Assembly (NCBI GenBank): GCA_038207335.1
Contig: JBBQZX010000016.1
Location: 32,001 to 96,000 of the forward strand
DNA length: 64,000 nt
Origin: Chthoniobacterales bacterium
GTDB lineage: Bacteria > Verrucomicrobiota > Verrucomicrobiia > Chthoniobacterales > Chthoniobacteraceae
Direction of reading: 5' to 3'
Shown one piece after another: positions 1-64,000 of this stretch (position 1 is its first letter; the number at the start of each line of letters is the position of its first letter). The translations under genes were made by a program, and so were the position numbers. The notes below the pieces were generated by a model that saw only the letters and a list, made by a program, of their open reading frames with translations, searched no databases and was not told where the DNA came from.

Positions 1-3000
1 ACGATCGGAACGCGGCCATTTCCCTCCACATGGAAACGGGCGCCGAGACTGACACCGAGCGGGAAGCCGAAGATGTAGGCCTTCACGTAGCCCGTCAGCT
101 CAAGGTTGAAGATGAAGTAGTCGTTGCCGATCGCGTCCTTCGTCACGATCGACGTGATGTTGAAGTGAACGCCGCCCTCGATGCCGAAGAAGTCGTTTCC
201 GATCTTCAACTTGCCATCGATGGTGACGCTGAAGCTGCCGGTCGAGTCGAGCCAGCCATTCACATGCAGTCCGGCGAAGCCGAAGAGATTCACGCCGGCA
301 TCGAAGTCGAAGCGCCATGAATTGAACGCCGAGACTCGAATGCTGAAGCTCGCGTCGAGTTTCAAAATCTTCAGGATTTCGAGGTGCCCGGCGACCATGA
401 GGTAGAAGCCGTTCGGCACGCCGTCGCGCGTCGCGCCGGTGGTGTTGATTTGCAGGCGGCCCGCGGCCTCGATCGAGAAAACCGCAACGTCGGCTCGCAG
501 GCTCACAGCGACGTCGAGCACGAGACCGCTCGAATAAACCGCGGCCAAACCGTGTGCCTCGAACTCCAGCCCGCCGAGCAGGAATGAGACATCGAACTGA
601 ATCCGAATGCCGTCCGCGCCGATGAAGATCGAGATGCTGCCGGAGCCCTTCGCGAAGCCGAGGAACTCGACGGAGCCATTAATGGAAATGAGCACGCCGG
701 GCTGAATCGTGATGCCGACGAGCGTCTGCGCGCTGCTCGTCGTGTTAAGCTGCAGCATCGCGCCGACCGAGAATTTCAGCCCGACTCCGCCGCCGAAATT
801 CGCGCCGAGGCTGAGCGACAGCGCGGCGACGAGGCCTTGTGAGGTGATGCGGAAACCGCCGCGCACATCGACCTGCCCGAGCGGCCCGATGACCGCCGTC
901 GCCACGACCGTCACTTCGAGCATGTCGGGGCTGAGCGTGAACTCGAATTGCCCGTCGAGGGTGATCGCGTTCGCGATATTGAGCGAGCCGCGCAGCCGCA
1001 GATGCACGCCGGACGGCACGGCGACCATGCCGACGACGAGGTTGTTGTTCGCATCGCGCTGGAACCGTCCGGTCACCGGATCGATGACGAACGTCTGCAC
1101 CGTGCTGTGCGGATTCCCATCGTCGAAGGTGTTGAATTCCACCAGGAATTCGCCGCTGAACCGGACGCCGGGAATGCCGTCCGCAACGCGCACGAGATAG
1201 ACGCGGCCGACGACGCCGGTGTTATCCGCGTCGCCGATGAAGACCGAGAAATTCAGCGTGCCGGATACAGCGCCAAGCACTGGAATCTCACCTCCCACCG
1301 CGCCGGTGACGGTAAACTCGCTCGTCGAACCGACCGACGCCTTGATCTGAATGAAGCCGGTCAGTGTGATGACCTGCGCGATGCGAAGCTCGGCCTGGAT
1401 CGTGAAGACGAGATAGATCGACGGCACAGCGGTCGCGCTCCGCAGGCCGTCGAGTCCGGGCGGGCCCGCGTAAATGTTGATCGATGTCGGATCGCCCGGG
1501 GACAGCAGCGGAATGAAGGACTGCGGCAGGTCGAAGACCTGATCCGCCAGGGTCGTATTGAACATCAGCGTGACCGAGCCGCTGACCTCAAAGATGTCAC
1601 CGACGCCGGGGATTCCGACATTCGCGCCCGCCCCAACGCGCAGGTATCCGGCGATGCCGGGAATCTCGCCCGCCTTCGTGGTGCCATACACGATCTCGAG
1701 CAGACCGGTAACTTTCCCGTAGGTGATCGGTCCCTCCTTGAATTCCGCATCGACGAATACCTCGAAGCGCGTGCTGCTGATCTTCAGGTAGAATAAGCCA
1801 CGCAGGCGGAAGAGCTCTTGGTCAGCGCCCGGCGGCTTGATGACCGCGCTGCCGAAGAGTTCCAGCGTAAAGGTCTGCGGCGCGAGGACGTAGGTGCGTA
1901 CGAGCGGCCCGCCATTCGGCCCGATGCCGGGAAGCTTGATCGTCTCGGTCTTCGCGACGGTCGTCGTGTTGATTTGAAGGGTGCCGCCAACATCGAAGTA
2001 GATGCCGTACTGCTGGAGTACCGTGAGATTGCTTTGCACCGTCGCGACGCCCCAGAACTGCGGCGCCGGGCCTGTCGTCCCGCTGAGATCGAGGATGAAG
2101 CGCGCCGCCGTTGCGCCGATCGCCCCGATTTTATAGACCCGAAGCTCGCCGCTGAAATCGAGCTGCACGACTTTCCGCGCGAGGTCGATTTCGATCGTCG
2201 CCTCGGCCTTCACGCTGATGAGCGGCTCGTCGAGCAGGTCGGCGAGCCGGAGTTCGACGGAGCCGGAAATCTCGATGAAGAACGACTGCGCCTGCGTAAT
2301 AACTTTCACGGTCTGGACGCCCGCCGCGCCCTGTGTGCCGCTCGAATCCTGCCACTGACCCGCGAGGAAGGTGACGGTCAGCGTGCCGGTGTCGAACTGC
2401 CCGCCGAAGCTGTAGCGCCATGTGTTCGTCCCCGTGAGCGCGCCGGGCTGCGTCGGCACGCCGTTGACGACGACGTTCTCGCCGTTCGCGCCGGTCAGCG
2501 TGAACTCCTGACCCGGGTCGGTGATCGAGCCGGCATTGAGCGTATTGGTGCCGGTCGGCGTGAACGTAACGTCGATGTAGTGCTGGCCGTTGAGCGTCTC
2601 GCGGTCCGCGGTCTGGCCCACCATCGGGTTCGAGAGTGACGCGTGACCGACAGCGACGCTGAACACTTCGGAGCCCGCGAGATTCGCGATTCCATCCATG
2701 TCGCGGAAGCTGTTCGCGTTGAAAGTCACGGTGTAGGTGCCTTCGGAGAGCGCTCCGGTGAAGCGGTAGCGCCACGCGTTCGTCCCCTGCCCCGCGATCA
2801 TCACGCGCTCCGGCGCGCCGGTGATCGCGACCGCATTTCCAGCGGCGTCTTTGATCGTGATCTCGTCGCCGTTAATGCTGTTCGCGTCGAGCGTGCCGCC
2901 GGTCGGCGGACGGAACGTCACCTCGACGTAGCCCTGACTGTTGATCAAGTCGCGCCCGATGGCCGCGCCATTCGCCGGGCTGGTAAGCGCCGCCGTGCTG

Positions 3001-6000
3001 CCGGAAACGGTGAAGATTTGATCCGTCGCGACGTTGCCAAACATCGTGTCGCTGAAGCTCCCGCCAACGAAGCGAACCTTCGCCTCGCCCACCGAGAAGT
3101 CGCCGGTGAGGAAGTAGCGATACGTCGTCCCGCCGACCAGCAGCGGCGTGTCGCCGACCGTCACGCCCATCGCGCCGAGGCCTTCGAGCGTGAACTCCGC
3201 ATCCGGGTCGGTGATCGAGCCGGCGTTGATCGTGTTCATCCGCGACGGACTGAAATTCACGTCAATGAAGCTGTGGTTCGCGTAGCTCGACATGACCGAC
3301 GTGCGCGCAGCCGCGGGCGATCCACTCTCCGTCCAGCTCCCGGTCAGATAGTCGAGCGTGACATTTCGCGCATCCGCTGACAGCGACGTATCGGTGACGA
3401 AACGGCCCGTCAGGAAGTAGCGATACGTCTTCAAGCCAGCCGTGTTGCTGACGAGCAGCGGCGCGCGGTCGGGATCGAAACCGATCGAGCCGAGGCCGGG
3501 GCCGGAGAGCGCGAATTCCGCGCCTGCGTCGGTGATACTCGCGTCGTCCGCCGTGCTCTGGAACGCCACGTCGATGTAGTTGCGGCGGTTGATCTGGTTC
3601 AGGTCGATGAAGCCGCCCGGGCCCGGATTCAGCACCGCCGCTGTCGCGCCATCCGCGGTGAATTTGATCGCCGCCGCGACATTGCCGACGCCCGCCGTGA
3701 CCGAGCCGTCTGTTGCGGTCACGTCGGCATTCTTGAAGCCCGCGCCGCTCGCTCCATCGAAGGCCAGCACGTTCACCGTGACCTCACCGGTCTGGAAGCT
3801 CGTGAACGCCGCCGAGGTTTCGTCGGTCGTGAGGAAGTAGCGGAAGCGGTTCGCGCCGCTGTTCGAGATCGCCGCGATCAAGTCGGCCTGCGTCGCCCCG
3901 GTCACCGCGCGCACGGTCTGCACGCCATTCGCATCGATGACGGTCTCGAGCGGCACCGGGACGCCGTGCGTCTGATAGGTGTGACCGTTAGCCGTGACCG
4001 TGATTTCCGCGCCCGAGTCGAGGATCGAAGCGTAGTCGAGCTTCTGACCATTCGGCGCGTTGAAGGTCACATCGACGTAGGGCTTCGTGAACGGCGACGC
4101 GCTGCCGAACGGCGTGAGCGGCGGCAGCGGACGCCCATTGAGCACGTTCACGTCGATGTGCCCGGCCATCGGATCGATCAACGTCGCGGTCGGTTTCACG
4201 TCGCTCACCACGCCGCTGGTCGTCGCCACAGTTGTGAACGTGACTTCGTCGCCGCCCGCGTTTTTGAAGCCGAGCTTCAGCTTGCCTTGGATCGTCAGCA
4301 GCCGGACTTGATCCGGGATGTCGGCGAGGAAGAGCACGGTGACACTGCCCTGCGCGACTTTCGACAGGTCGGCGTAAAGCTTCGCGCTGAGGCTGATTTG
4401 GTCCGCGGCAAAGTTGAGCTTGCCCGCGATGAGGAATTTCCCGTCGGTGCTGAACTTGATCAGAATCTCGCCATTGAAGACTTCCTTCGACGTGTAGATC
4501 GTGAACAGCTTCGCGCCGCCGGTGATGGTGAGCGGCGAGGTGAACGCAGCCTCGAATCCGCTCATGCCGGGATTTGCGCGGATCGCCTGCACCTGCCGCA
4601 CGACCTGCATCTTCACATCGTCGAGCCATTGCTCCGGCGAGACATTCACGCCCGTGCCGAACGCCGGGCCGCGCAGCTCGAGCGGGTCGCTAATCGACGG
4701 CAGCGTTTTGAAGAATTCAACCCCGGCTACAAAGTCGTTGATGGAGAGGCCGGTGTTCGGTTCCAGCAAAATTCCGCCGGGCACCGAAGCGCTGATGAGC
4801 ACGCCGAGCGGACCGAGTTCGGTCAGCGCGAGACGGATCGTGAGCCCGCCGATGCCCGGGAATACAAAGCCGCCCTGGAGCCCGGCGAAGAAGACGCGCT
4901 GCGCGACCGGCGTCACTTCATCGGTCGAGGCGATGATTTGATCGGTCGCGCTGAGTTTCACGATGCCGCCAATGAGCGCCGCGCTGATCTCGCCGCCGAA
5001 GAGCTGGCCACTGATGCTCACGCCGATGCTCGCGATGTCGGTGATCGGGAACTCGCCGCGCAGCAACTTCGCCACGTCGATCTTCACCCCTTCGATCGCG
5101 CCGGCGAAAGTGAGACCCTTGATCCCGTGGATGCCCGTGACACTGGCCGAGAGCGTCAGGACGAATTCGGCCGGATGCTCCTGAATCCCGTTCGGCCAGG
5201 TGATGCCGAGCTCGGTGATGTGGATCGGCAGCCAGCTCGGCCATTTGAAGGTGTCGCCCGTCGCGCCGCCGACGCTGAGCACGACGCCGAAGCCGAGTTC
5301 CGGCCGGAATTTGCCGTTGCCGAGGATCGAGAAATTCCGCGCCTCACCGCCGATGATGAGTCCGCCGATATTCACCTCCGCGCCGACCGCGCCGACGGAG
5401 AGCAGCTTCTCCGTGCCAATCGCGCCGGTGTCGAGCCGCAGATTGCTTGCCGTCAGGGTGAGGACGCCGCCGAGTTCGACGCGCAGCGTATCGACGTCGA
5501 ACTTGAACGAATCGACCTTGCCATCCTTGAAAGTGAGCGTGGCCCGCAGCGCTTCGGTGTCGGGGGAGCCGGGGAGATCCTTGCCGGGCTCCGCGGTGAG
5601 CCGGTCCTTGATGGTGGCGTTGAACGCCTTGCCCGGGAAGAGCGTTGCGCCGCCAGAGGCGAAGAAGATCGAGCCGTTGAAGACGAGCGGGTTTTCGGCG
5701 TCGAAGTTGACTGAGAAATTGGTGACGCCGATGCGGATGTCGTCGAATTCGATGATTCCCTTGAGCCCGATTTTGCCCGGCGTCGGAGCGGTCTGGCCCG
5801 CGGGCGTGGGCATCGGCGTGAGGCCGTTCGGGTCATTTGCGGGCGTGACTCCGCCGAACTGGAGAATGGCCTGGCCGATCGTGAAGCCATTCTGCCGGAC
5901 GACGAGTCCCGGGATGACGCCGGGCGGGCCGGTCGTCTGCACTTTTCCGATCGGGGTCGGGTCGGCTGCCATTTCCGTCTCGCTGGCGTCGTGATTTGAC

Positions 6001-9000
6001 TGAGTCGTCGTGTCGAAAGGACGAATCCGGCCGGCAACATTCAGCGACGGGAAGACGATGTCGGCCGAGTAAACGCGGATCAACTCCTGGTCGCGCCCGC
6101 CCGCCGGATCGTAGGCGATGCGAATGCCTTGCGCGGTCACGGTGACCACATCCGGCACGGTCACATTCAGCGCCGCGACGGAGAAGCTGAACTTCCCGGG
6201 CACGTTGATTTTCACATTCCCGCTGAGCAGCCCGAAGACATCGACGGCCACATCGAGCGCTCCGTGGATGCCAAGCAGGTCCGCCGTGATCGCACTGGAA
6301 CTCTGCTGCGTCGTGCCCGTCGTCGCGCCCGCCGCGGGAGCGCTCCCGCCGAATGACAGCGACGCGCGGTCAGCGCCGATGCCGATCGTCAGCACGAGCA
6401 GCCCGTCTTTGAATCCGACTTTGTCGATGTCGATCGACGGACCTTGCAGCGTGAGCGGGCCGATGTTCAGCGGACCGCCCGCCGTGCTCGTGCCCGTCGC
6501 GTCGAGGGTGAAACGCTCCTGCAGCGGCGCATTCCCCGCGCCGTCGAGCGTCTTGAAGCCCCAGTCGAGATGCGCCGGACCTGCCGTGACGAAATCGACG
6601 AAGACCTCGCCCGGAGTCGAGCCCGTGCCCGCCTTGAACAGGCCAACCGCGTCGCCCGGGGTCGCGTCCGTGAGGTAGTAGCGATACGTCGTCCCCTGAA
6701 TCAGCAGAGGCACGGCACCGACGAGCACCGGGAAGCCGTTCCCATCGACTTTGATCTGCGCGACGCCGGAGCCGGAGAGCTTGAATTCGTTGCCGTTGAT
6801 TGTGCTCGGGTCGATTTTGCTTCCGTCTTTCGAGACAAAAGTCACGTCGATCCACTGCCGCCCGTTGAGTTGCGAGAGTTGCACGGAGCCGCCGCCATTC
6901 GGGTTCGCGAGCTGCGCGGTCGCGGCGGCGACGGTGCCGGGGCTCACGTTGCCGTCCGCATCGGTGAAGGAGAACGGAAGGATCGCCAACTCGATGTCGC
7001 CCGTCGGCAGCGTGCCGGTGTAGGTGTAGCGCCAGGTGTTCGGCTTGCCGGTCGGGTCGGGCTGCGTCGGCGTCTTGCCGATGGTCACGCCCGCGATCGT
7101 TTGGCCGTTTTGTTTCAGCGCAAATTCCGGCGCGTCATCGGTGATCGAAGCAGCTGTCAACGCGGTCGAGCCGAGCTTGAAGAACGTCACGTCGATCGTC
7201 TTGGCTGCGGCATTCAGCGCGGGCGCGGTCAGGAATTTCGAGTAGATCACGAACGCATCCGTCCGCGTGGTATTCATGACGCCGTTCATGTCGGTGTAAG
7301 TGCCCGGCTCAATTTTGACCTCAACACGCCCGGTCTCGCCGAACGACCCCGTGAACGGGAACCGCCACACGTTCGTTGTCCCCTGCCGCGCCGGCGTGCC
7401 GAGCGTGATTCCCGTTGGCGTGACGCCGTTCACTTTCAACGAAATCTCGCCGCCACCGACAGTCGAAGCCTTGATCCCCGCGCCCGTCGGATCGGTCAGC
7501 AACACATCGATGAAGCCATCCAAATTGATCTTCGCGAGGTCGATGAACTGCGTGCCCGCCGTGAAGACTTGCGTCTCGCCAGCGTTCGCAATGTTCAGTT
7601 TGTCCGTCCAAGTTTCCGGGAGGAAAGTGATCTGCACCGCGCCTTCCGGTAGGTCGCCGAGGAACGAGTAGCGCCAGACATTCGTCGTGCCGATGCGCGC
7701 CGGTTTTCCGATCACGGTCACGCTCGCCGGGATCGCGCCGTTCACGCGCAGGATGAATTCCGCGTCGGTGTCCTCGATCGTTTCCGGCTTGAGTTGCGCG
7801 TGGTTCGGATCGTTGAAGAGCACGTCGATGTAGTGCCGGCGATTCAGCGTGGCGCGGTCGGCGAGCACGCCCGCGACGGGATCGAAGAGGTCGGCAGTCA
7901 GCGACTGGACAGAGCCCGGCAGATTCGAGAGCGTGAGCGTCTGGCCGTAAACCGTGACGCCATTCACCGCGAGCGTCTGGAGCTGGAAGCCGTCCGCGCC
8001 GCCGATGGTGAAGATCGCGGTGCCCGTGATCGCAAACGCTTCCTGTCCACTGACGTTGATCTTCAGCCCGGCGGGCGCGCCGTTCGGGATGCCAGTCACC
8101 GCGACGGCGACGACACCGTTCGGCTTCTTGGTGAAGCTGATGCGGCCATCGAGCGAGAAGATGTTGCCGACCTTGAAGCTGAGGTCCCCGGTGAAGATCG
8201 CGACGTCATCAGTGGTCGTGAATTTCGCGAGCGTGATCGGCGAATCTCCCGGCACGCTGATCGACGTGGTCGGCGGAATAATGACCCCCGAGTTATTGAA
8301 ATCGACGGTCGCGAAGCCGGTCACGTCGAGCCCGTCGAGGCCAACGAGCTTCACGGTGCCCTCGGCGTGCAGCGCGTATTTCGTCACGCCGCCGATGTTG
8401 AATTTGATCAAGCCGAGCCGCGCATTGGTCAGCAGGACGCCGGTGGCGTTCGGGTTCTTTGTGCCGTCGGTGAGCGTGTAGGGCCCCTGGCCGAGGAAAA
8501 TCTCGATAGCTGCCGCACCGACTGCGCCGGTGGCATTGGCGAGCCCCGCGGGAGCGGAGCCAAAGCTCAGGCTGCCCTCGATACTCACGAAGTCGCCGAG
8601 CGTGATCTTCAAATCCTGCACGATGACCTGGAAGAAGGGACGCGTGCCGGACTTCACTTCCGTCGCGCTGAATTTCACCGCAACCGTGCGCCCGTTGATG
8701 TCGAGCATCTCATCGACCGCGGTCGGCGAAGTGTTGAAGCGCACGCCGACCGTGCCGCCGATGCTCGCGCCGCCACCCGATAGCGCCACCTCGCCGGTGA
8801 TCGTCCCCGCGATGCCGTCAGCTTTCAGCACGAGCACCGCACCCGCGTTTTTCAGCACCGGCAGGTCGTCCGCGCCGGAACCGGTGAAGCTCAGCCGCGA
8901 CACCGCGATGCGCGTGACTTTGCTGCCGTCGGCGCGCGTCGATTGGTCGAAGAAGAAGTCGCCGCTCAACGTGAATCCGGCGAACGTCGCGGTCGCATCG

Positions 9001-12000
9001 TAAGCCGTGACGCGAATGTAGGGGCCGCCCGGCACGTTGAGCCGCGTGCTAGTGCCGTTGAGCGTGAAAGTCTGATCGACCGGCGTCATCAGCGTGTTGA
9101 TCGCGAAGCCGATTGTGCCGCTGAGATTGAAGTCGGGAATCGTGACCGACGCCTTCACCGAGAAGCTGCCGGCGAGACCGCCCGGCGTGACTACGAGCAC
9201 GCCGTTGCCATCGCTGAGCGTGAAAAGCGGCGCGCCCGCGCTGTCCTTGAATTGCAACCCGATGTTCGTCGCGACGACCGTTACGGTCGCCTGCCCGGCG
9301 GTCGTCTGCTTGCGCTCGAACGCGAAGTTTCCGCTGATCGTCGTGCCGAGCACGGTAAGCGCGATGTCGGTGCCCTCGACGCGGACGAACGGCCCGGCGG
9401 GCAGCGTCAACGTGTTCAGCCCGAGGCCGGTGATCGTGTCCGGCTGCGTGGTCTGTCCGGTGGCCGTGCCGCTGATTCCAAGCAACCCCGCGGCTCCGAG
9501 CCCATTGAGCCCGACGACGGTGAGGCGCTTGCCCGCAGTTACCGCCGACATGTCGGTGAGTTTGATTTTGTCGCCGACGAGCGTCGCGATCGTCGATCCC
9601 GCGGCCGTGTTGATCTTGCCGATTACATCCGCAACGGTCACCGCGCCGGAGAGGTTGACGTTGAAGCTCGTACCGTCCCGGCGCGTGATTTTGAAGTGCG
9701 CGTCGTTGGCCTGCGTCGCGGCGAATCCGGTGACGGTCGGCGCGCTCGAAGCGGTGAGCGCGAGCGAGGCCACGGTCGTATCGATCACGCGGAAACGCAG
9801 GAACGTGCCGAACAATTCCGCGCGCACTTTCGAGCCGAGCCCGCCAGTGCCGAGCGCGGCGTTAAAGTCGGCCACGAGGTTCGCCGCGGTCGTGTTGTCG
9901 GCAGTCGCCGCAGTCGTGACGGTCACCTGTTGCACCGTGCCGCCGAGGTTCAAAGTCACGCTCACGTCGCTCGCGAATTTGCCGTTCGCAGGCGCCGCGA
10001 TCGTCGAGGTGAGCGTCAGTTCGATCGGCAATCCGTCGCCGCCCTTCACGTCTTTCAAGAGCGTCGGAGCCGCGGTCGTGAGCGGGATGTTCACCGCCGC
10101 GTTCGTCGTGTTGATCCGCAGCGAGAAGGTGCCGCTGAATCCGACGTTCGGAATATTTTGCACGCCGACATCCGCGCCGAGTTCACCAGCAACGCCCGCC
10201 GCAGTGATAATGAACGAGCCGTGGCCGTTGCTGACGGTGACGAACTCGGTGGTGCCGTCGCCGAGCCCGAGGTGAACGTTCGACGCCATGATGCGCACGG
10301 TTTGATTCGGCGCGACGCCCACTTTCTCGAACGAGAAATTCCCGCCGAGCGTCTGACCCGCGACGTTCATCGTAACGTTCGTGCCGCTGACTTTCACGTA
10401 GTTGCCGCCGGGGACGCTGATCGTGAATTCGTTCAGCGCGGAGCCGGTGATGACGCCCGCGACGCTCGGCGACAGCAGCCCGAACGAAGCAGCGGTGAGC
10501 GAGCCGTTCAGCGCGGTGACCGCAAACGCCGTCGCGCCGGTCGTGGTGTCGGTGAGCTTGATCGCCTCGCCTTCGAGCGTCGCGATCGTCGTCCCGGCGG
10601 CGGCGTTGATTTTGTCGATCACGTCTCCGACCGTGAGCGCGCCGACGAGGTTGACATTGAAGCTCGTGTTGTCGCGGCGCGTGATTTTGAAGTGCGGCCC
10701 GCTTGATCCGACCGAAATCCCGCTGCCGCCGCGCAGGTCGCTAAGGAGCACGCTGGAATTCACCGCGCCGACCGTGAAGGTCTGCGTCAGCGTCGTTGCA
10801 GGCAGGGTCGAGTCGGTATTGATGCTCACGCCGAAGCTGCCGGAGAAAGTAACACCCGGCACGTTCAGTTCGACCGTCGCGCTGAAGCTGCCCGCGATCA
10901 CGGTTTGGCCGCCCGCGAGTTTTTTCACGACCAAGCCGCCGCGGCCGCGCGACACTTTCACGAAGTCCGTCATGCCGTCGCCGAGTCGCAGCGCGGCGTT
11001 CGCGATGGCGATGGTCATGATGTTCACCGGCGCGGCGAGTGTGCCGATGTTCTGCTTCGCGAACGAGAAGTCGCCGCTGAGCTGCTGGCCCGCGATGTTC
11101 ACGGTGATGCCGGTCGCATCGACGCGCAGATAAGGCCCGGCGGGCAGCGCGAGGGTTTGCGTCTGGCCTGCGATCGTGAACCGCTCGTTCACCACGCTCG
11201 TCGTGTTGTTCAGCGAAAGCGTGAGCGTGCCGGTGAAGAGCGGCGTGTTCGCGGGATTGCCGTCCACGTCGATCGTGACGGCGCCGCCCACGGTGCCCGC
11301 GATACCGCCCGCGCTCGCGGGAATCGCTGGCGTCGTCGCGGTCGCGGCAACGGCGGCGATGGCCGGGCGCACGACGAAGAGCAGCGAGCCGCCGGTCAGC
11401 GCGAGGAAGTCCGTGGCGCCGTTGCTGAATTTCAGGCTGACGTTGCTCGCGGCGATGCGGATCGTTTTCGCCGTCGGCGAAAGTGTCACCTGCTCAAGGC
11501 TGAAGTTCCCGGTGATGTCCTGGCCCGCGATGTTCAGCGTCGCGGGAGCATTCGCGCTGCCGATTTCCACGCGGACAAACGGCCCGGCGGCCAGCGCGAG
11601 CGTGACAACCTGGCCGCTGCCGAGCGTGAGGGATTGGTTCACCGCGACGTTCGTGTTGTTGACCGCGAACGAGACATCGCCCGAGAAGCTAAAGCCCGGG
11701 ATATTCTGAACGGTGACATGCACCGCGAGCTGGCCCGCGATGCCCTGCGGCGTCACGACGAACGAACCGGTGTCGCCCGGGTTTTGCGTGACCGTGACGT
11801 ATTCCGTCGTGCCGTCGCCGAGGTGGATTTGCAGGTTCGCGACCGCGATGCGGATGATCTTTTGCGCGGGCGCTTTCGTCACCTGCTCGAACCCGAAGTC
11901 AGCCTGCAGCGTCTGGCCCGCGATGGTCAGCTTGACGGCCGTGCCGGTGATTTTCAGGTACGGCCCGCCGGGCAGCGTGAAGGTCACAGGCGGCACAGTC

Positions 12001-15000
12001 ACGAGCTTGCCTCCGATGAAGGCGCTGCCGGAGCTGACGGCACCGTCGCCCGCCGTGAGCTTCAGCTTCGTCGCAGTCGTGAAGCCGTTGCTGTCCGCGA
12101 CGATCGGAGCCGTCGCGCCCGCGGCGTTGTCTACGATCTTCAACCGCCCGTCGGTCGTGAGGCTCGCGACGACTGGCACGCTCGCCGTGGTCGCCGCGAG
12201 ATTGATGCGCGCCACGACATCGCCGAGGGTCAGCGCGCCGCCGAGATTCACGTCGAAGAACGTGCCCGAGCCGCCGTTGCGCGTGACCTTCAAATGCGCG
12301 TCGCTCTGCTTCTCGGCAAAGAGCCCGACCGTGACCGAGAACGCCGTGACCGCGGGATCGGTGACCTTGAATTCCACGAGCGTGCCGGCGGCGACGGCGG
12401 AAACACGCGAGCCGAGCCCGGCGGTGCCAATCGCCGACGTGAGGTCGCTGATGAGATCCGAAATGCCGTTGTTCCCCGACTGGCCGAGGAGCGTCACCGC
12501 GGTGGTCACACCGTTGAGATTGAAGTTGAACACGACATCCGCGCCGCCGGTCCATTTTCCGCCGGTTGGCGCGACCGCGATGGTCTGCACGAGCGACGAC
12601 GCGACCGGCGCGACCGTCGCAAAGCCGAGCCCGGCGACCGCCGTCGTCAGCGTGAAGGTGGTCATCGTCGGGTCGATCACACGCAGCCGCAGCAAGGAAC
12701 CGCTCGGCCCATCGACGAGCTCGGCGACGACTTTCGACGCGAGGCCTTTCGCGTTCAAAACAGCGTTCCAATCCTTCACCAAGTTGTCCTGCGGATTCGA
12801 GCCGACCGGCAGCAGATTGTCGTCCTGCTTCGTCGCATTCGGCAGCGCGCTGGAGACCGGGAACGTGACGATCGTCTCAACGCCGTTCAGCGTCAACGTC
12901 ACGCTCACATCGACACCGTAGCTCCCATTCGCCGGAACGACCGCCGTCGAAGTGATCGAGCGCGCAGCGAAGCCGAGCGTGTAAACCGCGCTGACTGAAA
13001 GCGACGTGACGCCCGGATCGGTCGCGGTGAAGATGAGTTTGGCACCGACGTTCGAGGCCACGAGTTGCGCCCCGAGCCCGGCAGTGGTGAGCGCGGCATT
13101 CACGTCGGCAATGAGCGCCGCCGGCTTGTCCGTCGCCTGCAAATTATCCGTCTGCGCGGTCGCGGTGACAGTGACCGACTTCGTAACGCCGTTCACTTTC
13201 ACGAGGAACACGACCTCCGCCGAAACCGTGCCGCTGACCGGGTCCGCGAGCGGATCGATGAAGCGCCCGCTCGCCGGCACCACCGTGCTTGTCGTCAGCA
13301 CGATGCCGTTGCCGATGCCGGTGCGGTTGTTGAGCACCGTGAGAACGGTCGAGCCGTCGAGCGTGGAGAAGGTCAGCGTCTCGTTGACCGGCGCGGTGCC
13401 GGTGTTGATCTCAAGCCCGAAGGTCCCGTCGAAGCTGACGCCCGGAATGTGCAGCGTGACCGTGCCGCCGAGCTTGCCCGCGAGCGCGGCGGGCGTCGGC
13501 GGGACCGCGGTCGGATTTGCGGGGAAGAGGATGAGATAGCCGTTGCCGCCGTCGAGCGTGACGAAATCCGTCGTGCCGTCGCCAAGCCCGAGGTGGACGT
13601 TCGCCGCGCTGATGCGCGTCTGCGTCGTGACCGCGAGCGTGATCGGATCGGTGAACGTGACATTCTCGATCGCGAAGTCGCCACTGAGCGTCTGACCCGC
13701 GACGCTGAGCGCGATATTTTTGCCCTCGACGCGGACATACGGCCCGGCGGGCAGATGCAGTTCGATCGAGACGCCGCCCGCGGTGAAGGTCTCGTTCACC
13801 GGCTTGCCGCCGTTGTTGATCGAGAAGGTGAAGCCGCCCGCGAAGCTCACACCGGCGGGCAATCCGCCGATCGCGATGTCCGCCGCGATCGTGCCCGCGA
13901 GGCCGTCCGGCGAGATGAGGAACGCGCCCTGTCCGTTGCTGATTTGGACAAAGCCGCCGAGGCTCAGGGAAACCTGCGTAACCGCGAGGCGCACGCGTTT
14001 CTGGCCGAGCGAATTGGTCGCCTGCTCGAACGAGAAATTGCCGCGGAGCGTTTGGCCCGCGACCGTGATTTCCGCGGGGGTGCCGACGACCGCGCCCTTG
14101 AGTTCCGCCCGGAGGTATGGCCCGGCTGGCAGGTCGAGTGGGAAGTTTTGGCTGTTGACGACGAAGGTCTCGTGAACCTCCGCGTTGGTGTTGTTGATCG
14201 TGACGCTGATCGTCGCGTTGTTGAGTCCGAAGGCGTTGCCGAAGTTGAGCGTCGGGTTCGCCTCGATGCGGCCCGAAAGTCCCGCCCCCGTGACGAGGAA
14301 GAGCGCGGATTGACCGGCGCTCTGTTTGATTTCCACGAGCGGCGGCGCGAGTCCGGTCGGACCATCGGGATCGGCGAGAGCGATGTAGGCGTTGGTCACC
14401 GCGACCTTCACGACACGAGTGCCGTTCGTCCGCGTGAACTGCTCAAACGCGAAGTCTCCACCGATCGCCTGTCCCGCGACGGTGAGCTGAATGTCAGTGC
14501 CTTCCACCCGCAGGAACGGACCGGCAGGCAGGTCAACGTGAATGACTTCGTCGGATAGCGAATTGCCGACGATCGAGCCGGGCGTCGCAACCGCGGCTGA
14601 TTTCAAAATGCCAAGCTGGCTCGCGGCGAGCGAACCATTCAACGCCATGACCGCGAACGTGCTTGCACCAGTCGTCCCGTCGGTCAGCACGATCGTGGAG
14701 TTGACCAGAGACGCAATCGTCGAGCCGGCGGCGGTGTTGATGCGCGTGATCACGTCGTTCAGCGAAGTCGCGCCGACGAGATTCACGTCGAACGTCGCGC
14801 CGCTACGCTGCGTCACGCGGAACTGCGCCGCCGCGATGCCAATCGCGATGCCCCCGCCGCCGCGCAGCGAGGAGAGAAGCGCCGCTCCGGTCAGGTTGGT
14901 GAGCACGCTGCCCACGATCTCGCCGGGCTTGCCAACGGTGGGCGCATTCAGGAGCCCGAGCAGGCTCGCGGTCAGCGAACCGTTCAGCGCGGTGACCGCG

Positions 15001-18000
15001 AAAATGGTCGCGCCGGTCGTGCTGTCGGTGAGGAAAAGTTTCGAGTTCTCGAGCCGCGCGAAGTTCGTCCCGGCGGCGGCATTAATCTTCTTAACCACGT
15101 CGTCGAGCGAGGTCGAGCCGCCGATGCTCACGTCGAAAGTCGTCCCGTCGCGCCGCGTCACCCGGAAGTGCGCGTCGTTCTTTTGCGTCGCCGCAAAGCC
15201 CGCGAGCGTGGACGCCGTGAGCGAGAGCGAGAGCACGGTCGGGTCGATGATTGTGAGCCGCAGGAACGTCCCGGAAATATCCGCGCGCACTTTGCCCGCG
15301 AGCCCAGCGACGGCGAGCGCGTCGTTGACATCCGCCGCGAAATCCGCGCGCGACGCGTTCGTGCTCGTGTTCGCCGACGGCACGGTGACGGTCGCCGTCG
15401 AGCCTCCCGCGTTCACGCCGAAGCTCACGGCGCTCGCAAAATTCCCATCGGCCGGGATCGCCACCGTGCCGGTGAGCGTGAGTTCGATCGGGATGCCCGC
15501 ACCGCCGCGCAGCGTGCTCAGCAGCGTGCCACCGCTCAGTTTGCTCACCACAAAATCTTCCTTCACCGGCAGCGCCGTGTTGTTCAGCGACACCTTGAAA
15601 GTGCCCGCGAGCGTGACGCCGGGGATGTTCACATTCACCGTGCCGCCGAGTTGTCCCGCCAGCCCGCCAGTGGTCAGCAACAGCGATGCCTGACCGTTTG
15701 TGAGGCTGAGGAAATCGGTCGTTCCGTCCCCGAGCCGCACGACGACTTTGTTCGCGACGACGCGGATGACTTTGTCCGTCGTCCCCTGCTTTGTCGTCTG
15801 CTCGAAAGCGAAGTCGCCGCTGATCGTCTGCCCGCCAACCGACAGCGTCAGCCCGGTGCCCTCGAAGCGGACGTACGGCCCGGCGACGAGTGACAGAGTG
15901 TGCTGCACCCCGGCTATGGTGAACTGTTCGTTGATCGCGCTGGTCGCGTTGTTGATCAAAAGTTTCAACGTGCCACTGAAGCCGATGATCGGCACCGCGA
16001 CCGTGCCGCTGATTTCGCCCGCGAGCCCGGCGGCTTTCACGACGAAGTAGCCGCTTCCACCGTTCAGCACGACAAGGTCAGTCGTGCCGGCGGTCAGCGC
16101 GAAATGCAGGTTCGTCACCGCGATCCGCACGACTTTTGTCGCAGGCACGCCGGGCGCGGCGGCTTGCGTGTATTGTTCGAAGGCGAAGTTCCCGGAGAGC
16201 TGCTGACCCGCGATATTCAGGGTGACCGGCGCGCCTTCGACTTTGAGATACGGCCCGGCGGGGAGGTTGATCGCGATCGTTTGGAAAGCGCTCAGCAGCA
16301 GGCCGCGGAGCGTGTCCTGCGTGTGGGTCGTGTTGTCGTCGCCGGTGCGGAGGAGACCGAGTTGCTGTGCCGCGAGCGAGGCACCCTGCTGCTCGACTTT
16401 CAGGCGGTTCGAGGCGGCCTGCGCGGAGGTATCGACGAGCTTGATGCTCCGGCCTTCGAGCGAAGCGACGGGCGCGCCTGCGGTCGCGTTGATCTTGGAA
16501 ATCACGTCCGCCAGCGTCAGCGCGCCGGTGAGATCGACGGTAATCGAAACTCCCGCGCGATTCGTGATTTTCAACTGCGGCCCGGTGCCGAGCGTGACGC
16601 CGAGCGCGGTGAGCGTCGTGGTCGGTTCGACCACTGGCACGTTCACCGACTGCACGACGGCGTTCGGCGTGTTGTTGATGTTCAGCGTGAAGGCACCAGT
16701 GAAAGTGACCGCGCCGGGAACGTTCAACGCGATATCCGCGGAGACACTGCCGAGGAGCCCCGTCGGTCCGATGATGAACGCGCCGCGACCGTTGTTCACG
16801 CTCAAAAATTCGGTCGTCCCGTCGCCGAGTCCGAGATGCACGTTCGCCGCGCCGGCCTTGATCTGGCGGATGTCGTCCGCAGTGTCCGGCAGGCCATCCG
16901 GCCCGGGTAACTTGCTGATGTCGAAGCTGAAATTGCCGGTAAGCGTCTGGCCCGCGACGCCGAGCGTGAGCGCGCCGGAGACGCCGACCGCGTCCGCCGG
17001 GATCGTGATCGACTGGCCGTCGAGCGTGAGCGTAGCGATCGTCGCAGTGCCCGCCGTGCCGGCGGCCGTGCGCGTGTTGTTGAAGACCACCGAGACGAGG
17101 CCGGAGAGCGTGAGGTCGGGAATCCCAACGACCGAAACGGTGCCTTCCGCGTAGAGCGCGAATTGTCCGAACCCGTTCCTTTGATACACGAACCGCGCGT
17201 TCGAGATAAGCAGCCCCTTCGCCGCCGGGTTCGCCTCTTCGCCGTCGAGCGTGGCCGGGCCCTGGCCGAGGAAAATGCGGACGCCCATGCCGGACCCGCT
17301 GTTCGGGTCAAAGGTAATCGTCTTGCTCTCGATCGTGACGAACCCGCCGATGTTGATGATGAAGTTGCCGATCGTGAATTTGATCGTCGGGCTGGCCAGC
17401 AGCTTGATCGGGAAGACCTGGCCGTTGAAGGCGATCGCGTCATCAATATCGACGCCGGTTGTGTTCACGCTCACCGCGACGGTGCCGCCCGCGCTCACGC
17501 CGGAGCCGCCGCCGACGCTCAGGTCGATCTCGCCGTTGAAAATGCCCGCGAATCCGGTGCTCGTCAGCAGCGCCGCACCGGAGCCGTTTTTAATCCCCTG
17601 CCCGTTGAAGCTCAGCTCGAGATTCGCGATCGCGAACCGGCTGACTTTGACGCCGTTCGAGTAAAGTTTCACGCCCTCGCCGTTGTTGCCCACGAGCAGG
17701 TCGAGGTCGCCATCGCGGTCGATGTCGGCGAGCAGCAGGCCGGTCGTGTGATCGGTCGCGAGGCCAATCAGCATCGCGTTCACGCCGCCGAACGGGTCCG
17801 CCGCATCGCCTTTGTTCAGGAAGAGCCGGCTCTGCGCAAGGTTCCCGCCGAGCACGACATCGACGCGCCCGTCGCCGTTCGCATCACCGACCGCAATCGC
17901 GCGCACCGCGAACGGCGCACTGCCGATACTCACCGCGGTCGCGAACGGAATCGCGCCGCCGCTGTTGATGTAGAGGACGTTTTGCTGGCCGTCTTTCCCG

Positions 18001-21000
18001 ACGACGAGGTCGAGTTTACCGTCGCCATTCACGTCGCCGAGCGCGATGGCGGTGGTCGCGGTGTTCCCATTCGCGCTGTCGATCACGAGGCTCTTCACCG
18101 GATCGAACAGCGTGTCCTGCACCGTGTTGAAAAGGGCGAGGGTTTCGCTGCTGATCGCGAGCGCGAAGACGCCGCCGACATCGCTCGCGCGCAGCCGCAG
18201 CTTGTTGCCGATGAGTTCCGCGACCAGTCCGGAGCCGGTCAGTTGGCTGTTGAGATCGATGACGAAATCCGCGGGCGCGGCGTTGTTGCCCTGCAAAGCG
18301 ACGCTCACCGTCGCGCTGCCGGACGTGGTTCCGTTCGTCGTGAAATTCACAGTGAATGCCGCGCCGAGTTGGCCATTCGCCGGGAGATCGACGATCGAGG
18401 TGAAGCCCGGCAGCGACACTCCCGACGAGGCAAAGACCGGCAGCGCCCCGCCGCCGAAGGTCACGGAAATCACCGCTGGATCGCTCACGCCGTGCGCTTT
18501 GCCGCCCGCCAGCGTGACATTGAATTGCGCCGCCGGGATGCCCGCCGCGACGAGCGCGCCGTTGATGTCGTTGACGAGATTCTGCCGCGCGACGCTCGCC
18601 ACCGGGTCCGCATTGTCGGCCTGCGCCGCGGCGGTGACCGTCACGGTCTTGGTCGTGCCGCCGCTCAGCAGGATGGTGAAAGTGAGGTCCGCGCCGAAGC
18701 TGCCATTCGCGGGAAGATCGGTGCCGCTGAAGAATTCCGGAGACTTGGTGAACGTGCTCGCCGTCGGTCCGAAGATCGCGAGCGACTGACCCGAAAGCGA
18801 AATCGACGTGACCGCCGGATCGATCGCGCGGAGTTGCAGGCGGTTCTCGATGACGCCCGGCGAAACGGTCACGGCGACCGATTCCGCGGTGACTTTCGTG
18901 CCGATCGTCGCAGCGGTCAGCCCGGCGTTGATGTCCGCGAGAAGGTCGGTCGCGCTCGTGTTGTTCGCCTGCGCGGCGGCGGTGACCGTCACCACGTTGC
19001 CGGTCGCCGAGCCGTTGAGTTTCAGCGTGAAAGTCAGGTCGCCGAGGAACTGGCCATTCGCCGGTGCGTCCGCCGTCGCGGTGAGTGCGGTTCGCGATGT
19101 GAGGCTGTCGGCGGTCAAGTTGAAGAACGCCTGCGACTGCGATGCGACCGTGAACGTCGTGATCGCCGGATCGATCACCGTGAGGCGCACGCGGTTGCCG
19201 TCCTGCTGCGCGAGGACTTTCGCGCTAAGGAAGCCGCCGCTTCCGGTCGGCGTGCCGGCGAGTGCGGCGTTGATGTCCGCGACGAGTTCCGCGATCGAAT
19301 TGTTGTTGTCCAGCGTCGCAGCCGGGATCGCCACGTCGGTCGGCGAGGTCGTTCCGTTCAGCGTCAGACGGAAGTTGAAGAACGTCCCGAGACGGCCATT
19401 CGCCGGCGCGTCCTCTGCGGAGGAAATGCTCGGACCGGCGACGATCGTCGCGTTCATCGCACCGAAGACCGCGATGGTCTGCGCGGAAATCGCAATCGAA
19501 ACGACCGTCGGATCGCTCGTCGTCAGCGTGAGTTTCGTCCCGGACAGACCGGCGAAGAGCTTCGTCCCAAGCCCGGCGGTGCCGAGCGCGGCGTTGATGT
19601 TGCCGACAAGATTCGCCGCCGTCGTGTTGGTCGATTGTGCGGCGGCGGAGACGGTGACCGGCACCGCGGCGGCGCCGTTGATCGACACGCTGAATTTGAA
19701 ATCCGTAAGGAATTTACCGTTCAGCGGCAGCGCGCCGGTGCTCGTGAAGGTGAGGCTCACCGGGTCGAACAGCGTCAGCGTTTGATTCACGATGACCAAC
19801 GCCGTGACGGTCGCGTCGAGGATGCGAAACGTGATCTTGCCCGCGTCCGTGCCGATCGTGACGGGCTCGGCGGTCAGCTTCGTGGCGAGTCCGGCGGCGG
19901 CGAGCGCGTCGTTGAAGTCGGAGACGAGCCGCGCGCGCGCCGTGACCGCATCGAACGTCGTGCTCGCGTCGCCGGCGTTGTCCGCCTGCGCCGCCGCCGT
20001 GATCGTGACGACCGTCGGTGTCGCCGCGCCGTTGAGCTTCACGCCAAAGGTGAACGTGCCGCCGAGTTGTCCGCTCGCCGGCGCAACCAGCGTCGTCGTG
20101 TATTTCGCGCCGCCGAGCAGCGAGTCGGCGTTCTCGGCGAAGAGCACGCCGGTCTGCGCCGAGACCTCGACTTTGAATACGGTCTTGTCCACCGCGCGCA
20201 GGACGATGTTCCCGCCGTCGAGCGAAGCGGCGAGCTTCGTGCCGAGCCCGACGCTGGTCAGTGCGGCGGTGAAGTCTTCCACGAGATTTTGCGCCGTCGT
20301 GTTGTCCGCCTGCGCCGCAGCGGTGATGACGAACGACGTGCCGGCTGCCGCGCCGTTGAGCTTCACCGTAACGCGGAACTCGAGGCCGATGCCGCCGATT
20401 TTGCCGTTGGCCGGAGCCACGCCGAGTGAGCGGATGGTCACGCCGTTGTTCACGACGATGAGGTTCGAGAAGCCGTTGTTGCCGATGACGATGTCAGCGC
20501 GTCCGTCGCCGTTCACGTCGCCGACCGCGACCGCCGTGCTGTTCGGCGTGCCGGTCGTCAGCGGTAGCCCGGCGGCGAAGCTTAGGACGAAGAGTTTCGT
20601 CGTTGCATCGACCGCGCCGGTGTTGAGGTAAGCGAGGCTTGGACGGCCACTGTTCACGATGACGATGTCGCGGATGCCGTTGCCGTCGAGATCCGCAATC
20701 GCTACGCCGGTCGTTGCTTTCGTTGCGTCGCCCGCCGCGCCCGGATCGAGCGCGGTGCCGGCATCGAAGCTCAGCGTGAAGATGCCGGACGCGTTCTTCG
20801 TGCCGGTGTTGAGGAAGACGAGATTCGCCGCGTTGTTGCGACCGACCACGATGTCGGGCTTGCCGTCGTTGTTCACGTCGCCAACCGCGACCGCGACGGC
20901 GTTGGAATTCGCCGGCAGCGCAATCGGCGCGGCGCTGAATGGCGTCGCGGTGCCGGTATTCAAATAGACGAGCAGCGGCTGCCCCGCGCGCGCCACGACG

Positions 21001-24000
21001 AGGTCGGCACGTCCGTCGCCATTCAGGTCGGCGGTCGTGATCGCCGTCACCGGAGCGGTCGCGGTCCCGATCGGCAATGCGCCGGCGAACTCATTCCGCT
21101 GGCCCTGCTCAAAGAAGAAGTCGCCGCGAATCACCTCACCGCTCACCGATGTGATGTCGATCGAAGCACCGATCACCGAGACGCGCACGAACGGCCCGGC
21201 AGGCAGGTCGAGTGTCTCCGTCACCGCCGGTGTGCCGAACGTGAACGACTCTTTCACGATCGACGCCTGCGTGTTGATCTGCACCGAGAAGACCGACGCC
21301 GTGACGTTGATCCCCGGCAGCGTGAACGCGATTCCCGGCCCCGCATTCGGCCCGGTCAGCACGGGATCGATCGTGAGGCTCGCAGCGATGCCGAGGTTGT
21401 TCACGAGGATCGAGCCGTGCCCATTCCGCACCTCGACGTAAGGCGCGCCCGCCGGCCCGATGCTCAGCGTGAGCGCGGAAATTCCAACGCGCACGACTTT
21501 CTGGTCGTCGGCGGTGCCCGCGATGTTGTCCGCGCCGCGCGTCTTGATTTGCTCGATCGCGAAAGTGCCGCCGAGCTGCTGGCCGAGCACGTTGAGCTTC
21601 GCGTCGTTCGCGGTGACGCGTAGGAACTGCCCGACCGTCGGGATGTCCAGCGTCCGCGATTCGGTGCCCGTCGGCGTGTTCACGGTGAATGTTTCGTTCA
21701 CCGCGGCGTCGAGCGTTTTCACCTGAACCGAGAAGCTCGCGTCGAACGTGACGCCCGGAATGTTCACCGCGACCGTCGCGCTGAGTTGACCCGCGAGCCC
21801 CTTCACCTGGCTCGCTCCGGTACCGCTCGTTTTCAAGATGAAGTCGCCGCTGCCGTTCGTGACGCTCACGAAATCGTTGGTCCCGTCGCCGAGGCCGAAG
21901 CTGACGTTCGCGAGCGAGATGCGGACGACTTTCGAAGCCGGGCCGGTCGCCGGAGTCGAGGTGAGCTGCTCGAATGCGAAATCGCCTGAGAGCGTGACGC
22001 CGGAAACGCCGAGCTTCAGCCCGGTGCCCGCGAGTCGCACGTAGCTGCCCGCCGGGAGATCGATGGTCGTCGCCGTGCCGCCGACCGTGAAGGTTTCCGT
22101 GACCGCGACGGGCAGCGTGTTCACTTTCAGCGAAAGCGTTCCGCTCAACGTGACCCCCGGGACATTCAGCGCGACTGTGCCGCTGAGCGTGCCCGCGATG
22201 CCGGCAGGGACCGCCGGATCGGGCGCAGCCGCCGCGACCGCCGGACGCAGCACGAAATATCCGGTGCCGCCGGTGACGCTGAGGAAGGTGTTCGTGCCGT
22301 CACCGAGCGAGAGGGCGACGTTACTGAAGGCGATACGCACGAGCTTCGTCGCGGTCGGCCCCGTGCCGCGCGTGAACTGCTCGAAGGAGAAGTTGCCCGT
22401 CAGCGACTGGCCCGCGATGCCGAGCACAACATTGCTCCCCGCGACGCGGAGATACGGCCCGGCGGGCAGGTCGAGCGCGAGCGTCGAAGTCCCGATGCTG
22501 ACGCTGTCTTTTACTGACGCGCTCGTGTTGTTGACCTCGATCGAAAACGCGCCACTGAACGTCACGTCCGGCACGTTGAGCGCGACGCTCGCGCTGATTT
22601 TCCCGGCGAGCCCGGCGGGCGTAAGGAGGAAGAATCCGGTCGCTTGCGAGACGCTGACGAGCGGCGCGGTGTCGGTGCCGCCGAGTTTCAGCGTGCCATT
22701 CGTGACCGAGACGCGCACCGCTTTGCTGCCGTCGGCGCGCGTCGATTGCTCGAGCACGAAATTCGCGCTGATCGTCTGGCCGAGGATGCTCAGCGTGCCC
22801 GGCGTAGTGTCGTCGCCGATTTCGATGCGGAGATACGGACCGGCGGGCAGGTTGAGCGTCGCGGCGGGATTCGTGAACGTCTGGCTCACCGCGGCGAGCG
22901 TGTTGTTTACGCGGACTTTGATCGTGCTTGAGAAAACGACGCCCGGCACGTTGACCGCGAGCACGCCGGAGATGTCGCCCGCGAGTCCCGCCGGAGTGAT
23001 GAGGAACGTCGCCGCGCCGCCGGTCACGCTGACCGCGCCCGCGCCAAGATTGAGCGCGACGTTGTCCGCGGTGACGCGGATGCGCTTGGCCCCGGCGACC
23101 GTCTTCTGCTCGAACGCGAAGTTGCCGCTCAACGTCTGGCCGAGCAAGCCCACGCTCACGCCCGTCCCGCTGACTTTGAGATACGGACCGGCATCGACTT
23201 TCAACGAAACCGGCGCGACGCCAACGAGGAACGTCTCGTCGATCGCGCTGCCGGTATTGTTCAAGACGACGCTGAAAGTGCCGCCGAGCGTGACCGATGG
23301 GACGTTGAGTTTGATCGTCGCGGTGAAGGTGCCCGCGAATCCGCCGGGGACCATGCCGACGGTCGGTGTGACGAGGAAGAAGCCGCTGCCGCCGCTGACT
23401 TCGAGCACCGGGCTGGCGGCGTCGCCGAGCGCGAGGCGGATGTTCGCGAGGCCGATGCGGACGCGGCTCTCGGTTGTGCCGGCTTTGGTCACGCGCTCGA
23501 ACGCGAAGTCGCCGCTGAGCGTAATGCCCTGCACGTCGAGTTCGACGCCGGTGCCTTCGATACGGAGATACGGTCCGGCGGGCAGGTCGAGCGCGACCGT
23601 GCGGTTTCCGACCGCAAACGTCTCGGTGACTGCTGCGGTCCCGCTGTTGATCGCGAGCGAGAAGTTGCCGCGGAAGCCGAGCCCAAGCGATGGGTCGATC
23701 GTCACCGTGCCGCTCACTCGACCCGCGAAACCCGTCGCTTTGACCGCGAAAATCCCCTCACCGTTCGTGAGGCTGATCACCGTTTGCGTGCCGGTCTTGA
23801 TCGCGACGGTGACGTTGGTCAGCGCGAGGCGTACGACCTTGTTGCCAGTCAGCGCGGAGCCGGTTTGCTCGAACGCGAAATTGCCGGCGAGCGACTGGCC
23901 CGCGATGGCGATAGTGACGTAATCGCCGCTCACGCGCAGGAACGGCCCGGCGGGCACGTCGAGCGTGATCTTGGTCGCGCCGACAAAGAAGTCGGTCTTC

Positions 24001-27000
24001 ACCGGCGCGGTCGTCGTATTCACCGCGAGCGAGAGCGTGCCGGCGCTCAGCGTGAAGCCGGGAATGTTCGTCGTGACGGTCGCGGCGAACGAGCCCGCGA
24101 CGCCCGCCGGAGTCAGCAACAGCGAGCCGCTCCCATTCGTCACGCTCAGGAAATCGGTCGTCCCGTCACCGAGGCCGATGCTGACGTTCGTCGCCGAGAT
24201 GCGAAGCGAACCTGCCGCCGCACCGCCGGTCACTTTGTCGAACGTGAAGTTGCCGTGCAGCTTCTGCCCGACGATTTGCAGGTCGGTGTTCAGCGCCTGG
24301 AACGACGTGAGATTTTTCTGCTGGTCGCTGAAGTCGAGCGCGATGCTGTCGGCGGTGTTCGGAATGGTCAGCGTCTCGTGAATTTCGAGGCCGGTGGTGT
24401 TGACGAGCACGGTCGCCTGACTGCTCAGGACGATGCCGCTGAGGCCGAGCACCTGCACGTTGCCGGTCGCGAAGAAAGCGACGGTGCCGTTCGGGTATTT
24501 GATGAGGCCGACGCGCGCTTCGGTGAGCAGCAAACCGGTCGCCGACGGGTTGATTTCACCATTCGCGAGGCGGCCCGGACCCTGGCCGAGGAAAACCGCG
24601 AGGTTCGTCCCGGCGAAGGTCAGTTTGCCGCCGACATTCGCGAACGAAACGCTGCCCTCGATCGTCACGAAATTGCCGATGTTCAGCGTCAAATCCTCGG
24701 CGAAGAACGCAAACAGGTCGCCTTCACCGGCGGTGAACTTCACGGCGATCGTGCGGCCGTTGATGTCGATCGTTTCATCGACCGCGCCGCCGCTCTTGTT
24801 CACGCGGAAGCCCGCGCGCCCGCCGAGACTCGCGCCGCCTGCGGCGATGGCGATGTCGCCGCTGATGATTCCCGCGACGCCCGTCGGCGTGATGACGAAC
24901 GCGCCGTCGGCGTTCTTGATCCCCTGCCCGCCGAAGCTGACCTCGACATTCGCGAGCGCGATGCGCGTGACTTTTGTGCCGTTGGCCCGCGTGCTCTGGT
25001 CGAACGCGAAGTCGCCGTGCAGCAGCACGCCGCCGACGATGAGGTTGGTATTATAAACCGCGACGCGGACATACGGACCGGCGGGCAGGTCGAGTGAGAT
25101 CGTCGCGCCTGCGACCGTGAAGCTTTCCTTCACGGCAGCGGTTGTGTTGTTGACTTGGATCGAAACGTCGCCGGTGAGTTGCACGCCGGGGATGTTGAAC
25201 GCCGTAGAAACGCTGAGGCTGCCCGCGACTCCGGCCGGAGTGATGAGGAAGGCACCCGTGCCGTTGGTCAGCGAAACGAAGTCGGTCGTGCCGTCGCCGA
25301 GTTTCAGCGAGACGCCGCTGATCGCGATGCGAACGACCTTCGCGCCGGCGAGCGTCATCGATTGCTGGAGCACGAAATTGCCCGCGAGCGTTTGTCCTGC
25401 GACGGTCAGCGCAACGCCCGTGCCGCTGACGCGCAGGAACGGCCCGGCGGGCAGCTTCAGCGCAACCGTCGCTGCGCCGACCACGAAGCTCTCATCGATC
25501 CCGGCGGTCGTATTGTTCAGCTCGGCGGTGAAATTTCCAGCGAATGAAACGCCCGGCAGATTCACCGCGACGCTGCCGGTGAAGGAGCCCGCGATGCCCG
25601 CCGCCGTGACGACGAAGTAAGCCGATGCGCCGCAGACGACGACGAGTTCGTTGGTCCCGTCGCCGAGCGCGAGCCGCGCATTCGCGATGGCCACGCGCAA
25701 TTTCGTTTCGCCGCGCGTGTTCGTCGCGCGCTCGATCGCGAAGTCGCCGGTGATGCTTTGGCCGAGCACATTCACGCCCACGCCCGTGCCCGCGATGCGG
25801 ACGAACGGACCGGCGGGCAGGACAATCGAGACGCTCGCGCCGCCGACCATCAGTGTCTCGTTGACGGCCGCGTTCGTGTTGTTGATTTGCAGCGAAAGCG
25901 CGCCGCTCAGCGTGACGCCCGGAATGCTCGTGAGGATGTTCGCGCTGAAGCTGCCCGCGATGCCCGTGGTCGTGACGAGCAGGCTGCCGGTGCCGTTCGT
26001 GAGGCTGACGAGGTCGGTCGTGCCGTCGCCGAGTTTCAGCGTCACGTTGTTCGCCCCGAGACGGACGGTGGAACCGAAGCCGACGCGCGTGACTTTCTCG
26101 AACGCGAAATCGCCGCCGAGCGTCTGGCCCGCCACCGTCAATTTTGCACCGATCGCATCGACGCGAACATACGGCCCGGCGGGCAGGTCGAGCGTCGTGG
26201 TCGTGCCGCCGACCATGAACGTCTGCATCACCGCGGCGGTCGTGTTGTTGACGGCGATGCCGAACGCGCCGGTGAAGCTGACGCCCGGGATGTTCAGGGC
26301 CACGTCGGCGTCGAGGCGACCGGCGACCCCGGCGGTGATGACGAGGAAGCTGCCGCGGCCATTTGTGACGCTGACGAAATCAGTGGTGCCGTCGCCGAGT
26401 TTCAGGGTGACGCCGCTCGCCGCGACGCGCGTGATTTTCGTGCCGCCCGTCTGCGCGATTTGCTCGAGCGCGAAGCTGCCCGAGAGCGTCTGGCCCGCGA
26501 CGGCGAGCGTGACGTTGTCGGCCTTCACGCTGAGGAACGGCCCGGCGGGCAGCTTCAGCGCGATCGTGTCCGCGCCGATCGTAAACGTCTTGTCCACCGC
26601 GCTCGTCGTGCCATTCACGGCGATCGAGAAGGTTCCGGTGAACTGCACGCCCGGAACGTTCAGCGTGACCTGCGCGTTACTCAGCGAACCCGCGGCACCC
26701 GTCGAAGTCAGCAGCAGCGCGCCCTCCGCGCCGGTGACGTTGACGAGGCTCGTCGCGCCGTCGCCGAGGCTCAGGCTCACATTTTTCGCAGCGACGCTGA
26801 TGACTTGCGCGCCCGCGACCACTTGCTTGTTGAAGGCGAAGTCGCCCGTGAGCGTCTGGCCGACAACCGACAATTTGAGCTGTGTCGCCTCGAACGTCGT
26901 AACGAGCGCGGTCGTGTCGAACTTCACGAGGATGTCGTGCGCGGTGTTCGGAATCGTCAGCGTCTCGTTCACGATTTGCCCCGCGTTGTTGAAGCGCACG

Positions 27001-30000
27001 AGGACGTTGCCGCTGACCGTGATTCCGTCGAAACCGACGACCGCAACCGTGCCCGTCGCGGCGAGAGCGTAGGTGCCGTTCGGGAATTTAATCAGGCCGA
27101 TGGTCGCGTTGCTCACGAGCAGTCCGGTCGCGAGCGGATTGACTTCGCCATTCGAGAGCTTCGACGGACCCTGGCCGAGGAAGATGTTCAGACCTTCGCC
27201 CGCGAAGACCGTCCTTCCGCCGATCGTCGAGAAGCTGACATTGCCCTCGATCGTCACAAAGTTGCCGATGTTCAGCGACAGGTCACCACCGAAGAATTGC
27301 GTGAAATTCTGCGTCCCGACTTTCACTTCGGTGTCGCTGAACCGCACGTTGATCGTCTTCGCGCCGATCGTGATCGTCTCGTCCACCGCCGCGATCGTCG
27401 TGTTGATCCGCACGCCGAAGCTGCCGCCGACGCTGACCGGTCCCGCCGCGACGCTCGCCTCGCCCGTCAGGATGCCCGCGATGCCCGCAGGTTTCAGGAT
27501 GAAGGCGCCGGCGCCGTTCTTGATCCCCTGCCCGTCGATCGTCACCGCGATGTTAGCGAGGCCGATGCGCGTCGTGTTGTTCGGCGCCGTGCCGGTTTGG
27601 TCGAAAAGGAAATCGCCGGTGAGATTGAAGCCGCTCGCGCCGCCGACGTTCAGCGTCGCACCGAGCACGGTGACGCGCAGGAACGGTCCGACGGGCAGGT
27701 CGAGCGTGAGCGTCTGCCCGCCGACCGCGAACGTCTCGTTTACCGCCGTCGCGCTGGTGTTGAGTTGCAGGCGGGCAGTCTGGAAATTGAGCGCCAGCCC
27801 GGCGGCGGCGAGGCCCGGGAAGCTCGCGCTGACCGAGAAATCCGCGGCGATGCCGGTGCGGTTGATGAGTAGCGAACCCTGTCCGTTCGCGATGTGAACG
27901 AATGTGCCGAGATCGAATTGCACGCCGCTGACCGCGACGCGGACGATGCGCTCGCCGAGGCCGTTCGTGGTTTGCTCGAACGCGAAATTTGCGATCAGCG
28001 CGACGCCCGAGAATTTCAGCGTCAGCGCGTCACCCGTCAGACGCAGGTAGCGGTTCGCCGGGTTCGTCGTGTCCACCGCGATCGTGAACATTCCGGAAAA
28101 CTCCACGCCCGGGATATTCGTCGTGACCGCGATGCCCGTGATATTCGCCACGACGCCCGCGGGTTTCAGCGTGAGCGAGCCACTCGCCACATTCGCCGAA
28201 ACGAATTCCGACGTCCCGTCACCGAGTCCGAGATGCACGTTCGCGACCGTGACATCGACCTGCTGCGTCGCGTTGTTTTTCGTGAAAGTAAAGTCACCGC
28301 GAAGCGTCTGGCCCGCGATCGTCAGCGCGACGCCCGTGCCTGAGATGCGCACGTAGTTTCCACCGTCGAGCGTGAGTGTCGTGGTCGCACCGCCGACCGT
28401 GAATTGCTCGCTCACCGGCAAGCCCGTCTGGTTGATTTCCGCGACGAGTGTCGCACTCAAGGAGGCGCCCGGAAGATTGATCGCCGCCGTGCCGCTGAGC
28501 CGTCCCGCGATCGCCGACACGCCCGGAGTGGCCGTCGGCAGGATGATGAAATTTCCCTCTCCGCCAGTGACGCTGACGAATGCCGTGGTGCCATCACCGA
28601 GCACCACACTGACATTCGTCGCAGCGACCCGCACGATGCGGCTCGCGCTGCCCGGGGGACCGCGCGTGACCTGCTCCAGCGAGAAATTTCCACTGATGAC
28701 CTGGCCCGCGACGCTGAGCGAGACGTTGCTCGCGGCGACGCGCAGATAAGGCCCGGCGGGAAGTTGCACGCGCACCGTCTGGCCCGCGACGACGATGCTT
28801 TCGTCCCCCGCGGCGGCGGTGTTGTTCAGCGAAACGGAGAACGCGCCGGTGAACGTGACGCCCGGCACATTCAGGCCGACCGTGCCGCTCAGCGTGCCCG
28901 CCGTGCCCGCAGGCGAGAGCACGAAAAAGCCGTGGCCATTCGTGACGCTGACAAACTCCGTCGTGCCGTCGCCGAGGCTGAGTTTCGCCTCGGTGACCGC
29001 GATGCGGACGCGGACTTCACCGGCCGGATTCGTCAAGCGCTCGAGCGCGAAATTGCCGCTCAAGGTCTGGCCGAGGACGGTCAGCGTCGCGGGCGTGAGC
29101 GCGTCGATTTGCGCGACCTCGACGCGGACGAAAGGCCCGGCGGGCAGCGTCAGCGCGATGGTTTCGGTGCCGACCGTGAAGTTCTCGTTCACCGCGGCGA
29201 GCGTGTTGTTCACCTTCACGCTGACTTTCCCGCTGAATGCCAACCCGCCCGCGACGTTAAGTTGCGCGCTGGCGACGATTTGGCCCGCGACTCCCGCCGG
29301 GGTGAAGATGAATGCGCCCGCGAGATTTCCGACGCTCACGAGACCGCCGCCGATGTCGATGCTGCCGTTCAAAATAGCGAGGCGCGTGACGCGTTCGCCG
29401 TTCGACTTCGTGAGCTGCTCGATCGCGAAATCGCCACCGATCGTCTGGCCTGCGACCGTCAGCGAAACGCCCGTCCCGGCGATGCGCAGATACGGCCCGG
29501 TGCCGCCGGGAACATTGAGCACCACGGCCCGCGCACCGATGTTGAAAGTCTCCTGCACGAGCGCGCCGGTCGTGTTCAGCGCGAGTTGGAACGTCCCGCC
29601 GAAGCTGACGCCCGGCACGTTCAGCCGCACGGTGCCGCCGACCGTCCCGGCGATGCCCACTGTCTCGACGATGAACGCGCCGTCGCCATTCGTGAGGCTC
29701 ACGAGTTCGTTCGTGCCGTCGCCGAGGCTCAGGTGCGCGTTCGCGATGACCACCCGGACGACCGATTTCGCACCCGCGCCGGTCGTCGTGATTTTCTCGA
29801 AAGCGAAGTCACCGCCGAGCGACTGACCTGCGACGCGCAGCGTGACGCCCGTTCCCTCGACCCGCACAAAAGGCCCGCTCGGCAGCGCAAGCGTGATCGT
29901 CTTTCCGGCCATGACAAAGGACTCGTTGACCGCGACCGGCGTGTTGTTGATCGCGAGCGTGAAAGTGCCGCTGAAAGCCGACGCGCCGCCCGGAATCGTG

Positions 30001-33000
30001 ATCGTCAGCGCGCCGGCGATGCGGCCCGCGAGGCCGGCGCTGCTCACGACGAAGAACCCTTCGCCTTCCGTGAGCGATGCCACATCCGGGCCGGCCGCGT
30101 CGGCTTTTAGATGAAGCTGCACATTCGTTGCGCCGACGCGCAGCAGCACGGTGCCGTCGGTCTTCGTGAAGCGCTCTAGCGCGAAATTCGCGACGAGGGT
30201 TTGGCCCGAAACGGTAAGCGTGACGTTGTCGCCCGCGAGCCGTAGATACGGCCCTGCGGGCAGCGTGATCGCGCCCGCGACCGGCACGGTGTCAGCCACC
30301 GCGGCGGTCGTCGTATTCACCTCGACCGAGAGGCCCGCCGAGAAGCTGAAGCCGAGCGCAGGATTCACCGCGACGGTCGCCGAGAAGCGGCCCGCGAGCC
30401 CGGTCGGCTTCACGATGAAGCCGCCCGTGCCATTCGTAATGCTCACGAATTCCGTCGTCCCATCGCCTAGCGACAAGCTCGCATTCGACACGTCGATCTT
30501 CGTCACTTTCACCCCCGACACGATGCTCTGCGAGAAGCCGAACGTGCCGCTCAACGCCTGCCCCGCGACCGTCAGAGCGAGGTCGCCGGTGAACGACGCC
30601 GTCGGCGCGAGCACCGTGCCGCCGGTGATCGTGATCGTGTCGCTCAAGCCGTCCGCTTTCGGGAAAGTCACCGTCTTGTCCGCACCCGCGTTGTTGAAGC
30701 GCACGGTTGCGCTGCCGGTGAATGTGAACCCGGAGAACCCGATGATTTCCAGCGTGCCCTCCGCATACACAGCATATGTGTAAGTGCCCGCCGCTCCGAA
30801 GCGCTGCACGCCGACGCGCGCATTCGAGAGCAGCACGCCTTGCGCGGCGGGGTTGCGCGTCGTGCCGTCGAGCATCACCGGACCGCTTCCCATGAAGACG
30901 CTCACGCCCGACGCGATCAGCGTGTCCACGCCGGCAGTCTGGGTGAATGAAATGCTGTCGCCCTGGATCTCCACGAAGTCGCCGACGCGGATCGTGAGCC
31001 CAGCGACGAAGACGCTGAACGTGCTCGTGCCGTCCGGGAATTGGATCGCAAAAGTGCGGCCGTTCAGCACGATCGTCTCGTCCACTGCGACGCCAGTTTT
31101 GTTCACGCGCAGGCCAATGCTGCCACCGACCTCGAGGCTGCCGGTCGCCACCGCAACATCGCCCGCGAGGAAACCCGCAAAGCCCGTCGGCAGGATTACG
31201 AATGCGCCCGAGCCGTTTTTCAGCGACTGCCCGGCGACAGTCACCGTGACATTGTTGACTGCGACGCGCATCACTTTCGAGCCGTCCGCGCGCGTCGTCT
31301 GGTCAAAGAAAAAGTCGCCGGTAAGCACCGCGGCTTCGTTGCCGATCGTCACGTTTGCGCCGATGATCGCGACGCGGATGAACGGCCCGGCGGGCACTTG
31401 CAGCGTCACCTCCGCCACGCCGACTTTGTATGTTTCATCGACCGGCTGCGCCGCCGTGTTGATCTGAATGCTGACCGCGCCGCCGGTCACGCTGAACACG
31501 CCCGGCGCACCGAGCGTCGCGCTCACCGTGAACGACGCCGCGACTCCCGCGGGCGTCACGAGCAGCGCGCCCGTGCCATTCGTGACGTTCACGAACGTCG
31601 TCGCACCGTCCTTGATTTGCAGCGTCAGGTTGGTGATCGCCACGCTCACCTGCGTGTGAACCACGCCCAAGACCGTCGCCGTCGTTTTCTGAATCGTGAA
31701 CTCCGCCGAGAGCGTCTGCCCGAGCACCGTGAGCGTCGCCGGCTGACCGACGAGCGTCGCGACTTGCACGTAATTTCCAGCCGGCAACGAGAGCGTCATG
31801 CTGACCCCGGCGACGAGGAACGTTTGATTCACGAGCGCGCCGGTCGTGTTGAGTTGCAGCCGCAGACCGGCGGAGAAAGTAACGCTCGGAATACTCACCG
31901 CGACCGTCCCGCTGACCTCGCCCGCGAGCCCGGATTGCTTGAAGACGAATGCGCCGCCGCCACTCGTGACGGTCACAAAATCCGTTGTGCCGTCGCCGAG
32001 CGCGAGCCCCACGTTGCTCACCGCCACGCTGACCACGCGGTTCGGAACCGTGCCCGTTGCCTCGAAGCTGAAATTGCCGCTCAGGCTCTGGCCGAGAATC
32101 TTCGCGGTGACATTCGTCCCCTCAACCCGCACGAACGGCCCGACCGGCAGTGCCAGCGTGCTCGGCGTCCCAGCGATGTCGAAAGTCTCATTCACCGCGG
32201 CATTCGTGTTGTTCACCGCGACGCTGAACGCCGCGCTCAATTCGACATTCGGGATCGTGATCAACGCCGCACCCGCCACCCGACCCGCGATCCCTGCACT
32301 CGTCAGAACGAATGTCCCCTCGCCTTTCGTGACGCTTAGGAACGTGCTCGAACCGTCGCCGAGCGCGAGGCTCACATTGCGCGCGCCGACCCGCACGATT
32401 TTGTCAGTCGGGCTGCGCGTCAGTTGCTCGAACGAGAACGTGCCGCGCAGCGTTTGGCCCGCGACTTTCAACTGCAAATCGTCGCCCGTGACGCGAAGGA
32501 AAGGCCCGGCGGGCAGCACGAGCGTTTGAATGCCGCCGCCGACTTCGATGCTTTCGTTCACCGCCGCGAGCGTGTTGTTGATCTCGACCGTGAATGCGCC
32601 GCTGAACACGACGTCCGGCACGTTCACCACGACCGTGCCGCCGAACCGCGCCGAGAGTCCCACCGTGCTCAGCACCGCGAATCCAGAGCCATTCGTGACG
32701 TTCACGAAATTCGTTGGAGCCGTGCCACCGAGGCCGAGCGTGATCGCGCTCAAGGCGACGCGCACGACCTTCGAGCCGTCGGTCGCCGCCGTCTGCTCAA
32801 TCACGAAATTCCCAGTCAGCGACTGCCCGAGCACGCCGAGCGAAACCGCGCTCCCCTCGACGCGCAGGAACGGCCCGGAAGGCAGCGTCAGCGTGTTCGT
32901 CGCCGCACCGATTTTGAATGTCTGATTCACCGCCGCCGTCGTCGCGTTCACACGCAGCTTGAAGTTGCCGCCAAACGTCACGTCGGGAATCGCGGTCATC

Positions 33001-36000
33001 ACCGAGACAGTGAGCTCGCCCGCAAAACCCGCGGGCGTGATGAGGAAATCGCCGCTGCCCGTCGCGGTCAGAATCGCAGGCGGACCGCCGAGACTCAGCA
33101 CGACATTCGCCGCCGCGACGCGCACGATCTTCGCCGCGCCGATCGTCTGCTGCTCGAAAGTGAAGTCGCCACGCAGCGTTTGGCCCCCGACTGCGAGCGC
33201 GAGATTCGTGCCGGTGAATTGCACGAACGGCCCGCCATCCACAATAAACGTCACGGTGCGCGAACCGACAGCAAAGCTCGCGCTGACCGGCGTTGCGCCG
33301 GTATTGATGAGCAAGCTCACGTCGCCGCTGAAGCTCACGCCCGGCACTTTCAGCGCAACCGACGCGGTGATGTTTCCGGCGAGCGCAGTGCTATTGATGA
33401 GCAGCGCGCCGTGGATATTGGTGACGCTCACGAGGTCGCCGCCGAGTTGCACCGAACCATTCGTCACCGCGACGCTCACGACTTTCACCGCGCCGCTCGT
33501 CGCCTGCTCGAACGCGAAGTCACCCGCGATGCTGACACCCTGAAAAGTAAGCCGCGCGTTCAACGCCTCGACACGCACATACGGCCCGGCAGGCACCGCG
33601 AGGCTCACGACTTTTTCTCCGACCGCGAACGTCTCGCTGACTGCCACCGCCGTGCTGTTCACCGCGAGCGCGAAGTCGCCGGAAAAGACTCCACCCGGCG
33701 GCGTGATCGTTACCGTGCCGCTCACGCGTCCCGCGAGCCCGGCGGCGGTGATGACGTAAAATCCGACGCCGTTCCGCACCGTTGCGATCGGCGTTGAACC
33801 GGCGGTGAGATCGATGCTCACATCGGTCGCCGCAACGCGCACGAATTTCTCGCCGCCCGTCGTCGAGAGCGCCTGCTCGAACGCGTAATTGCCGCTGATC
33901 GTCTGCCCCGCGATCGTGAGCGTCGCCGGATGCGTCGCATCGGTTTGCGTCAGCTCGACGCGGCGATACGGACCCGCGGGCACATCGACGGAAACCTGCT
34001 CGCTTCCGACCGCGAAGTTCGCTTTCACCGTTGCGGAGGTCGAGTTGATCGCCACTGCGAAATGGCCGGTCAGCGTGACGTTTGGAATGTTCGCCGTAAC
34101 ATCCCCGCTGAACCGCCCGGCGACACCCGCGGGCGATAGCAGCAACGCGCCCGAGCCGTTCGTGACCGAGAGAAAATCGGTCGCGCCGTCGCCGAGGCCG
34201 AGCGAGACGTTCGTCGCCGCGATGCGGATGTCGCCCGCCGCGCCGCCGGTCACTTTGGAAAAGGCGAAGTTGCCTTTCAACGACTGGCCCGCGAACGCGA
34301 GCTCACCGTTGAGCACCGAGAAATTCGTGACCGTATCGACGGTCGGGAATGCCAGCGTGATGCCGGGGTCGTTGTTGTCGCCGGGAATCGCGAGCGTCTC
34401 GCCGATGATCGTGCCGGTCGTGTTGACGATCACGGTCGCCCGCCCCGCGATGGTCACGCCATTGATCCCGAGGAATTGCACGAGCCCGGTCGCGCTCAAC
34501 GCGTAGCCGCCGCCGACGCGGATGAGGCCGACGCGCGCATTGCTGACCAGCACTCCGCTCGCCGTAGGATTCAGTTCGCCGCTCGGGAGACGCGCCGGCC
34601 CTTGGCCCAAAAAGACGAGCAAGCCCGCACCCGCAAATGTGCTGCGTCCGCCGCTTTGCACGAAGTTCACACTGCCCTCGATCGTGACGAAGTTGCCGAT
34701 GTTCAGCACGAGATTCTCGGCGAAGAACCCAAAGAACGGCGCACCGGGCGCGCCGGCTTCCAACGGCCCAAAAACGATTGCAATGTCGCGGCCATTCAGC
34801 GTGAGGCTTTCGTTGATTGCGGTCGTGAAGGTGTTGATTCGGAAGCCCGCGCGTCCGCTCACGGTCGCGCCGCCCGCCGCCACCGCGAGGTCGCCGCTGA
34901 GGATTCCCGCGATGCCGCCGGTCTGCACAAGGAACGCGCCCTCGGCATTCACGATCCCATTTCCGCTCACCGTGATTGCGCCGTTGGCCACGGCAAACCG
35001 CGTGGTCTTGGTCCCGTCCGGTTGCACGCTTTGATCAAAATAGAAGTCGCCGTTGAGCGCCACGCTGCCGAGTTGCGCGTTGAGACCGATCACCGCGACG
35101 CGGACGAACGGCCCGGCGGGCAGGTCGAGCGAAATGCTGCCCGCGCCAACCGCAATGCTTTCGTTCACCGCCAGCGCGGAGGTGTTCACCTCGACGCGCA
35201 CATTCGCCGTGATCGGATCGATGCCCGGAATCGTGATCGCCGCGCTCGCGCTGAGGCTGCCCGCCACGCCCGCGCCACCGATGCGGAACGCGCCAGTCGC
35301 GCCGGTGACATCGAGGAAAGTCGTGCCGGGCACGCCGATTTTGAACGACGCGCCGTTCAGCGCGATGCGAACGCCGCCCACAGCGAGATCGGTTTCGATC
35401 CCGAAATCACCGCTGAAGGATTGTCCGAGAATGTCGACCGTGACGGTCGGCACCGCCGGGCGGAAGCGGACGAACTGGCCAGCGGGGATATTGAAGGGGA
35501 TGCTCGCGGGCACACCGGGCAGGCTACCGGAAAGCGTGAGCGTGTCGGTGATCGCGAGGCCGATCGTGTTAAGTTCGACCTTGAATGCACCGGTGAAGCT
35601 GACGTTCGGAATGGCGACCGAGACGCTGCCGCTGAATTCGCCCGCGATGCCGCCCGCCGCGACGAGGAAATTCGCGGATGCGCCGTCGAGCCGGATGAGC
35701 CCGTCGCCGAGCGAAACGGAGGCGTTGCTCACGCTGACGAGCAGCCGCGGCGATGCGGCCGTGGTGCGGACGATGGAAAAGTCACCGGTCAAAGTAGCGC
35801 CCGGCAACGTCGCCGAGATACCGCTGCCTGTGACGCGCAGGTAGGGACCGGCGGGCAGGCTCAACGTGACCACCGACCCGCCGACCACAAAGCTCTCGCT
35901 GACCGCCACGGACGAGTCGTTGATCTGAACTTCGAGCGCGCCGCCGATCGAAACGCCAGGGATATTTACCGCGACTGAACCAGCGAAACTGCCCGCGAAT

Positions 36001-39000
36001 CCGGTCGAAGTGTCTTCCAGCACGAGCGCACCGCTTGCGCCGCTGACCGTGACGATTCCGCCGCCGAGTGAAAGTCCGGCATTCGCGACGACCAACCTCG
36101 TGAGCGATCCACCAGCGGCTTTCGCGACGCGCTCGAAAGCGAAATCGCCGGTGATGCTCTGTCCGGCGACGGTGAGCGCGACGCCCGTCGCCGCAACGCG
36201 CACATACGGCCCTGCAGGCAGGTTAAGCGCGATGCTTTCGCCGCCGAGGACAAATGCCTCGTTCACCGCCGCGCTCGTCGTGTTGATGCTCAAGCCAAAC
36301 GTGCCGGTGAGCGACGCATCCGGCAGCGTGATCGCCACGTCCGCCGCGAGCGACGCCGCCACGCCCGCCGCGCGGACGATGATCGAGCCGCGCCCGTTCG
36401 TTACATTCACGAACGGCGAACCCGCTGCGCCGAGCTTGAGCGTCACCGCGATCGCCGCAATGCGCGTGACTGTAGCACCCGCGCTGTCTTTCACCTGCTC
36501 GACGAAGAACGTGCCGCCGAGCGCCTGCCCTGCGATGGTCAGCGTCGCCGGGGCGAGTTCGCCGATTGCCACACGGAAATACGGCCCGGAAGGAAGAGTG
36601 AGCGCCGGCGCGACCTCGTTCACCGCGACCGCGGTGGTATTGATTTGCAGCGCGACCGCCCCGTCGAATGCCACGCCCGGCACTTCCATTTGCGCTCGCA
36701 CCGACAAGCGCCCAGCGACCCCGGCGTTCGTCAGCAGCAGCGCGCCGCTGCCTTCCGAGAGTGAAACGAAATTCTTCGTCCCATCGCCGAACGCCAGCGA
36801 GACGTTGCTGGCCGTTACCTTCACCGCGTCGCCGGTCCCCAGCGTTCCTTTTGCAAAAGTAAAATCGCCTTTCAGCGTCTGCCCGCCGATCGAAAGCGCC
36901 AGACTCTTCGCCTCGAATTGCGTAAATCCCGCCACCGCCGTCTCCACCGCGCCACTGAATTTCACGAGCACTTCGCGCCCCCCGGTGCCGATCGTCAGCA
37001 CCTCATCCACCGCCGCTCCTGTCGTGTTCACTCGCACCAGCGCCGTTCCGCTGAGCGTCACTCCGCTGACCCCGACCACCTCGATGGTGCCCGTGGCCAT
37101 CAGCGCGTAGGTCGCGCCGATCTTGACAAGACCCACCGTGGCATCGCGCAACAGGATGCCCTGCGCGAGCGGGTTGAGGTCTCCGTTGGGAAGTCGCGGG
37201 GGTCCGCGACCGAGGAACAACTCGAGCCCGTCGCCCGCGAAAGTCTGCTTCGCCCCGGTGCCGCTGAAAGCGATGTTGCCTTGAATCGCAATGAAGTCGC
37301 CGATGTTCAGCGTCAGATTCTCCGCATAAAACGAGAACAGGTTCGTCTCGCCGTCATCGAAACGGATCGTCAGCGTGCGACCGCCGACGGTGATCGTTTC
37401 CTCGACCGACAAGCCGCTCTTGTTGATGCGGAAGCCGCCATTCGCGCTGCCGATTGAGGTGGAAAGCGCGCCGTTCGCAAAGCCCGCGAGGCCACCGGTC
37501 GCCGCGCCGCTCGGCGGCAGCAGCACGAATGCACCCTCGCCATTCACGATGCTATTCCCCGCCGCCGTGATGCTGAGATCGGCGATCGCGAGCCGCGTGA
37601 TTTTCGCGCCGCCGGGCCGAGTCGTCTGGTCGAACGCGAAATTTCCGGTGAGCGTGCTTCCCGCGATCGTGAGCGTTACCGCGGTCAATTCGACGCGCGC
37701 AAACGGTCCGCCGGGAAGGACGAGATCGTGCGGCGCGGCGATGCTTTCGTCCACGGCGGCGGCGCGCGTGTTGATTTGGAGGTGCGCGTTTGCGGTGGAA
37801 TTGAACGTCCCCCCGGGGATGTTCACCGCTGCCGTGACCGCGAAGTCCGCGGCGACGCCAGTCGCATCGACGAGCACGGTGCCGGTTCCGTTCGTCACGT
37901 TGACGAACGTGCTGCCGCCGTCCGCGAGCGCGAGAGTGACGCCGCTCAGCGCGACTCTTACCGTTTTGCTCCCGCCGCTGGTCGTGAATTGCTCGATCGT
38001 GAACGCGCCGCCAATCGTCGCATTTTGCACCCCGAGCGTCGCGGTGCCGGTCAGCCGGGCAAATGGCGTCGCGACCGTCGTGTCGAGCGCGAGGCCAAAC
38101 GTGCCACCGAAACTCACGCCCGGAAGCGCCGCGTCGAGCACGGCGCCGGTGACATTTGCAGCGACGCCAGCGGCGCTCAGCGTGAGGGTAGCCGACGGCG
38201 CGCGCGCGGTAATGAACGTGCTCGCGCCGTCGCCAAAGCTCAGCGACAGCCCGGTAACCGCGATCGAGACGGTGTCTGCGACTTTGGTGAAAGTGAAATC
38301 TCCCGCGAGCCGCTGACCCGCCACGACGATGCTCGCATCGTGAGCTGCAACACGCAGGAACGGACCGGCGGGCACGTCGAGCGTCAGCGTCGAGCCGCCG
38401 ACTTCAATGCTGTCGCTCACCGGAGTGGCGAGAGTGCTGATTTCCGCGCTCGCGGTTGCAGCAAGCGAGACACCGGGCAGCGTCGCCGCGACCGTGCCGC
38501 TGATACGGCCCGCAAAACCGGCGGTTTCAAAAAGGAAGAAGCCTTCACCACCAGTGAGGCTGACGAGGTCGGTGCCGCCGCTAGTCACGAATTTCAAGGT
38601 CACCCCGCTGGCTGCGAGCCGCACGACCGACAAGCCGTCCGAGGTGCGCGAGGTTTTCTCAAAAGCAAAGCTGCCGCTAATCAACTGCGTCGAGCCAGCC
38701 GCCGTGATCGTGACATCGCCGGTCGCGGCGAACCGCACATACGGCCCCGCAGGCACAACCAGCGTCCCGCCGGTCGCAAACGTCTCGGTGATCGCAGCCG
38801 CGGTGTTATTTAAGAGCAGGTCGAAAACCGCAGGCGTCACGCCAGGGCCCGCCGATGGAACGCTCACCGCACCAGACGCGATGCTCACTCCCCCGCTCAA
38901 CCGACCCGCAATCCCCGCGCTCCGCACGATGAGCGCGCCACTGCCGCCCGCCATCGTGACGACCGCGGGCGACCCGAGCGTCGCGCCGATTCCAGTCGCG

Positions 39001-42000
39001 GAGATTTTAACAACCTGCTCGCCGCCGCCAGTCGTCGTGCGCTCGAGCCGGAAGTTGCCCGTGAGCGTTTGGCCGAGCACCGTGAGCGTCGCGGGATTGC
39101 CGATCACCGTGAGATTCGCCCCCGCGATGGCGACGGTGAAGTTGCCCGCGAACGACGCGCCGGGCACATCGGGTTTCAGGGTGCCCGTCGCGCTGCCGGT
39201 CACGCCGGTGTCGGTGATCGCGAGGCTGCCCGCGCCGCCGATGACTTCCGCGAGAGCCGGAGCGCCGAGCGTGAGGTGGACGTTGCTCGCAGAGACCGCA
39301 AGCGCCGGAGCAGTGCCCTGCGTGAAATTGAAATCGCCGCCGACATCGAAGCCCGCAACGCCGAACACGAGCCCGGCACCCGAAACGCTCGAAGCGCCCG
39401 TCGCGAGATTCAGCGCGACCGTCGCCGGGCCGACCGTCACCGCCCGCTGCACGGTCGATGCGGACGTGTTCTTCTGGATCACAACCGCCCCCGCGACCGT
39501 GGCATTCGGCACTCCCACGAGCGCGGCGCTGCCCGAGGCGCTGAACGCGTAACTTTGATCCGCCAAAATCACGAGCCCGAACTGCGCGTCGCTCACGCGA
39601 ATGCCGACGTCGTCCGCTGTCCCCGGCCCGCGTTTGTCGCCGACAAACGCCGCGACATTCGACGCGCCGACGAGAACCTCCGCGCCGTTCACCGCGACCA
39701 CGAAATTGCCAGTGAGGTCCGCAACCGGTGTGGCCAGTGTCAGCGTACCGCCGAGCGCAAAGCTTGTGTCCTGCGCGAAGTTCACCGGCACCGTCGCCGC
39801 ACCGACCGTGAGCGTCTGGTTCACCGCGCCTGAGTTATTCGAGAGGAGCGAAAGCGTTCCAGTAAAGTTGAGCCCGGTCACGCCGACGATGCTCGCCGTG
39901 CCGGACAAGTCGAGCGAGTAGGTACCGTCGGTGAAGAGCACGAGCCCGAGCTTCCCGGAATCGAGTTTCACGCCTTTGCCCGCGGTCCCGGCGAGCAACG
40001 ACACGCCGGTCAGCGCGAGATACGCGTAGCCATTCTCGCCACCCGCCGCCGGAGCGATCCCGAAGGAACCCGTCCCAACTGTCGTGGTGAGCGCAGCGGT
40101 CAGAGGCGCACCGCCGGCTAGGCCGTCCACGGTATAAAAGATGAGGCTGATGACCGTATCGAGGTCCGGTCGGGTCGTCGCGCTGAGTGTCGAGAGCAGT
40201 GGGCTCACGCGAGCGTAAATCTCCTGGCCCAAATCCACCGGGCTGATGAAACCATATTGAAGCAATTTCAACCCGCCGACGACCGTGCTGAGTTGCAGGT
40301 TGGTTGAAATCGAACTCGCGACCGGACGCACGCCGGTGAGTGCCTCGATGGTGCGCTGCTGCGCGTAGAGGTTATTAGTAAGGCCGGTGTGATCGACCGA
40401 GACACCCGCATCGATATGGCTGATCGCCGTCAGGACAATCTTGCCGCTCGCCAGACGTGCGGAGTCGCCGATGAACTGCCCAATCGACGACTCTGTCGGC
40501 ACCGTCCCGTCCCCTTCCGGTCCGCTCGGGTTGCTGCCGGCTTCGGCGAACCAATGGGTCGTCGATCCCGGCAGGTTCCCGACATATTGACTAAATGGAA
40601 GAATCTCATTTTTTCGCCCGAGGTTCGCTTGGAAACCCGTCTCGGCGATGACGCGGTTCTCCGTTTCGATCTCGTCACCGTAAATGACGGTGGTCGTTCC
40701 AAGCACGCGATCCACGAAAGCGTTCCGGTCGGTGCCGCCATTCAAGTCTTTAACGAGCGTGTTCTCAAATCCCCCGTTCGCAATCGTGAGCAACTCGAAT
40801 GTGCCATCATTGTCGAGATCGACAAAGGCATAAGTCGCGAGCAAATCCTTGAAACTCTCGACATAGCGGCCTATGAACCACGCTTGAGCATTCGCACCTT
40901 GCGCATCGAGTTGCGCTTTCGTCGTCGTCGAGCCGTCTGGATTCGTGATGGACTTGAGTCCGCTCGCAACGAGCTTATACGCCTCATTGATGGCGCGACC
41001 CAAAACGCGGGTGGATGCTTTATCGCTGAAATCATTTTGCAGCAATGAAAGCGTCCCGGCTGTACCCTGATTCGGCGCTGCGGATTCGACAAAGTTGAAA
41101 ACCTTCGGTAGCGTCTTGCCCGTCCCATAGGCTGCGCCATAAGCCGCACTCTCGATATAAGCACGGGCGATCAGGCCGCCGGTGCTGTGGGTCACGAAAT
41201 CGACGGCGGGCAGGACCGCCCCGGTCAGCGCGGACCAAGCCGAAGATGCTTTGTCCAGCCAATAACCAAGGTAATCGACGCCTGTCTCATAAACGGAGTC
41301 AGTGATGCCAGTCACGGTGACGTTGCTCAGATTTCCGTCAATCACGCCATCCTGCGGGGCGACCGGCAGACGCCAATCCCAGTTAGCAACGAACAAATCA
41401 ACGCCGGGAGTATAGCCCGCATTGATTAAAGACTGCTCCAAATTTGAATAGGTGTTCGTTAGCGGCTCAAGCACCAATTTTTCCGGCGCGAGGCCGCGAT
41501 TCAGCAGCCACTCCTCCACCCCGGCGGGCGTGTCGTCCGCGAAAAAACTGCCCGCAAAACCGGGGATGAAAATGACCGGACGATTAATTGTCGTGGCCGA
41601 ATGCGCGACGACCGTGAGGGTCAATTTGTGCGTCGCAGGATCATACGTGGGGCGGAAGTAGAGGCCGTTTCCGATCACCAGTCCGGCGTTATTGTCGAAG
41701 CTGCCAGACGCCGTTTCGAACGTCACGATGTCGAATTTCTGGCCGACTTGCGGTGAGAATCCGTTGATCAAAGTGACCTGCAAAGTGCCGCCAAATTCAA
41801 CCGCCCCCGTGACGTTGATTTGGTCGTATCCATTGTCGATCGGCGTGCCGGGTCCGGGAGTCAATCCGCCGATTTGGATCACCGCCGTGCCCGAGCGAGC
41901 GAACGTGAAATTGCCGGTGACGTTTTGGATGCCGGGGGAATTTCCGGGGCTCACGGTACCGCGATTGACGACGTCGCCGACGATCGTTCCGCTGCCCGAA

Positions 42001-42818: not shown

Positions 42819-42843
42819 GCTTTTTTGAAGTCTCGGGAACCGG

Positions 42844-42872
42844 ATAAAAGCGTCGCATCAAGGCTCTGTCAA
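42844..42872 (-). promoter_or_regulatory. Putative sigma70 promoter of the giant gene
   Basis: Minus strand TTGACA (42872-42867), 17-nt spacer, TTTTAT (42849-42844; 4/6 match to TATAAT), 25 nt before the GTG, at the edge of an AT-rich divergent intergenic region. Confidence 0.45.
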
Positions 42873-43322
42873 CCGACTCTCTGAAAATTTTTTGGGAGGT
42901 TTGCGGGTTGGACAAAGCATTGAATTTCGAGTCAAGAATGCAGCTAGATTGGCTCGAGGTCGGCTGTAGAATTCCGGGAATTGATGTTCATCAAGCGAGA
43001 ATCTCATTTGCGTATCCAATAATCGATATACTTAGTGCCTTCTTGATGCTCATTTTTAACAAACCACGCAATGTTCGATCGCGACCCCTTCGTGATCGAA
43101 CGCAGTCCAACACGAATAAAGGCACCCGAGGGATTTGCTTGCATATCGCCTTACCGATAAATCTTTTTCACGATACTGCGCCGCTCTTTTTGTGATTGCA
43201 TTTAAAGGAAGCTCGGCTCGGTTGAAAAGTGAGGTGGCAATGCGCCCATCTCGCAGAGATGGTGCGCTCGTGCTAAACGAAATAGTTTGCCTTTTATATT
43301 TCACATTGTAACTCAGTCGCCC

Positions 43323-44153
43323 ATGCACACCAAACACCATCATGCAGCCCTCTTTTTCGCCACCGCAGCCCTTCTTGCCTCCGGGCTTACCGAGGCCGGG
43401 GCGCAGGTCGTCAAGACCATCAACTCCCTACCAGCGCGCATCCTCAAGCCCGGCCATTACGCTTTAAAAAAGAACCTCGTTCTCACAAAGACCGCCACTG
43501 CGGCCATCTCTATTGAGGCCGACGACGTCTCCATCGATCTCGGCGGATTCCTCATCACGAATACCCTTCCGGCCGGCACTGATGTCACCGGCATCTACGC
43601 CCAGTCGCACGGTGGCCTCGCGGTCTCACACGGCACCGTCCGCGGCTTCGACACCGGCGTGCGGCTCAATGGCAACCAAGCCGCCGTCACTGGCGTTGCG
43701 GTCGAGAACCTCCGTGTGGAAAAGAGCGGCGCCACGGGCATCCAGCTCCTCGGCCCCATCGGCTCGGCGAAAAACTGCGTCATCACGAACACTGGCACCC
43801 CCGCCTCCTACAACGCGATGAGCCTCGTCCTCGACCTCGGCTTCGGCACCATCATCGGCAACGACATCATCGGCACCCAAGCCACCCCCGGCCAGCAGGC
43901 CGTCGGTATCCAGTGCGGCTTGCAGGCCGGAGTCATTGAAAACAACCGCGTCCTCAACGATCAGTCCACGCGCGGCACCACCGGCATGTTTCTCGCCTTC
44001 TCGGCCAGCTACCTCGTCGAAAACAACCGCGTCACCGGCTTCGCCACCGGCATCAACTTCACCAACACCGGCGCGCCCAAGTATCGCAACAACTTCGTCA
44101 CCGACTGCACCATCCCCTACTCCGGCGGCACCGACTCCGGAAATAACAAGTAG
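43323..44153 (+). CDS. Secreted right-handed beta-helix repeat protein (276 aa)
   Basis: Signal peptide MHTKHHHAALFFATAALLASGLTEAGA|Q; PGHYALKKNL...AISIEADDVSIDLGGF...HGTVRGFDTGVRL; repeated (I/V)ENNRV turns. Confidence 0.85.
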   Translation: MHTKHHHAALFFATAALLASGLTEAGAQVVKTINSLPARILKPGHYALKKNLVLTKTATAAISIEADDVSIDLGGFLITNTLPAGTDVTGIYAQSHGGLAVSHGTVRGFDTGVRLNGNQAAVTGVAVENLRVEKSGATGIQLLGPIGSAKNCVITNTGTPASYNAMSLVLDLGFGTIIGNDIIGTQATPGQQAVGIQCGLQAGVIENNRVLNDQSTRGTTGMFLAFSASYLVENNRVTGFATGINFTNTGAPKYRNNFVTDCTIPYSGGTDSGNNK

Positions 44154-44231
44154 GCCGGCGGGTATCCCCCGACGCGATTGCGAGAAACGCCGGTGGGCCA
44201 TTGACCCGCTTGCAGGCTTTAGGCCTGCGAC

Positions 44232-44395
44232 CGCGACTGGCTGCTGCTGCTTGGAGGACGACCTCGATTTTCACCCTCAGATCGGCTTGCTGGTCGCCTC
44301 GTCAGGGGCGCTGCGGGCTGAACGCTGGGTGCTCGCGTCGCGCTTCAATCCCTCGCTCCAGCAGGTTCGCGGTGGGGTGAAATGCCCCCCAGGCA
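44232..44395 (+). pseudogene. Decayed partial copy of the GT-like gene at 49191..49832
   Basis: Aligns by eye with 49425..49586 (shared ggaggacgacctcgattttcaccctcagatcggc). Extra T in ctgcttggagg, further indels, no start or stop context. Confidence 0.8.
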
Positions 44396-44516
44396 CGGCG
44401 TCGTTGAGGCATCCGGCAGAAGCGCGGGTGCGATATTCGCCACCCGCGGGCTCGAGTGGGCAGCGGCTCAGGGAAAGCCGCTGCCCAGCCACCTTCTTGC
44501 TTTCGGGGGATTGTCC

Positions 44517-45008
44517 TTATTTGAGGCTTGCCTCGCGGGCGCGCGTCCACGCGTTGCGCGCGGCCGGGCGGGCGACTTCCCAATCGAGAGTGCGGTCGGG
44601 ATCGGCCTCGTAGGCGCGGCGCAGGTCGGCCTCGGCCGTGTCGTAGTCGGCGGCCTCGGAGTCGTGCAGGGTGTAGCCGGCGCGATAAGCGGGGCGGAAG
44701 GCGTCGAAATCGCCGTCCTGCGCGTAGGGCCGGGTGGTGTGATTTTCGCGCCAGTAGGCGTCCTCAGCGGTGGGGTCGATGGCTTCCGCAGCCGCGTGCC
44801 CGCCAGCGGCGCCGACGATGCTGCCGACGACTGCGCCGACTACCGCACCGACAGGGCCTCCCACGGCTCCACCAATGGCTGCTCCGGCAGCGCCCGCTCC
44901 AGCGGTGCCGAGGCCGGTGCCGAGGGGATGGGAGCCGGGCTCACCGGTGATCGGGTCGCGGTTGGCGTCGGGGCGGCCGATGTCTTTGGGGTCTTGGTTC
45001 GTGTTCAT
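44517..45008 (-). CDS. Glycine-zipper general-stress-type protein (163 aa)
   Basis: [21 protein letters not shown]...[16 protein letters not shown]...[18 protein letters not shown]...PAYRAGY...[14 protein letters not shown]. Confidence 0.85.
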
Positions 45009-45089
45009 AGGTTCGATTCCGGGTTTTTTTATTTCAGTTTGTGGAGGGTGCCGGACGCGGGGCGCGAGGCCCGGCGTCGGCGTGGTTGG

Positions 45090-45575
45090 TTATTCGCTGG
45101 CGAGAAGCATCCCCTCGGCGAGGTCTGCGAGCTTCTCCTCGGTCTCACTTTCCTCATCCAGAGTCGCCTGGAGGAGCACTGCGGCTTCGGCGTGGCCGAG
45201 GTGATCGGCGAGGCTGATGGCGGTGGAGTAGCCCGCCATCTCGTAGTGCTCGACGCGCCGCGCGGCGCCAATGAGGCCGGCATCGCGGACATCGTCGGCA
45301 GCGTCTTCGCTGATGAGTTCGGCGCCTTCTCCGACGAGGCCTTCCATGGCGGCGCATTTGTGGCCGCCGAGGGCGAGGCCGAGGTCTTTGCCGATCTGCA
45401 CGAGACGGGCAAGCTGGCCTTTGGTCTGCTCGAGGTGCTGCTCGAAGCCCGAGGCGAGCTCCGGGTTGGTGGCGGCTTTCGCCATTTTGGGCAGCGCTTT
45501 GATGAGCTGGCTCTCAGCGCTGTGGAGGTCTTTGAGTTCGTGGTGGAAGAGGTCTGCGATGGTATTGAGTTTCAT
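45090..45575 (-). CDS. yciF: Ferritin-like DUF892 (YciE/YciF family) stress protein
   Basis: LFHHELKDLHSAESQLIKALPKMAKAA...HLEQT...KCAAMEGLVGEG...RDAGLIGAARRVEHYEMAGY...TLDEESETEEKL; ATG at 45575. Confidence 0.9.
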   Translation of the reverse strand: MKLNTIADLFHHELKDLHSAESQLIKALPKMAKAATNPELASGFEQHLEQTKGQLARLVQIGKDLGLALGGHKCAAMEGLVGEGAELISEDAADDVRDAGLIGAARRVEHYEMAGYSTAISLADHLGHAEAAVLLQATLDEESETEEKLADLAEGMLLASE

Positions 45576-46103
45576 GCCAGACACTTCGCGAGAAACTCGG
45601 GCAGCAAGTGTCAGGGGCCGCCCCTAACTGCGGCACGGGCTTCCCGCCGATGCTCAATCTCCGGCGCGATCTTTCACGGCACCACCCGGTGCGCGGGCTG
45701 GCTCCAGGGGCCGAAGCCCGCCTTGCCGCCGATCCCCCGGACGCGCACCCACACATCCTTCCCGCTCGAACAGCGCATCTGGCACATCTCCTTCCTTTGC
45801 ATGTGACATGCCCCGCTCTCAAGGACGCGCCGGGCACCTTACAGCTTCCACTGCCCGCGCCACGTTTAGATGCACCAGCGACACGCGCCCCTCTGGCGCG
45901 AGATCTGTCCCCGCTCCTCTCTCCAGTGTCGTGGCGAGCGTCCTCTCGCGCCCCGCCGCGGGGAGCCGATGCAAGGACGCAATCACATTTCCCAACACAA
46001 CTCCCCAACCCTGCCCAAAGGCGAGCCCGACGAGGCCCGAAAATCTCGCGCCAGTTCGGCGATTTGGCTTGCCGACGGTGCAGGGAGGTAAAGGCTGCGC
46101 GTC

Positions 46104-47660
46104 ATGCTTCCCTCCAGCACTTCCCTCCTCGGCGTCCTACTTTTAGCCCTCGCGGGCAATGCCGGCGCCGCGCCGACTCCCGACGCGCCCGTCGGATGGC
46201 GCGGGGATGGGACGGGACGCTTCCCGGCTGCGAATGGCCCGACGACTTGGGCGCGAACGGCGGCTGGCGACGGCTACACGACCAAGGGGGTGGTGTGGAT
46301 GACGCCGCTTCCGAATGGTGGGGTGAGCAGCCCGATCGTGGTGGGCGATCGCATTTTCCTGACGTCAGAAATTTACGATCTCGTCTGTCTGGACAAGAAG
46401 ACGGGGCGGATTCTGTGGATTCGATCCGCGCCGGAGTTCGAGGGGTTGAGCGCGGAGGAGCGCAAGGCGGAGCCGGCTTATGCGGAAAAGCTGGTGCCGC
46501 TGGCCGCGGAGTTGGAGAAGGCGAACTCGGAGGCCGTGACCGCGCTGAATGCGATACAGCCGACGGCGGCGACCTCCCCCGCGCCGCGCAAGCTGGATTC
46601 CGCGCTGGCCCACAAACGCGATCTTGAAAAGCAAATCCAGGAGGCGCAGGCGGCGATCGACAAGAAGAAGTATGGGCACGACTGGCGGCAGGCGGTCTTC
46701 GGCTTCAGCGGGCCGACGCCGACGAGCGACGGGAAGCGAGTGTTCGTTTTCTACACGACCGGGGTCGTCGCGTGCTACGACCTGGAGGGGCGGCGGCTGT
46801 GGATCGCGCGCGGTGGGATGGATATGAGTGAGCATGGGAATTTCGCGAGTCCGCTGCTGGTGGAAAATAGACTCGTGGTCTGGGCCAATGAGATGCGCGC
46901 TTACGATGCGGCGACCGGGAAGCTGTCGTGGACGACGCCGGCCAAGGCTTTCAACACCTACGGCTCGCTCTTCCGCTTGCAGTCGGGCGGGGAGCTCATC
47001 GCGGGCTTTCAGTGGGGATTTTTCACCCGCGTGCGGGATGGGCGGGCGGTGTGGGATCCCGGCACGTTCGGGGATTCGGTGTCCACGCCCATCGTGGAGG
47101 GAGGGACGATTTTCGCCCACACCGGCTACCCGCGCGACAACGACGAGCACAAGGGCCTGAAGGCTTTCGCGATCCCGGCGAAGGCGGACGATGCGAAGCT
47201 CAAGCCTGCTTATGCCTTCAAGACCGACTGGGCCGAGAGTGAACTGCCGCTCGACAAGAAGAAGTCGCCTTTCGACCGCAGCTACGTCGCCTCGCCGCTG
47301 TATGTCGAGGGGCTCATCTATCAGGTCACGCAGGGCGGGGGCCTAGTCGTGAACGACGCGGCAACCGGCGACCTCGTCTATCGCAAAGTCCTCCCCCTCC
47401 AGCCGCGCACGCAGTATTGGAATTGGGCGGGGTGCGCTGCGAGCCCGACTTTCGCAGGCGGGCACATCTACCTCATGGATAATCAGGGCCGCACCCTCGT
47501 CATCGCGCCGGGCCGGGAGTATCGCGAGATCGCCGTGAACTTCCTCGCGGAGTCGAAGGACGGCAAAGAGCAGGTCCAAAATCTCGCGTCGCCCTTTTTT
47601 GAAGGCGCGCGGATGTATTGGCGGACTCCGGGGTTTCTCTACTGCATCGGGGAGCGGTAA
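46104..47660 (+). CDS. Secreted PQQ-like (BamB-type) beta-propeller protein with helical insert (518 aa)
   Basis: Signal peptide; WRGDGTGRFP, SSPIVVGDRIFL, CLDKKTGRILW, PTPTSDGKRVFV, CYDLEGRRLW, ASPLL, ASPTFAGGHIY, LYCIG C-terminus. Confidence 0.9.
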   Translation: MLPSSTSLLGVLLLALAGNAGAAPTPDAPVGWRGDGTGRFPAANGPTTWARTAAGDGYTTKGVVWMTPLPNGGVSSPIVVGDRIFLTSEIYDLVCLDKKTGRILWIRSAPEFEGLSAEERKAEPAYAEKLVPLAAELEKANSEAVTALNAIQPTAATSPAPRKLDSALAHKRDLEKQIQEAQAAIDKKKYGHDWRQAVFGFSGPTPTSDGKRVFVFYTTGVVACYDLEGRRLWIARGGMDMSEHGNFASPLLVENRLVVWANEMRAYDAATGKLSWTTPAKAFNTYGSLFRLQSGGELIAGFQWGFFTRVRDGRAVWDPGTFGDSVSTPIVEGGTIFAHTGYPRDNDEHKGLKAFAIPAKADDAKLKPAYAFKTDWAESELPLDKKKSPFDRSYVASPLYVEGLIYQVTQGGGLVVNDAATGDLVYRKVLPLQPRTQYWNWAGCAASPTFAGGHIYLMDNQGRTLVIAPGREYREIAVNFLAESKDGKEQVQNLASPFFEGARMYWRTPGFLYCIGER

Positions 47661-47661
47661 A

Positions 47662-48918
47662 ATGGGGCGCTTGCTCCGTGCGATCGCGGCGTTTGTGGCT
47701 GTGGCAGGCGTCGCGCGGGCGGAGACTCCGGACGCGCCTGCTGCGTTCGGGTCGGCCGACTTCCGCTGCTCGCTCGCACGGCCTTTTGGCTGGCGTGGGG
47801 ACGGGACCGGGTGCTTTCCGGGTGCCACGCCTGCGACTGAGTGGTCGGCGACAAAGAACGTGCGCTGGAGCACCATCGTCGGCAGTGGCTACTCGTCGCC
47901 GGTGCTCGCGGAGGGGTGCGTATTCGTCACGGCGGAGCCGGATAAGCTCATCTGCATCGACCGCTCCGACGGCAAGATCCGCTGGCAGCTTTCCCTCACC
48001 CCCGCCGAACTCCCCGACGCGGAGACCCGCCGCGGCATCGCCGACTACATCCCCCCCAAGGACGGCTCGGGCCTCGCCGCCGCCACGCCAGTCACCGACG
48101 GGCGCAACGTCTATGCGCTCTTTGCCAACGGCCTCCTCGCGGCCGTCGATCTCCAGGGCCACCGGCAGTGGACCACCGGAATCGTCGCACCTCCCAGCAC
48201 CGGCTACGGCCGCAGCGCCTCCCCCATCATCGTGGCCGGGAAAATCATCGTCCACATGACCCATCTCTTCGCCTTCGATCCCGCCGACGGCCACCAGCTC
48301 TGGGTCAACACCGACGCCCAATCCTCCTACGGCACCCCGGCCCCCTGCCGCGCCGGCGACACCGACCTCATCCTCACCTCCCTTGGCGACCTCGTGCGCG
48401 CCTCCGATGGCAAAACCCTCGCCAGCGGCCTCGGCCACACCAGCCAATCCAGCCCCATCGCCAGCGACGGCCTCCTCATCTTTGGCGACAGCGACATCAC
48501 CGCCCTCCGCCTCGACGCCACCTTCAAAGACACGCCCGCCTGGAACGCCACCGTCCCCGGCGACATCTTCGGCTCCCCCCTCCTCCACGACGGCCTCCTC
48601 TTCATCGTCACCGGCGACGGCGCGCTCTCCATCGTCGACGCCACCGGCACCGGCCCCCTCACCCCCATCGTCGAGTCCCGCGCCCTCCTGCCCGACTCCG
48701 CCGGCAGCACCCCCGCCGCCTACGCCAGCCTCACCCTGGCCGGTCGCCACCTCTTCCTCACCTCGAACGACGGCGACACCGTCGTCCTCGAAGCCACCCG
48801 CGAAGCCCGTCTCGTCGCCCGCTCCCGCCTCCCCGCCGGCACCGGCGCCAGCCCCGTCTTCTCCGGCACCGCCCTATTCCTCCGTGCCGGCGACGCCCTC
48901 TGGTGCATCGGAAAATAG
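47662..48918 (+). CDS. Second secreted PQQ-like beta-propeller protein (418 aa), adjacent to the first
   Basis: ATG 1 nt after the upstream TAA; MGRLLRAIAAFVAVAGVARA|E; WRGDGTGCFP, YSSPVL, ATPVTDGRNVYALF, SASPII, ASPVFSG, LWCIGK. Confidence 0.9.
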   Translation: MGRLLRAIAAFVAVAGVARAETPDAPAAFGSADFRCSLARPFGWRGDGTGCFPGATPATEWSATKNVRWSTIVGSGYSSPVLAEGCVFVTAEPDKLICIDRSDGKIRWQLSLTPAELPDAETRRGIADYIPPKDGSGLAAATPVTDGRNVYALFANGLLAAVDLQGHRQWTTGIVAPPSTGYGRSASPIIVAGKIIVHMTHLFAFDPADGHQLWVNTDAQSSYGTPAPCRAGDTDLILTSLGDLVRASDGKTLASGLGHTSQSSPIASDGLLIFGDSDITALRLDATFKDTPAWNATVPGDIFGSPLLHDGLLFIVTGDGALSIVDATGTGPLTPIVESRALLPDSAGSTPAAYASLTLAGRHLFLTSNDGDTVVLEATREARLVARSRLPAGTGASPVFSGTALFLRAGDALWCIGK

Positions 48919-49001
48919 CGCCCATCGCCTCCCTGCTCGGCCCTTTGGCGAAAAGCCCGACTCGCTGCCAGTGGGGAAGCCAGATTGAAGCTGTCCGGCA
49001 A

Positions 49002-49026
49002 GCAGCGCTGGACGTCTCAGCGCTGC
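49002..49026. repeat. GC hairpin (possible REP-like element or terminator) downstream of the propeller pair
   Basis: gcagcgctg-gacgtct-cagcgctgc, perfect 9-bp stem; no U-tract. Confidence 0.35.
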
Positions 49027-49190
49027 GGACGTCTCCTGTGTCCGCCCTTCCCTGCGAAAAATCCCACTTGCGGGGCAAATCGCGCGGAATTCAACATTGC
49101 ACCCGTGAAATCTTGTGCGAATCGTCCCGCCTCCGGGGTTATTCATCATCCCGGCTATCTCAATAAAACCACCCCTTCACGGCCCGCTCC

Positions 49191-49832
49191 ATGCCCCACC
49201 CTCTCCCATCTGTCCACATGCTCACTTGTCCCCGGCGCGTCGGGGTCGTGGAGAAAACCTTGGCGCACTGGGCGGGGACCGACTGGCGGACGACGCCAGC
49301 GGTGCATTGCGACTGGCAGTCGGAGGTCCGAGAAAGCGCATGGGGGACTGCGGCGCGCGGCACGCAGGTCGCGCGGGCCTACGCCGGGATGATGGCGCGC
49401 GCGCTCCAGGAGGAGGGGGAAGATCGCGACTGGCTGCTGCTGCTGGAGGACGACCTCGATTTTCACCCTCAGATCGGCACACTCGTCGCCTCGTGGGAGG
49501 CGCTGCGGGATGAACGCTGCGTGCTCGCCTCGCTCTTCAACCCCTCGCTCCAGGACGATGCGCGGTGGGGCACGATGCCCCGCGCATTTGCTACGCATCC
49601 CGACACCTTCCTCAGCGCGCAGGCGATCTTGATCCGGCGCGCCGCGGCGCACCGGGCGCTGTTGATCTGGGACGATGCGCCCGGCATGCAGGCCCAACGC
49701 CTCGCCTGGCTCTTCGGCGGCGAAGGCCCCATCTGGGTCCACCGCCCCTCGCTGGTGCAGCACGTGGGCGAGGATTCGAGCTGGGGCGCCCGCGTCCAAA
49801 GGGCGCACGACTTCGATCCGGTGTTTGCGTAG
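49191..49832 (+). CDS. Hypothetical glycosyltransferase-like protein (GT-A-type motifs)
   Basis: WLLLLEDDLDF (EDD/DxD-like) and VHRPSLVQHVGEDSSWG; alternative start at 49218. Confidence 0.65.
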   Translation: MPHPLPSVHMLTCPRRVGVVEKTLAHWAGTDWRTTPAVHCDWQSEVRESAWGTAARGTQVARAYAGMMARALQEEGEDRDWLLLLEDDLDFHPQIGTLVASWEALRDERCVLASLFNPSLQDDARWGTMPRAFATHPDTFLSAQAILIRRAAAHRALLIWDDAPGMQAQRLAWLFGGEGPIWVHRPSLVQHVGEDSSWGARVQRAHDFDPVFA

Positions 49833-49869
49833 TAAAAGTCTCGCGCGACGGCGCTTCAGCCTTTTGCCA

Positions 49870-50064
49870 AAGCCGAGCGGCGTCTTTGCTAAGCCCAATC
49901 CAAACGCGATGTCCCTGCTCGCGATCGAGACGCGGATGCCTTATCGCGCGGACTTTGATCCCGGAGATGTAGGCAAGACGGTCTATTTCGCCGTGCGCTG
50001 GCTCAATACGCGCGGGGAGAAGGGGCCCTCGAGGCAGAGCTACAACGCGGTGATCCCGTCGTAG
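49870..50064 (+). pseudogene. Probable 3' remnant of a conserved hypothetical gene
   Basis: TRMPYRADFDPGDVGKTVYFAVRWLNTRGEKGPSRQSYNAVIPS* resembles a C-terminus I recall as GKTVYFxxRWxNTRGEKGPWS; no room for the usual N-terminal part. Confidence 0.5.
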
Positions 50065-50076
50065 AACGCCGCGCCT

Positions 50077-53000
50077 CTACCTCACCCGCAGCCGCAGGAA
50101 GGCGCGGGTGGGGTCGAGGAGGCTGATGGGGACCCGGGCCGTGCGAATTTCCACGCCCCCGCCGCTGCTGATGAGGGTGTCGGTGGTGCCGGTCTCATAC
50201 CAGGTGCCGAGGTCGTTGCTCCACTCGAGCTGGAGGGCGAGATCGGAGGCGGCGAGGCTGCGCTGGTAGGTGAGGCTGAGGTAGGTGCCGTCGTTGGCGG
50301 CCTGCGGACGGGCGGCGATGGCGTCCGGGAGGGTGGGGTCGAGGCCAAAGGCGCGCTCGATGACATTCGGAAGCCCGTCGCGGTCGGGGTCGGCCAGATC
50401 CTGCGCGTTGTTGAGGTTTGCAATGTCGGCGAAATATTTCTGCCTCCAAGCCTGCCCCGGTGTCGGCACGACGATGGACACGCTGCTGAAGCCGGCCGTG
50501 GCGAGGGTGTCGGCAACACCCGAGCTCACTCGGAGGCCGGCCAGCGCGGTGGTGGGCAGGGGCGTGACGTGGTTGCCGACGACCGTCCATTCGCCGGCAC
50601 CGGGGGTGCCGGCGGTGGTGGAGTAGGCGGCGGCGAAGGTATTGCCCACGCGGACGAGGCGGAGCCAGAATTGCCCGGAGATGGAGACGCTGGCGCCGGT
50701 CTGGAGGACGGCGCTGCCGGTGGCGTCGCGCTGACGGAAGCGGAGGGCCTGCTGGGCGCGGTCGTAGGCGAGCTCGGCAAATGCGGAGTCCGCCGCAGTG
50801 CTGCCGCGGAAAGTGATGCCGGTGGTGGCGGAGGCGGTATTGGTGGGGAAGAAGTCCACGCGGGTGACGAGGATTTGGTCGCCCGTGGCGGTCGAGGAGA
50901 CGAGCTGGAGCTGGTCCGCCGTCCCGGCGACGCCGCCGCCGGTGACGGTGAAGGCAGCGCTCGCGGCGTTGTAGCCGGAATAGCCGTCACTGGCAGGGAG
51001 GCCGATGTCCGTGGCGGTCCACAGCGCGGGCAAGGGAGCGGCGAGCGAAGCGGCCTGGGTGGAGGAGAGGGCGTAGTTGAAGATTTTCAAGTCATCGACG
51101 GCGCCGGTGAAGAATGCGCCGCCGAAGAGCGTGCTGCCTACGCGGATGCCGCCGGGGGCATCGCGCAGGGCGGTGGAGCCGGTGCCGGTGGCCTGGAGTG
51201 CGCCGTCCACGAAGAGCTTCATGGCGCCGGTGGCATTGGTGCGGGTGGCGAGGACGTGGTGCCAGGTGCCGTCGTTGATATTCGTGGCGGACTCGATGGT
51301 GGTGCCCGCTCCGGTGTTGCCGGTGCCGAAGGCGACGTGATTTCCCCCGACGGAGATGCCCCAGTCGTTCGCGACGCCCGGCACGTCGGCATCGACGATG
51401 GGCTTCCCGGCATACCACTGGCCCGTGCCGCCGACAGCCGTAGTTTTCAACCAGAAGGCCACGGTGAAGTCGCTCGTGACGGCCGCCGGGAGCTTGACGA
51501 AGCTGCTGGTGCCGTTGAGCTGCACGGCCTGTGCGCCGATTTTCCCGGTCGTGAAAGTCGCGTCCATCGCGTCCCCGTGGTTGTTGAAACGCGTGACGTC
51601 GCGCGCCGTGCCCTCGAAGCCGTAGCCGGCGACCATGGAACTGCCGGTCTGTGCGAGGCGCGCGATTTCGTCCACGGCGAGGATTTTGTTGTAGAGGCGC
51701 GCTTCGTCGAGGGAACCATTGAGGAAGCCGTTCGCGCCCGCGATGCTCCCGAGGGTGAACGTCGAGGGGGCGGTGCGGGCGGAGGTCGGGCCGGTGCCGG
51801 AGGCGCTGAGGAGGCCATCGACGTAGAGGCGCATGGCACCGTTGCCGGTGTCGAGCGTCGCCGCGACGTGGTGCCACGCGCCGTCGTTGATCGTCGCGGC
51901 GGAGGTGATCGTCAGGTCGTTCTGCCCCACCCCGAACGCCGCCTTCCCCCCAACCATCGCCAGCCCGAAGTCCTTCGCCACCCCCGGCACCTCCGCATCG
52001 ATGAGGCCCATCCCATTATACCACTGCGGCCCGCCAGCCGTCGCTGTGGTCTTCACCCAGCACGCGACGGTGAAGTTCCGCTCCACGGTTGCTGGCACAC
52101 GGATCGACCCATTGCTCCCATTGAAAGTCGCAGCGAGCCCATCCACGCGGCCCGTGGTGTAAGTCACCCCGCCGCTGGCCGTCCCGTGGAAATTGCGCCC
52201 CCCAAAATCGCGCGCATTCCCCTCCATCTTGTAATTCGCCACCAGTCCGTCGCTGGCCACCCCCGCCGTCACGTCATCGAAAGCCCAGTCCTGATTGAAC
52301 GCATTCTGGTCGTCGAAATATTGGGCGATGTTCGCGTTATCCCCCACCGCGCCCGTCCCGCCGTCCACATCCACCACCATGTTCGTGCTGTTGCGGTTCC
52401 CGAGTTTCCAATACGCCGCCCCGCTCGCGCTCGGGAAGATGCGCCACTGCTGGTTCGTGCCGCCGGTGTCGTCCCAAGCGATGATATTCCCCGACGGATC
52501 GGTCGAAAATCCCGCCACCTCCATCGCCTTGCCACTGGTGAAGTTGGTGAATTTCCAGTAGCCGCCACTGACATAGGTCGCGAGCCACTTCTGCAAGCTC
52601 GAGCCGCTGTTTGGATTCTGTCGAACATTCGAGCCCGCCGTCGTCCCATCCGCCTCCAGCAGCTTCTGGCTCAGGCGCGACCGGAGCTGGTACACGTGCC
52701 CGCTCTTCACAGGGCAGGGCCACAGCGGCTGGCTGTCGGTCCAATACTCATCGAAATTGGAAATCCCGTCCCCATCGGCATCCCCCGCCGCCGGCTGCCC
52801 GGCAAAGCCGATCTTCTGCCGCTCCCACTCATCCGAAATCCCATTCCCATCCCCATCCGTGATCCCCATATCCTGCCGCATCGCCTCGATCAGCCGCCCG
52901 ATCCGCCGTCGTGCCTGCGGGCTGTCTTCGTTCCCGTAATTGAACCCATACGGATAATAATGGACGCCAGATTGCCGGATCTCCGCGCCGGGCCCATCGA

Positions 53001-53409
53001 AGAGCTTGATATACCGCCGCAGCGCCGGGCCCACCCACACCCCGCCCCCGTCGAAATTTCCCGCCCACGACCCATAAGTCCCACTCCCCAGATAATGGGC
53101 CGTCTCGTGAATCGCCACCTGCTCACTGATCGAACCGCCAAAGCCCAGCGTCCCATTATAATCCGATTGCGCCGTCGGAATCCCAGGATGCCACGACACA
53201 TTGATGTCCACATTGATCTGCGTCGTAGAATTATACACCGCCATCGCCACATCCATCACAGCGGCGACTTGCGCCCGCTTCCCAGGATTATTCGCCTCGT
53301 CGAAAATGTAGCCGATGTGGTAGGTCAGCGCGCTGCTGGTCGCGAGAAAAGTGAACCAAGCGCAAGCCGCGAGGATCTGTGGGAAGCGACCGGAAGAGCG
53401 AAAGGACAT
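50077..53409 (-). CDS. Secreted zincin-like + Ca-binding + ricin-B lectin + 2x LamG + beta-sandwich protein (1110 aa)
   Basis: ATG 53409 with signal peptide; IHETAHYLGSG (HExxH); DGDGNGISDEWE and DADGDGISNFDEY; QxW repeats (LQKW, NQQW, NQDW); two FTVAxWxKT...INDGxWHHV...L(Y/F)VDG domains; C-terminal DPDRDGLPNVIERAFGLDP...FLRLRVR. Confidence 0.9.
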   Translation of the reverse strand: MSFRSSGRFPQILAACAWFTFLATSSALTYHIGYIFDEANNPGKRAQVAAVMDVAMAVYNSTTQINVDINVSWHPGIPTAQSDYNGTLGFGGSISEQVAIHETAHYLGSGTYGSWAGNFDGGGVWVGPALRRYIKLFDGPGAEIRQSGVHYYPYGFNYGNEDSPQARRRIGRLIEAMRQDMGITDGDGNGISDEWERQKIGFAGQPAAGDADGDGISNFDEYWTDSQPLWPCPVKSGHVYQLRSRLSQKLLEADGTTAGSNVRQNPNSGSSLQKWLATYVSGGYWKFTNFTSGKAMEVAGFSTDPSGNIIAWDDTGGTNQQWRIFPSASGAAYWKLGNRNSTNMVVDVDGGTGAVGDNANIAQYFDDQNAFNQDWAFDDVTAGVASDGLVANYKMEGNARDFGGRNFHGTASGGVTYTTGRVDGLAATFNGSNGSIRVPATVERNFTVACWVKTTATAGGPQWYNGMGLIDAEVPGVAKDFGLAMVGGKAAFGVGQNDLTITSAATINDGAWHHVAATLDTGNGAMRLYVDGLLSASGTGPTSARTAPSTFTLGSIAGANGFLNGSLDEARLYNKILAVDEIARLAQTGSSMVAGYGFEGTARDVTRFNNHGDAMDATFTTGKIGAQAVQLNGTSSFVKLPAAVTSDFTVAFWLKTTAVGGTGQWYAGKPIVDADVPGVANDWGISVGGNHVAFGTGNTGAGTTIESATNINDGTWHHVLATRTNATGAMKLFVDGALQATGTGSTALRDAPGGIRVGSTLFGGAFFTGAVDDLKIFNYALSSTQAASLAAPLPALWTATDIGLPASDGYSGYNAASAAFTVTGGGVAGTADQLQLVSSTATGDQILVTRVDFFPTNTASATTGITFRGSTAADSAFAELAYDRAQQALRFRQRDATGSAVLQTGASVSISGQFWLRLVRVGNTFAAAYSTTAGTPGAGEWTVVGNHVTPLPTTALAGLRVSSGVADTLATAGFSSVSIVVPTPGQAWRQKYFADIANLNNAQDLADPDRDGLPNVIERAFGLDPTLPDAIAARPQAANDGTYLSLTYQRSLAASDLALQLEWSNDLGTWYETGTTDTLISSGGGVEIRTARVPISLLDPTRAFLRLRVR

Positions 53410-53559
53410 GAGGGAATCTGCGGTGCGAGTGGGGAAACAGCGTCGAAGGACACCGTGGCGAGACTCTCCCGCAATCGTCCGATTTTGCAAGGAATCCCAA
53501 GCAGGCATGAAACAGGAGTGGTTTGCTTTCGACGCCGGATTCGTCCTTCATCGCTGTCC

Positions 53560-55854
53560 ATGAAATCGTCGATCGGGCTGCTCTTGATGTGCTTTTTCTC
53601 CACGATGCCGGTCGCGGAGGCGAAGCCCAGGCTCGCGGAGGAAATCTCGGCCCACTCGCCGGATGGGGCTTTTGCGATGCGGGTGCTGCGGGACGGCGAG
53701 GCGGACCCGGACAGCAGGGACGGTATCCAATCGGTGCAGTTGGTCGCGATGCCGTCGCGGAAGGTGCTGGCAACGCTCTTCAAGGATGACGAGGAGGCGG
53801 GCAGCCCGTCGCTGCTCTGGGCGCCGGATTCCCGACGGTGTGCTTTTTCGAGCGCGCATCGGCGCTGGACTACGACGCAAGTCTTCGAGCGGGTCGGAAA
53901 GGGCTTCCGGGAGGTGGAGCTACCGGAGCTGGGGATGCGGACGGAGTGGATCGACGGGAAGCCGCGGACTTTCCATGTGCGCAATGAATACATCACGCCC
54001 GAGCGGTGGCTGAAGTCCGGGGCGCTGGTGATCGACGACGACGCGATCATGCGGGTCTGGGCCCACGGACAGGTGGAGGCGGAGGCGGAGAACCGCCTCC
54101 ACGAGCTCGTGCTGGAGCCGAGCCGCGATGGGAAGACAACGATCCGCTCCGTGCAGGAGGCGCGCGGGGCCGCTGGGATCGGTGCGGTGCGCAGCCGGGC
54201 GGTGCCGGGGAAGATGCGGGGGCCGGGGGTGGTGCCGGGCCGGCCGGATGCGCTGGAGGTGGGCTTTGAGCTGTCGTGCGTCTCGCCGGATGGGAAGATC
54301 GCGATCCTGGTGCCGGACTTCGGAGTCGTCGGGCAGGCGGCGCGCAATTTTATCGTGACGACCTCGCTGCCTCTCGCACCGCTCGGGATGCTCGACGTGC
54401 CGCGCGCGTTCGCAAGCGGACTGCGGGCGGCGTGGAATCCGACCAGCACAGCGGCGGTCGTGACCGTGGAGGCGATGACGACCCCGCAGGCGGTGCTGTT
54501 GCTGGAGTTCCGCGACGGGCATCTCGTCCGCCAGAGCGATCTGCTCGCCTCTCTGGTCGCGCTGTTTCGTCCCGACTTCCGAGCCAGCAAGGCCACGCCG
54601 TGGCTGGAGACGGAGCGGCGCTCTCCCTTTGCCATCGTGGACGACGACTCGTGGAAGTGGCGCTGGGACGGCGACCGCCTGGAGGTCGAATGCCGCGCCT
54701 CTTCCCAGCCGGACGGCAATATCTCGGACGGCGCACGCGTCTGGTGGGCGCAGCTCCACGGCGTCTGGAGCGTGCCCGAGGGACGGTTCATCGAGTCGAA
54801 AATCACGCGCACCTATGACAAGGTGATGCCAGACGAGAAGGTGCCCAAGTGGACGCAATACCCGGACGACGCCGATGCGCCCGCGGAGGAGGAAGCCGTG
54901 GACGCCGACGAGGCGAAGGACGCTGCGCTGACGATCCTGCGCGCACTGGACGCGTCCTTTTCCATCACTTGGAAAACGGAGTTGCACGAGCTGAGCTTTG
55001 AGGAGCGGGGGAAAGCGCCCGCGCGTCTGAAGTCGATGAAGCAGCTCGTCGCCGAGCGCGACAAGACGGACCTCATCGTGGACGACGACGCCCTCGCCAC
55101 ACTGCCGCTGTGCTTTCTCTCACCCGATGGCGAGTGGCTGCTCGTCGTTTTCCGCGGCATCGGCGACGTGATGCTTTACACGCGTTCTCCCGAGGGCTGG
55201 AAAGTCGAGGCGACGGACGAAAGCATCGAGGAGCTGCGGATGAAGGTGGGGAGGTTTCTGATGGGCGAAGTCGGGTTGGAAGGCGCGGAAGCCACGCCGG
55301 AGGTGACCGTCAGCTTCGTCGATTGGAGCACGGACTCGGGCCGCATCCTGCTCGCGCTGGATGGGAATCTCCAAGTGCCCGAAGGCCACCCACAGGCCGT
55401 GGACGGCGGGCTCACCATCCGAGGCTGGCTGTGCTATTACAATTTGCGCACCGGGAAATTCGAGCTCACCGACCGGCTGGAGGCGCACAACCGCTGGGCG
55501 GTCGGTCGCGGCAATGGCCAGCCGGACGATTGGGAAACGCAAGCCCCTCTGCACGCCGAGCCACTCACCCCCGGCGCACTCCCCTCGCCTGCCGGTACGC
55601 GCTTCAACGCCGCCGACCACGCGCTGAATGCCACCTACAAGCTGGCCCTCGGCCGCCTCCCCGCCCCCGAGCGCGAAGCCTTCCGCGCCCGGCAGCGCGA
55701 GTGGTTGGCGCAGCGAGATCTCGCCGCCTCGCTCCACGCCGTCCAGAACTGGAGCCCCTTCGCCGAAGCCGCCCGCCAAGAAGGGGCCGCCATCGCCACG
55801 GAAGCTCGCGTGGCCGAACTCAAAGCCGCAGGCCCGCTGCATCAGGCGCCGTAG
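53560..55854 (+). CDS. Secreted multidomain protein with C-terminal LprI/DUF1311 (lysozyme-inhibitor-like) domain (764 aa)
   Basis: MKSSIGLLLMCFFSTMPVAEA|K signal; three SPDG...W(A/N/S)xxS blocks; C-terminal AADHALNATYKLALGRLPAPEREAFRARQREWLAQRD...TEARVAEL. The ORF-track extension to 50569 is antisense shadow. Confidence 0.85.
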   Translation: MKSSIGLLLMCFFSTMPVAEAKPRLAEEISAHSPDGAFAMRVLRDGEADPDSRDGIQSVQLVAMPSRKVLATLFKDDEEAGSPSLLWAPDSRRCAFSSAHRRWTTTQVFERVGKGFREVELPELGMRTEWIDGKPRTFHVRNEYITPERWLKSGALVIDDDAIMRVWAHGQVEAEAENRLHELVLEPSRDGKTTIRSVQEARGAAGIGAVRSRAVPGKMRGPGVVPGRPDALEVGFELSCVSPDGKIAILVPDFGVVGQAARNFIVTTSLPLAPLGMLDVPRAFASGLRAAWNPTSTAAVVTVEAMTTPQAVLLLEFRDGHLVRQSDLLASLVALFRPDFRASKATPWLETERRSPFAIVDDDSWKWRWDGDRLEVECRASSQPDGNISDGARVWWAQLHGVWSVPEGRFIESKITRTYDKVMPDEKVPKWTQYPDDADAPAEEEAVDADEAKDAALTILRALDASFSITWKTELHELSFEERGKAPARLKSMKQLVAERDKTDLIVDDDALATLPLCFLSPDGEWLLVVFRGIGDVMLYTRSPEGWKVEATDESIEELRMKVGRFLMGEVGLEGAEATPEVTVSFVDWSTDSGRILLALDGNLQVPEGHPQAVDGGLTIRGWLCYYNLRTGKFELTDRLEAHNRWAVGRGNGQPDDWETQAPLHAEPLTPGALPSPAGTRFNAADHALNATYKLALGRLPAPEREAFRARQREWLAQRDLAASLHAVQNWSPFAEAARQEGAAIATEARVAELKAAGPLHQAP

Positions 55855-55931
55855 CCGCTCAATACAGTTGCAGAGCAAAAAGGAGGGTCGCCTGTCGTAG
55901 AAGGCGATCGGTTCACCTCGAGCCGGACGGC

Positions 55932-58900
55932 TTAGAAGGAAGGCTCGACGAGGTAGGTGCGGGTGCCAGTGCCATTGCCCGTCTCGCTGATGATGATGTC
56001 AGGGCGGCCGTCGCCATTCGCGTCGGCGATGTGGAGGTCGTAGGCGCCGCTTTGCAGGAGGGTGCTGGAGCCGGCGCGCAGGGTGCCATCGGGGCGACCG
56101 GCGAAGACCATGAGGATCCCCTGGTCTGAGTCGGGCGTGCGGGTGACGACGGCGGCGTCGGCGAGGCCGTCGCCGGTGAGGTCGCCGACGGCGAGGACAT
56201 TGTCGTTGAAGCCGGGGAAGACGACGGTGGAGGAGGCGGCGAATGCGCCGGTGGGGTCTTGGCGCATGAGGATGAGCTCGCTCTGGAAATCGCCGCTGGG
56301 GAGCAGGCGCAGGCTGAGCAGTGCGACATCGAGGCGACCGTCGCCATCGAAGTCGCCTGTGGCAATGCGATCGAAATATTCGACAGGCACGACGTGGACG
56401 ACCTCGGGGGCGAAGGTGCCGTGGCCGTCGCCGAGCCGGATGGAGAAGGCGGACATGCCCTGGGGGGCGTCCACGGAGGTGAGGAGGAGGTCCGGGAAGC
56501 CGTCGCCATTCATGTCGGCGGTGAGGCCGTTGATGCGATTGGCGGCGTCGAAATCCATGGGTGTGCCGAAGCCACCCTGGCCATCGCCGAGAGTGACGAA
56601 GGTGTGGTCGGCGGTGCCGCCGGAGATGATGTCGAGGAAGGCGTCGTCGAGCGGGTTGACGTTTGCGAGGGTCAGGCCTCCGCCGAGGCCGGCGCTGGTG
56701 CCGATGCTCACTGGCGCATCGAACTCGCCCGGCGCGCTCACATTTGCCAAAAGCAAGGCGAGGCCGCGCGGGCCGGGGAAGGAGTTCTCAGGGTTGTCTA
56801 TGAGGATGTCGAGGCGGCCGTCGCCATTGAGGTCGCCGAGCGCAACGGACTCACCGATGTCGGAGCTGAAGCCGGGGAGCTGGAAGCGGGTGGTCTCGAT
56901 GAAGGCGCCGGTGTTGTCCCCGCGGCGGATGGAGACGTAGTGCGGGAAGTAATTCGAGGAGAGGACGACGGCGTCAAGCTTGCCGTCGCCATCGAGGTCG
57001 CCGGTGGCGAAGCGGTAGTCGAATTCATTCGGATTGCTCGATGCGGAGGCGACGGGCGGGAGGGTGAATGCGGGCGCGGGTGGCGGCTTGATCGCTAGGT
57101 CGAAGACGTTGCGCGGCACGCTGGTGGTGAGCATGGCGACGCCGGTGAGGGGGTCGATGGTGTGGATGCGGCTCGAGTTGTTCGGCAGCGGTTGCGCGGC
57201 GAAGATCACGTCTTGCCGGGTGATGGCGAGGCCGTAGATCGGAGCGGCGTTGGTCATGCCGATGACGCGGATGAGTGCGCCGGTCGCGGGGTCGAGTTCG
57301 ATGAAGCGGTCGGAGTTCACCGAGCCGTCCGCTGTGGTGAAAAGGGTGCCGTCACGGGTGAAGACGAGGGCGTGGATGGCATACGCGCCCGGCGCTCCGA
57401 TGCGCGTGGCCGCTCCGGTAAAGGGGTCGATGCGGAGGAGTTGCGCGGTATTGGCAAAGTCGGGCGCGGGTCCGATCTCGATGCCGTAGAGGCGGTGGTC
57501 GGCGGGGTTGTAGGCGAGCGAGGTGCAACGAATGGGCGCGCCGCCGTCGTTGCCGAAGGAGCCGATGGGCCTGGCAGTCATGGCGAGCGGGTCGTATTCG
57601 GAAAGGCCGGTGAGGTTCGCGATGTAGAGCGTGGAGATTTCGTCGAAGGCGAGGCCGAAGCCGAGGCCGGCATTGGGCCTGCCGAGCAGGCCCTGGTTGC
57701 GCCCATCCGCGGGATTGAGCAGCGTGAGGAATGAGCCGGAGCCCGCGGCGCTGCTGGCGAAAAGGGTGCCGGGCGGGATGGAGGTCGGGACGGATTGGGC
57801 CCGGAGGGGATTCGAGCCGAGGAAGACTTCGGCGCTGTCGGTGAAGCCGTCGCCGTCGGTGTCGGACTTGGTGGGGTCGGTGTTGGCGGCGAGTTCGGCA
57901 CCGTCGGAGAGGCCGTCGGAATCGCCGTCGGCGAAGAGCGGATCGGAGCCAAAGGCAAGTTCCTGTCCGTCGCTGAGGCCGTCGCCGTCGGTGTCGGCGA
58001 GAGCGGGGTCGGTGCCGAAGTCGGCTTCATCTTCATCGGTGAGACCGTCGCCGTCGGTATCGATGCCGAGCATCAGCAGGCGCTGGGCAGTGACGGGATT
58101 GCCCTGAAGGAGTCCGGGATCGGTGACCGTGTTGAATCCCTGAAAGAGCACGACGTTCGCTTCGTAGCGTTGAGTGGGTTCGTCGAAGCGCGCAACGACG
58201 GTGAGCTCCTTGCCGCCTTCGCCATACACGGTGAAGCGCAGCGGCCCTTTGTCGAGGGTCCGCTCCGAGCGCAGGTTCACGACCGAGCGCCCGACCACGC
58301 GCGGAGCAAAAGCGAGCGGGCTGAAAATCGGTGTGCGAATGACGCGTGCGCCGCGATAACCCTCGGCATCGGAGGCGGTGCTGTCTTCATAAGACTCCTG
58401 GTTCCGCGAATTCACCGCGTCGATGACCGTCACCCCGCCGCGTCCGCCGTGCCCGCCGCCGATGCGGAGCCGATCCGTCGAGTCGAGAAGGACGCCCTGC
58501 GCGGCATTGACCGTGACGAGGCCCGTGCGACCACCACCGCCGCCTCCACCCCAAAAGGCATCCACATTTCCCTCGGAATAGACCTCGAAAAACAGCGCAC
58601 GAACGTGGATCGAGCTCTTGCTCGAGCCGTCGCCGCCATCACCGCCGCGCGCGTCCACGACCGGGGCGGCGGAATCGAAAGCTCCCGAACCGGTGATCGA
58701 CCGTGCGGTGGTGAGGAGGACGCCAGCACCCCCGCTACCGCCCGCGCCCCCGCCCCCGCCGTAGAGATTCATTCCACCGAGGATAAACACCGACACGCTG
58801 AGTTCCCCTCCTCCACCGCCTCCTCCGCCGCCGGTCGTGAGGAAAGTCGAAAGCGCGGGAGCGCCGAGACCCCGGCGGCCATTGGTCGAGCCGTCGGCGA

Positions 58901-61900
58901 CATTCAGCGCACTTTGCCCCTGCTCGATGAGCTGCCGCACGGCTTCCGGGCAAGCGACTCCAAGCGTACCAATGCACTCGACGATGGCGGCTACGAGACT
59001 GACTGGGTCGAAGCTCGCGTCTTCGCCCGGGGCACCTCCGATGCCGCGCGCGCTGCGCGTTTGGTTGTCGATGCGGCGCGGGGGTGGAAGCTGGAACGGC
59101 TCTGAAACGCCAACCGGGTCGTTACCGTTCTGGCCGTAGCTGGCGGAAGATGGGACGCCGTCGCCGCCTGCACCTCCGTCCCGGCTGCGTAAGCCGCCAG
59201 CCTGCTGAATGGCATTCGCGCCCCGCTCGCCACTCGCGTCGATCGTTCCGTAGATCCGCGTCTCGCCGAGCACCGTCGCATTGAAAACGCCGGAAAGAAT
59301 CCGCACGCGCGCATCCCGACCGAGCGTGAGCGTGGACAGGCGCATCGGCGCGGGTTCGGTCAGGTCGAGGTGCTCGCCCGCAGACACTTCCAGCTCCGGC
59401 AGGCCGCGCACGGTGAGTGGGATTTCGGCGAAAAGTGCATCGTCATGGGCACGCACGAGCCGGACGCGATAGACGCGCGTCTGGCTCTCGCCGAGGTCGC
59501 GGATCGCGTCGGTATCGAGCACGAAGCCCGCGCGGTCCCCGGCGGCGACGAGCGTGCCGGGGCGCATCCCGCCAGCGAGCGAGCCGTCGGGATTGCGCAT
59601 CTCCACGCGCAGGTCGCCGGTCAAGTCCGAGCCCGTCAGTCGCAGCGGTTGCAGCGCGTTTTCCTCGATCTCCGTCGGCTCGATGCTCGTGATGGTGGGC
59701 GCGATTCCGGGCGGATTCGCGGCTGCGGCTTCATCCACCGTCGGCGTGGTAAAGTGCGTGATCGACGCCACTGCGCCATCGCCGGTGGCATTCACCAGCG
59801 CCGTGATGCCCTCATCGACAAACGTCCCGTTTGCTTGCAGGAATCGCAGCCGCAGCGCCGTGCCCGGCAGCCGCGAGACGGTCAGCGGGATCGTCACCGA
59901 CACGGGTGCTGTGAAAGTCAGCCCATCCGGCCCGAACTGCGCAGCGCCGAGTGTGCGCCGGCCCGGCCCCGCGTCCGGCAGCTCGGCGGAGCCGAGAGTC
60001 CGCGCGGTGATCGTGGCATTCGCCGCGAGCGCGCCCGGCGGGATGGTGACGCTCGACCGGAAATCCGCGGCGGGCACAGTCGCGCCAAAAGCCGCAAGCA
60101 CCGGCACCTCTCCGGGCGTGGCGACCGGCGGCAAAACAGCGACCGGCGTCGCGACCGAGACGACTGCGGGGCTCGCCGTCAGTGCCGCGGTGATTTGCAC
60201 CGCGCCAGCAGGTGGTATGGCTGGCGCGGTGTAAATCCCCGCGGGCGAAATCGTCCCGAGCGCGGCGCTTCCGCCCGGCACGCCATTGACGCGCCAGGCC
60301 ACCGAGCGATCCACCTGCGCAGTCCCGACGCGTGCTGAAAAGGACACCGTCCCCCCGACCGAAACCGCGGGCATTTCCTCGGCATCCGGTGCGATGACGA
60401 CATGCTCGACCACGGTAAAATTCTGCGGCGACACCGCGCGCGAGCCGTCCGGCTGCGTGGCCGTGAACGCACCCGTGCGCGAGCCGACCGGGACGATCAC
60501 GCGCGCCTGAAACGCATCGAGCGAGACGATCTCGCACGGAATCTCACCCAGTTCGAAGACCGTCTCCGCGCCGGGCGTCGTGGAGAAGCCGAAGCCGGAA
60601 AGATCGATCTGATCCCCGGGTGAGCCACTGCCCGGATTCGGCGCATTGACATAAAAGCGCGACCGCGCGCCGCCGAAGCTGGTGAGCTGCACGGTCGTCG
60701 TAGTCGGCGCGCCCGCGTGGCCGTTGCGGTCGAATGGCGTGACCTCGATCGTGTAATTGCCGAGCGCGGAATCGCTCCTGAAATCCAGCTTCACCGAGCC
60801 CGTGCGAGTGCCCGTCGCGGTCGGCAGAAATTCATCCGCGGGAAACTCGGATAGCCGCGCCGACCCGCCCGGCTCGGTGAAGCGCACGCGCAACAGCTCC
60901 AGATCGTCGTCCGCATCCGCAACCTCGAGCGAAAGCCGGGGCCGCACGCGATCCATCACGCGCACCGGGCGATCGTACGATGCCACCTCGGGCGCAAACG
61001 CCACCACGCTCGGCGCCACCCCCGTGTTCGCCGGGCCCGTGATATTCACCGTGAAAGAGACCGTCTGGCTCGCCACATCCTGCCCGTCGCGGAGAGTCAG
61101 CGAAAGCTCCACAGGCCCGAACGGCAGGCTCGCAGAATCGAGCGGGAGCGTCGCCCGCCCGCTCGCGCCGGAGATGTGTGCGAGCGACGCAGCGAGGTCC
61201 TCGGCGCTGCTTCCCAGCGCATCCTGCCGGGTGAACTTCAGCACCGAGATGTCCCCATCGGCGTCGGCGAAGTCGAACGTCACCACCCCCGCGGTGCCGC
61301 GCACGAGCGTCGCCGGCGCAACGAGATTCGAGAGCACCGGCGCCACCGGCGCCACCGCAGTGCCCGCGAATGTGAACTGCAACGCCGTCGGATCGAACGG
61401 CACCCGCCGATCGAATCGAAAGGTGAACGTATCCGTGCTCTGTGCGACACCCTTCACGAGCACGTCGCCGAAGCTCACCCCCGCGTCGCTTAGCGTGATC
61501 GCGGCTGCATTCGTCGTCACCGTCGCCGCCACATTTTGAAAACGGCGCGTGCCCGAGTTCTTCACGCGCGCCCGGTATTCGTATTCGTAAAGCGTGCGCG
61601 TGATCCGCTCCTCCCGCACCTGCACGATACTGTCGAGCGTCAGCTCCGGCACGGATGCCTGCGCGAATGCCCCACTCGGCGCGAGGAGTCCGCCGGCCAG
61701 CAGCACCGCCAGAAAGCGCCTCCGGCGGCGGAGCGCGAGCAGACCCGCACCGGCGAGCAGCATCGTCGCGGTCGTCGGCTCTGGGACGGTCATGCCCGTT
61801 TGCAGGGTCTGGATAAAATTGCCTCCGGCATCGAACTGATTGACCTCAAACGACTGCGCCCTCGGGATCGCGCTCGCCCCCCCCAGCCAGATGAAGCGCA

Positions 61901-62270
61901 CAACAAAGGGATCCGCCAGCCGCGGGAAGTTCTTCAGCGCCAGCGCATCGTAGGCGCCGTCCGACGCCAGATTCGCGTCGGGCTGGAAAGTGAGCACGTC
62001 CCAGTCGCCATTCACCGGCGGCGCCGGGTCGGAGAGATTGCGATACAGGCTCGGCGGGAAGAAGACATCGAAGCCGATATTCTCCTGAAAAATGCCGCCC
62101 GGATCGCTGACCAGATACCGGTATTCCCAAAGATCGCCGCCCGGCCCAAAGGAATCGTCGATGTCGCGCGCCTCGTACTGGATGCTGGCGGACTGAGCCC
62201 ATCCGTGCGGCACCAGCGAAAGCAGCATGGAACAAACAAGGCGAAACAAGTGGACCGAGTGCGTTTTCAT
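55932..62270 (-). CDS. 2112-aa secreted protein: N-terminal domain, internal PEP-CTERM, second signal peptide, Ig/IPT-like, ZU5-like, Gly-rich, TSP3-like repeats, two propellers
   Basis: MKTHSVHLFRLVCSMLLSLVPHGWA|Q; VPEPTTATMLLAGAGLLALRRRRR-FLAVLLAGGLLAPSGAFA|Q; IPPGAL...FGPDGLTFTAPVSVTIP...ITHFT; DTDGDGLxD-type x4; seven FG-GAP blades at the C-terminus. Confidence 0.9.
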   Translation of the reverse strand: MKTHSVHLFRLVCSMLLSLVPHGWAQSASIQYEARDIDDSFGPGGDLWEYRYLVSDPGGIFQENIGFDVFFPPSLYRNLSDPAPPVNGDWDVLTFQPDANLASDGAYDALALKNFPRLADPFVVRFIWLGGASAIPRAQSFEVNQFDAGGNFIQTLQTGMTVPEPTTATMLLAGAGLLALRRRRRFLAVLLAGGLLAPSGAFAQASVPELTLDSIVQVREERITRTLYEYEYRARVKNSGTRRFQNVAATVTTNAAAITLSDAGVSFGDVLVKGVAQSTDTFTFRFDRRVPFDPTALQFTFAGTAVAPVAPVLSNLVAPATLVRGTAGVVTFDFADADGDISVLKFTRQDALGSSAEDLAASLAHISGASGRATLPLDSASLPFGPVELSLTLRDGQDVASQTVSFTVNITGPANTGVAPSVVAFAPEVASYDRPVRVMDRVRPRLSLEVADADDDLELLRVRFTEPGGSARLSEFPADEFLPTATGTRTGSVKLDFRSDSALGNYTIEVTPFDRNGHAGAPTTTTVQLTSFGGARSRFYVNAPNPGSGSPGDQIDLSGFGFSTTPGAETVFELGEIPCEIVSLDAFQARVIVPVGSRTGAFTATQPDGSRAVSPQNFTVVEHVVIAPDAEEMPAVSVGGTVSFSARVGTAQVDRSVAWRVNGVPGGSAALGTISPAGIYTAPAIPPAGAVQITAALTASPAVVSVATPVAVLPPVATPGEVPVLAAFGATVPAADFRSSVTIPPGALAANATITARTLGSAELPDAGPGRRTLGAAQFGPDGLTFTAPVSVTIPLTVSRLPGTALRLRFLQANGTFVDEGITALVNATGDGAVASITHFTTPTVDEAAAANPPGIAPTITSIEPTEIEENALQPLRLTGSDLTGDLRVEMRNPDGSLAGGMRPGTLVAAGDRAGFVLDTDAIRDLGESQTRVYRVRLVRAHDDALFAEIPLTVRGLPELEVSAGEHLDLTEPAPMRLSTLTLGRDARVRILSGVFNATVLGETRIYGTIDASGERGANAIQQAGGLRSRDGGAGGDGVPSSASYGQNGNDPVGVSEPFQLPPPRRIDNQTRSARGIGGAPGEDASFDPVSLVAAIVECIGTLGVACPEAVRQLIEQGQSALNVADGSTNGRRGLGAPALSTFLTTGGGGGGGGGELSVSVFILGGMNLYGGGGGAGGSGGAGVLLTTARSITGSGAFDSAAPVVDARGGDGGDGSSKSSIHVRALFFEVYSEGNVDAFWGGGGGGGRTGLVTVNAAQGVLLDSTDRLRIGGGHGGRGGVTVIDAVNSRNQESYEDSTASDAEGYRGARVIRTPIFSPLAFAPRVVGRSVVNLRSERTLDKGPLRFTVYGEGGKELTVVARFDEPTQRYEANVVLFQGFNTVTDPGLLQGNPVTAQRLLMLGIDTDGDGLTDEDEADFGTDPALADTDGDGLSDGQELAFGSDPLFADGDSDGLSDGAELAANTDPTKSDTDGDGFTDSAEVFLGSNPLRAQSVPTSIPPGTLFASSAAGSGSFLTLLNPADGRNQGLLGRPNAGLGFGLAFDEISTLYIANLTGLSEYDPLAMTARPIGSFGNDGGAPIRCTSLAYNPADHRLYGIEIGPAPDFANTAQLLRIDPFTGAATRIGAPGAYAIHALVFTRDGTLFTTADGSVNSDRFIELDPATGALIRVIGMTNAAPIYGLAITRQDVIFAAQPLPNNSSRIHTIDPLTGVAMLTTSVPRNVFDLAIKPPPAPAFTLPPVASASSNPNEFDYRFATGDLDGDGKLDAVVLSSNYFPHYVSIRRGDNTGAFIETTRFQLPGFSSDIGESVALGDLNGDGRLDILIDNPENSFPGPRGLALLLANVSAPGEFDAPVSIGTSAGLGGGLTLANVNPLDDAFLDIISGGTADHTFVTLGDGQGGFGTPMDFDAANRINGLTADMNGDGFPDLLLTSVDAPQGMSAFSIRLGDGHGTFAPEVVHVVPVEYFDRIATGDFDGDGRLDVALLSLRLLPSGDFQSELILMRQDPTGAFAASSTVVFPGFNDNVLAVGDLTGDGLADAAVVTRTPDSDQGILMVFAGRPDGTLRAGSSTLLQSGAYDLHIADANGDGRPDIIISETGNGTGTRTYLVEPSF
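55940..57050 (-). repeat. Seven FG-GAP/VCBS repeats (C-terminal propeller)
   Basis: DLDGDGKLD, DLNGDGRLD, NVNPLDDAFLD, DMNGDGFPD, DFDGDGRLD, DLTGDGLAD, DANGDGRPD. Confidence 0.85.
57810..58065 (-). repeat. Four 22-aa bacterial TSP3-like Ca-binding repeats
   Basis: DTDGDGLTDEDEADFGTDP / DTDGDGLSDGQELAFGSDP / DGDSDGLSDGAELAANTDP / DTDGDGFTDSAEVFLGSNP. Confidence 0.85.
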
Positions 62271-62452
62271 AAGACTACCAAGGGTAAGCCGCCGGGCCGT
62301 AAAGCTGACGGCCTTAGCACCATAGTGACCGCGCTGCCGACCGCCCATCAAACTAAAGTCACAAAATAGCGCCGGCTTTTCGTCGGGCGACGCAGGCTTG
62401 AACTGCCGCCGACGGGGTTGCTCTTTTTGCAAAAGCTCCACACTCTCCGCTC

Positions 62453-63616
62453 ATGGCCAAGCCGCTCCGCAAATCGCCCGGCGTCCTCAACCGCGCACTG
62501 GAAAAGCCGCTCGTCGCGTTGCAAGCGGCGATCACCGGCGACGCGGTCATCAAGGCTCTCTTCGCCCTGCTTCAGCGTGCGGTTCCGTGCGATTTCGCCG
62601 GCGCTTTTCTCCGGCACGAAGATCACGCCTATGGCTCGGTTCCGTTCCGTTTCATGGATTCCCGGGGACGCGACTTCGGGCCGCAGCTCGCGGATGGCGT
62701 CTTCTTCCGTGAACACCCCGCGATGCCTGTGCTGCTGGCGAATCCCGGCATCCGCTTCATTAATACCCGCGAGACGCTGCCGCCGGATGAGATCCTCCAT
62801 GCTTCGCGATTTTACCGGGAAGTGATGCAGGTCATCGGCTTCCGCCATGCCATCGGGATGTATTTCTGGGACGACCCGCCTCGGATGCCGGAGGCGGTTC
62901 TCTCGGTTAGTCGCGGCGAGGGCCAGCCGGACTTCACCGATGAAGAGGTCTCGATCCTCGACCGCCTCTACCCACACATCGACGCCGCCCTCCGCCGAAT
63001 CCGCGCGATCGAAAGGGAACGCGCCGTGCGGAGCGAACTCCACAGCCTTATCGACCCGGCGCGCGCGGCCTGTCTGCTTCATTGGGACCTCACCGTGGCC
63101 GATGCGAATCGCGCCGCGCGCGAGCTGTGTGCCCGGTGGCATCTCGGCGAGGCCAGCGCCCACCTGAAGACGCCGCGCTTTGTGCTCCCCGAGCCCCTGC
63201 GCGAGGCATGCGTGGGCCTGAAAAAACGCTGGCAAGCTTCCCTCCGCGAAAGTCCCGCGACGGGCACCGCCGAGCGTCTCACCGTGCCGCACCCCGAGTG
63301 CCCCGCCCTTTTTGCGAAGGTTACATTGCACGTCCAGCACATCGATCCGCTGGGCAAGCCGGTCTTCCTCATCGAGTTCGAGCCGCCGAAAAACGACGCC
63401 GCCCCGCCGCGCCGATTGAACGGCAAAATGAAACTCGCCGCATTCACCCTCGCCGACCGCGAGCTGATCCGGCTCGTGCGGGAAGGACACAGCAACCAGG
63501 AAATCGCCACCGCGACCGGCCGCGCGCTCGGAAGCGTAAAGAACGCCCTGCACGCGATTTTCGAGAAGGTCGGCATTCGCAGCCGAGCCGCGCTCATCGC
63601 GAAAGTGGGCGACTGA
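62453..63616 (+). CDS. LuxR-family HTH regulator with N-terminal GAF-like sensor (387 aa)
   Basis: C-terminal FTLADRELIRLVREGHSNQEIATATGRALGSVKNALHAIFEKVGIRSRAAL; N-terminal SRFYREVM...RHAIGM...SRGEGQPDFTDEE...LYPHI. Confidence 0.9.
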   Translation: MAKPLRKSPGVLNRALEKPLVALQAAITGDAVIKALFALLQRAVPCDFAGAFLRHEDHAYGSVPFRFMDSRGRDFGPQLADGVFFREHPAMPVLLANPGIRFINTRETLPPDEILHASRFYREVMQVIGFRHAIGMYFWDDPPRMPEAVLSVSRGEGQPDFTDEEVSILDRLYPHIDAALRRIRAIERERAVRSELHSLIDPARAACLLHWDLTVADANRAARELCARWHLGEASAHLKTPRFVLPEPLREACVGLKKRWQASLRESPATGTAERLTVPHPECPALFAKVTLHVQHIDPLGKPVFLIEFEPPKNDAAPPRRLNGKMKLAAFTLADRELIRLVREGHSNQEIATATGRALGSVKNALHAIFEKVGIRSRAALIAKVGD

Positions 63617-63873
63617 TTTAGAAAAGCCCTCGTCTGCGTCCCCCACCGCTGCCCTGTAGGCACCTTCTTGCCCCATGTCGGCGGCAGTTTGGGTGGCGTC
63701 GGCGTCAGTTTGTCCCACGTCGGTCGGCGACATCCTACAAAGTGCCGCCTACGGCCGACACAATGGAGAAGATGCCGATGAGCGAATGCGGAGGCGACGG
63801 CGCGCTTCGCTCCAGCTCGGCTGTGGAGGGCACTGCGCTGTCGGTGCCGGGGGCGGAGTGGCGGCGGGGCGGC

Positions 63874-64000
63874 TCAAGCGATTTCTTCGCCGGAGAAGGA
63901 GAGGGCTTCGCCGAGCCATTGGTCGGCTCCCATGACGGCTTTGCGTTGCTTGAAGGCGAGGCTTTGCGCGTTTTGCTGGGCGTGCCGGAATGCCATGTGG
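63874..64000 (-). CDS. 3' end of a gene entering from the right, possibly a short SecA-like ATPase
   Basis: HMAFRHAQQNAQSLAFKQRKAVMGADQWLGEALSFSGEEIA* (TGA at 63874-63876). Resembles recalled C-termini of short SecA paralogs (AQxxAE...R..L...D.WL...L.F.G); only 41 aa visible. Confidence 0.45.
   Translation of the reverse strand, partial: HMAFRHAQQNAQSLAFKQRKAVMGADQWLGEALSFSGEEIA

Follow-up and report, generated by a model that had tools for sequence, protein, structure and literature searches.

A 24,400-codon gene of a Chthoniobacterales bacterium joins an LCAT-family hydrolase to a β-repeat array predicted to form one continuous amphipathic sheet

The 64,000-nucleotide stretch of Chthoniobacterales DNA analysed here (the window) carries on its minus strand a single open reading frame of 14,272 aa, which begins with GTG and is still open at the window edge. 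The frame runs on in contig C16 to a stop at 1616-1618 and is stop-free over its full length of 24,400 aa, making the locus, one 24,400-codon gene, larger than the first-pass annotation had reported (Table 1). Counted from stop to stop the frame has 24,413 codons, and the runner-up in the same genome has 4,502. From the N-terminus, the order is a LEPR-XLL motif (26.8 bits with NF012209, cut-off 17), an LCAT-family hydrolase, a 71-unit repeat array and ~12,800 β-rich residues. Ahead of the hydrolase lies a β module with a GNSPG motif, for which a Pfam search returned no matches even at E 10; alignment places the same module before the hydrolase in a homolog (P0127). The best explanation of the locus is an exported giant protein, the product of one gene, and its closest named relatives belong to Spartobacteria and Chthoniobacteraceae (Verrucomicrobiota).

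Table 1. Features of the giant gene, in window coordinates except for the whole gene
Feature	Residues	Coordinates	Strand	Basis or remark
Whole gene	24,400 aa	contig C16:1619-74818	minus	73.2 kb
Window part of the giant ORF	1-14,272	3..42818	minus	ORF call
LEPR-XLL N-terminal motif	12-33; LEPRVLL at 17-23	42720..42785	minus	NCBIfam NF012209
β module with GNSPG motif	~240-409	41592..42101	minus	preceded by P/T/S/A-rich spacer
LCAT-family α/β hydrolase	~410-900	40119..41591	minus	family profile versus PDB
Inferred triad	Ser545; Asp770; His810	41184-41186; 40509-40511; 40389-40391	minus	alignment
Array, 71 copies (64 near-complete) of 123-aa repeat	950-11,577	8088..39971	minus	HMM
Four-repeat AF2 model	5480-5968	24915..26381	minus	pLDDT 96.0, pTM 0.85
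Inner two repeats, separate AF2 model		25281..26015	minus	pLDDT 94.9, pTM 0.85
FG-GAP / FG-GAP_3 β-propeller insert, between repeats	1,155 aa	17595..21059	minus	Pfam
Flagellin_IN insert, 217 aa	9152-9368	14715..15365	minus	29.3 bits, cut-off 22.7
Insert, 406 aa	9826-10231	12126..13343	minus	unassigned
Insert, 128 aa	10971-11098	9525..9908	minus	unassigned
Post-array part in window	11,578-14,272	3..8087	minus	β-rich, largely non-repetitive
Three divergent repeat copies	13721-13835, 13866-13976, 14088-14130	429..1658	minus	repeat HMM

The first-pass annotation had noticed an LCAT-like hydrolase at 41585, and this was borne out: the family profile searched against the PDB matched LCAT (4xx1, E 1.6e-6), Bacillus subtilis LipA (2e-4) and LPLA2 (1.4e-3). 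The giant's own hydrolase scored 12.4 bits against Pfam LCAT (PF02450), for which the gathering cut-off is 21, and 3 of 21 homologs lay above that cut-off, at 28.3-35.1 bits. Its sequence holds the motifs IPGFAGS, NWDWR, THSTGG, GDGTVP and VDHTGL, and in an alignment of 81 sequences the Ser, Asp and His, taken to be catalytic on the basis of the alignment and of what is established for the LCAT family, were each kept in 76, and the Arg of DWR in 80. Judged from these sequence features, the enzyme is a member of the LCAT family with its Ser-Asp-His triad kept, in a divergent bacterial branch comprising 546 cluster representatives at E <= 1e-3. Members of the branch are usually placed towards the N-terminal end of large exported proteins, a LEPR-like motif occurs on 43 of 150 hydrolase-family cluster representatives, and relatives were found on other large RTX, Calx-beta, FG-GAP and F5/8C proteins.

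In 15 of 80 related loci the hydrolase and the repeats lie in a single ORF, with frames of 15,000-28,000 codons; in four such genomes the repeat-bearing open frames measured 24,170, 27,799, 19,645 and 15,179 aa. The hydrolase is not bound to the repeat: only 9 of the 150 hydrolase-family representatives carry it, and 64 of the 80 loci lack a copy within 10 kb. The repeat is itself patchy, found in 7 of the 121 genomes sampled from the phylum (this one included). It also occurs in monoderm Actinomycetota, and the repeat family is therefore not dependent on an outer membrane. The genes neighbouring the giant gene offered no lipid context.

The long array said to follow the hydrolase was recovered with 71 HMM matches, which cover 8,408 of the 10,628 residues of its span with a period of ~120-125 aa; the 123-aa repeat is unannotated. 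Motifs of the kind first noticed proved specific to the array, G[ND]F.[FIL][EDQT] occurring 40 times within it and G.[FLV].[LVI].[IVL]N 34 times, versus 0 elsewhere for either. The alternation of hydrophobic and polar residues along the strands also held, since the β-periodic hydrophobic moment exceeded that of shuffles (z = 12.0 in one half of the array and 6.9 in the other), while helical periodicity was lower than in shuffles. In the repeat profile the hydrophobic face is marked by F91 (84%), L116 (74%) and V50 (73%) and the opposite face by A19 (88%), N44 (87%) and R72/R106 (58%), so that one face consists of F/L/V/I and the other of S/T/A/N and charged residues, including conserved Arg/Glu. 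Tyr (0.9%) and Trp (0.2%) are rare, and the profile has no basic or aromatic girdle in its turns.

As had been suggested, domains are inserted in the array: an FG-GAP β-propeller lies between units (Pfam: FG-GAP_3 1.3e-48, FG-GAP 4.8e-35), and three further inserts are given in Table 1. The ~12,800 residues after the array are β-rich, with PKD-like repeats and RTX blocks toward the C-terminus of the giant protein; HemolysinCabind (RTX) matches in the last 10,128 residues reached 5.1e-49, 1.6e-13 and 3.8e-11. Putative Ig-like modules at residues ~11,580-12,100 are suggested by reading the sequence by eye. Similar long strands had been claimed to continue downstream of the array in two places. 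At 2290-1 the claim came down to the three divergent repeat copies (iE 6e-8 to 2e-5) and nothing more than those, and at 6500-4300 a β-like periodicity was found but no significant repeat match (best iE 0.038).

Structure prediction of consecutive repeats, advised by the first-pass annotation, was run with AlphaFold2 (AF2), and all five models of the four-repeat set reached at least 92.4 pLDDT. The four repeats were predicted to form an unbroken antiparallel meander of 32 strands, in which all connections span 2-5 residues and no helix occurs across 489 residues, as expected of an array called nearly helix-free. Each unit contributes eight strands, six of 12-16 residues plus a short 7+7 hairpin, and the two-repeat model showed the same continuous meander. 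The array is thus predicted to be one uninterrupted sheet, as proposed at the outset, rather than a set of separate domains, Ig beads or a β-helix. Such a ribbon would be ~4-5 nm wide and ~0.2-0.29 µm long, if each unit is counted as 6-8 strands that take up about 0.5 nm apiece. AF2 is the sole source of this topology, and covariation analysis of the repeat recovered only a short hairpin ladder, so that the continuous sheet could be an artefact of the prediction, with repeats that in reality fold as discrete small domains. We regard this as quite improbable, because both AF2 models are very confident, the strand periodicity is present in the sequence itself, and, with connections of 2-5 residues, there is no room for linkers from unit to unit.

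Fold searches against solved structures bear on the shape of the sheet. The two-repeat model superposed on 22-strand barrel walls at 4.1-4.5 Å over 151-181 residues, on an engineered OspA single-layer sheet at 3.6 Å over 136 residues, and on smaller barrels at 8-13 Å. Local curvature like that of a 22-strand barrel wall would suit a ribbon coiled into a closed hollow tubule, as in the giant proteins of Omnitrophota, whose ~1,500-aa regions, according to West-Roberts et al. (bioRxiv 10.1101/2023.11.21.568195), are predicted as a hollow antiparallel β-helix with regularly spaced exterior helices or hairpins. However, this curvature was lost in the four-repeat model, which gave an rmsd of 14-30 Å to 22-24-strand barrels, the exterior helices of those tubules are absent from the AF2 model, and RHS/YD shells were not among the top matches, Teneurin 8fia_A being listed at probability 0.09. 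A tubule is therefore improbable.

The first-pass annotation had instead likened the array to the AsmA/TamB/VPS13 proteins and proposed a groove along which lipids freed by the enzyme from a target membrane would pass to the cell. Although a very long continuous amphipathic sheet, a lipase/acyltransferase at one end and a fusion kept in 15 of 80 loci would all suit this proposal, it fared poorly against the predicted fold. In one account (PMC7613979), the repeating β-groove (RBG) unit is a five-strand meander with a sixth helix or loop element crossing back, at least 150 residues in all, whereas the array unit has 123 aa and eight strands joined by tight turns, with neither crossover element nor helix. 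No match to the Pfam families AsmA, AsmA_2, TamB/DUF490 or Chorein_N, or to related models, was obtained at E <= 0.01 across the 24,400 residues. In the comparison with the TamB, VPS13 and ATG2 grooves that had been called for, no RBG, TamB, VPS13, ATG2 or LptA chain was among the matches listed in six fold searches, and TamA and LptD appeared as barrels only. At ~4 Å the two-repeat model follows walls that are flat or bend only gently, and it has no U-shaped cross-section, which argues for an open ribbon and not a taco-shaped groove. Moreover, with the enzyme N-terminal and ~12,800 non-array residues beyond the array, the sheet does not span the protein from one terminus to the other. We consider a lipid groove of this type very improbable.

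Among 989 chains, the one that the four-repeat model matched best was apoB-100 (9coo_A; Z 15.7, rmsd 9.2 Å, 331 aligned residues spanning model residues 32-489, identity 6%), and the next were barrel walls at Z <= 12.2 and 16-26 Å. This match came up in one of the six fold searches; apoB-100 was not among the matches listed in the wide search with the same model or in two VIA-align searches with the two-repeat model, and the match may mean no more than that both are long meanders of a generic kind. Our tentative proposal, to which we give a probability of about 0.4, is that the array is an extracellular amphipathic belt lying on a hydrophobic surface and not an enclosed RBG-type groove. The hydrophobic face of the ribbon would be placed on a hydrophobic phase such as wax, oil or the lipid of a membrane or droplet, and the belt would thereby hold both the lipase/acyltransferase and the binding inserts in place there. 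Such a layout would parallel apoB-100, in which a globular lipid-handling N-terminal part is followed by a continuous β-belt with inserts.

In weighing the belt, we counted for it the continuous meander, the Janus faces, the open low-curvature layer and the apoB-100 match, and also the integrity and size of the gene, the LCAT profile match with its kept triad, the conserved fusion and the presence of the repeat family in monoderm bacteria. Counted against it were the rmsd, the identity and the single occurrence of the apoB-100 match. The conserved F91, the few Tyr/Trp and the girdle-less turns, which also fit protein-protein packing, were counted on the same side, as were a hydrolase often found without the repeat, the patchy repeat and the neighbours without lipid context.

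Packing of that kind is what a giant-adhesin stalk would use. Here the ribbon would be no more than an extender, and a second protein sheet, supplied by another copy or by fold-back of the chain, would cover its hydrophobic face, giving a two-layer cross-β-like fibre that carries the enzyme, FG-GAP, RTX and PKD modules as functional cargo. The layout indeed resembles that of giant surface proteins, with C-terminal RTX/PKD-like blocks and FG-GAP inserts, and the company kept by the hydrolase relatives points the same way, as do the low Tyr and Trp and the aromatic and aliphatic residues of the hydrophobic face, conserved position by position. Relatives also bear source names such as 'large repetitive protein' and 'beta strand repeat-containing protein'. 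However, the four-repeat AF2 model (pTM 0.85) is an extended single sheet with no two-layer fold-back, a meander made of hairpins alone offers no arch connection by which the chain could change layers, and the closest of the solved structures is a belt of one layer bound to lipid. In addition, the type I secretion test, consisting of two models only, left both under their cut-offs in a genome that is 94.74% complete (HlyD best 41.7 bits, cut-off 208.65; PrtD best 245.6 bits, cut-off 510.15). An adhesin stalk is thus a serious but rather doubtful alternative to the belt.

Set beside known systems, the array shares features with several. The two-repeat model has the local geometry of engineered OspA single-layer sheets and of TonB-dependent transporter barrel walls. 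In OspA both faces of the sheet are polar, and the barrels carry aromatic girdles, whereas Tyr and Trp are rare here. Barrels close on themselves, whereas the four modelled repeats do not. With the RBG/AsmA bridges (VPS13, ATG2, TamB and YhdP) the array has in common rod-like all-β repeats with a hydrophobic and a hydrophilic face, but the giant is an exported protein of roughly ten times their length. The hydrolase resembles LCAT and lysosomal phospholipase A2 in its (Y/W)DWR motif, HS-x-G elbow, GDGTV Asp and C-terminal His, and differs from the family in lying under the Pfam cut-off. The LEPR-XLL ('LEPR-8K')/RTX surface giants are alike in the LEPR-XLL motif, C-terminal RTX, PKD-like and FG-GAP modules, huge size and patchy occurrence, but the extender here is predicted to be a meander ribbon and not Ig-like beads or a parallel β-helix. 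As for apoB-100, PMC11839476 describes a continuous amphipathic sheet of ~61 nm x 4 nm with 120 strands (mean 11 residues) and nine interstrand inserts. The modelled array would share with it a ~4 nm amphipathic antiparallel belt, inserts between strands and a globular lipid-related N-terminal part; it is unrelated to it in sequence, and differs in being built of regular 123-aa repeats, with roughly 570 strands against 120. Residues 1-1500 gave no Pfam match to a vitellogenin-type N-terminal domain. On the predicted fold, the array is an analogue of apoB-100 and not a member of the large lipid transfer proteins.

A single minus-strand open reading frame fills positions 3–42818 of the window (contig C16:32001–96000, in a genome of 5.17 Mb and 53 contigs) and is still open at the window edge after 14,272 aa. 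Its stop codon lies at contig positions 1616–1618, giving a protein of 24,400 aa without an internal stop; the feature reported by the first-pass annotation is real and larger than first described. The stop-to-stop frame spans 24,413 codons, against 4,502 for the second-longest frame in the genome, of which the gene alone takes up about 1.4%. Its product has a composition rich in Gly, Ala, Thr, Val, Leu and Ser, with 0.9% Tyr, 0.2% Trp and almost no Cys. An iterated HMM found 71 copies of a 123-aa repeat in the central array, 64 of them near-complete, covering 8,408 of 10,628 residues, and within this genome the repeat is confined to the giant frame. The suggestion that further domains are inserted into the array was borne out by an FG-GAP propeller and smaller inserts lying between repeats. 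The tail of about 12,800 residues behind the array is mostly free of repeats at the BLAST level and shows beta-like periodicity (z 7.3); it holds four weak repeat copies, several RTX blocks and, close to the C-terminus, PKD-like repeats. In its non-repetitive part, residues ~18,000–20,600 (within contig C16:1619–32002) carry recurring short LysM-like modules with the signature Y-x-V-x-x-GDT-L-x-x-I/V-A, which matched no Pfam family. At the other end, G+C drops to 0.58 at window positions 40001–44000, against about 0.65 elsewhere, in a stretch that takes in the intergenic region upstream of the gene and the gene's own 5' end, which encodes the low-complexity P/T/S/A spacer.

Features of the giant protein (residue numbering) and of the neighbouring genes (window positions)
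Feature	Location	Strand	Match or remark
LEPR-XLL domain	residues 12–33		NF012209, 26.8 bits (cut-off 17)
P/T/S/A-rich spacer, then beta module	before the hydrolase		module without a Pfam match even at E 10
Alpha/beta hydrolase	residues ~410–900		
Tandem array	residues 950–11,577		period ~120–125 aa
Insert, 1,155 aa	between repeats		FG-GAP propeller repeats (FG-GAP_3, 1.3e-48)
Insert, 217 aa	between repeats		Flagellin_IN motif
Inserts, 406 aa and 128 aa	between repeats		no family assigned
Two adjacent PQQ_2/BamB-like beta-propeller ORFs	46104–47660, 47599–48918	+	1.8e-24, 3.7e-22
LamG and ricin-lectin protein	50077–53508	-	
TSP3, DUF6923, FG-GAP ORF	55932–62441	-	2,169 aa
EpsA-like regulator	62453–63616	+	weak C-terminal match, EpsA 39.9 bits (cut-off 170)

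The hydrolase sequence on its own gave sub-threshold Pfam matches around the nucleophile elbow (DUF7379, Palm_thioest, PGAP1, Lipase_2 and LCAT), and single-sequence phmmer against the PDB returned nothing meaningful. At a threshold of E ≤ 1e-3 an exhaustive search retrieved 546 cluster representatives, of which 305 also pass E ≤ 1e-30, and the domain usually occupies the N-terminal region in proteins as long as 7,861 aa; the closest named relatives come from metagenome-assembled genomes labelled Spartobacteria (81% identity), Verrucomicrobiae (75%) and Chthoniobacteraceae (63–65%). Searching with a profile of 24 family members gave E 1.6e-6 for LCAT structures, ~2e-4 for Bacillus lipase A and 1.4e-3 for lysosomal phospholipase A2, and 3 of 21 scanned homologs passed the Pfam LCAT cut-off. 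Among 81 sequences (the query and 80 related loci), the putative catalytic Ser in THSTGG, Asp in GDGTVP and His in VDHTGL were each present in 76. All misses of Asp and His are alignment gaps, while those of Ser comprise one gap and four substitutions (three Gly, one Asp); the Arg of a DWR motif is retained in 80. A LEPR-like motif lies within the first 400 residues of 43 of 150 family members. Taken together, the profile matches, triad conservation and family features make "LCAT-like hydrolase", the name proposed at first reading, a fair one, with the activity itself inferred from sequence.

Neither Pfam nor NCBIfam has a model for the 123-aa repeat, and every neighbour in the ESM Atlas is an unnamed "hypothetical protein" cluster, with scores of 0.93–0.95. 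Fragments carrying it are labelled Verrucomicrobiota, Planctomycetota, Actinomycetota, Rokubacteria, Methylomirabilota, Bacteroidota and Alphaproteobacteria, one from Chthoniobacteraceae sharing 74% identity with the repeats; their source names run from "hypothetical" to "beta strand repeat-containing" and "large repetitive protein", and many also contain FG-GAP/VCBS. The Chthoniobacteraceae fragment and the labels on the closest hydrolase relatives make it probable that this organism belongs to the Verrucomicrobiota. Four of five genomes checked hold repeat-bearing open frames of 24,170, 27,799, 19,645 and 15,179 aa, and the fifth is fragmented. The repeat family is widespread, and its open frames include some of 15,000–28,000 codons. 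In the related genome G004, contig C69 carries a second repeat-bearing frame of 6,012 aa alongside that of 27,799 aa. Occurrence is patchy within the phylum (7 of 121 evenly drawn genomes, this one included, with open frames of 3,160–20,466 codons). Many repeat proteins listed as complete on long contigs (P0272–P0390 in our numbering) have Arg/Pro-rich ends that look out of frame; they are probably pieces of giant genes that frameshifts have split where assemblies were made from long reads, which would lead public protein sets to under-report the true size of the family. A literature search found no account of the repeat or the architecture, none of the titles and abstracts listed for beta-belts in bacteria dealt with a bacterial belt, and the supplements of a bioRxiv giant-gene preprint may list related proteins.

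Among the best 80 genome loci with a relative of the hydrolase, the repeat lay no more than 10 kb away in 16 and shared the hydrolase's frame in 15, mostly in Verrucomicrobiota (including Opitutaceae and Puniceicoccaceae), with one Planctomycetaceae and one Rhodospirillaceae metagenome-assembled genome. The pairing is not obligatory, as only 9 of 150 cluster representatives of the hydrolase carry the repeat; its other partners include RTX, Calx-beta, F5/8C, subtilase and EF-hand domains. From the side of the repeat, 1 of 240 repeat-bearing proteins contains the hydrolase, a count uninformative on co-occurrence because these are fragments of at most 2,445 aa.

We modelled the repeat with AlphaFold2, using for four repeats an input (A2) of residues 5480–5968, ten other non-overlapping four-repeat windows and 53 homologous fragments. 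The model reached pLDDT 96.0 and pTM 0.85, each of the five models scoring at least 92.4, and contained 32 strands and no helix; a separate two-repeat model concurred (pLDDT 94.9, pTM 0.85). Predicted strand lengths within a repeat are 13, 14, 12, 7, 7, 13, 14 and 16 residues, and the connections throughout the four-repeat model, including those from repeat to repeat, span 2–5 residues. With turns this tight, each strand is expected to pair with its sequence neighbours and the sheet to run on across repeat borders; an unbroken sheet of this kind would leave no room for closed domains strung together or for repeats that each close into an 8-strand barrel. The AlphaFold2 models also rule out, at their own level, Ig-like beads, a parallel beta-helix and a closed barrel of 16–24 strands, and the predicted meander, without linkers between repeats, agrees with the first-pass proposal of one long sheet rather than beads. 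An outer-membrane barrel was rejected on the very low Tyr/Trp content, the uniformly short loops and the presence of the repeat in monoderm Actinomycetota.

The repeat profile gives the sheet two unlike faces, one of Phe, Leu, Val and Ile, with Gly opposite large residues on paired strands, and one of Ser, Thr, Ala and Asn with conserved Arg and Glu. Strand-type hydrophobic alternation was far above that of shuffled sequences (z 12.0 and 6.9). Mean-field covariation over 469 repeat copies (Meff 448) recovered a short hairpin ladder (49–66, 53–63 and 55–62), the rest of the signal being gap-driven noise that neither confirms nor contradicts the other strand pairings. The models predict with high confidence that the array forms one uninterrupted, Janus-faced sheet of some 570 strands, and we consider it very unlikely that this continuity is an artefact of prediction.

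Structural comparisons suggested that the repeat is locally an open single-layer sheet with a gentle curve, since the two-repeat model fitted both the walls of 22-strand TonB-dependent transporters (FyuA, 4.1 Å over 181 residues; OprC, 4.3 Å over 173; FauA, 4.4 Å over 172; BtuB, 4.5 Å over 151) and the engineered OspA single-layer sheet (3.6 Å over 136 residues), and fitted smaller barrels at 8–13 Å. Foldseek with this model returned no match at E ≤ 1e-3, with engineered OspA and porins ranking top. For the four-repeat model, transmembrane barrels led in Foldseek and VIA-align, but with rmsd of 12–30 Å and TM of about 0.2. A second-look search of the four-repeat model against 989 chains singled out apoB-100 (9coo_A; Z 15.7, rmsd 9.2 Å), aligning 331 residues between 2821–3363 of apoB-100 and 32–489 of the model at 6% identity; the runners-up among the matches listed had Z ≤ 12.2 and rmsd of 16–26 Å. 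ApoB-100 was not among the matches listed in a wide search with the same model, in Foldseek of that model, or in the two VIA-align searches and the Foldseek search of the two-repeat model, and the likeness could be that of any long open meander. As described in PMC11839476, apoB-100 forms a continuous amphipathic beta-belt of about 61 x 4 nm, whose 120 strands average 11 residues and are interrupted by nine inserts; the belt follows a globular N-terminal domain and rests on the lipid of LDL.

The first-pass annotation had suggested, as speculation, one long sheet or groove that could carry lipids, by analogy with AsmA/TamB/VPS13 proteins, and the specific groove or conduit analogy was not supported. 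An RBG domain, as characterized in PMC7613979, has at least 150 residues, with a five-strand meander, a sixth helix or loop element crossing back and a hydrophobic concave face; the modelled 123-aa unit departs from that definition. AsmA, TamB and Chorein families were not detected in the giant protein, and RBG, TamB, VPS13, ATG2 and LptA groove chains were absent from the matches listed in the fold searches of the two- and four-repeat models. Moreover, with the enzyme N-terminal to the array and the long tail behind it, the sheet does not link the two ends of the protein. An RBG-like conduit is the least probable of the readings considered here.

By eye, the N-terminal sequence shows no classical signal peptide, and of the type I secretion models HlyD (TIGR01843) and PrtD (TIGR01842), neither reached its cut-off in this genome, which is 94.7% complete; RTX blocks are abundant in the giant protein. 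The neighbouring genes suggest a surface or exopolymer setting and give no pointer to lipid. The EpsA-like ORF, which also has a weak C-terminal match to sigma-70 region 4/LuxR, hints through the XrtB/PEP-CTERM association of EpsA at an exosortase-type surface-protein neighbourhood. In the 2,169-aa ORF, a PEP-CTERM motif sits near the N-terminus, at residues 218–242 (Pfam 27.8 bits against 20.7; TIGR02595 20.5 against 16), and this ORF may join two separate genes or begin at a mis-set start.

About 45 large hydrophobic side chains per repeat are predicted to lie on one face, which could not stay bare in water, so that something must cover it. We favour, at a probability of about 0.4, a putative extracellular belt or tape that would rest on a hydrophobic phase and keep both the binding inserts and the LCAT-family enzyme at that surface. 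This reading is preferred because the predicted all-hairpin topology gives no route to a second layer in cis, AlphaFold2 retains a single layer, the solved structure closest to the model among the matches listed is a belt bound to lipid, and the repeat family spans monoderm and diderm bacteria. Its main rival, which we regard as possible though doubtful, is an adhesin stalk whose hydrophobic face pairs with a second protein sheet; conservation of the residues on that face position by position, and the lack of an interfacial aromatic or basic girdle, would both suit such pairing. A hollow tubule, of the kind predicted for Omnitrophota giants in bioRxiv 10.1101/2023.11.21.568195, seems unlikely here. 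A bolder reading, which we put forward as speculation with the odds clearly against it, is a bacterial apoB-like device, in which an LCAT-family acyltransferase/lipase is joined to a single-chain amphipathic beta-belt a quarter of a micron long. The device would wrap or coat lipid taken from membranes or droplets of prey, host or environment, or from vesicles of the cell itself. The outcome might be lipid particles belted by protein, or a fibre coated in lipid with lipids moving along the open hydrophobic face, a track and not a tunnel.

Exported repeat proteins of giant size are already known, and most of them are extended by Ig-like beads or by parallel beta-helices. The protein described here would be a variant of these with, on the models, an undescribed repeat fold and an unexpected likeness to the belt of apoB-100; unlike the usual extenders, its own is an unannotated 123-aa repeat placed after an LCAT-family enzyme. 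If the hydrophobic face does meet lipid, the array would give bacteria their first counterpart of a lipoprotein belt, and a natural scaffold with which to belt lipid or hydrophobic surfaces; if it pairs with protein instead, it would be a single-chain cross-beta fibre, and either would be structurally new. Among known systems, the beta-belt of human apoB-100, which wraps lipid, is the nearest solved analogue of the predicted bacterial sheet.

Follow-up and report, generated by a model that had tools for sequence, protein, structure and literature searches.

A PEP-CTERM sorting signal inside a long reading frame, running into a predicted second signal peptide

How can a PEP-CTERM signal, which is expected at the extreme C terminus of a protein, lie close to the start of a frame of 2112 amino acids, and does such a frame deliver one protein or two? 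The frame, P0001, lies in a 64,000-nucleotide stretch of DNA from a Chthoniobacterales bacterium, which as a whole is called the window here, and is laid out as a signal peptide, a domain A, a hairpin in which a PEP-CTERM merges with a second signal, a domain B and a long passenger (Table 1). The original prediction, made from the letters alone, described VPEP and RRRRR followed without a stop by AFA↓QAS, and the sequence is exactly as described: residues 162 to 203 (window 61787..61662) read VPEP-TTATMLLAGAGLLAL-RRRRR-FLAVLLAGGLLAPSGAFA and are followed by QAS in a frame that continues unbroken to its end.

Anatomy of the frame

The PEP motif, transmembrane helix and basic cluster of a PEP-CTERM are all present in P0001, and both profiles pass their cut-offs over residues 161/162-185, PF07589 with 27.9 bits (cut-off 20.7) and TIGR02595, the model by which the prediction was to be checked, with 20.5 bits (cut-off 16). 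The named NCBIfam PEP-CTERM subfamilies (NF038129, PepA, FxDxF and others) match P0001 in the tail only and far below their cut-offs. The extreme C-terminal position is lacking, with 1951 residues between the motif and the stop, and because of this we file P0001 as working like an exosortase substrate and not as a canonical member of the family. A six-frame regular-expression census of the 5.17-Mb genome gave 66 PEP-CTERM matches, 5 of which were set aside by eye as spurious. Among the remaining 61 motifs, 58 end at most 36 residues from a stop and one within 56, and the two outliers are G000:C5 at 288 residues and P0001 itself. About 60 PEP-CTERM proteins are encoded in this genome along with two exosortase genes (TIGR02602, 149.3 and 109.4 bits; cut-off 105.55), and domains A and B are present in one copy each.

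What follows the tag has the build of a signal peptide, since RRRRR, FLAVLLAGGLLA and PSGAFA↓Q supply a basic n-region, a hydrophobic h-region and small residues at -3 and -1. The claim that the arginine cluster and the second segment together make up such a signal is strengthened by P0006, in which a homologue of the large protein stands alone and represents the window's passenger type without a fusion; its N-terminal signal peptide aligns with RRRR-FLAVLL..AFA↓QAS of P0001. The true N terminus (aa 1-25) was recognised as a signal peptide by pattern and hydrophobicity, and hydrophobic N termini are also found in most fused homologues. Measured from domain to domain, the junction in the window is 135 nt long, which is shorter than in any of the 33 split loci (140-843 nt); simple loss of a stop codon is therefore insufficient to explain it, as the prediction had argued from the missing spacer.

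Table 1. Window positions of P0001, its parts and the neighbouring features
Feature	Position	Strand	Basis
Whole ORF P0001, 2112 aa	55932..62270	minus	translated without stop
N-terminal Sec-type signal peptide, aa 1-25 (..PHGWA↓QSA)	62196..62270	minus	cleavage site predicted from pattern
Domain A, aa 26-161, 136 aa, acidic 8-strand beta-sandwich	61788..62195	minus	AF2 model
Internal PEP-CTERM, aa 162-185	61716..61787	minus	PF07589 and TIGR02595 above cut-off
PEP motif	61776-61784	minus	
TM1 of the PEP-CTERM	61731-61775	minus	
RRRRR cluster, doubling as n-region of second signal	61716-61730	minus	
Second signal, h- and c-region, aa 186-203, predicted SPase I cut AFA↓Q204	61662..61715	minus	
Domain B, aa 204-302, Ig-like beta-sandwich, conserved R222, R225, R288	61365..61661	minus	
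Passenger, aa 303-2112	55935..61364	minus	Pfam
Terminator-like hairpin directly past the stop	55888..55907	minus	consensus match only
Divergent gene, C-terminal LuxR-type helix-turn-helix	62453..63616	plus	GerE and Sigma70_r4_2, below cut-off

Both small domains were modelled with AF2 as confident beta-sandwiches (pLDDT 96.1 for A and 96.7 for the all-beta B), and neither has a fold match clearly above background. The best match of domain A is a cohesin module of Clostridium perfringens (2w1n; VIA Z 8.6, rmsd 3.5, 118 aligned), also a Foldseek lead at E 1.6e-3, and this is tied with the match to YcnI at Z 8.5, barely above background. No fold reached Z >= 8 for domain B (best 7.7). In the Atlas, domain A lies nearest to unnamed clusters (0.92), and domain B has a CARDB-like lead only (0.87). 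No Pfam or NCBIfam family matched domain A, and no PDB sequence relative was found at E < 0.2.

The passenger contains Ig/IPT/ZU5-like repeats, a Gly-rich region, TSP3 repeats (about aa 1400-1491), DUF6923 (Pfam match 1577-1712) and FG-GAP repeats (about 1755-2105), and homologous passengers carry TIG in P0004 and ZU5 in P0008. The C terminus shows no hydrophobic anchor (C-terminal hydrophobicity 0.3). The same is seen in the family, where fused passengers seldom end in such an anchor, with P0058 as a clear exception and with many passengers cut by contig ends. The net charge of domain A is negative in 79/79 homologue rows, and three arginines of domain B are kept in 92-95% of rows. Taken together, the acidic A, the retained arginines of B and the rarity of anchors suggest that anchored A may tether passengers that bear B. 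In this speculative but conceivable reading, acidic domain A would serve as an anchor at the surface, bind the arginine-bearing domain B and so hold an anchorless passenger at the cell, and we would put this at somewhat less than an even chance. When mean-field covariation was computed for A and B paired in 79 rows, much of the signal came from a handful of dominating hub columns (G268, I135, L75), and few credible contacts within domains emerged; the top score between the domains exceeded those of 8 pairing shuffles, by a method that cannot separate contact from shared ancestry.

On the other side of P0001, the divergent LuxR-type gene matches TIGR03020 (EpsA) only partially and far below cut-off. 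It is a possible regulator of P0001, and it is absent upstream of the homologue P0004. The hairpin past the stop belongs to a class of consensus matches of which 10 were found against 5.2 expected in shuffles.

A cassette found split and fused

When the representatives of 1.84 billion clusters (50% identity) were searched by profile, 3,748 matched at E <= 0.001, and the best 150 were examined. The prediction called for further proteins with the order PEP, transmembrane segment, basic cluster, transmembrane segment and AxA, and such a layout turned out to be common: 41 of the best 150 are fused as A, junction and B, 40 of them with an intact PEP-type TM1. Another 104 have A alone, most of them being small proteins with PEP-CTERM at the end; in 3, B alone follows an ordinary signal peptide, and the last 2 are built otherwise. 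The share of 41/150 overstates the fused form because fused proteins match both domains and so score higher. In 64 metagenome loci, A and B are neighbouring genes in 36 and fused in 3, while 21 have A only, many of these ending at a contig edge, and 4 have B only. Where the domain-A pattern had at least 1 kb of sequence downstream of it (28 loci), B stood next to it as its own gene in 23 and was fused in 0. A and B thus make up a conserved two-gene cassette of which the fused state is a minority form, and since the split form is commoner, fusion is not required. Two separate genes in relatives, which the original prediction counted against itself, are what most relatives have; the fusion itself is not overturned by this, and the adjacent genes instead point to its origin, namely a two-gene cassette that has fused repeatedly.

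Domain B heads varied passengers in this family, among them S8 peptidases, PKD, He_PIG, amidase, DUF5122, FG-GAP and beta-propellers. Among 30 fused members looked up, those with an organism name belong to Verrucomicrobiae, Ca. Solibacter, Burkholderiales, Janthinobacterium, Gammaproteobacteria and an unplaced Pseudomonadota, so that the fused layout spans Verrucomicrobiota, Acidobacteriota and Beta- and Gammaproteobacteria, and a fused version with a lipobox is present in a cultured Janthinobacterium. The gene of Janthinobacterium sp. RT4P48 (WP_436485134.1) codes for 659 aa, compared to about 1,127 aa in its cluster, and carries a motif of the IPLP type. P0004 is a fused homologue that is 48% identical over aa 25-305 with the same junction. 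The cassette was clear in 1/60 relatives and was found in 0/400 other genomes of the phylum at E <= 1e-8 with 6 candidates scored per genome, which suggests a patchy distribution without implying absence. A word-index search with alignment A1 for longer proteins, far less sensitive than the profile search, returned P0005 alone.

A tree of concatenated A and B was built from 46 fused and 33 split rows, after removal of 4 loci that were duplicates and of 8 rows that were partial, nearly identical to others or not adjacent. The fused or split state changes 18 times on this tree compared to a mean of 25.5 and a minimum of 19 in 300 shuffles of the labels, and fewer changes than with shuffled labels indicate that the state is inherited within clades. 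A single clade of all fused rows was rejected at p-AU 3e-53, a value that, like other p-values here, is overstated since the rows are kin. The fused state therefore does not go back to a single origin, and the cassette has fused repeatedly, on an unrooted tree that does not tell a fusion apart from a fission. Clades of the fused form have lasted to identities of 43-69%, and the window, P0004 and P0008 share 52-55% identity in domain A and 43-46% in domain B. Some fused rows look young or damaged when their sequences are compared, such as L024 and L026 with repeat-like inserts of 45-60 aa and early frame ends, and P0128, where PEP-TM1 is lost.

The junctions of fused genes have several properties of a working signal. 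The loop is net positive in 46/46 fused rows, and the h-region has a median hydrophobicity of 2.5, compared to 2.59 in the signal peptides of 33 split B proteins (p 0.27) and 1.15 in 43 control segments taken after B. By a loose regular expression with no null control, the 46 junctions end in AxA in 33 rows, in a lipobox-like motif in 9 and in small residues at -1 and -3 in 4. The second start is gone from most fused rows, as far as the aligned proteins tell: a methionine at the second n-region is kept in 9/46 fused rows against 30/33 split B heads, over compared segments that differ, and 17/46 fused rows have a methionine anywhere before domain B, with GTG or TTG restarts being invisible in protein-only rows.

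Proposed export of the fused protein and its alternatives

We consider it likely that P0001 is a hairpin polyprotein, a substrate of signal peptidase I or II and probably of exosortase as well. Domain A would be exported by Sec with the help of the first signal peptide. Transfer would then halt at TM1 of the PEP-CTERM, RRRRR would stay on the cytoplasmic side, and export of domain B and the passenger would restart at the next hydrophobic segment, which would act as an internal signal, giving an out-in-out hairpin. Signal peptidase I would cleave at AFA↓Q204, with Lgt and LspA acting in the lipobox versions, and the freed product would be the mature protein that in split relatives comes from a gene of its own. 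Exosortase would probably cleave near PEP and sort domain A to the surface, and the output of the two proteins would be coupled at 1:1. This reading is supported by the two exosortases in the genome, by the presence of the layout in 41 clusters and by the precedent of HVO_0405 (see below). More tentative, and rather unlikely as a whole, is the extension to a widespread bacterial polyprotein design that has evolved repeatedly, in which an exosortase tag and a signal peptide share one arginine cluster so that one translation event delivers an anchored receptor (A) and its docking passenger (B with any enzyme or adhesin) in a 1:1 ratio. With it would go the equally doubtful suggestions that A and B are an undescribed surface-tethering pair of Gram-negative bacteria and that the lipobox members are lipoproteins matured from an internal signal.

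The hairpin could also stay uncleaved or be cut by one protease only, leaving a two-pass membrane protein that displays both domain A and the passenger to the periplasm, which we regard as unlikely. Exosortase may, we infer, refuse a signal that is followed by a second transmembrane segment, and conservation of the junction falls just moderately below that of the domains (identity 30-65% vs 37-83% in 12 diverged pairs). An exact PEP is also missing in 10/46 fused rows, but its retention (36/46) equals that of split genes (26/33), and AxA or lipobox-like motifs are kept where the predicted cut of split relatives falls. Clear lipoboxes occur in fused P0064, P0075, P0107, P0115 and P0030, and in the first four of these the lipobox cysteine and the Gly/Ser linkers mirror those of the split relatives L081, L083 and L085. 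Cleavage of a central signal by ArtA in Haloferax (PMC7157517) likewise argues against a hairpin that is left intact.

A slightly weaker candidate still is that read-through is tolerated and that the large protein is made by internal restart, at M170, at GTG189 or at the MRRR of P0004, the read-through product of A being wasted or degraded. A GGAGG (codons CGG AGG) lies 12 nt before GTG189 in P0001, where AGG is rare (5/128 Arg codons), 9/46 fused rows keep the n-region methionine and P0004 has a usable internal one (MRRRAC..). The split state is the majority, and G000:C5, the second internal PEP-CTERM of the genome, is followed by what looks like an intergenic stretch and then by a retained MKS start of its own. 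However, a start at GTG189 would give a 15-aa signal without a basic n-region, 37/46 fused rows lack the n-region methionine, and fused junctions are shortened (median 168 nt vs 242 nt in split loci). Furthermore, fused and split rows do not differ in how well they conserve PEP, domain A and the signal peptide in front of it (domain A core sites kept, 16.4/18 vs 16.9/18), so the read-through product must be useful. Far less probable than either alternative, and largely refuted, is an artefact of assembly or gene calling, or else a decaying gene that has lost its stop codon in a single event. The source is an assembly, probably metagenomic, and the contigs of run X1 are a second assembly of what may be, and probably is, the source sample and not an independent one; even so, a Logan contig of that run (14,821 bases, depth 17.8) covers window 60500-63000 with 0 mismatches and 0 gaps, in line with the expectation that reads would reveal no stop or indel at the junction. 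Run X2 gave short pieces of the stretch only. A full-length fused homologue exists in P0008/P0157, P0008 being 44% identical over about 2,100 aa, and among the 41 fused clusters that of P0064 is fused in 15/17 sequences, with 2 N-terminally partial (among 15 listed, 13 fused and 2 partial). GC3 is 0.80-0.83 over domain A, junction, domain B and passenger. The fused ORF is real and conserved and not an artefact.

Comparison with known systems

Single frames that yield two proteins by an internal signal after a membrane anchor are known from the FbcH precursor of cytochrome b-c1 in Bradyrhizobium and from the anchor-signal hairpins of flaviviruses and hepaciviruses, in both of which signal peptidase makes the cut. 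These differ from P0001 in having no sortase-type tag and in being respiratory or viral proteins and not a modular surface cassette. The repeated, conserved fusion seen here points to virus-style signal-peptidase polyproteins for bacterial surface proteins. In cohesin-dockerin systems, an anchored beta-sandwich pairs with a small module borne by a variety of secreted enzymes and adhesins, the dockerin being helical and calcium-binding. The present family resembles them in having a putatively anchored beta-sandwich A and a small module B on varied secreted passengers; however, the likeness of domain A to cohesin is barely above background, and domain B is Ig-like and not a helical dockerin. Annotation pipelines call the fused ORFs single proteins and so miss the second mature N terminus.

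With canonical PEP-CTERM substrates P0001 shares the N-terminal signal peptide, PEP, transmembrane helix, basic cluster and genomic exosortases, and it differs in that the signal is about 1,930 residues from the C terminus and merges into a second signal peptide. Haft et al. (2006) found that 87% of PEP-CTERMs end within ten residues and considered that long-tailed ones may be non-functional (PMC1569441). In contrast to that view of off-terminus tags, the long-tailed form here is conserved across phyla, has been kept for long and has been re-created many times. Exosortase products are believed to end up at the surface or in EPS, along a route that has yet to be defined (PMC12188702). Since only about 25 residues are normally removed, exosortase cleavage is hard to see, and the fused family offers a test in which a large size shift would be expected upon cleavage.

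The printed precedents for internal tags, as far as the available texts go, are MXAN_5598 and HVO_0405, both of other sorting systems. In Myxococcus xanthus, MXAN_5598 has an internal MYXO-CTERM and was proposed to have arisen when two genes joined, their products being neighbours elsewhere (TraA/TraB-like); processing and anchoring were proposed for its N-terminal part (Guo, Haft and Wall 2025, PMC11980579). It resembles P0001 in its internal tripartite sorting tag from a gene fusion, but the tag and the protease (myxosortase) are others, it is a single gene and a proposal only, and the part of the paper available mentions no second signal peptide, whereas the present family is multi-phylum, repeatedly fused and has signal peptidase I and lipobox variants. 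Table S1 of PMC11980579 could hold more internal tags. HVO_0405 of Haloferax volcanii is likewise a fusion of two formerly independent genes (PMC7157517; PMC9263693), and its central tripartite signal is cleaved by ArtA, an enzyme of the exosortase family, with a size shift large enough to have made HVO_0405 a reporter for archaeosortase (PMC7157517). It differs in being archaeal and in that the fusion is strain-specific and was called unstable (PMC7157517).

Our literature search, drawn largely from freely available main texts and including two Haft papers, brought up no description of a second signal peptide directly behind an internal PEP-CTERM. These single published cases in other sorting systems make the finding less novel. 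New here is a single cassette that is both split and repeatedly fused across phyla, in signal peptidase I and lipoprotein versions, and with a cultured carrier.

Possible routes from split to fused genes

In L055, a locus where domain A (acidic beta-sandwich) and domain B (Ig-like) are encoded separately, the two genes overlap in different frames, 140 nt apart. One small indel in such an arrangement would join them, a plausible route to the compact junctions. The genome that carries the 2112-aa window ORF also holds a second internal PEP-CTERM, where that of an esterase is followed by an AC-rich, intergenic-looking stretch and then by MKSMHL..AHA|Q of a second PEP-CTERM protein, in a frame without a stop throughout. 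None of 40 relatives (E <= 1e-15) gave a full-length match. This looks like a recent stop loss with retention of the second start and is possibly an early stage of PEP-CTERM/second-signal fusions like the window ORF. The inserts in the Arg loop of two fused A-B copies, L024 and L026, preserve the reading frame; both copies may be in decay, since their ORFs terminate early.

Coordinates of the fused copies, the second internal PEP-CTERM and the genes flanking the window ORF
Feature	Coordinates	Strand	Remark
SASA-family esterase with PEP-CTERM joined to second PEP-CTERM protein	G000:C5:72740-74431 = L020:2741-4432	+	Same genome as window ORF
Fused A-B copy	L024:6001-6918		45-60 aa repeat-like insert in Arg loop
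Fused A-B copy	L026:6001-6948		45-60 aa repeat-like insert in Arg loop
Divergent gene for a putative LuxR-type regulator	window 62453..63616	+	Weak partial match to EpsA model
Convergent downstream gene	window about 53500..55854	+	LprI lysozyme-inhibitor domain at end

The EpsA model is PEP-CTERM-associated. The product of the convergent gene is probably secreted.

Other arrangements and tails

The homologue P0026 (2665 aa) is permuted, with domain B N-terminal, domain A near the C-terminus and a canonical PEP-CTERM at the end, and is predicted to be an ordinary exosortase substrate holding both modules. In P0046 (805 aa), domain A, PEP-TM-basic and a second signal-like segment precede a passenger without domain B: the putative hairpin links domain A to other partners as well. 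Five homologues (P0044, P0054, P0066, P0081 and P0101) have domain A with a short C-terminal beta domain in place of PEP-CTERM. A domain of the same kind also ends the fused homologue P0004 and window ORF 50077..53508; such a domain may serve as a different type of tail for export or sorting. The fused P0058 (1246 aa) has an internal PEP-like tag (IPES) and, at the passenger end, a MYXO-CTERM-like tail (GGCG-TM-basic); a single polypeptide would carry sorting tags of two distinct kinds.
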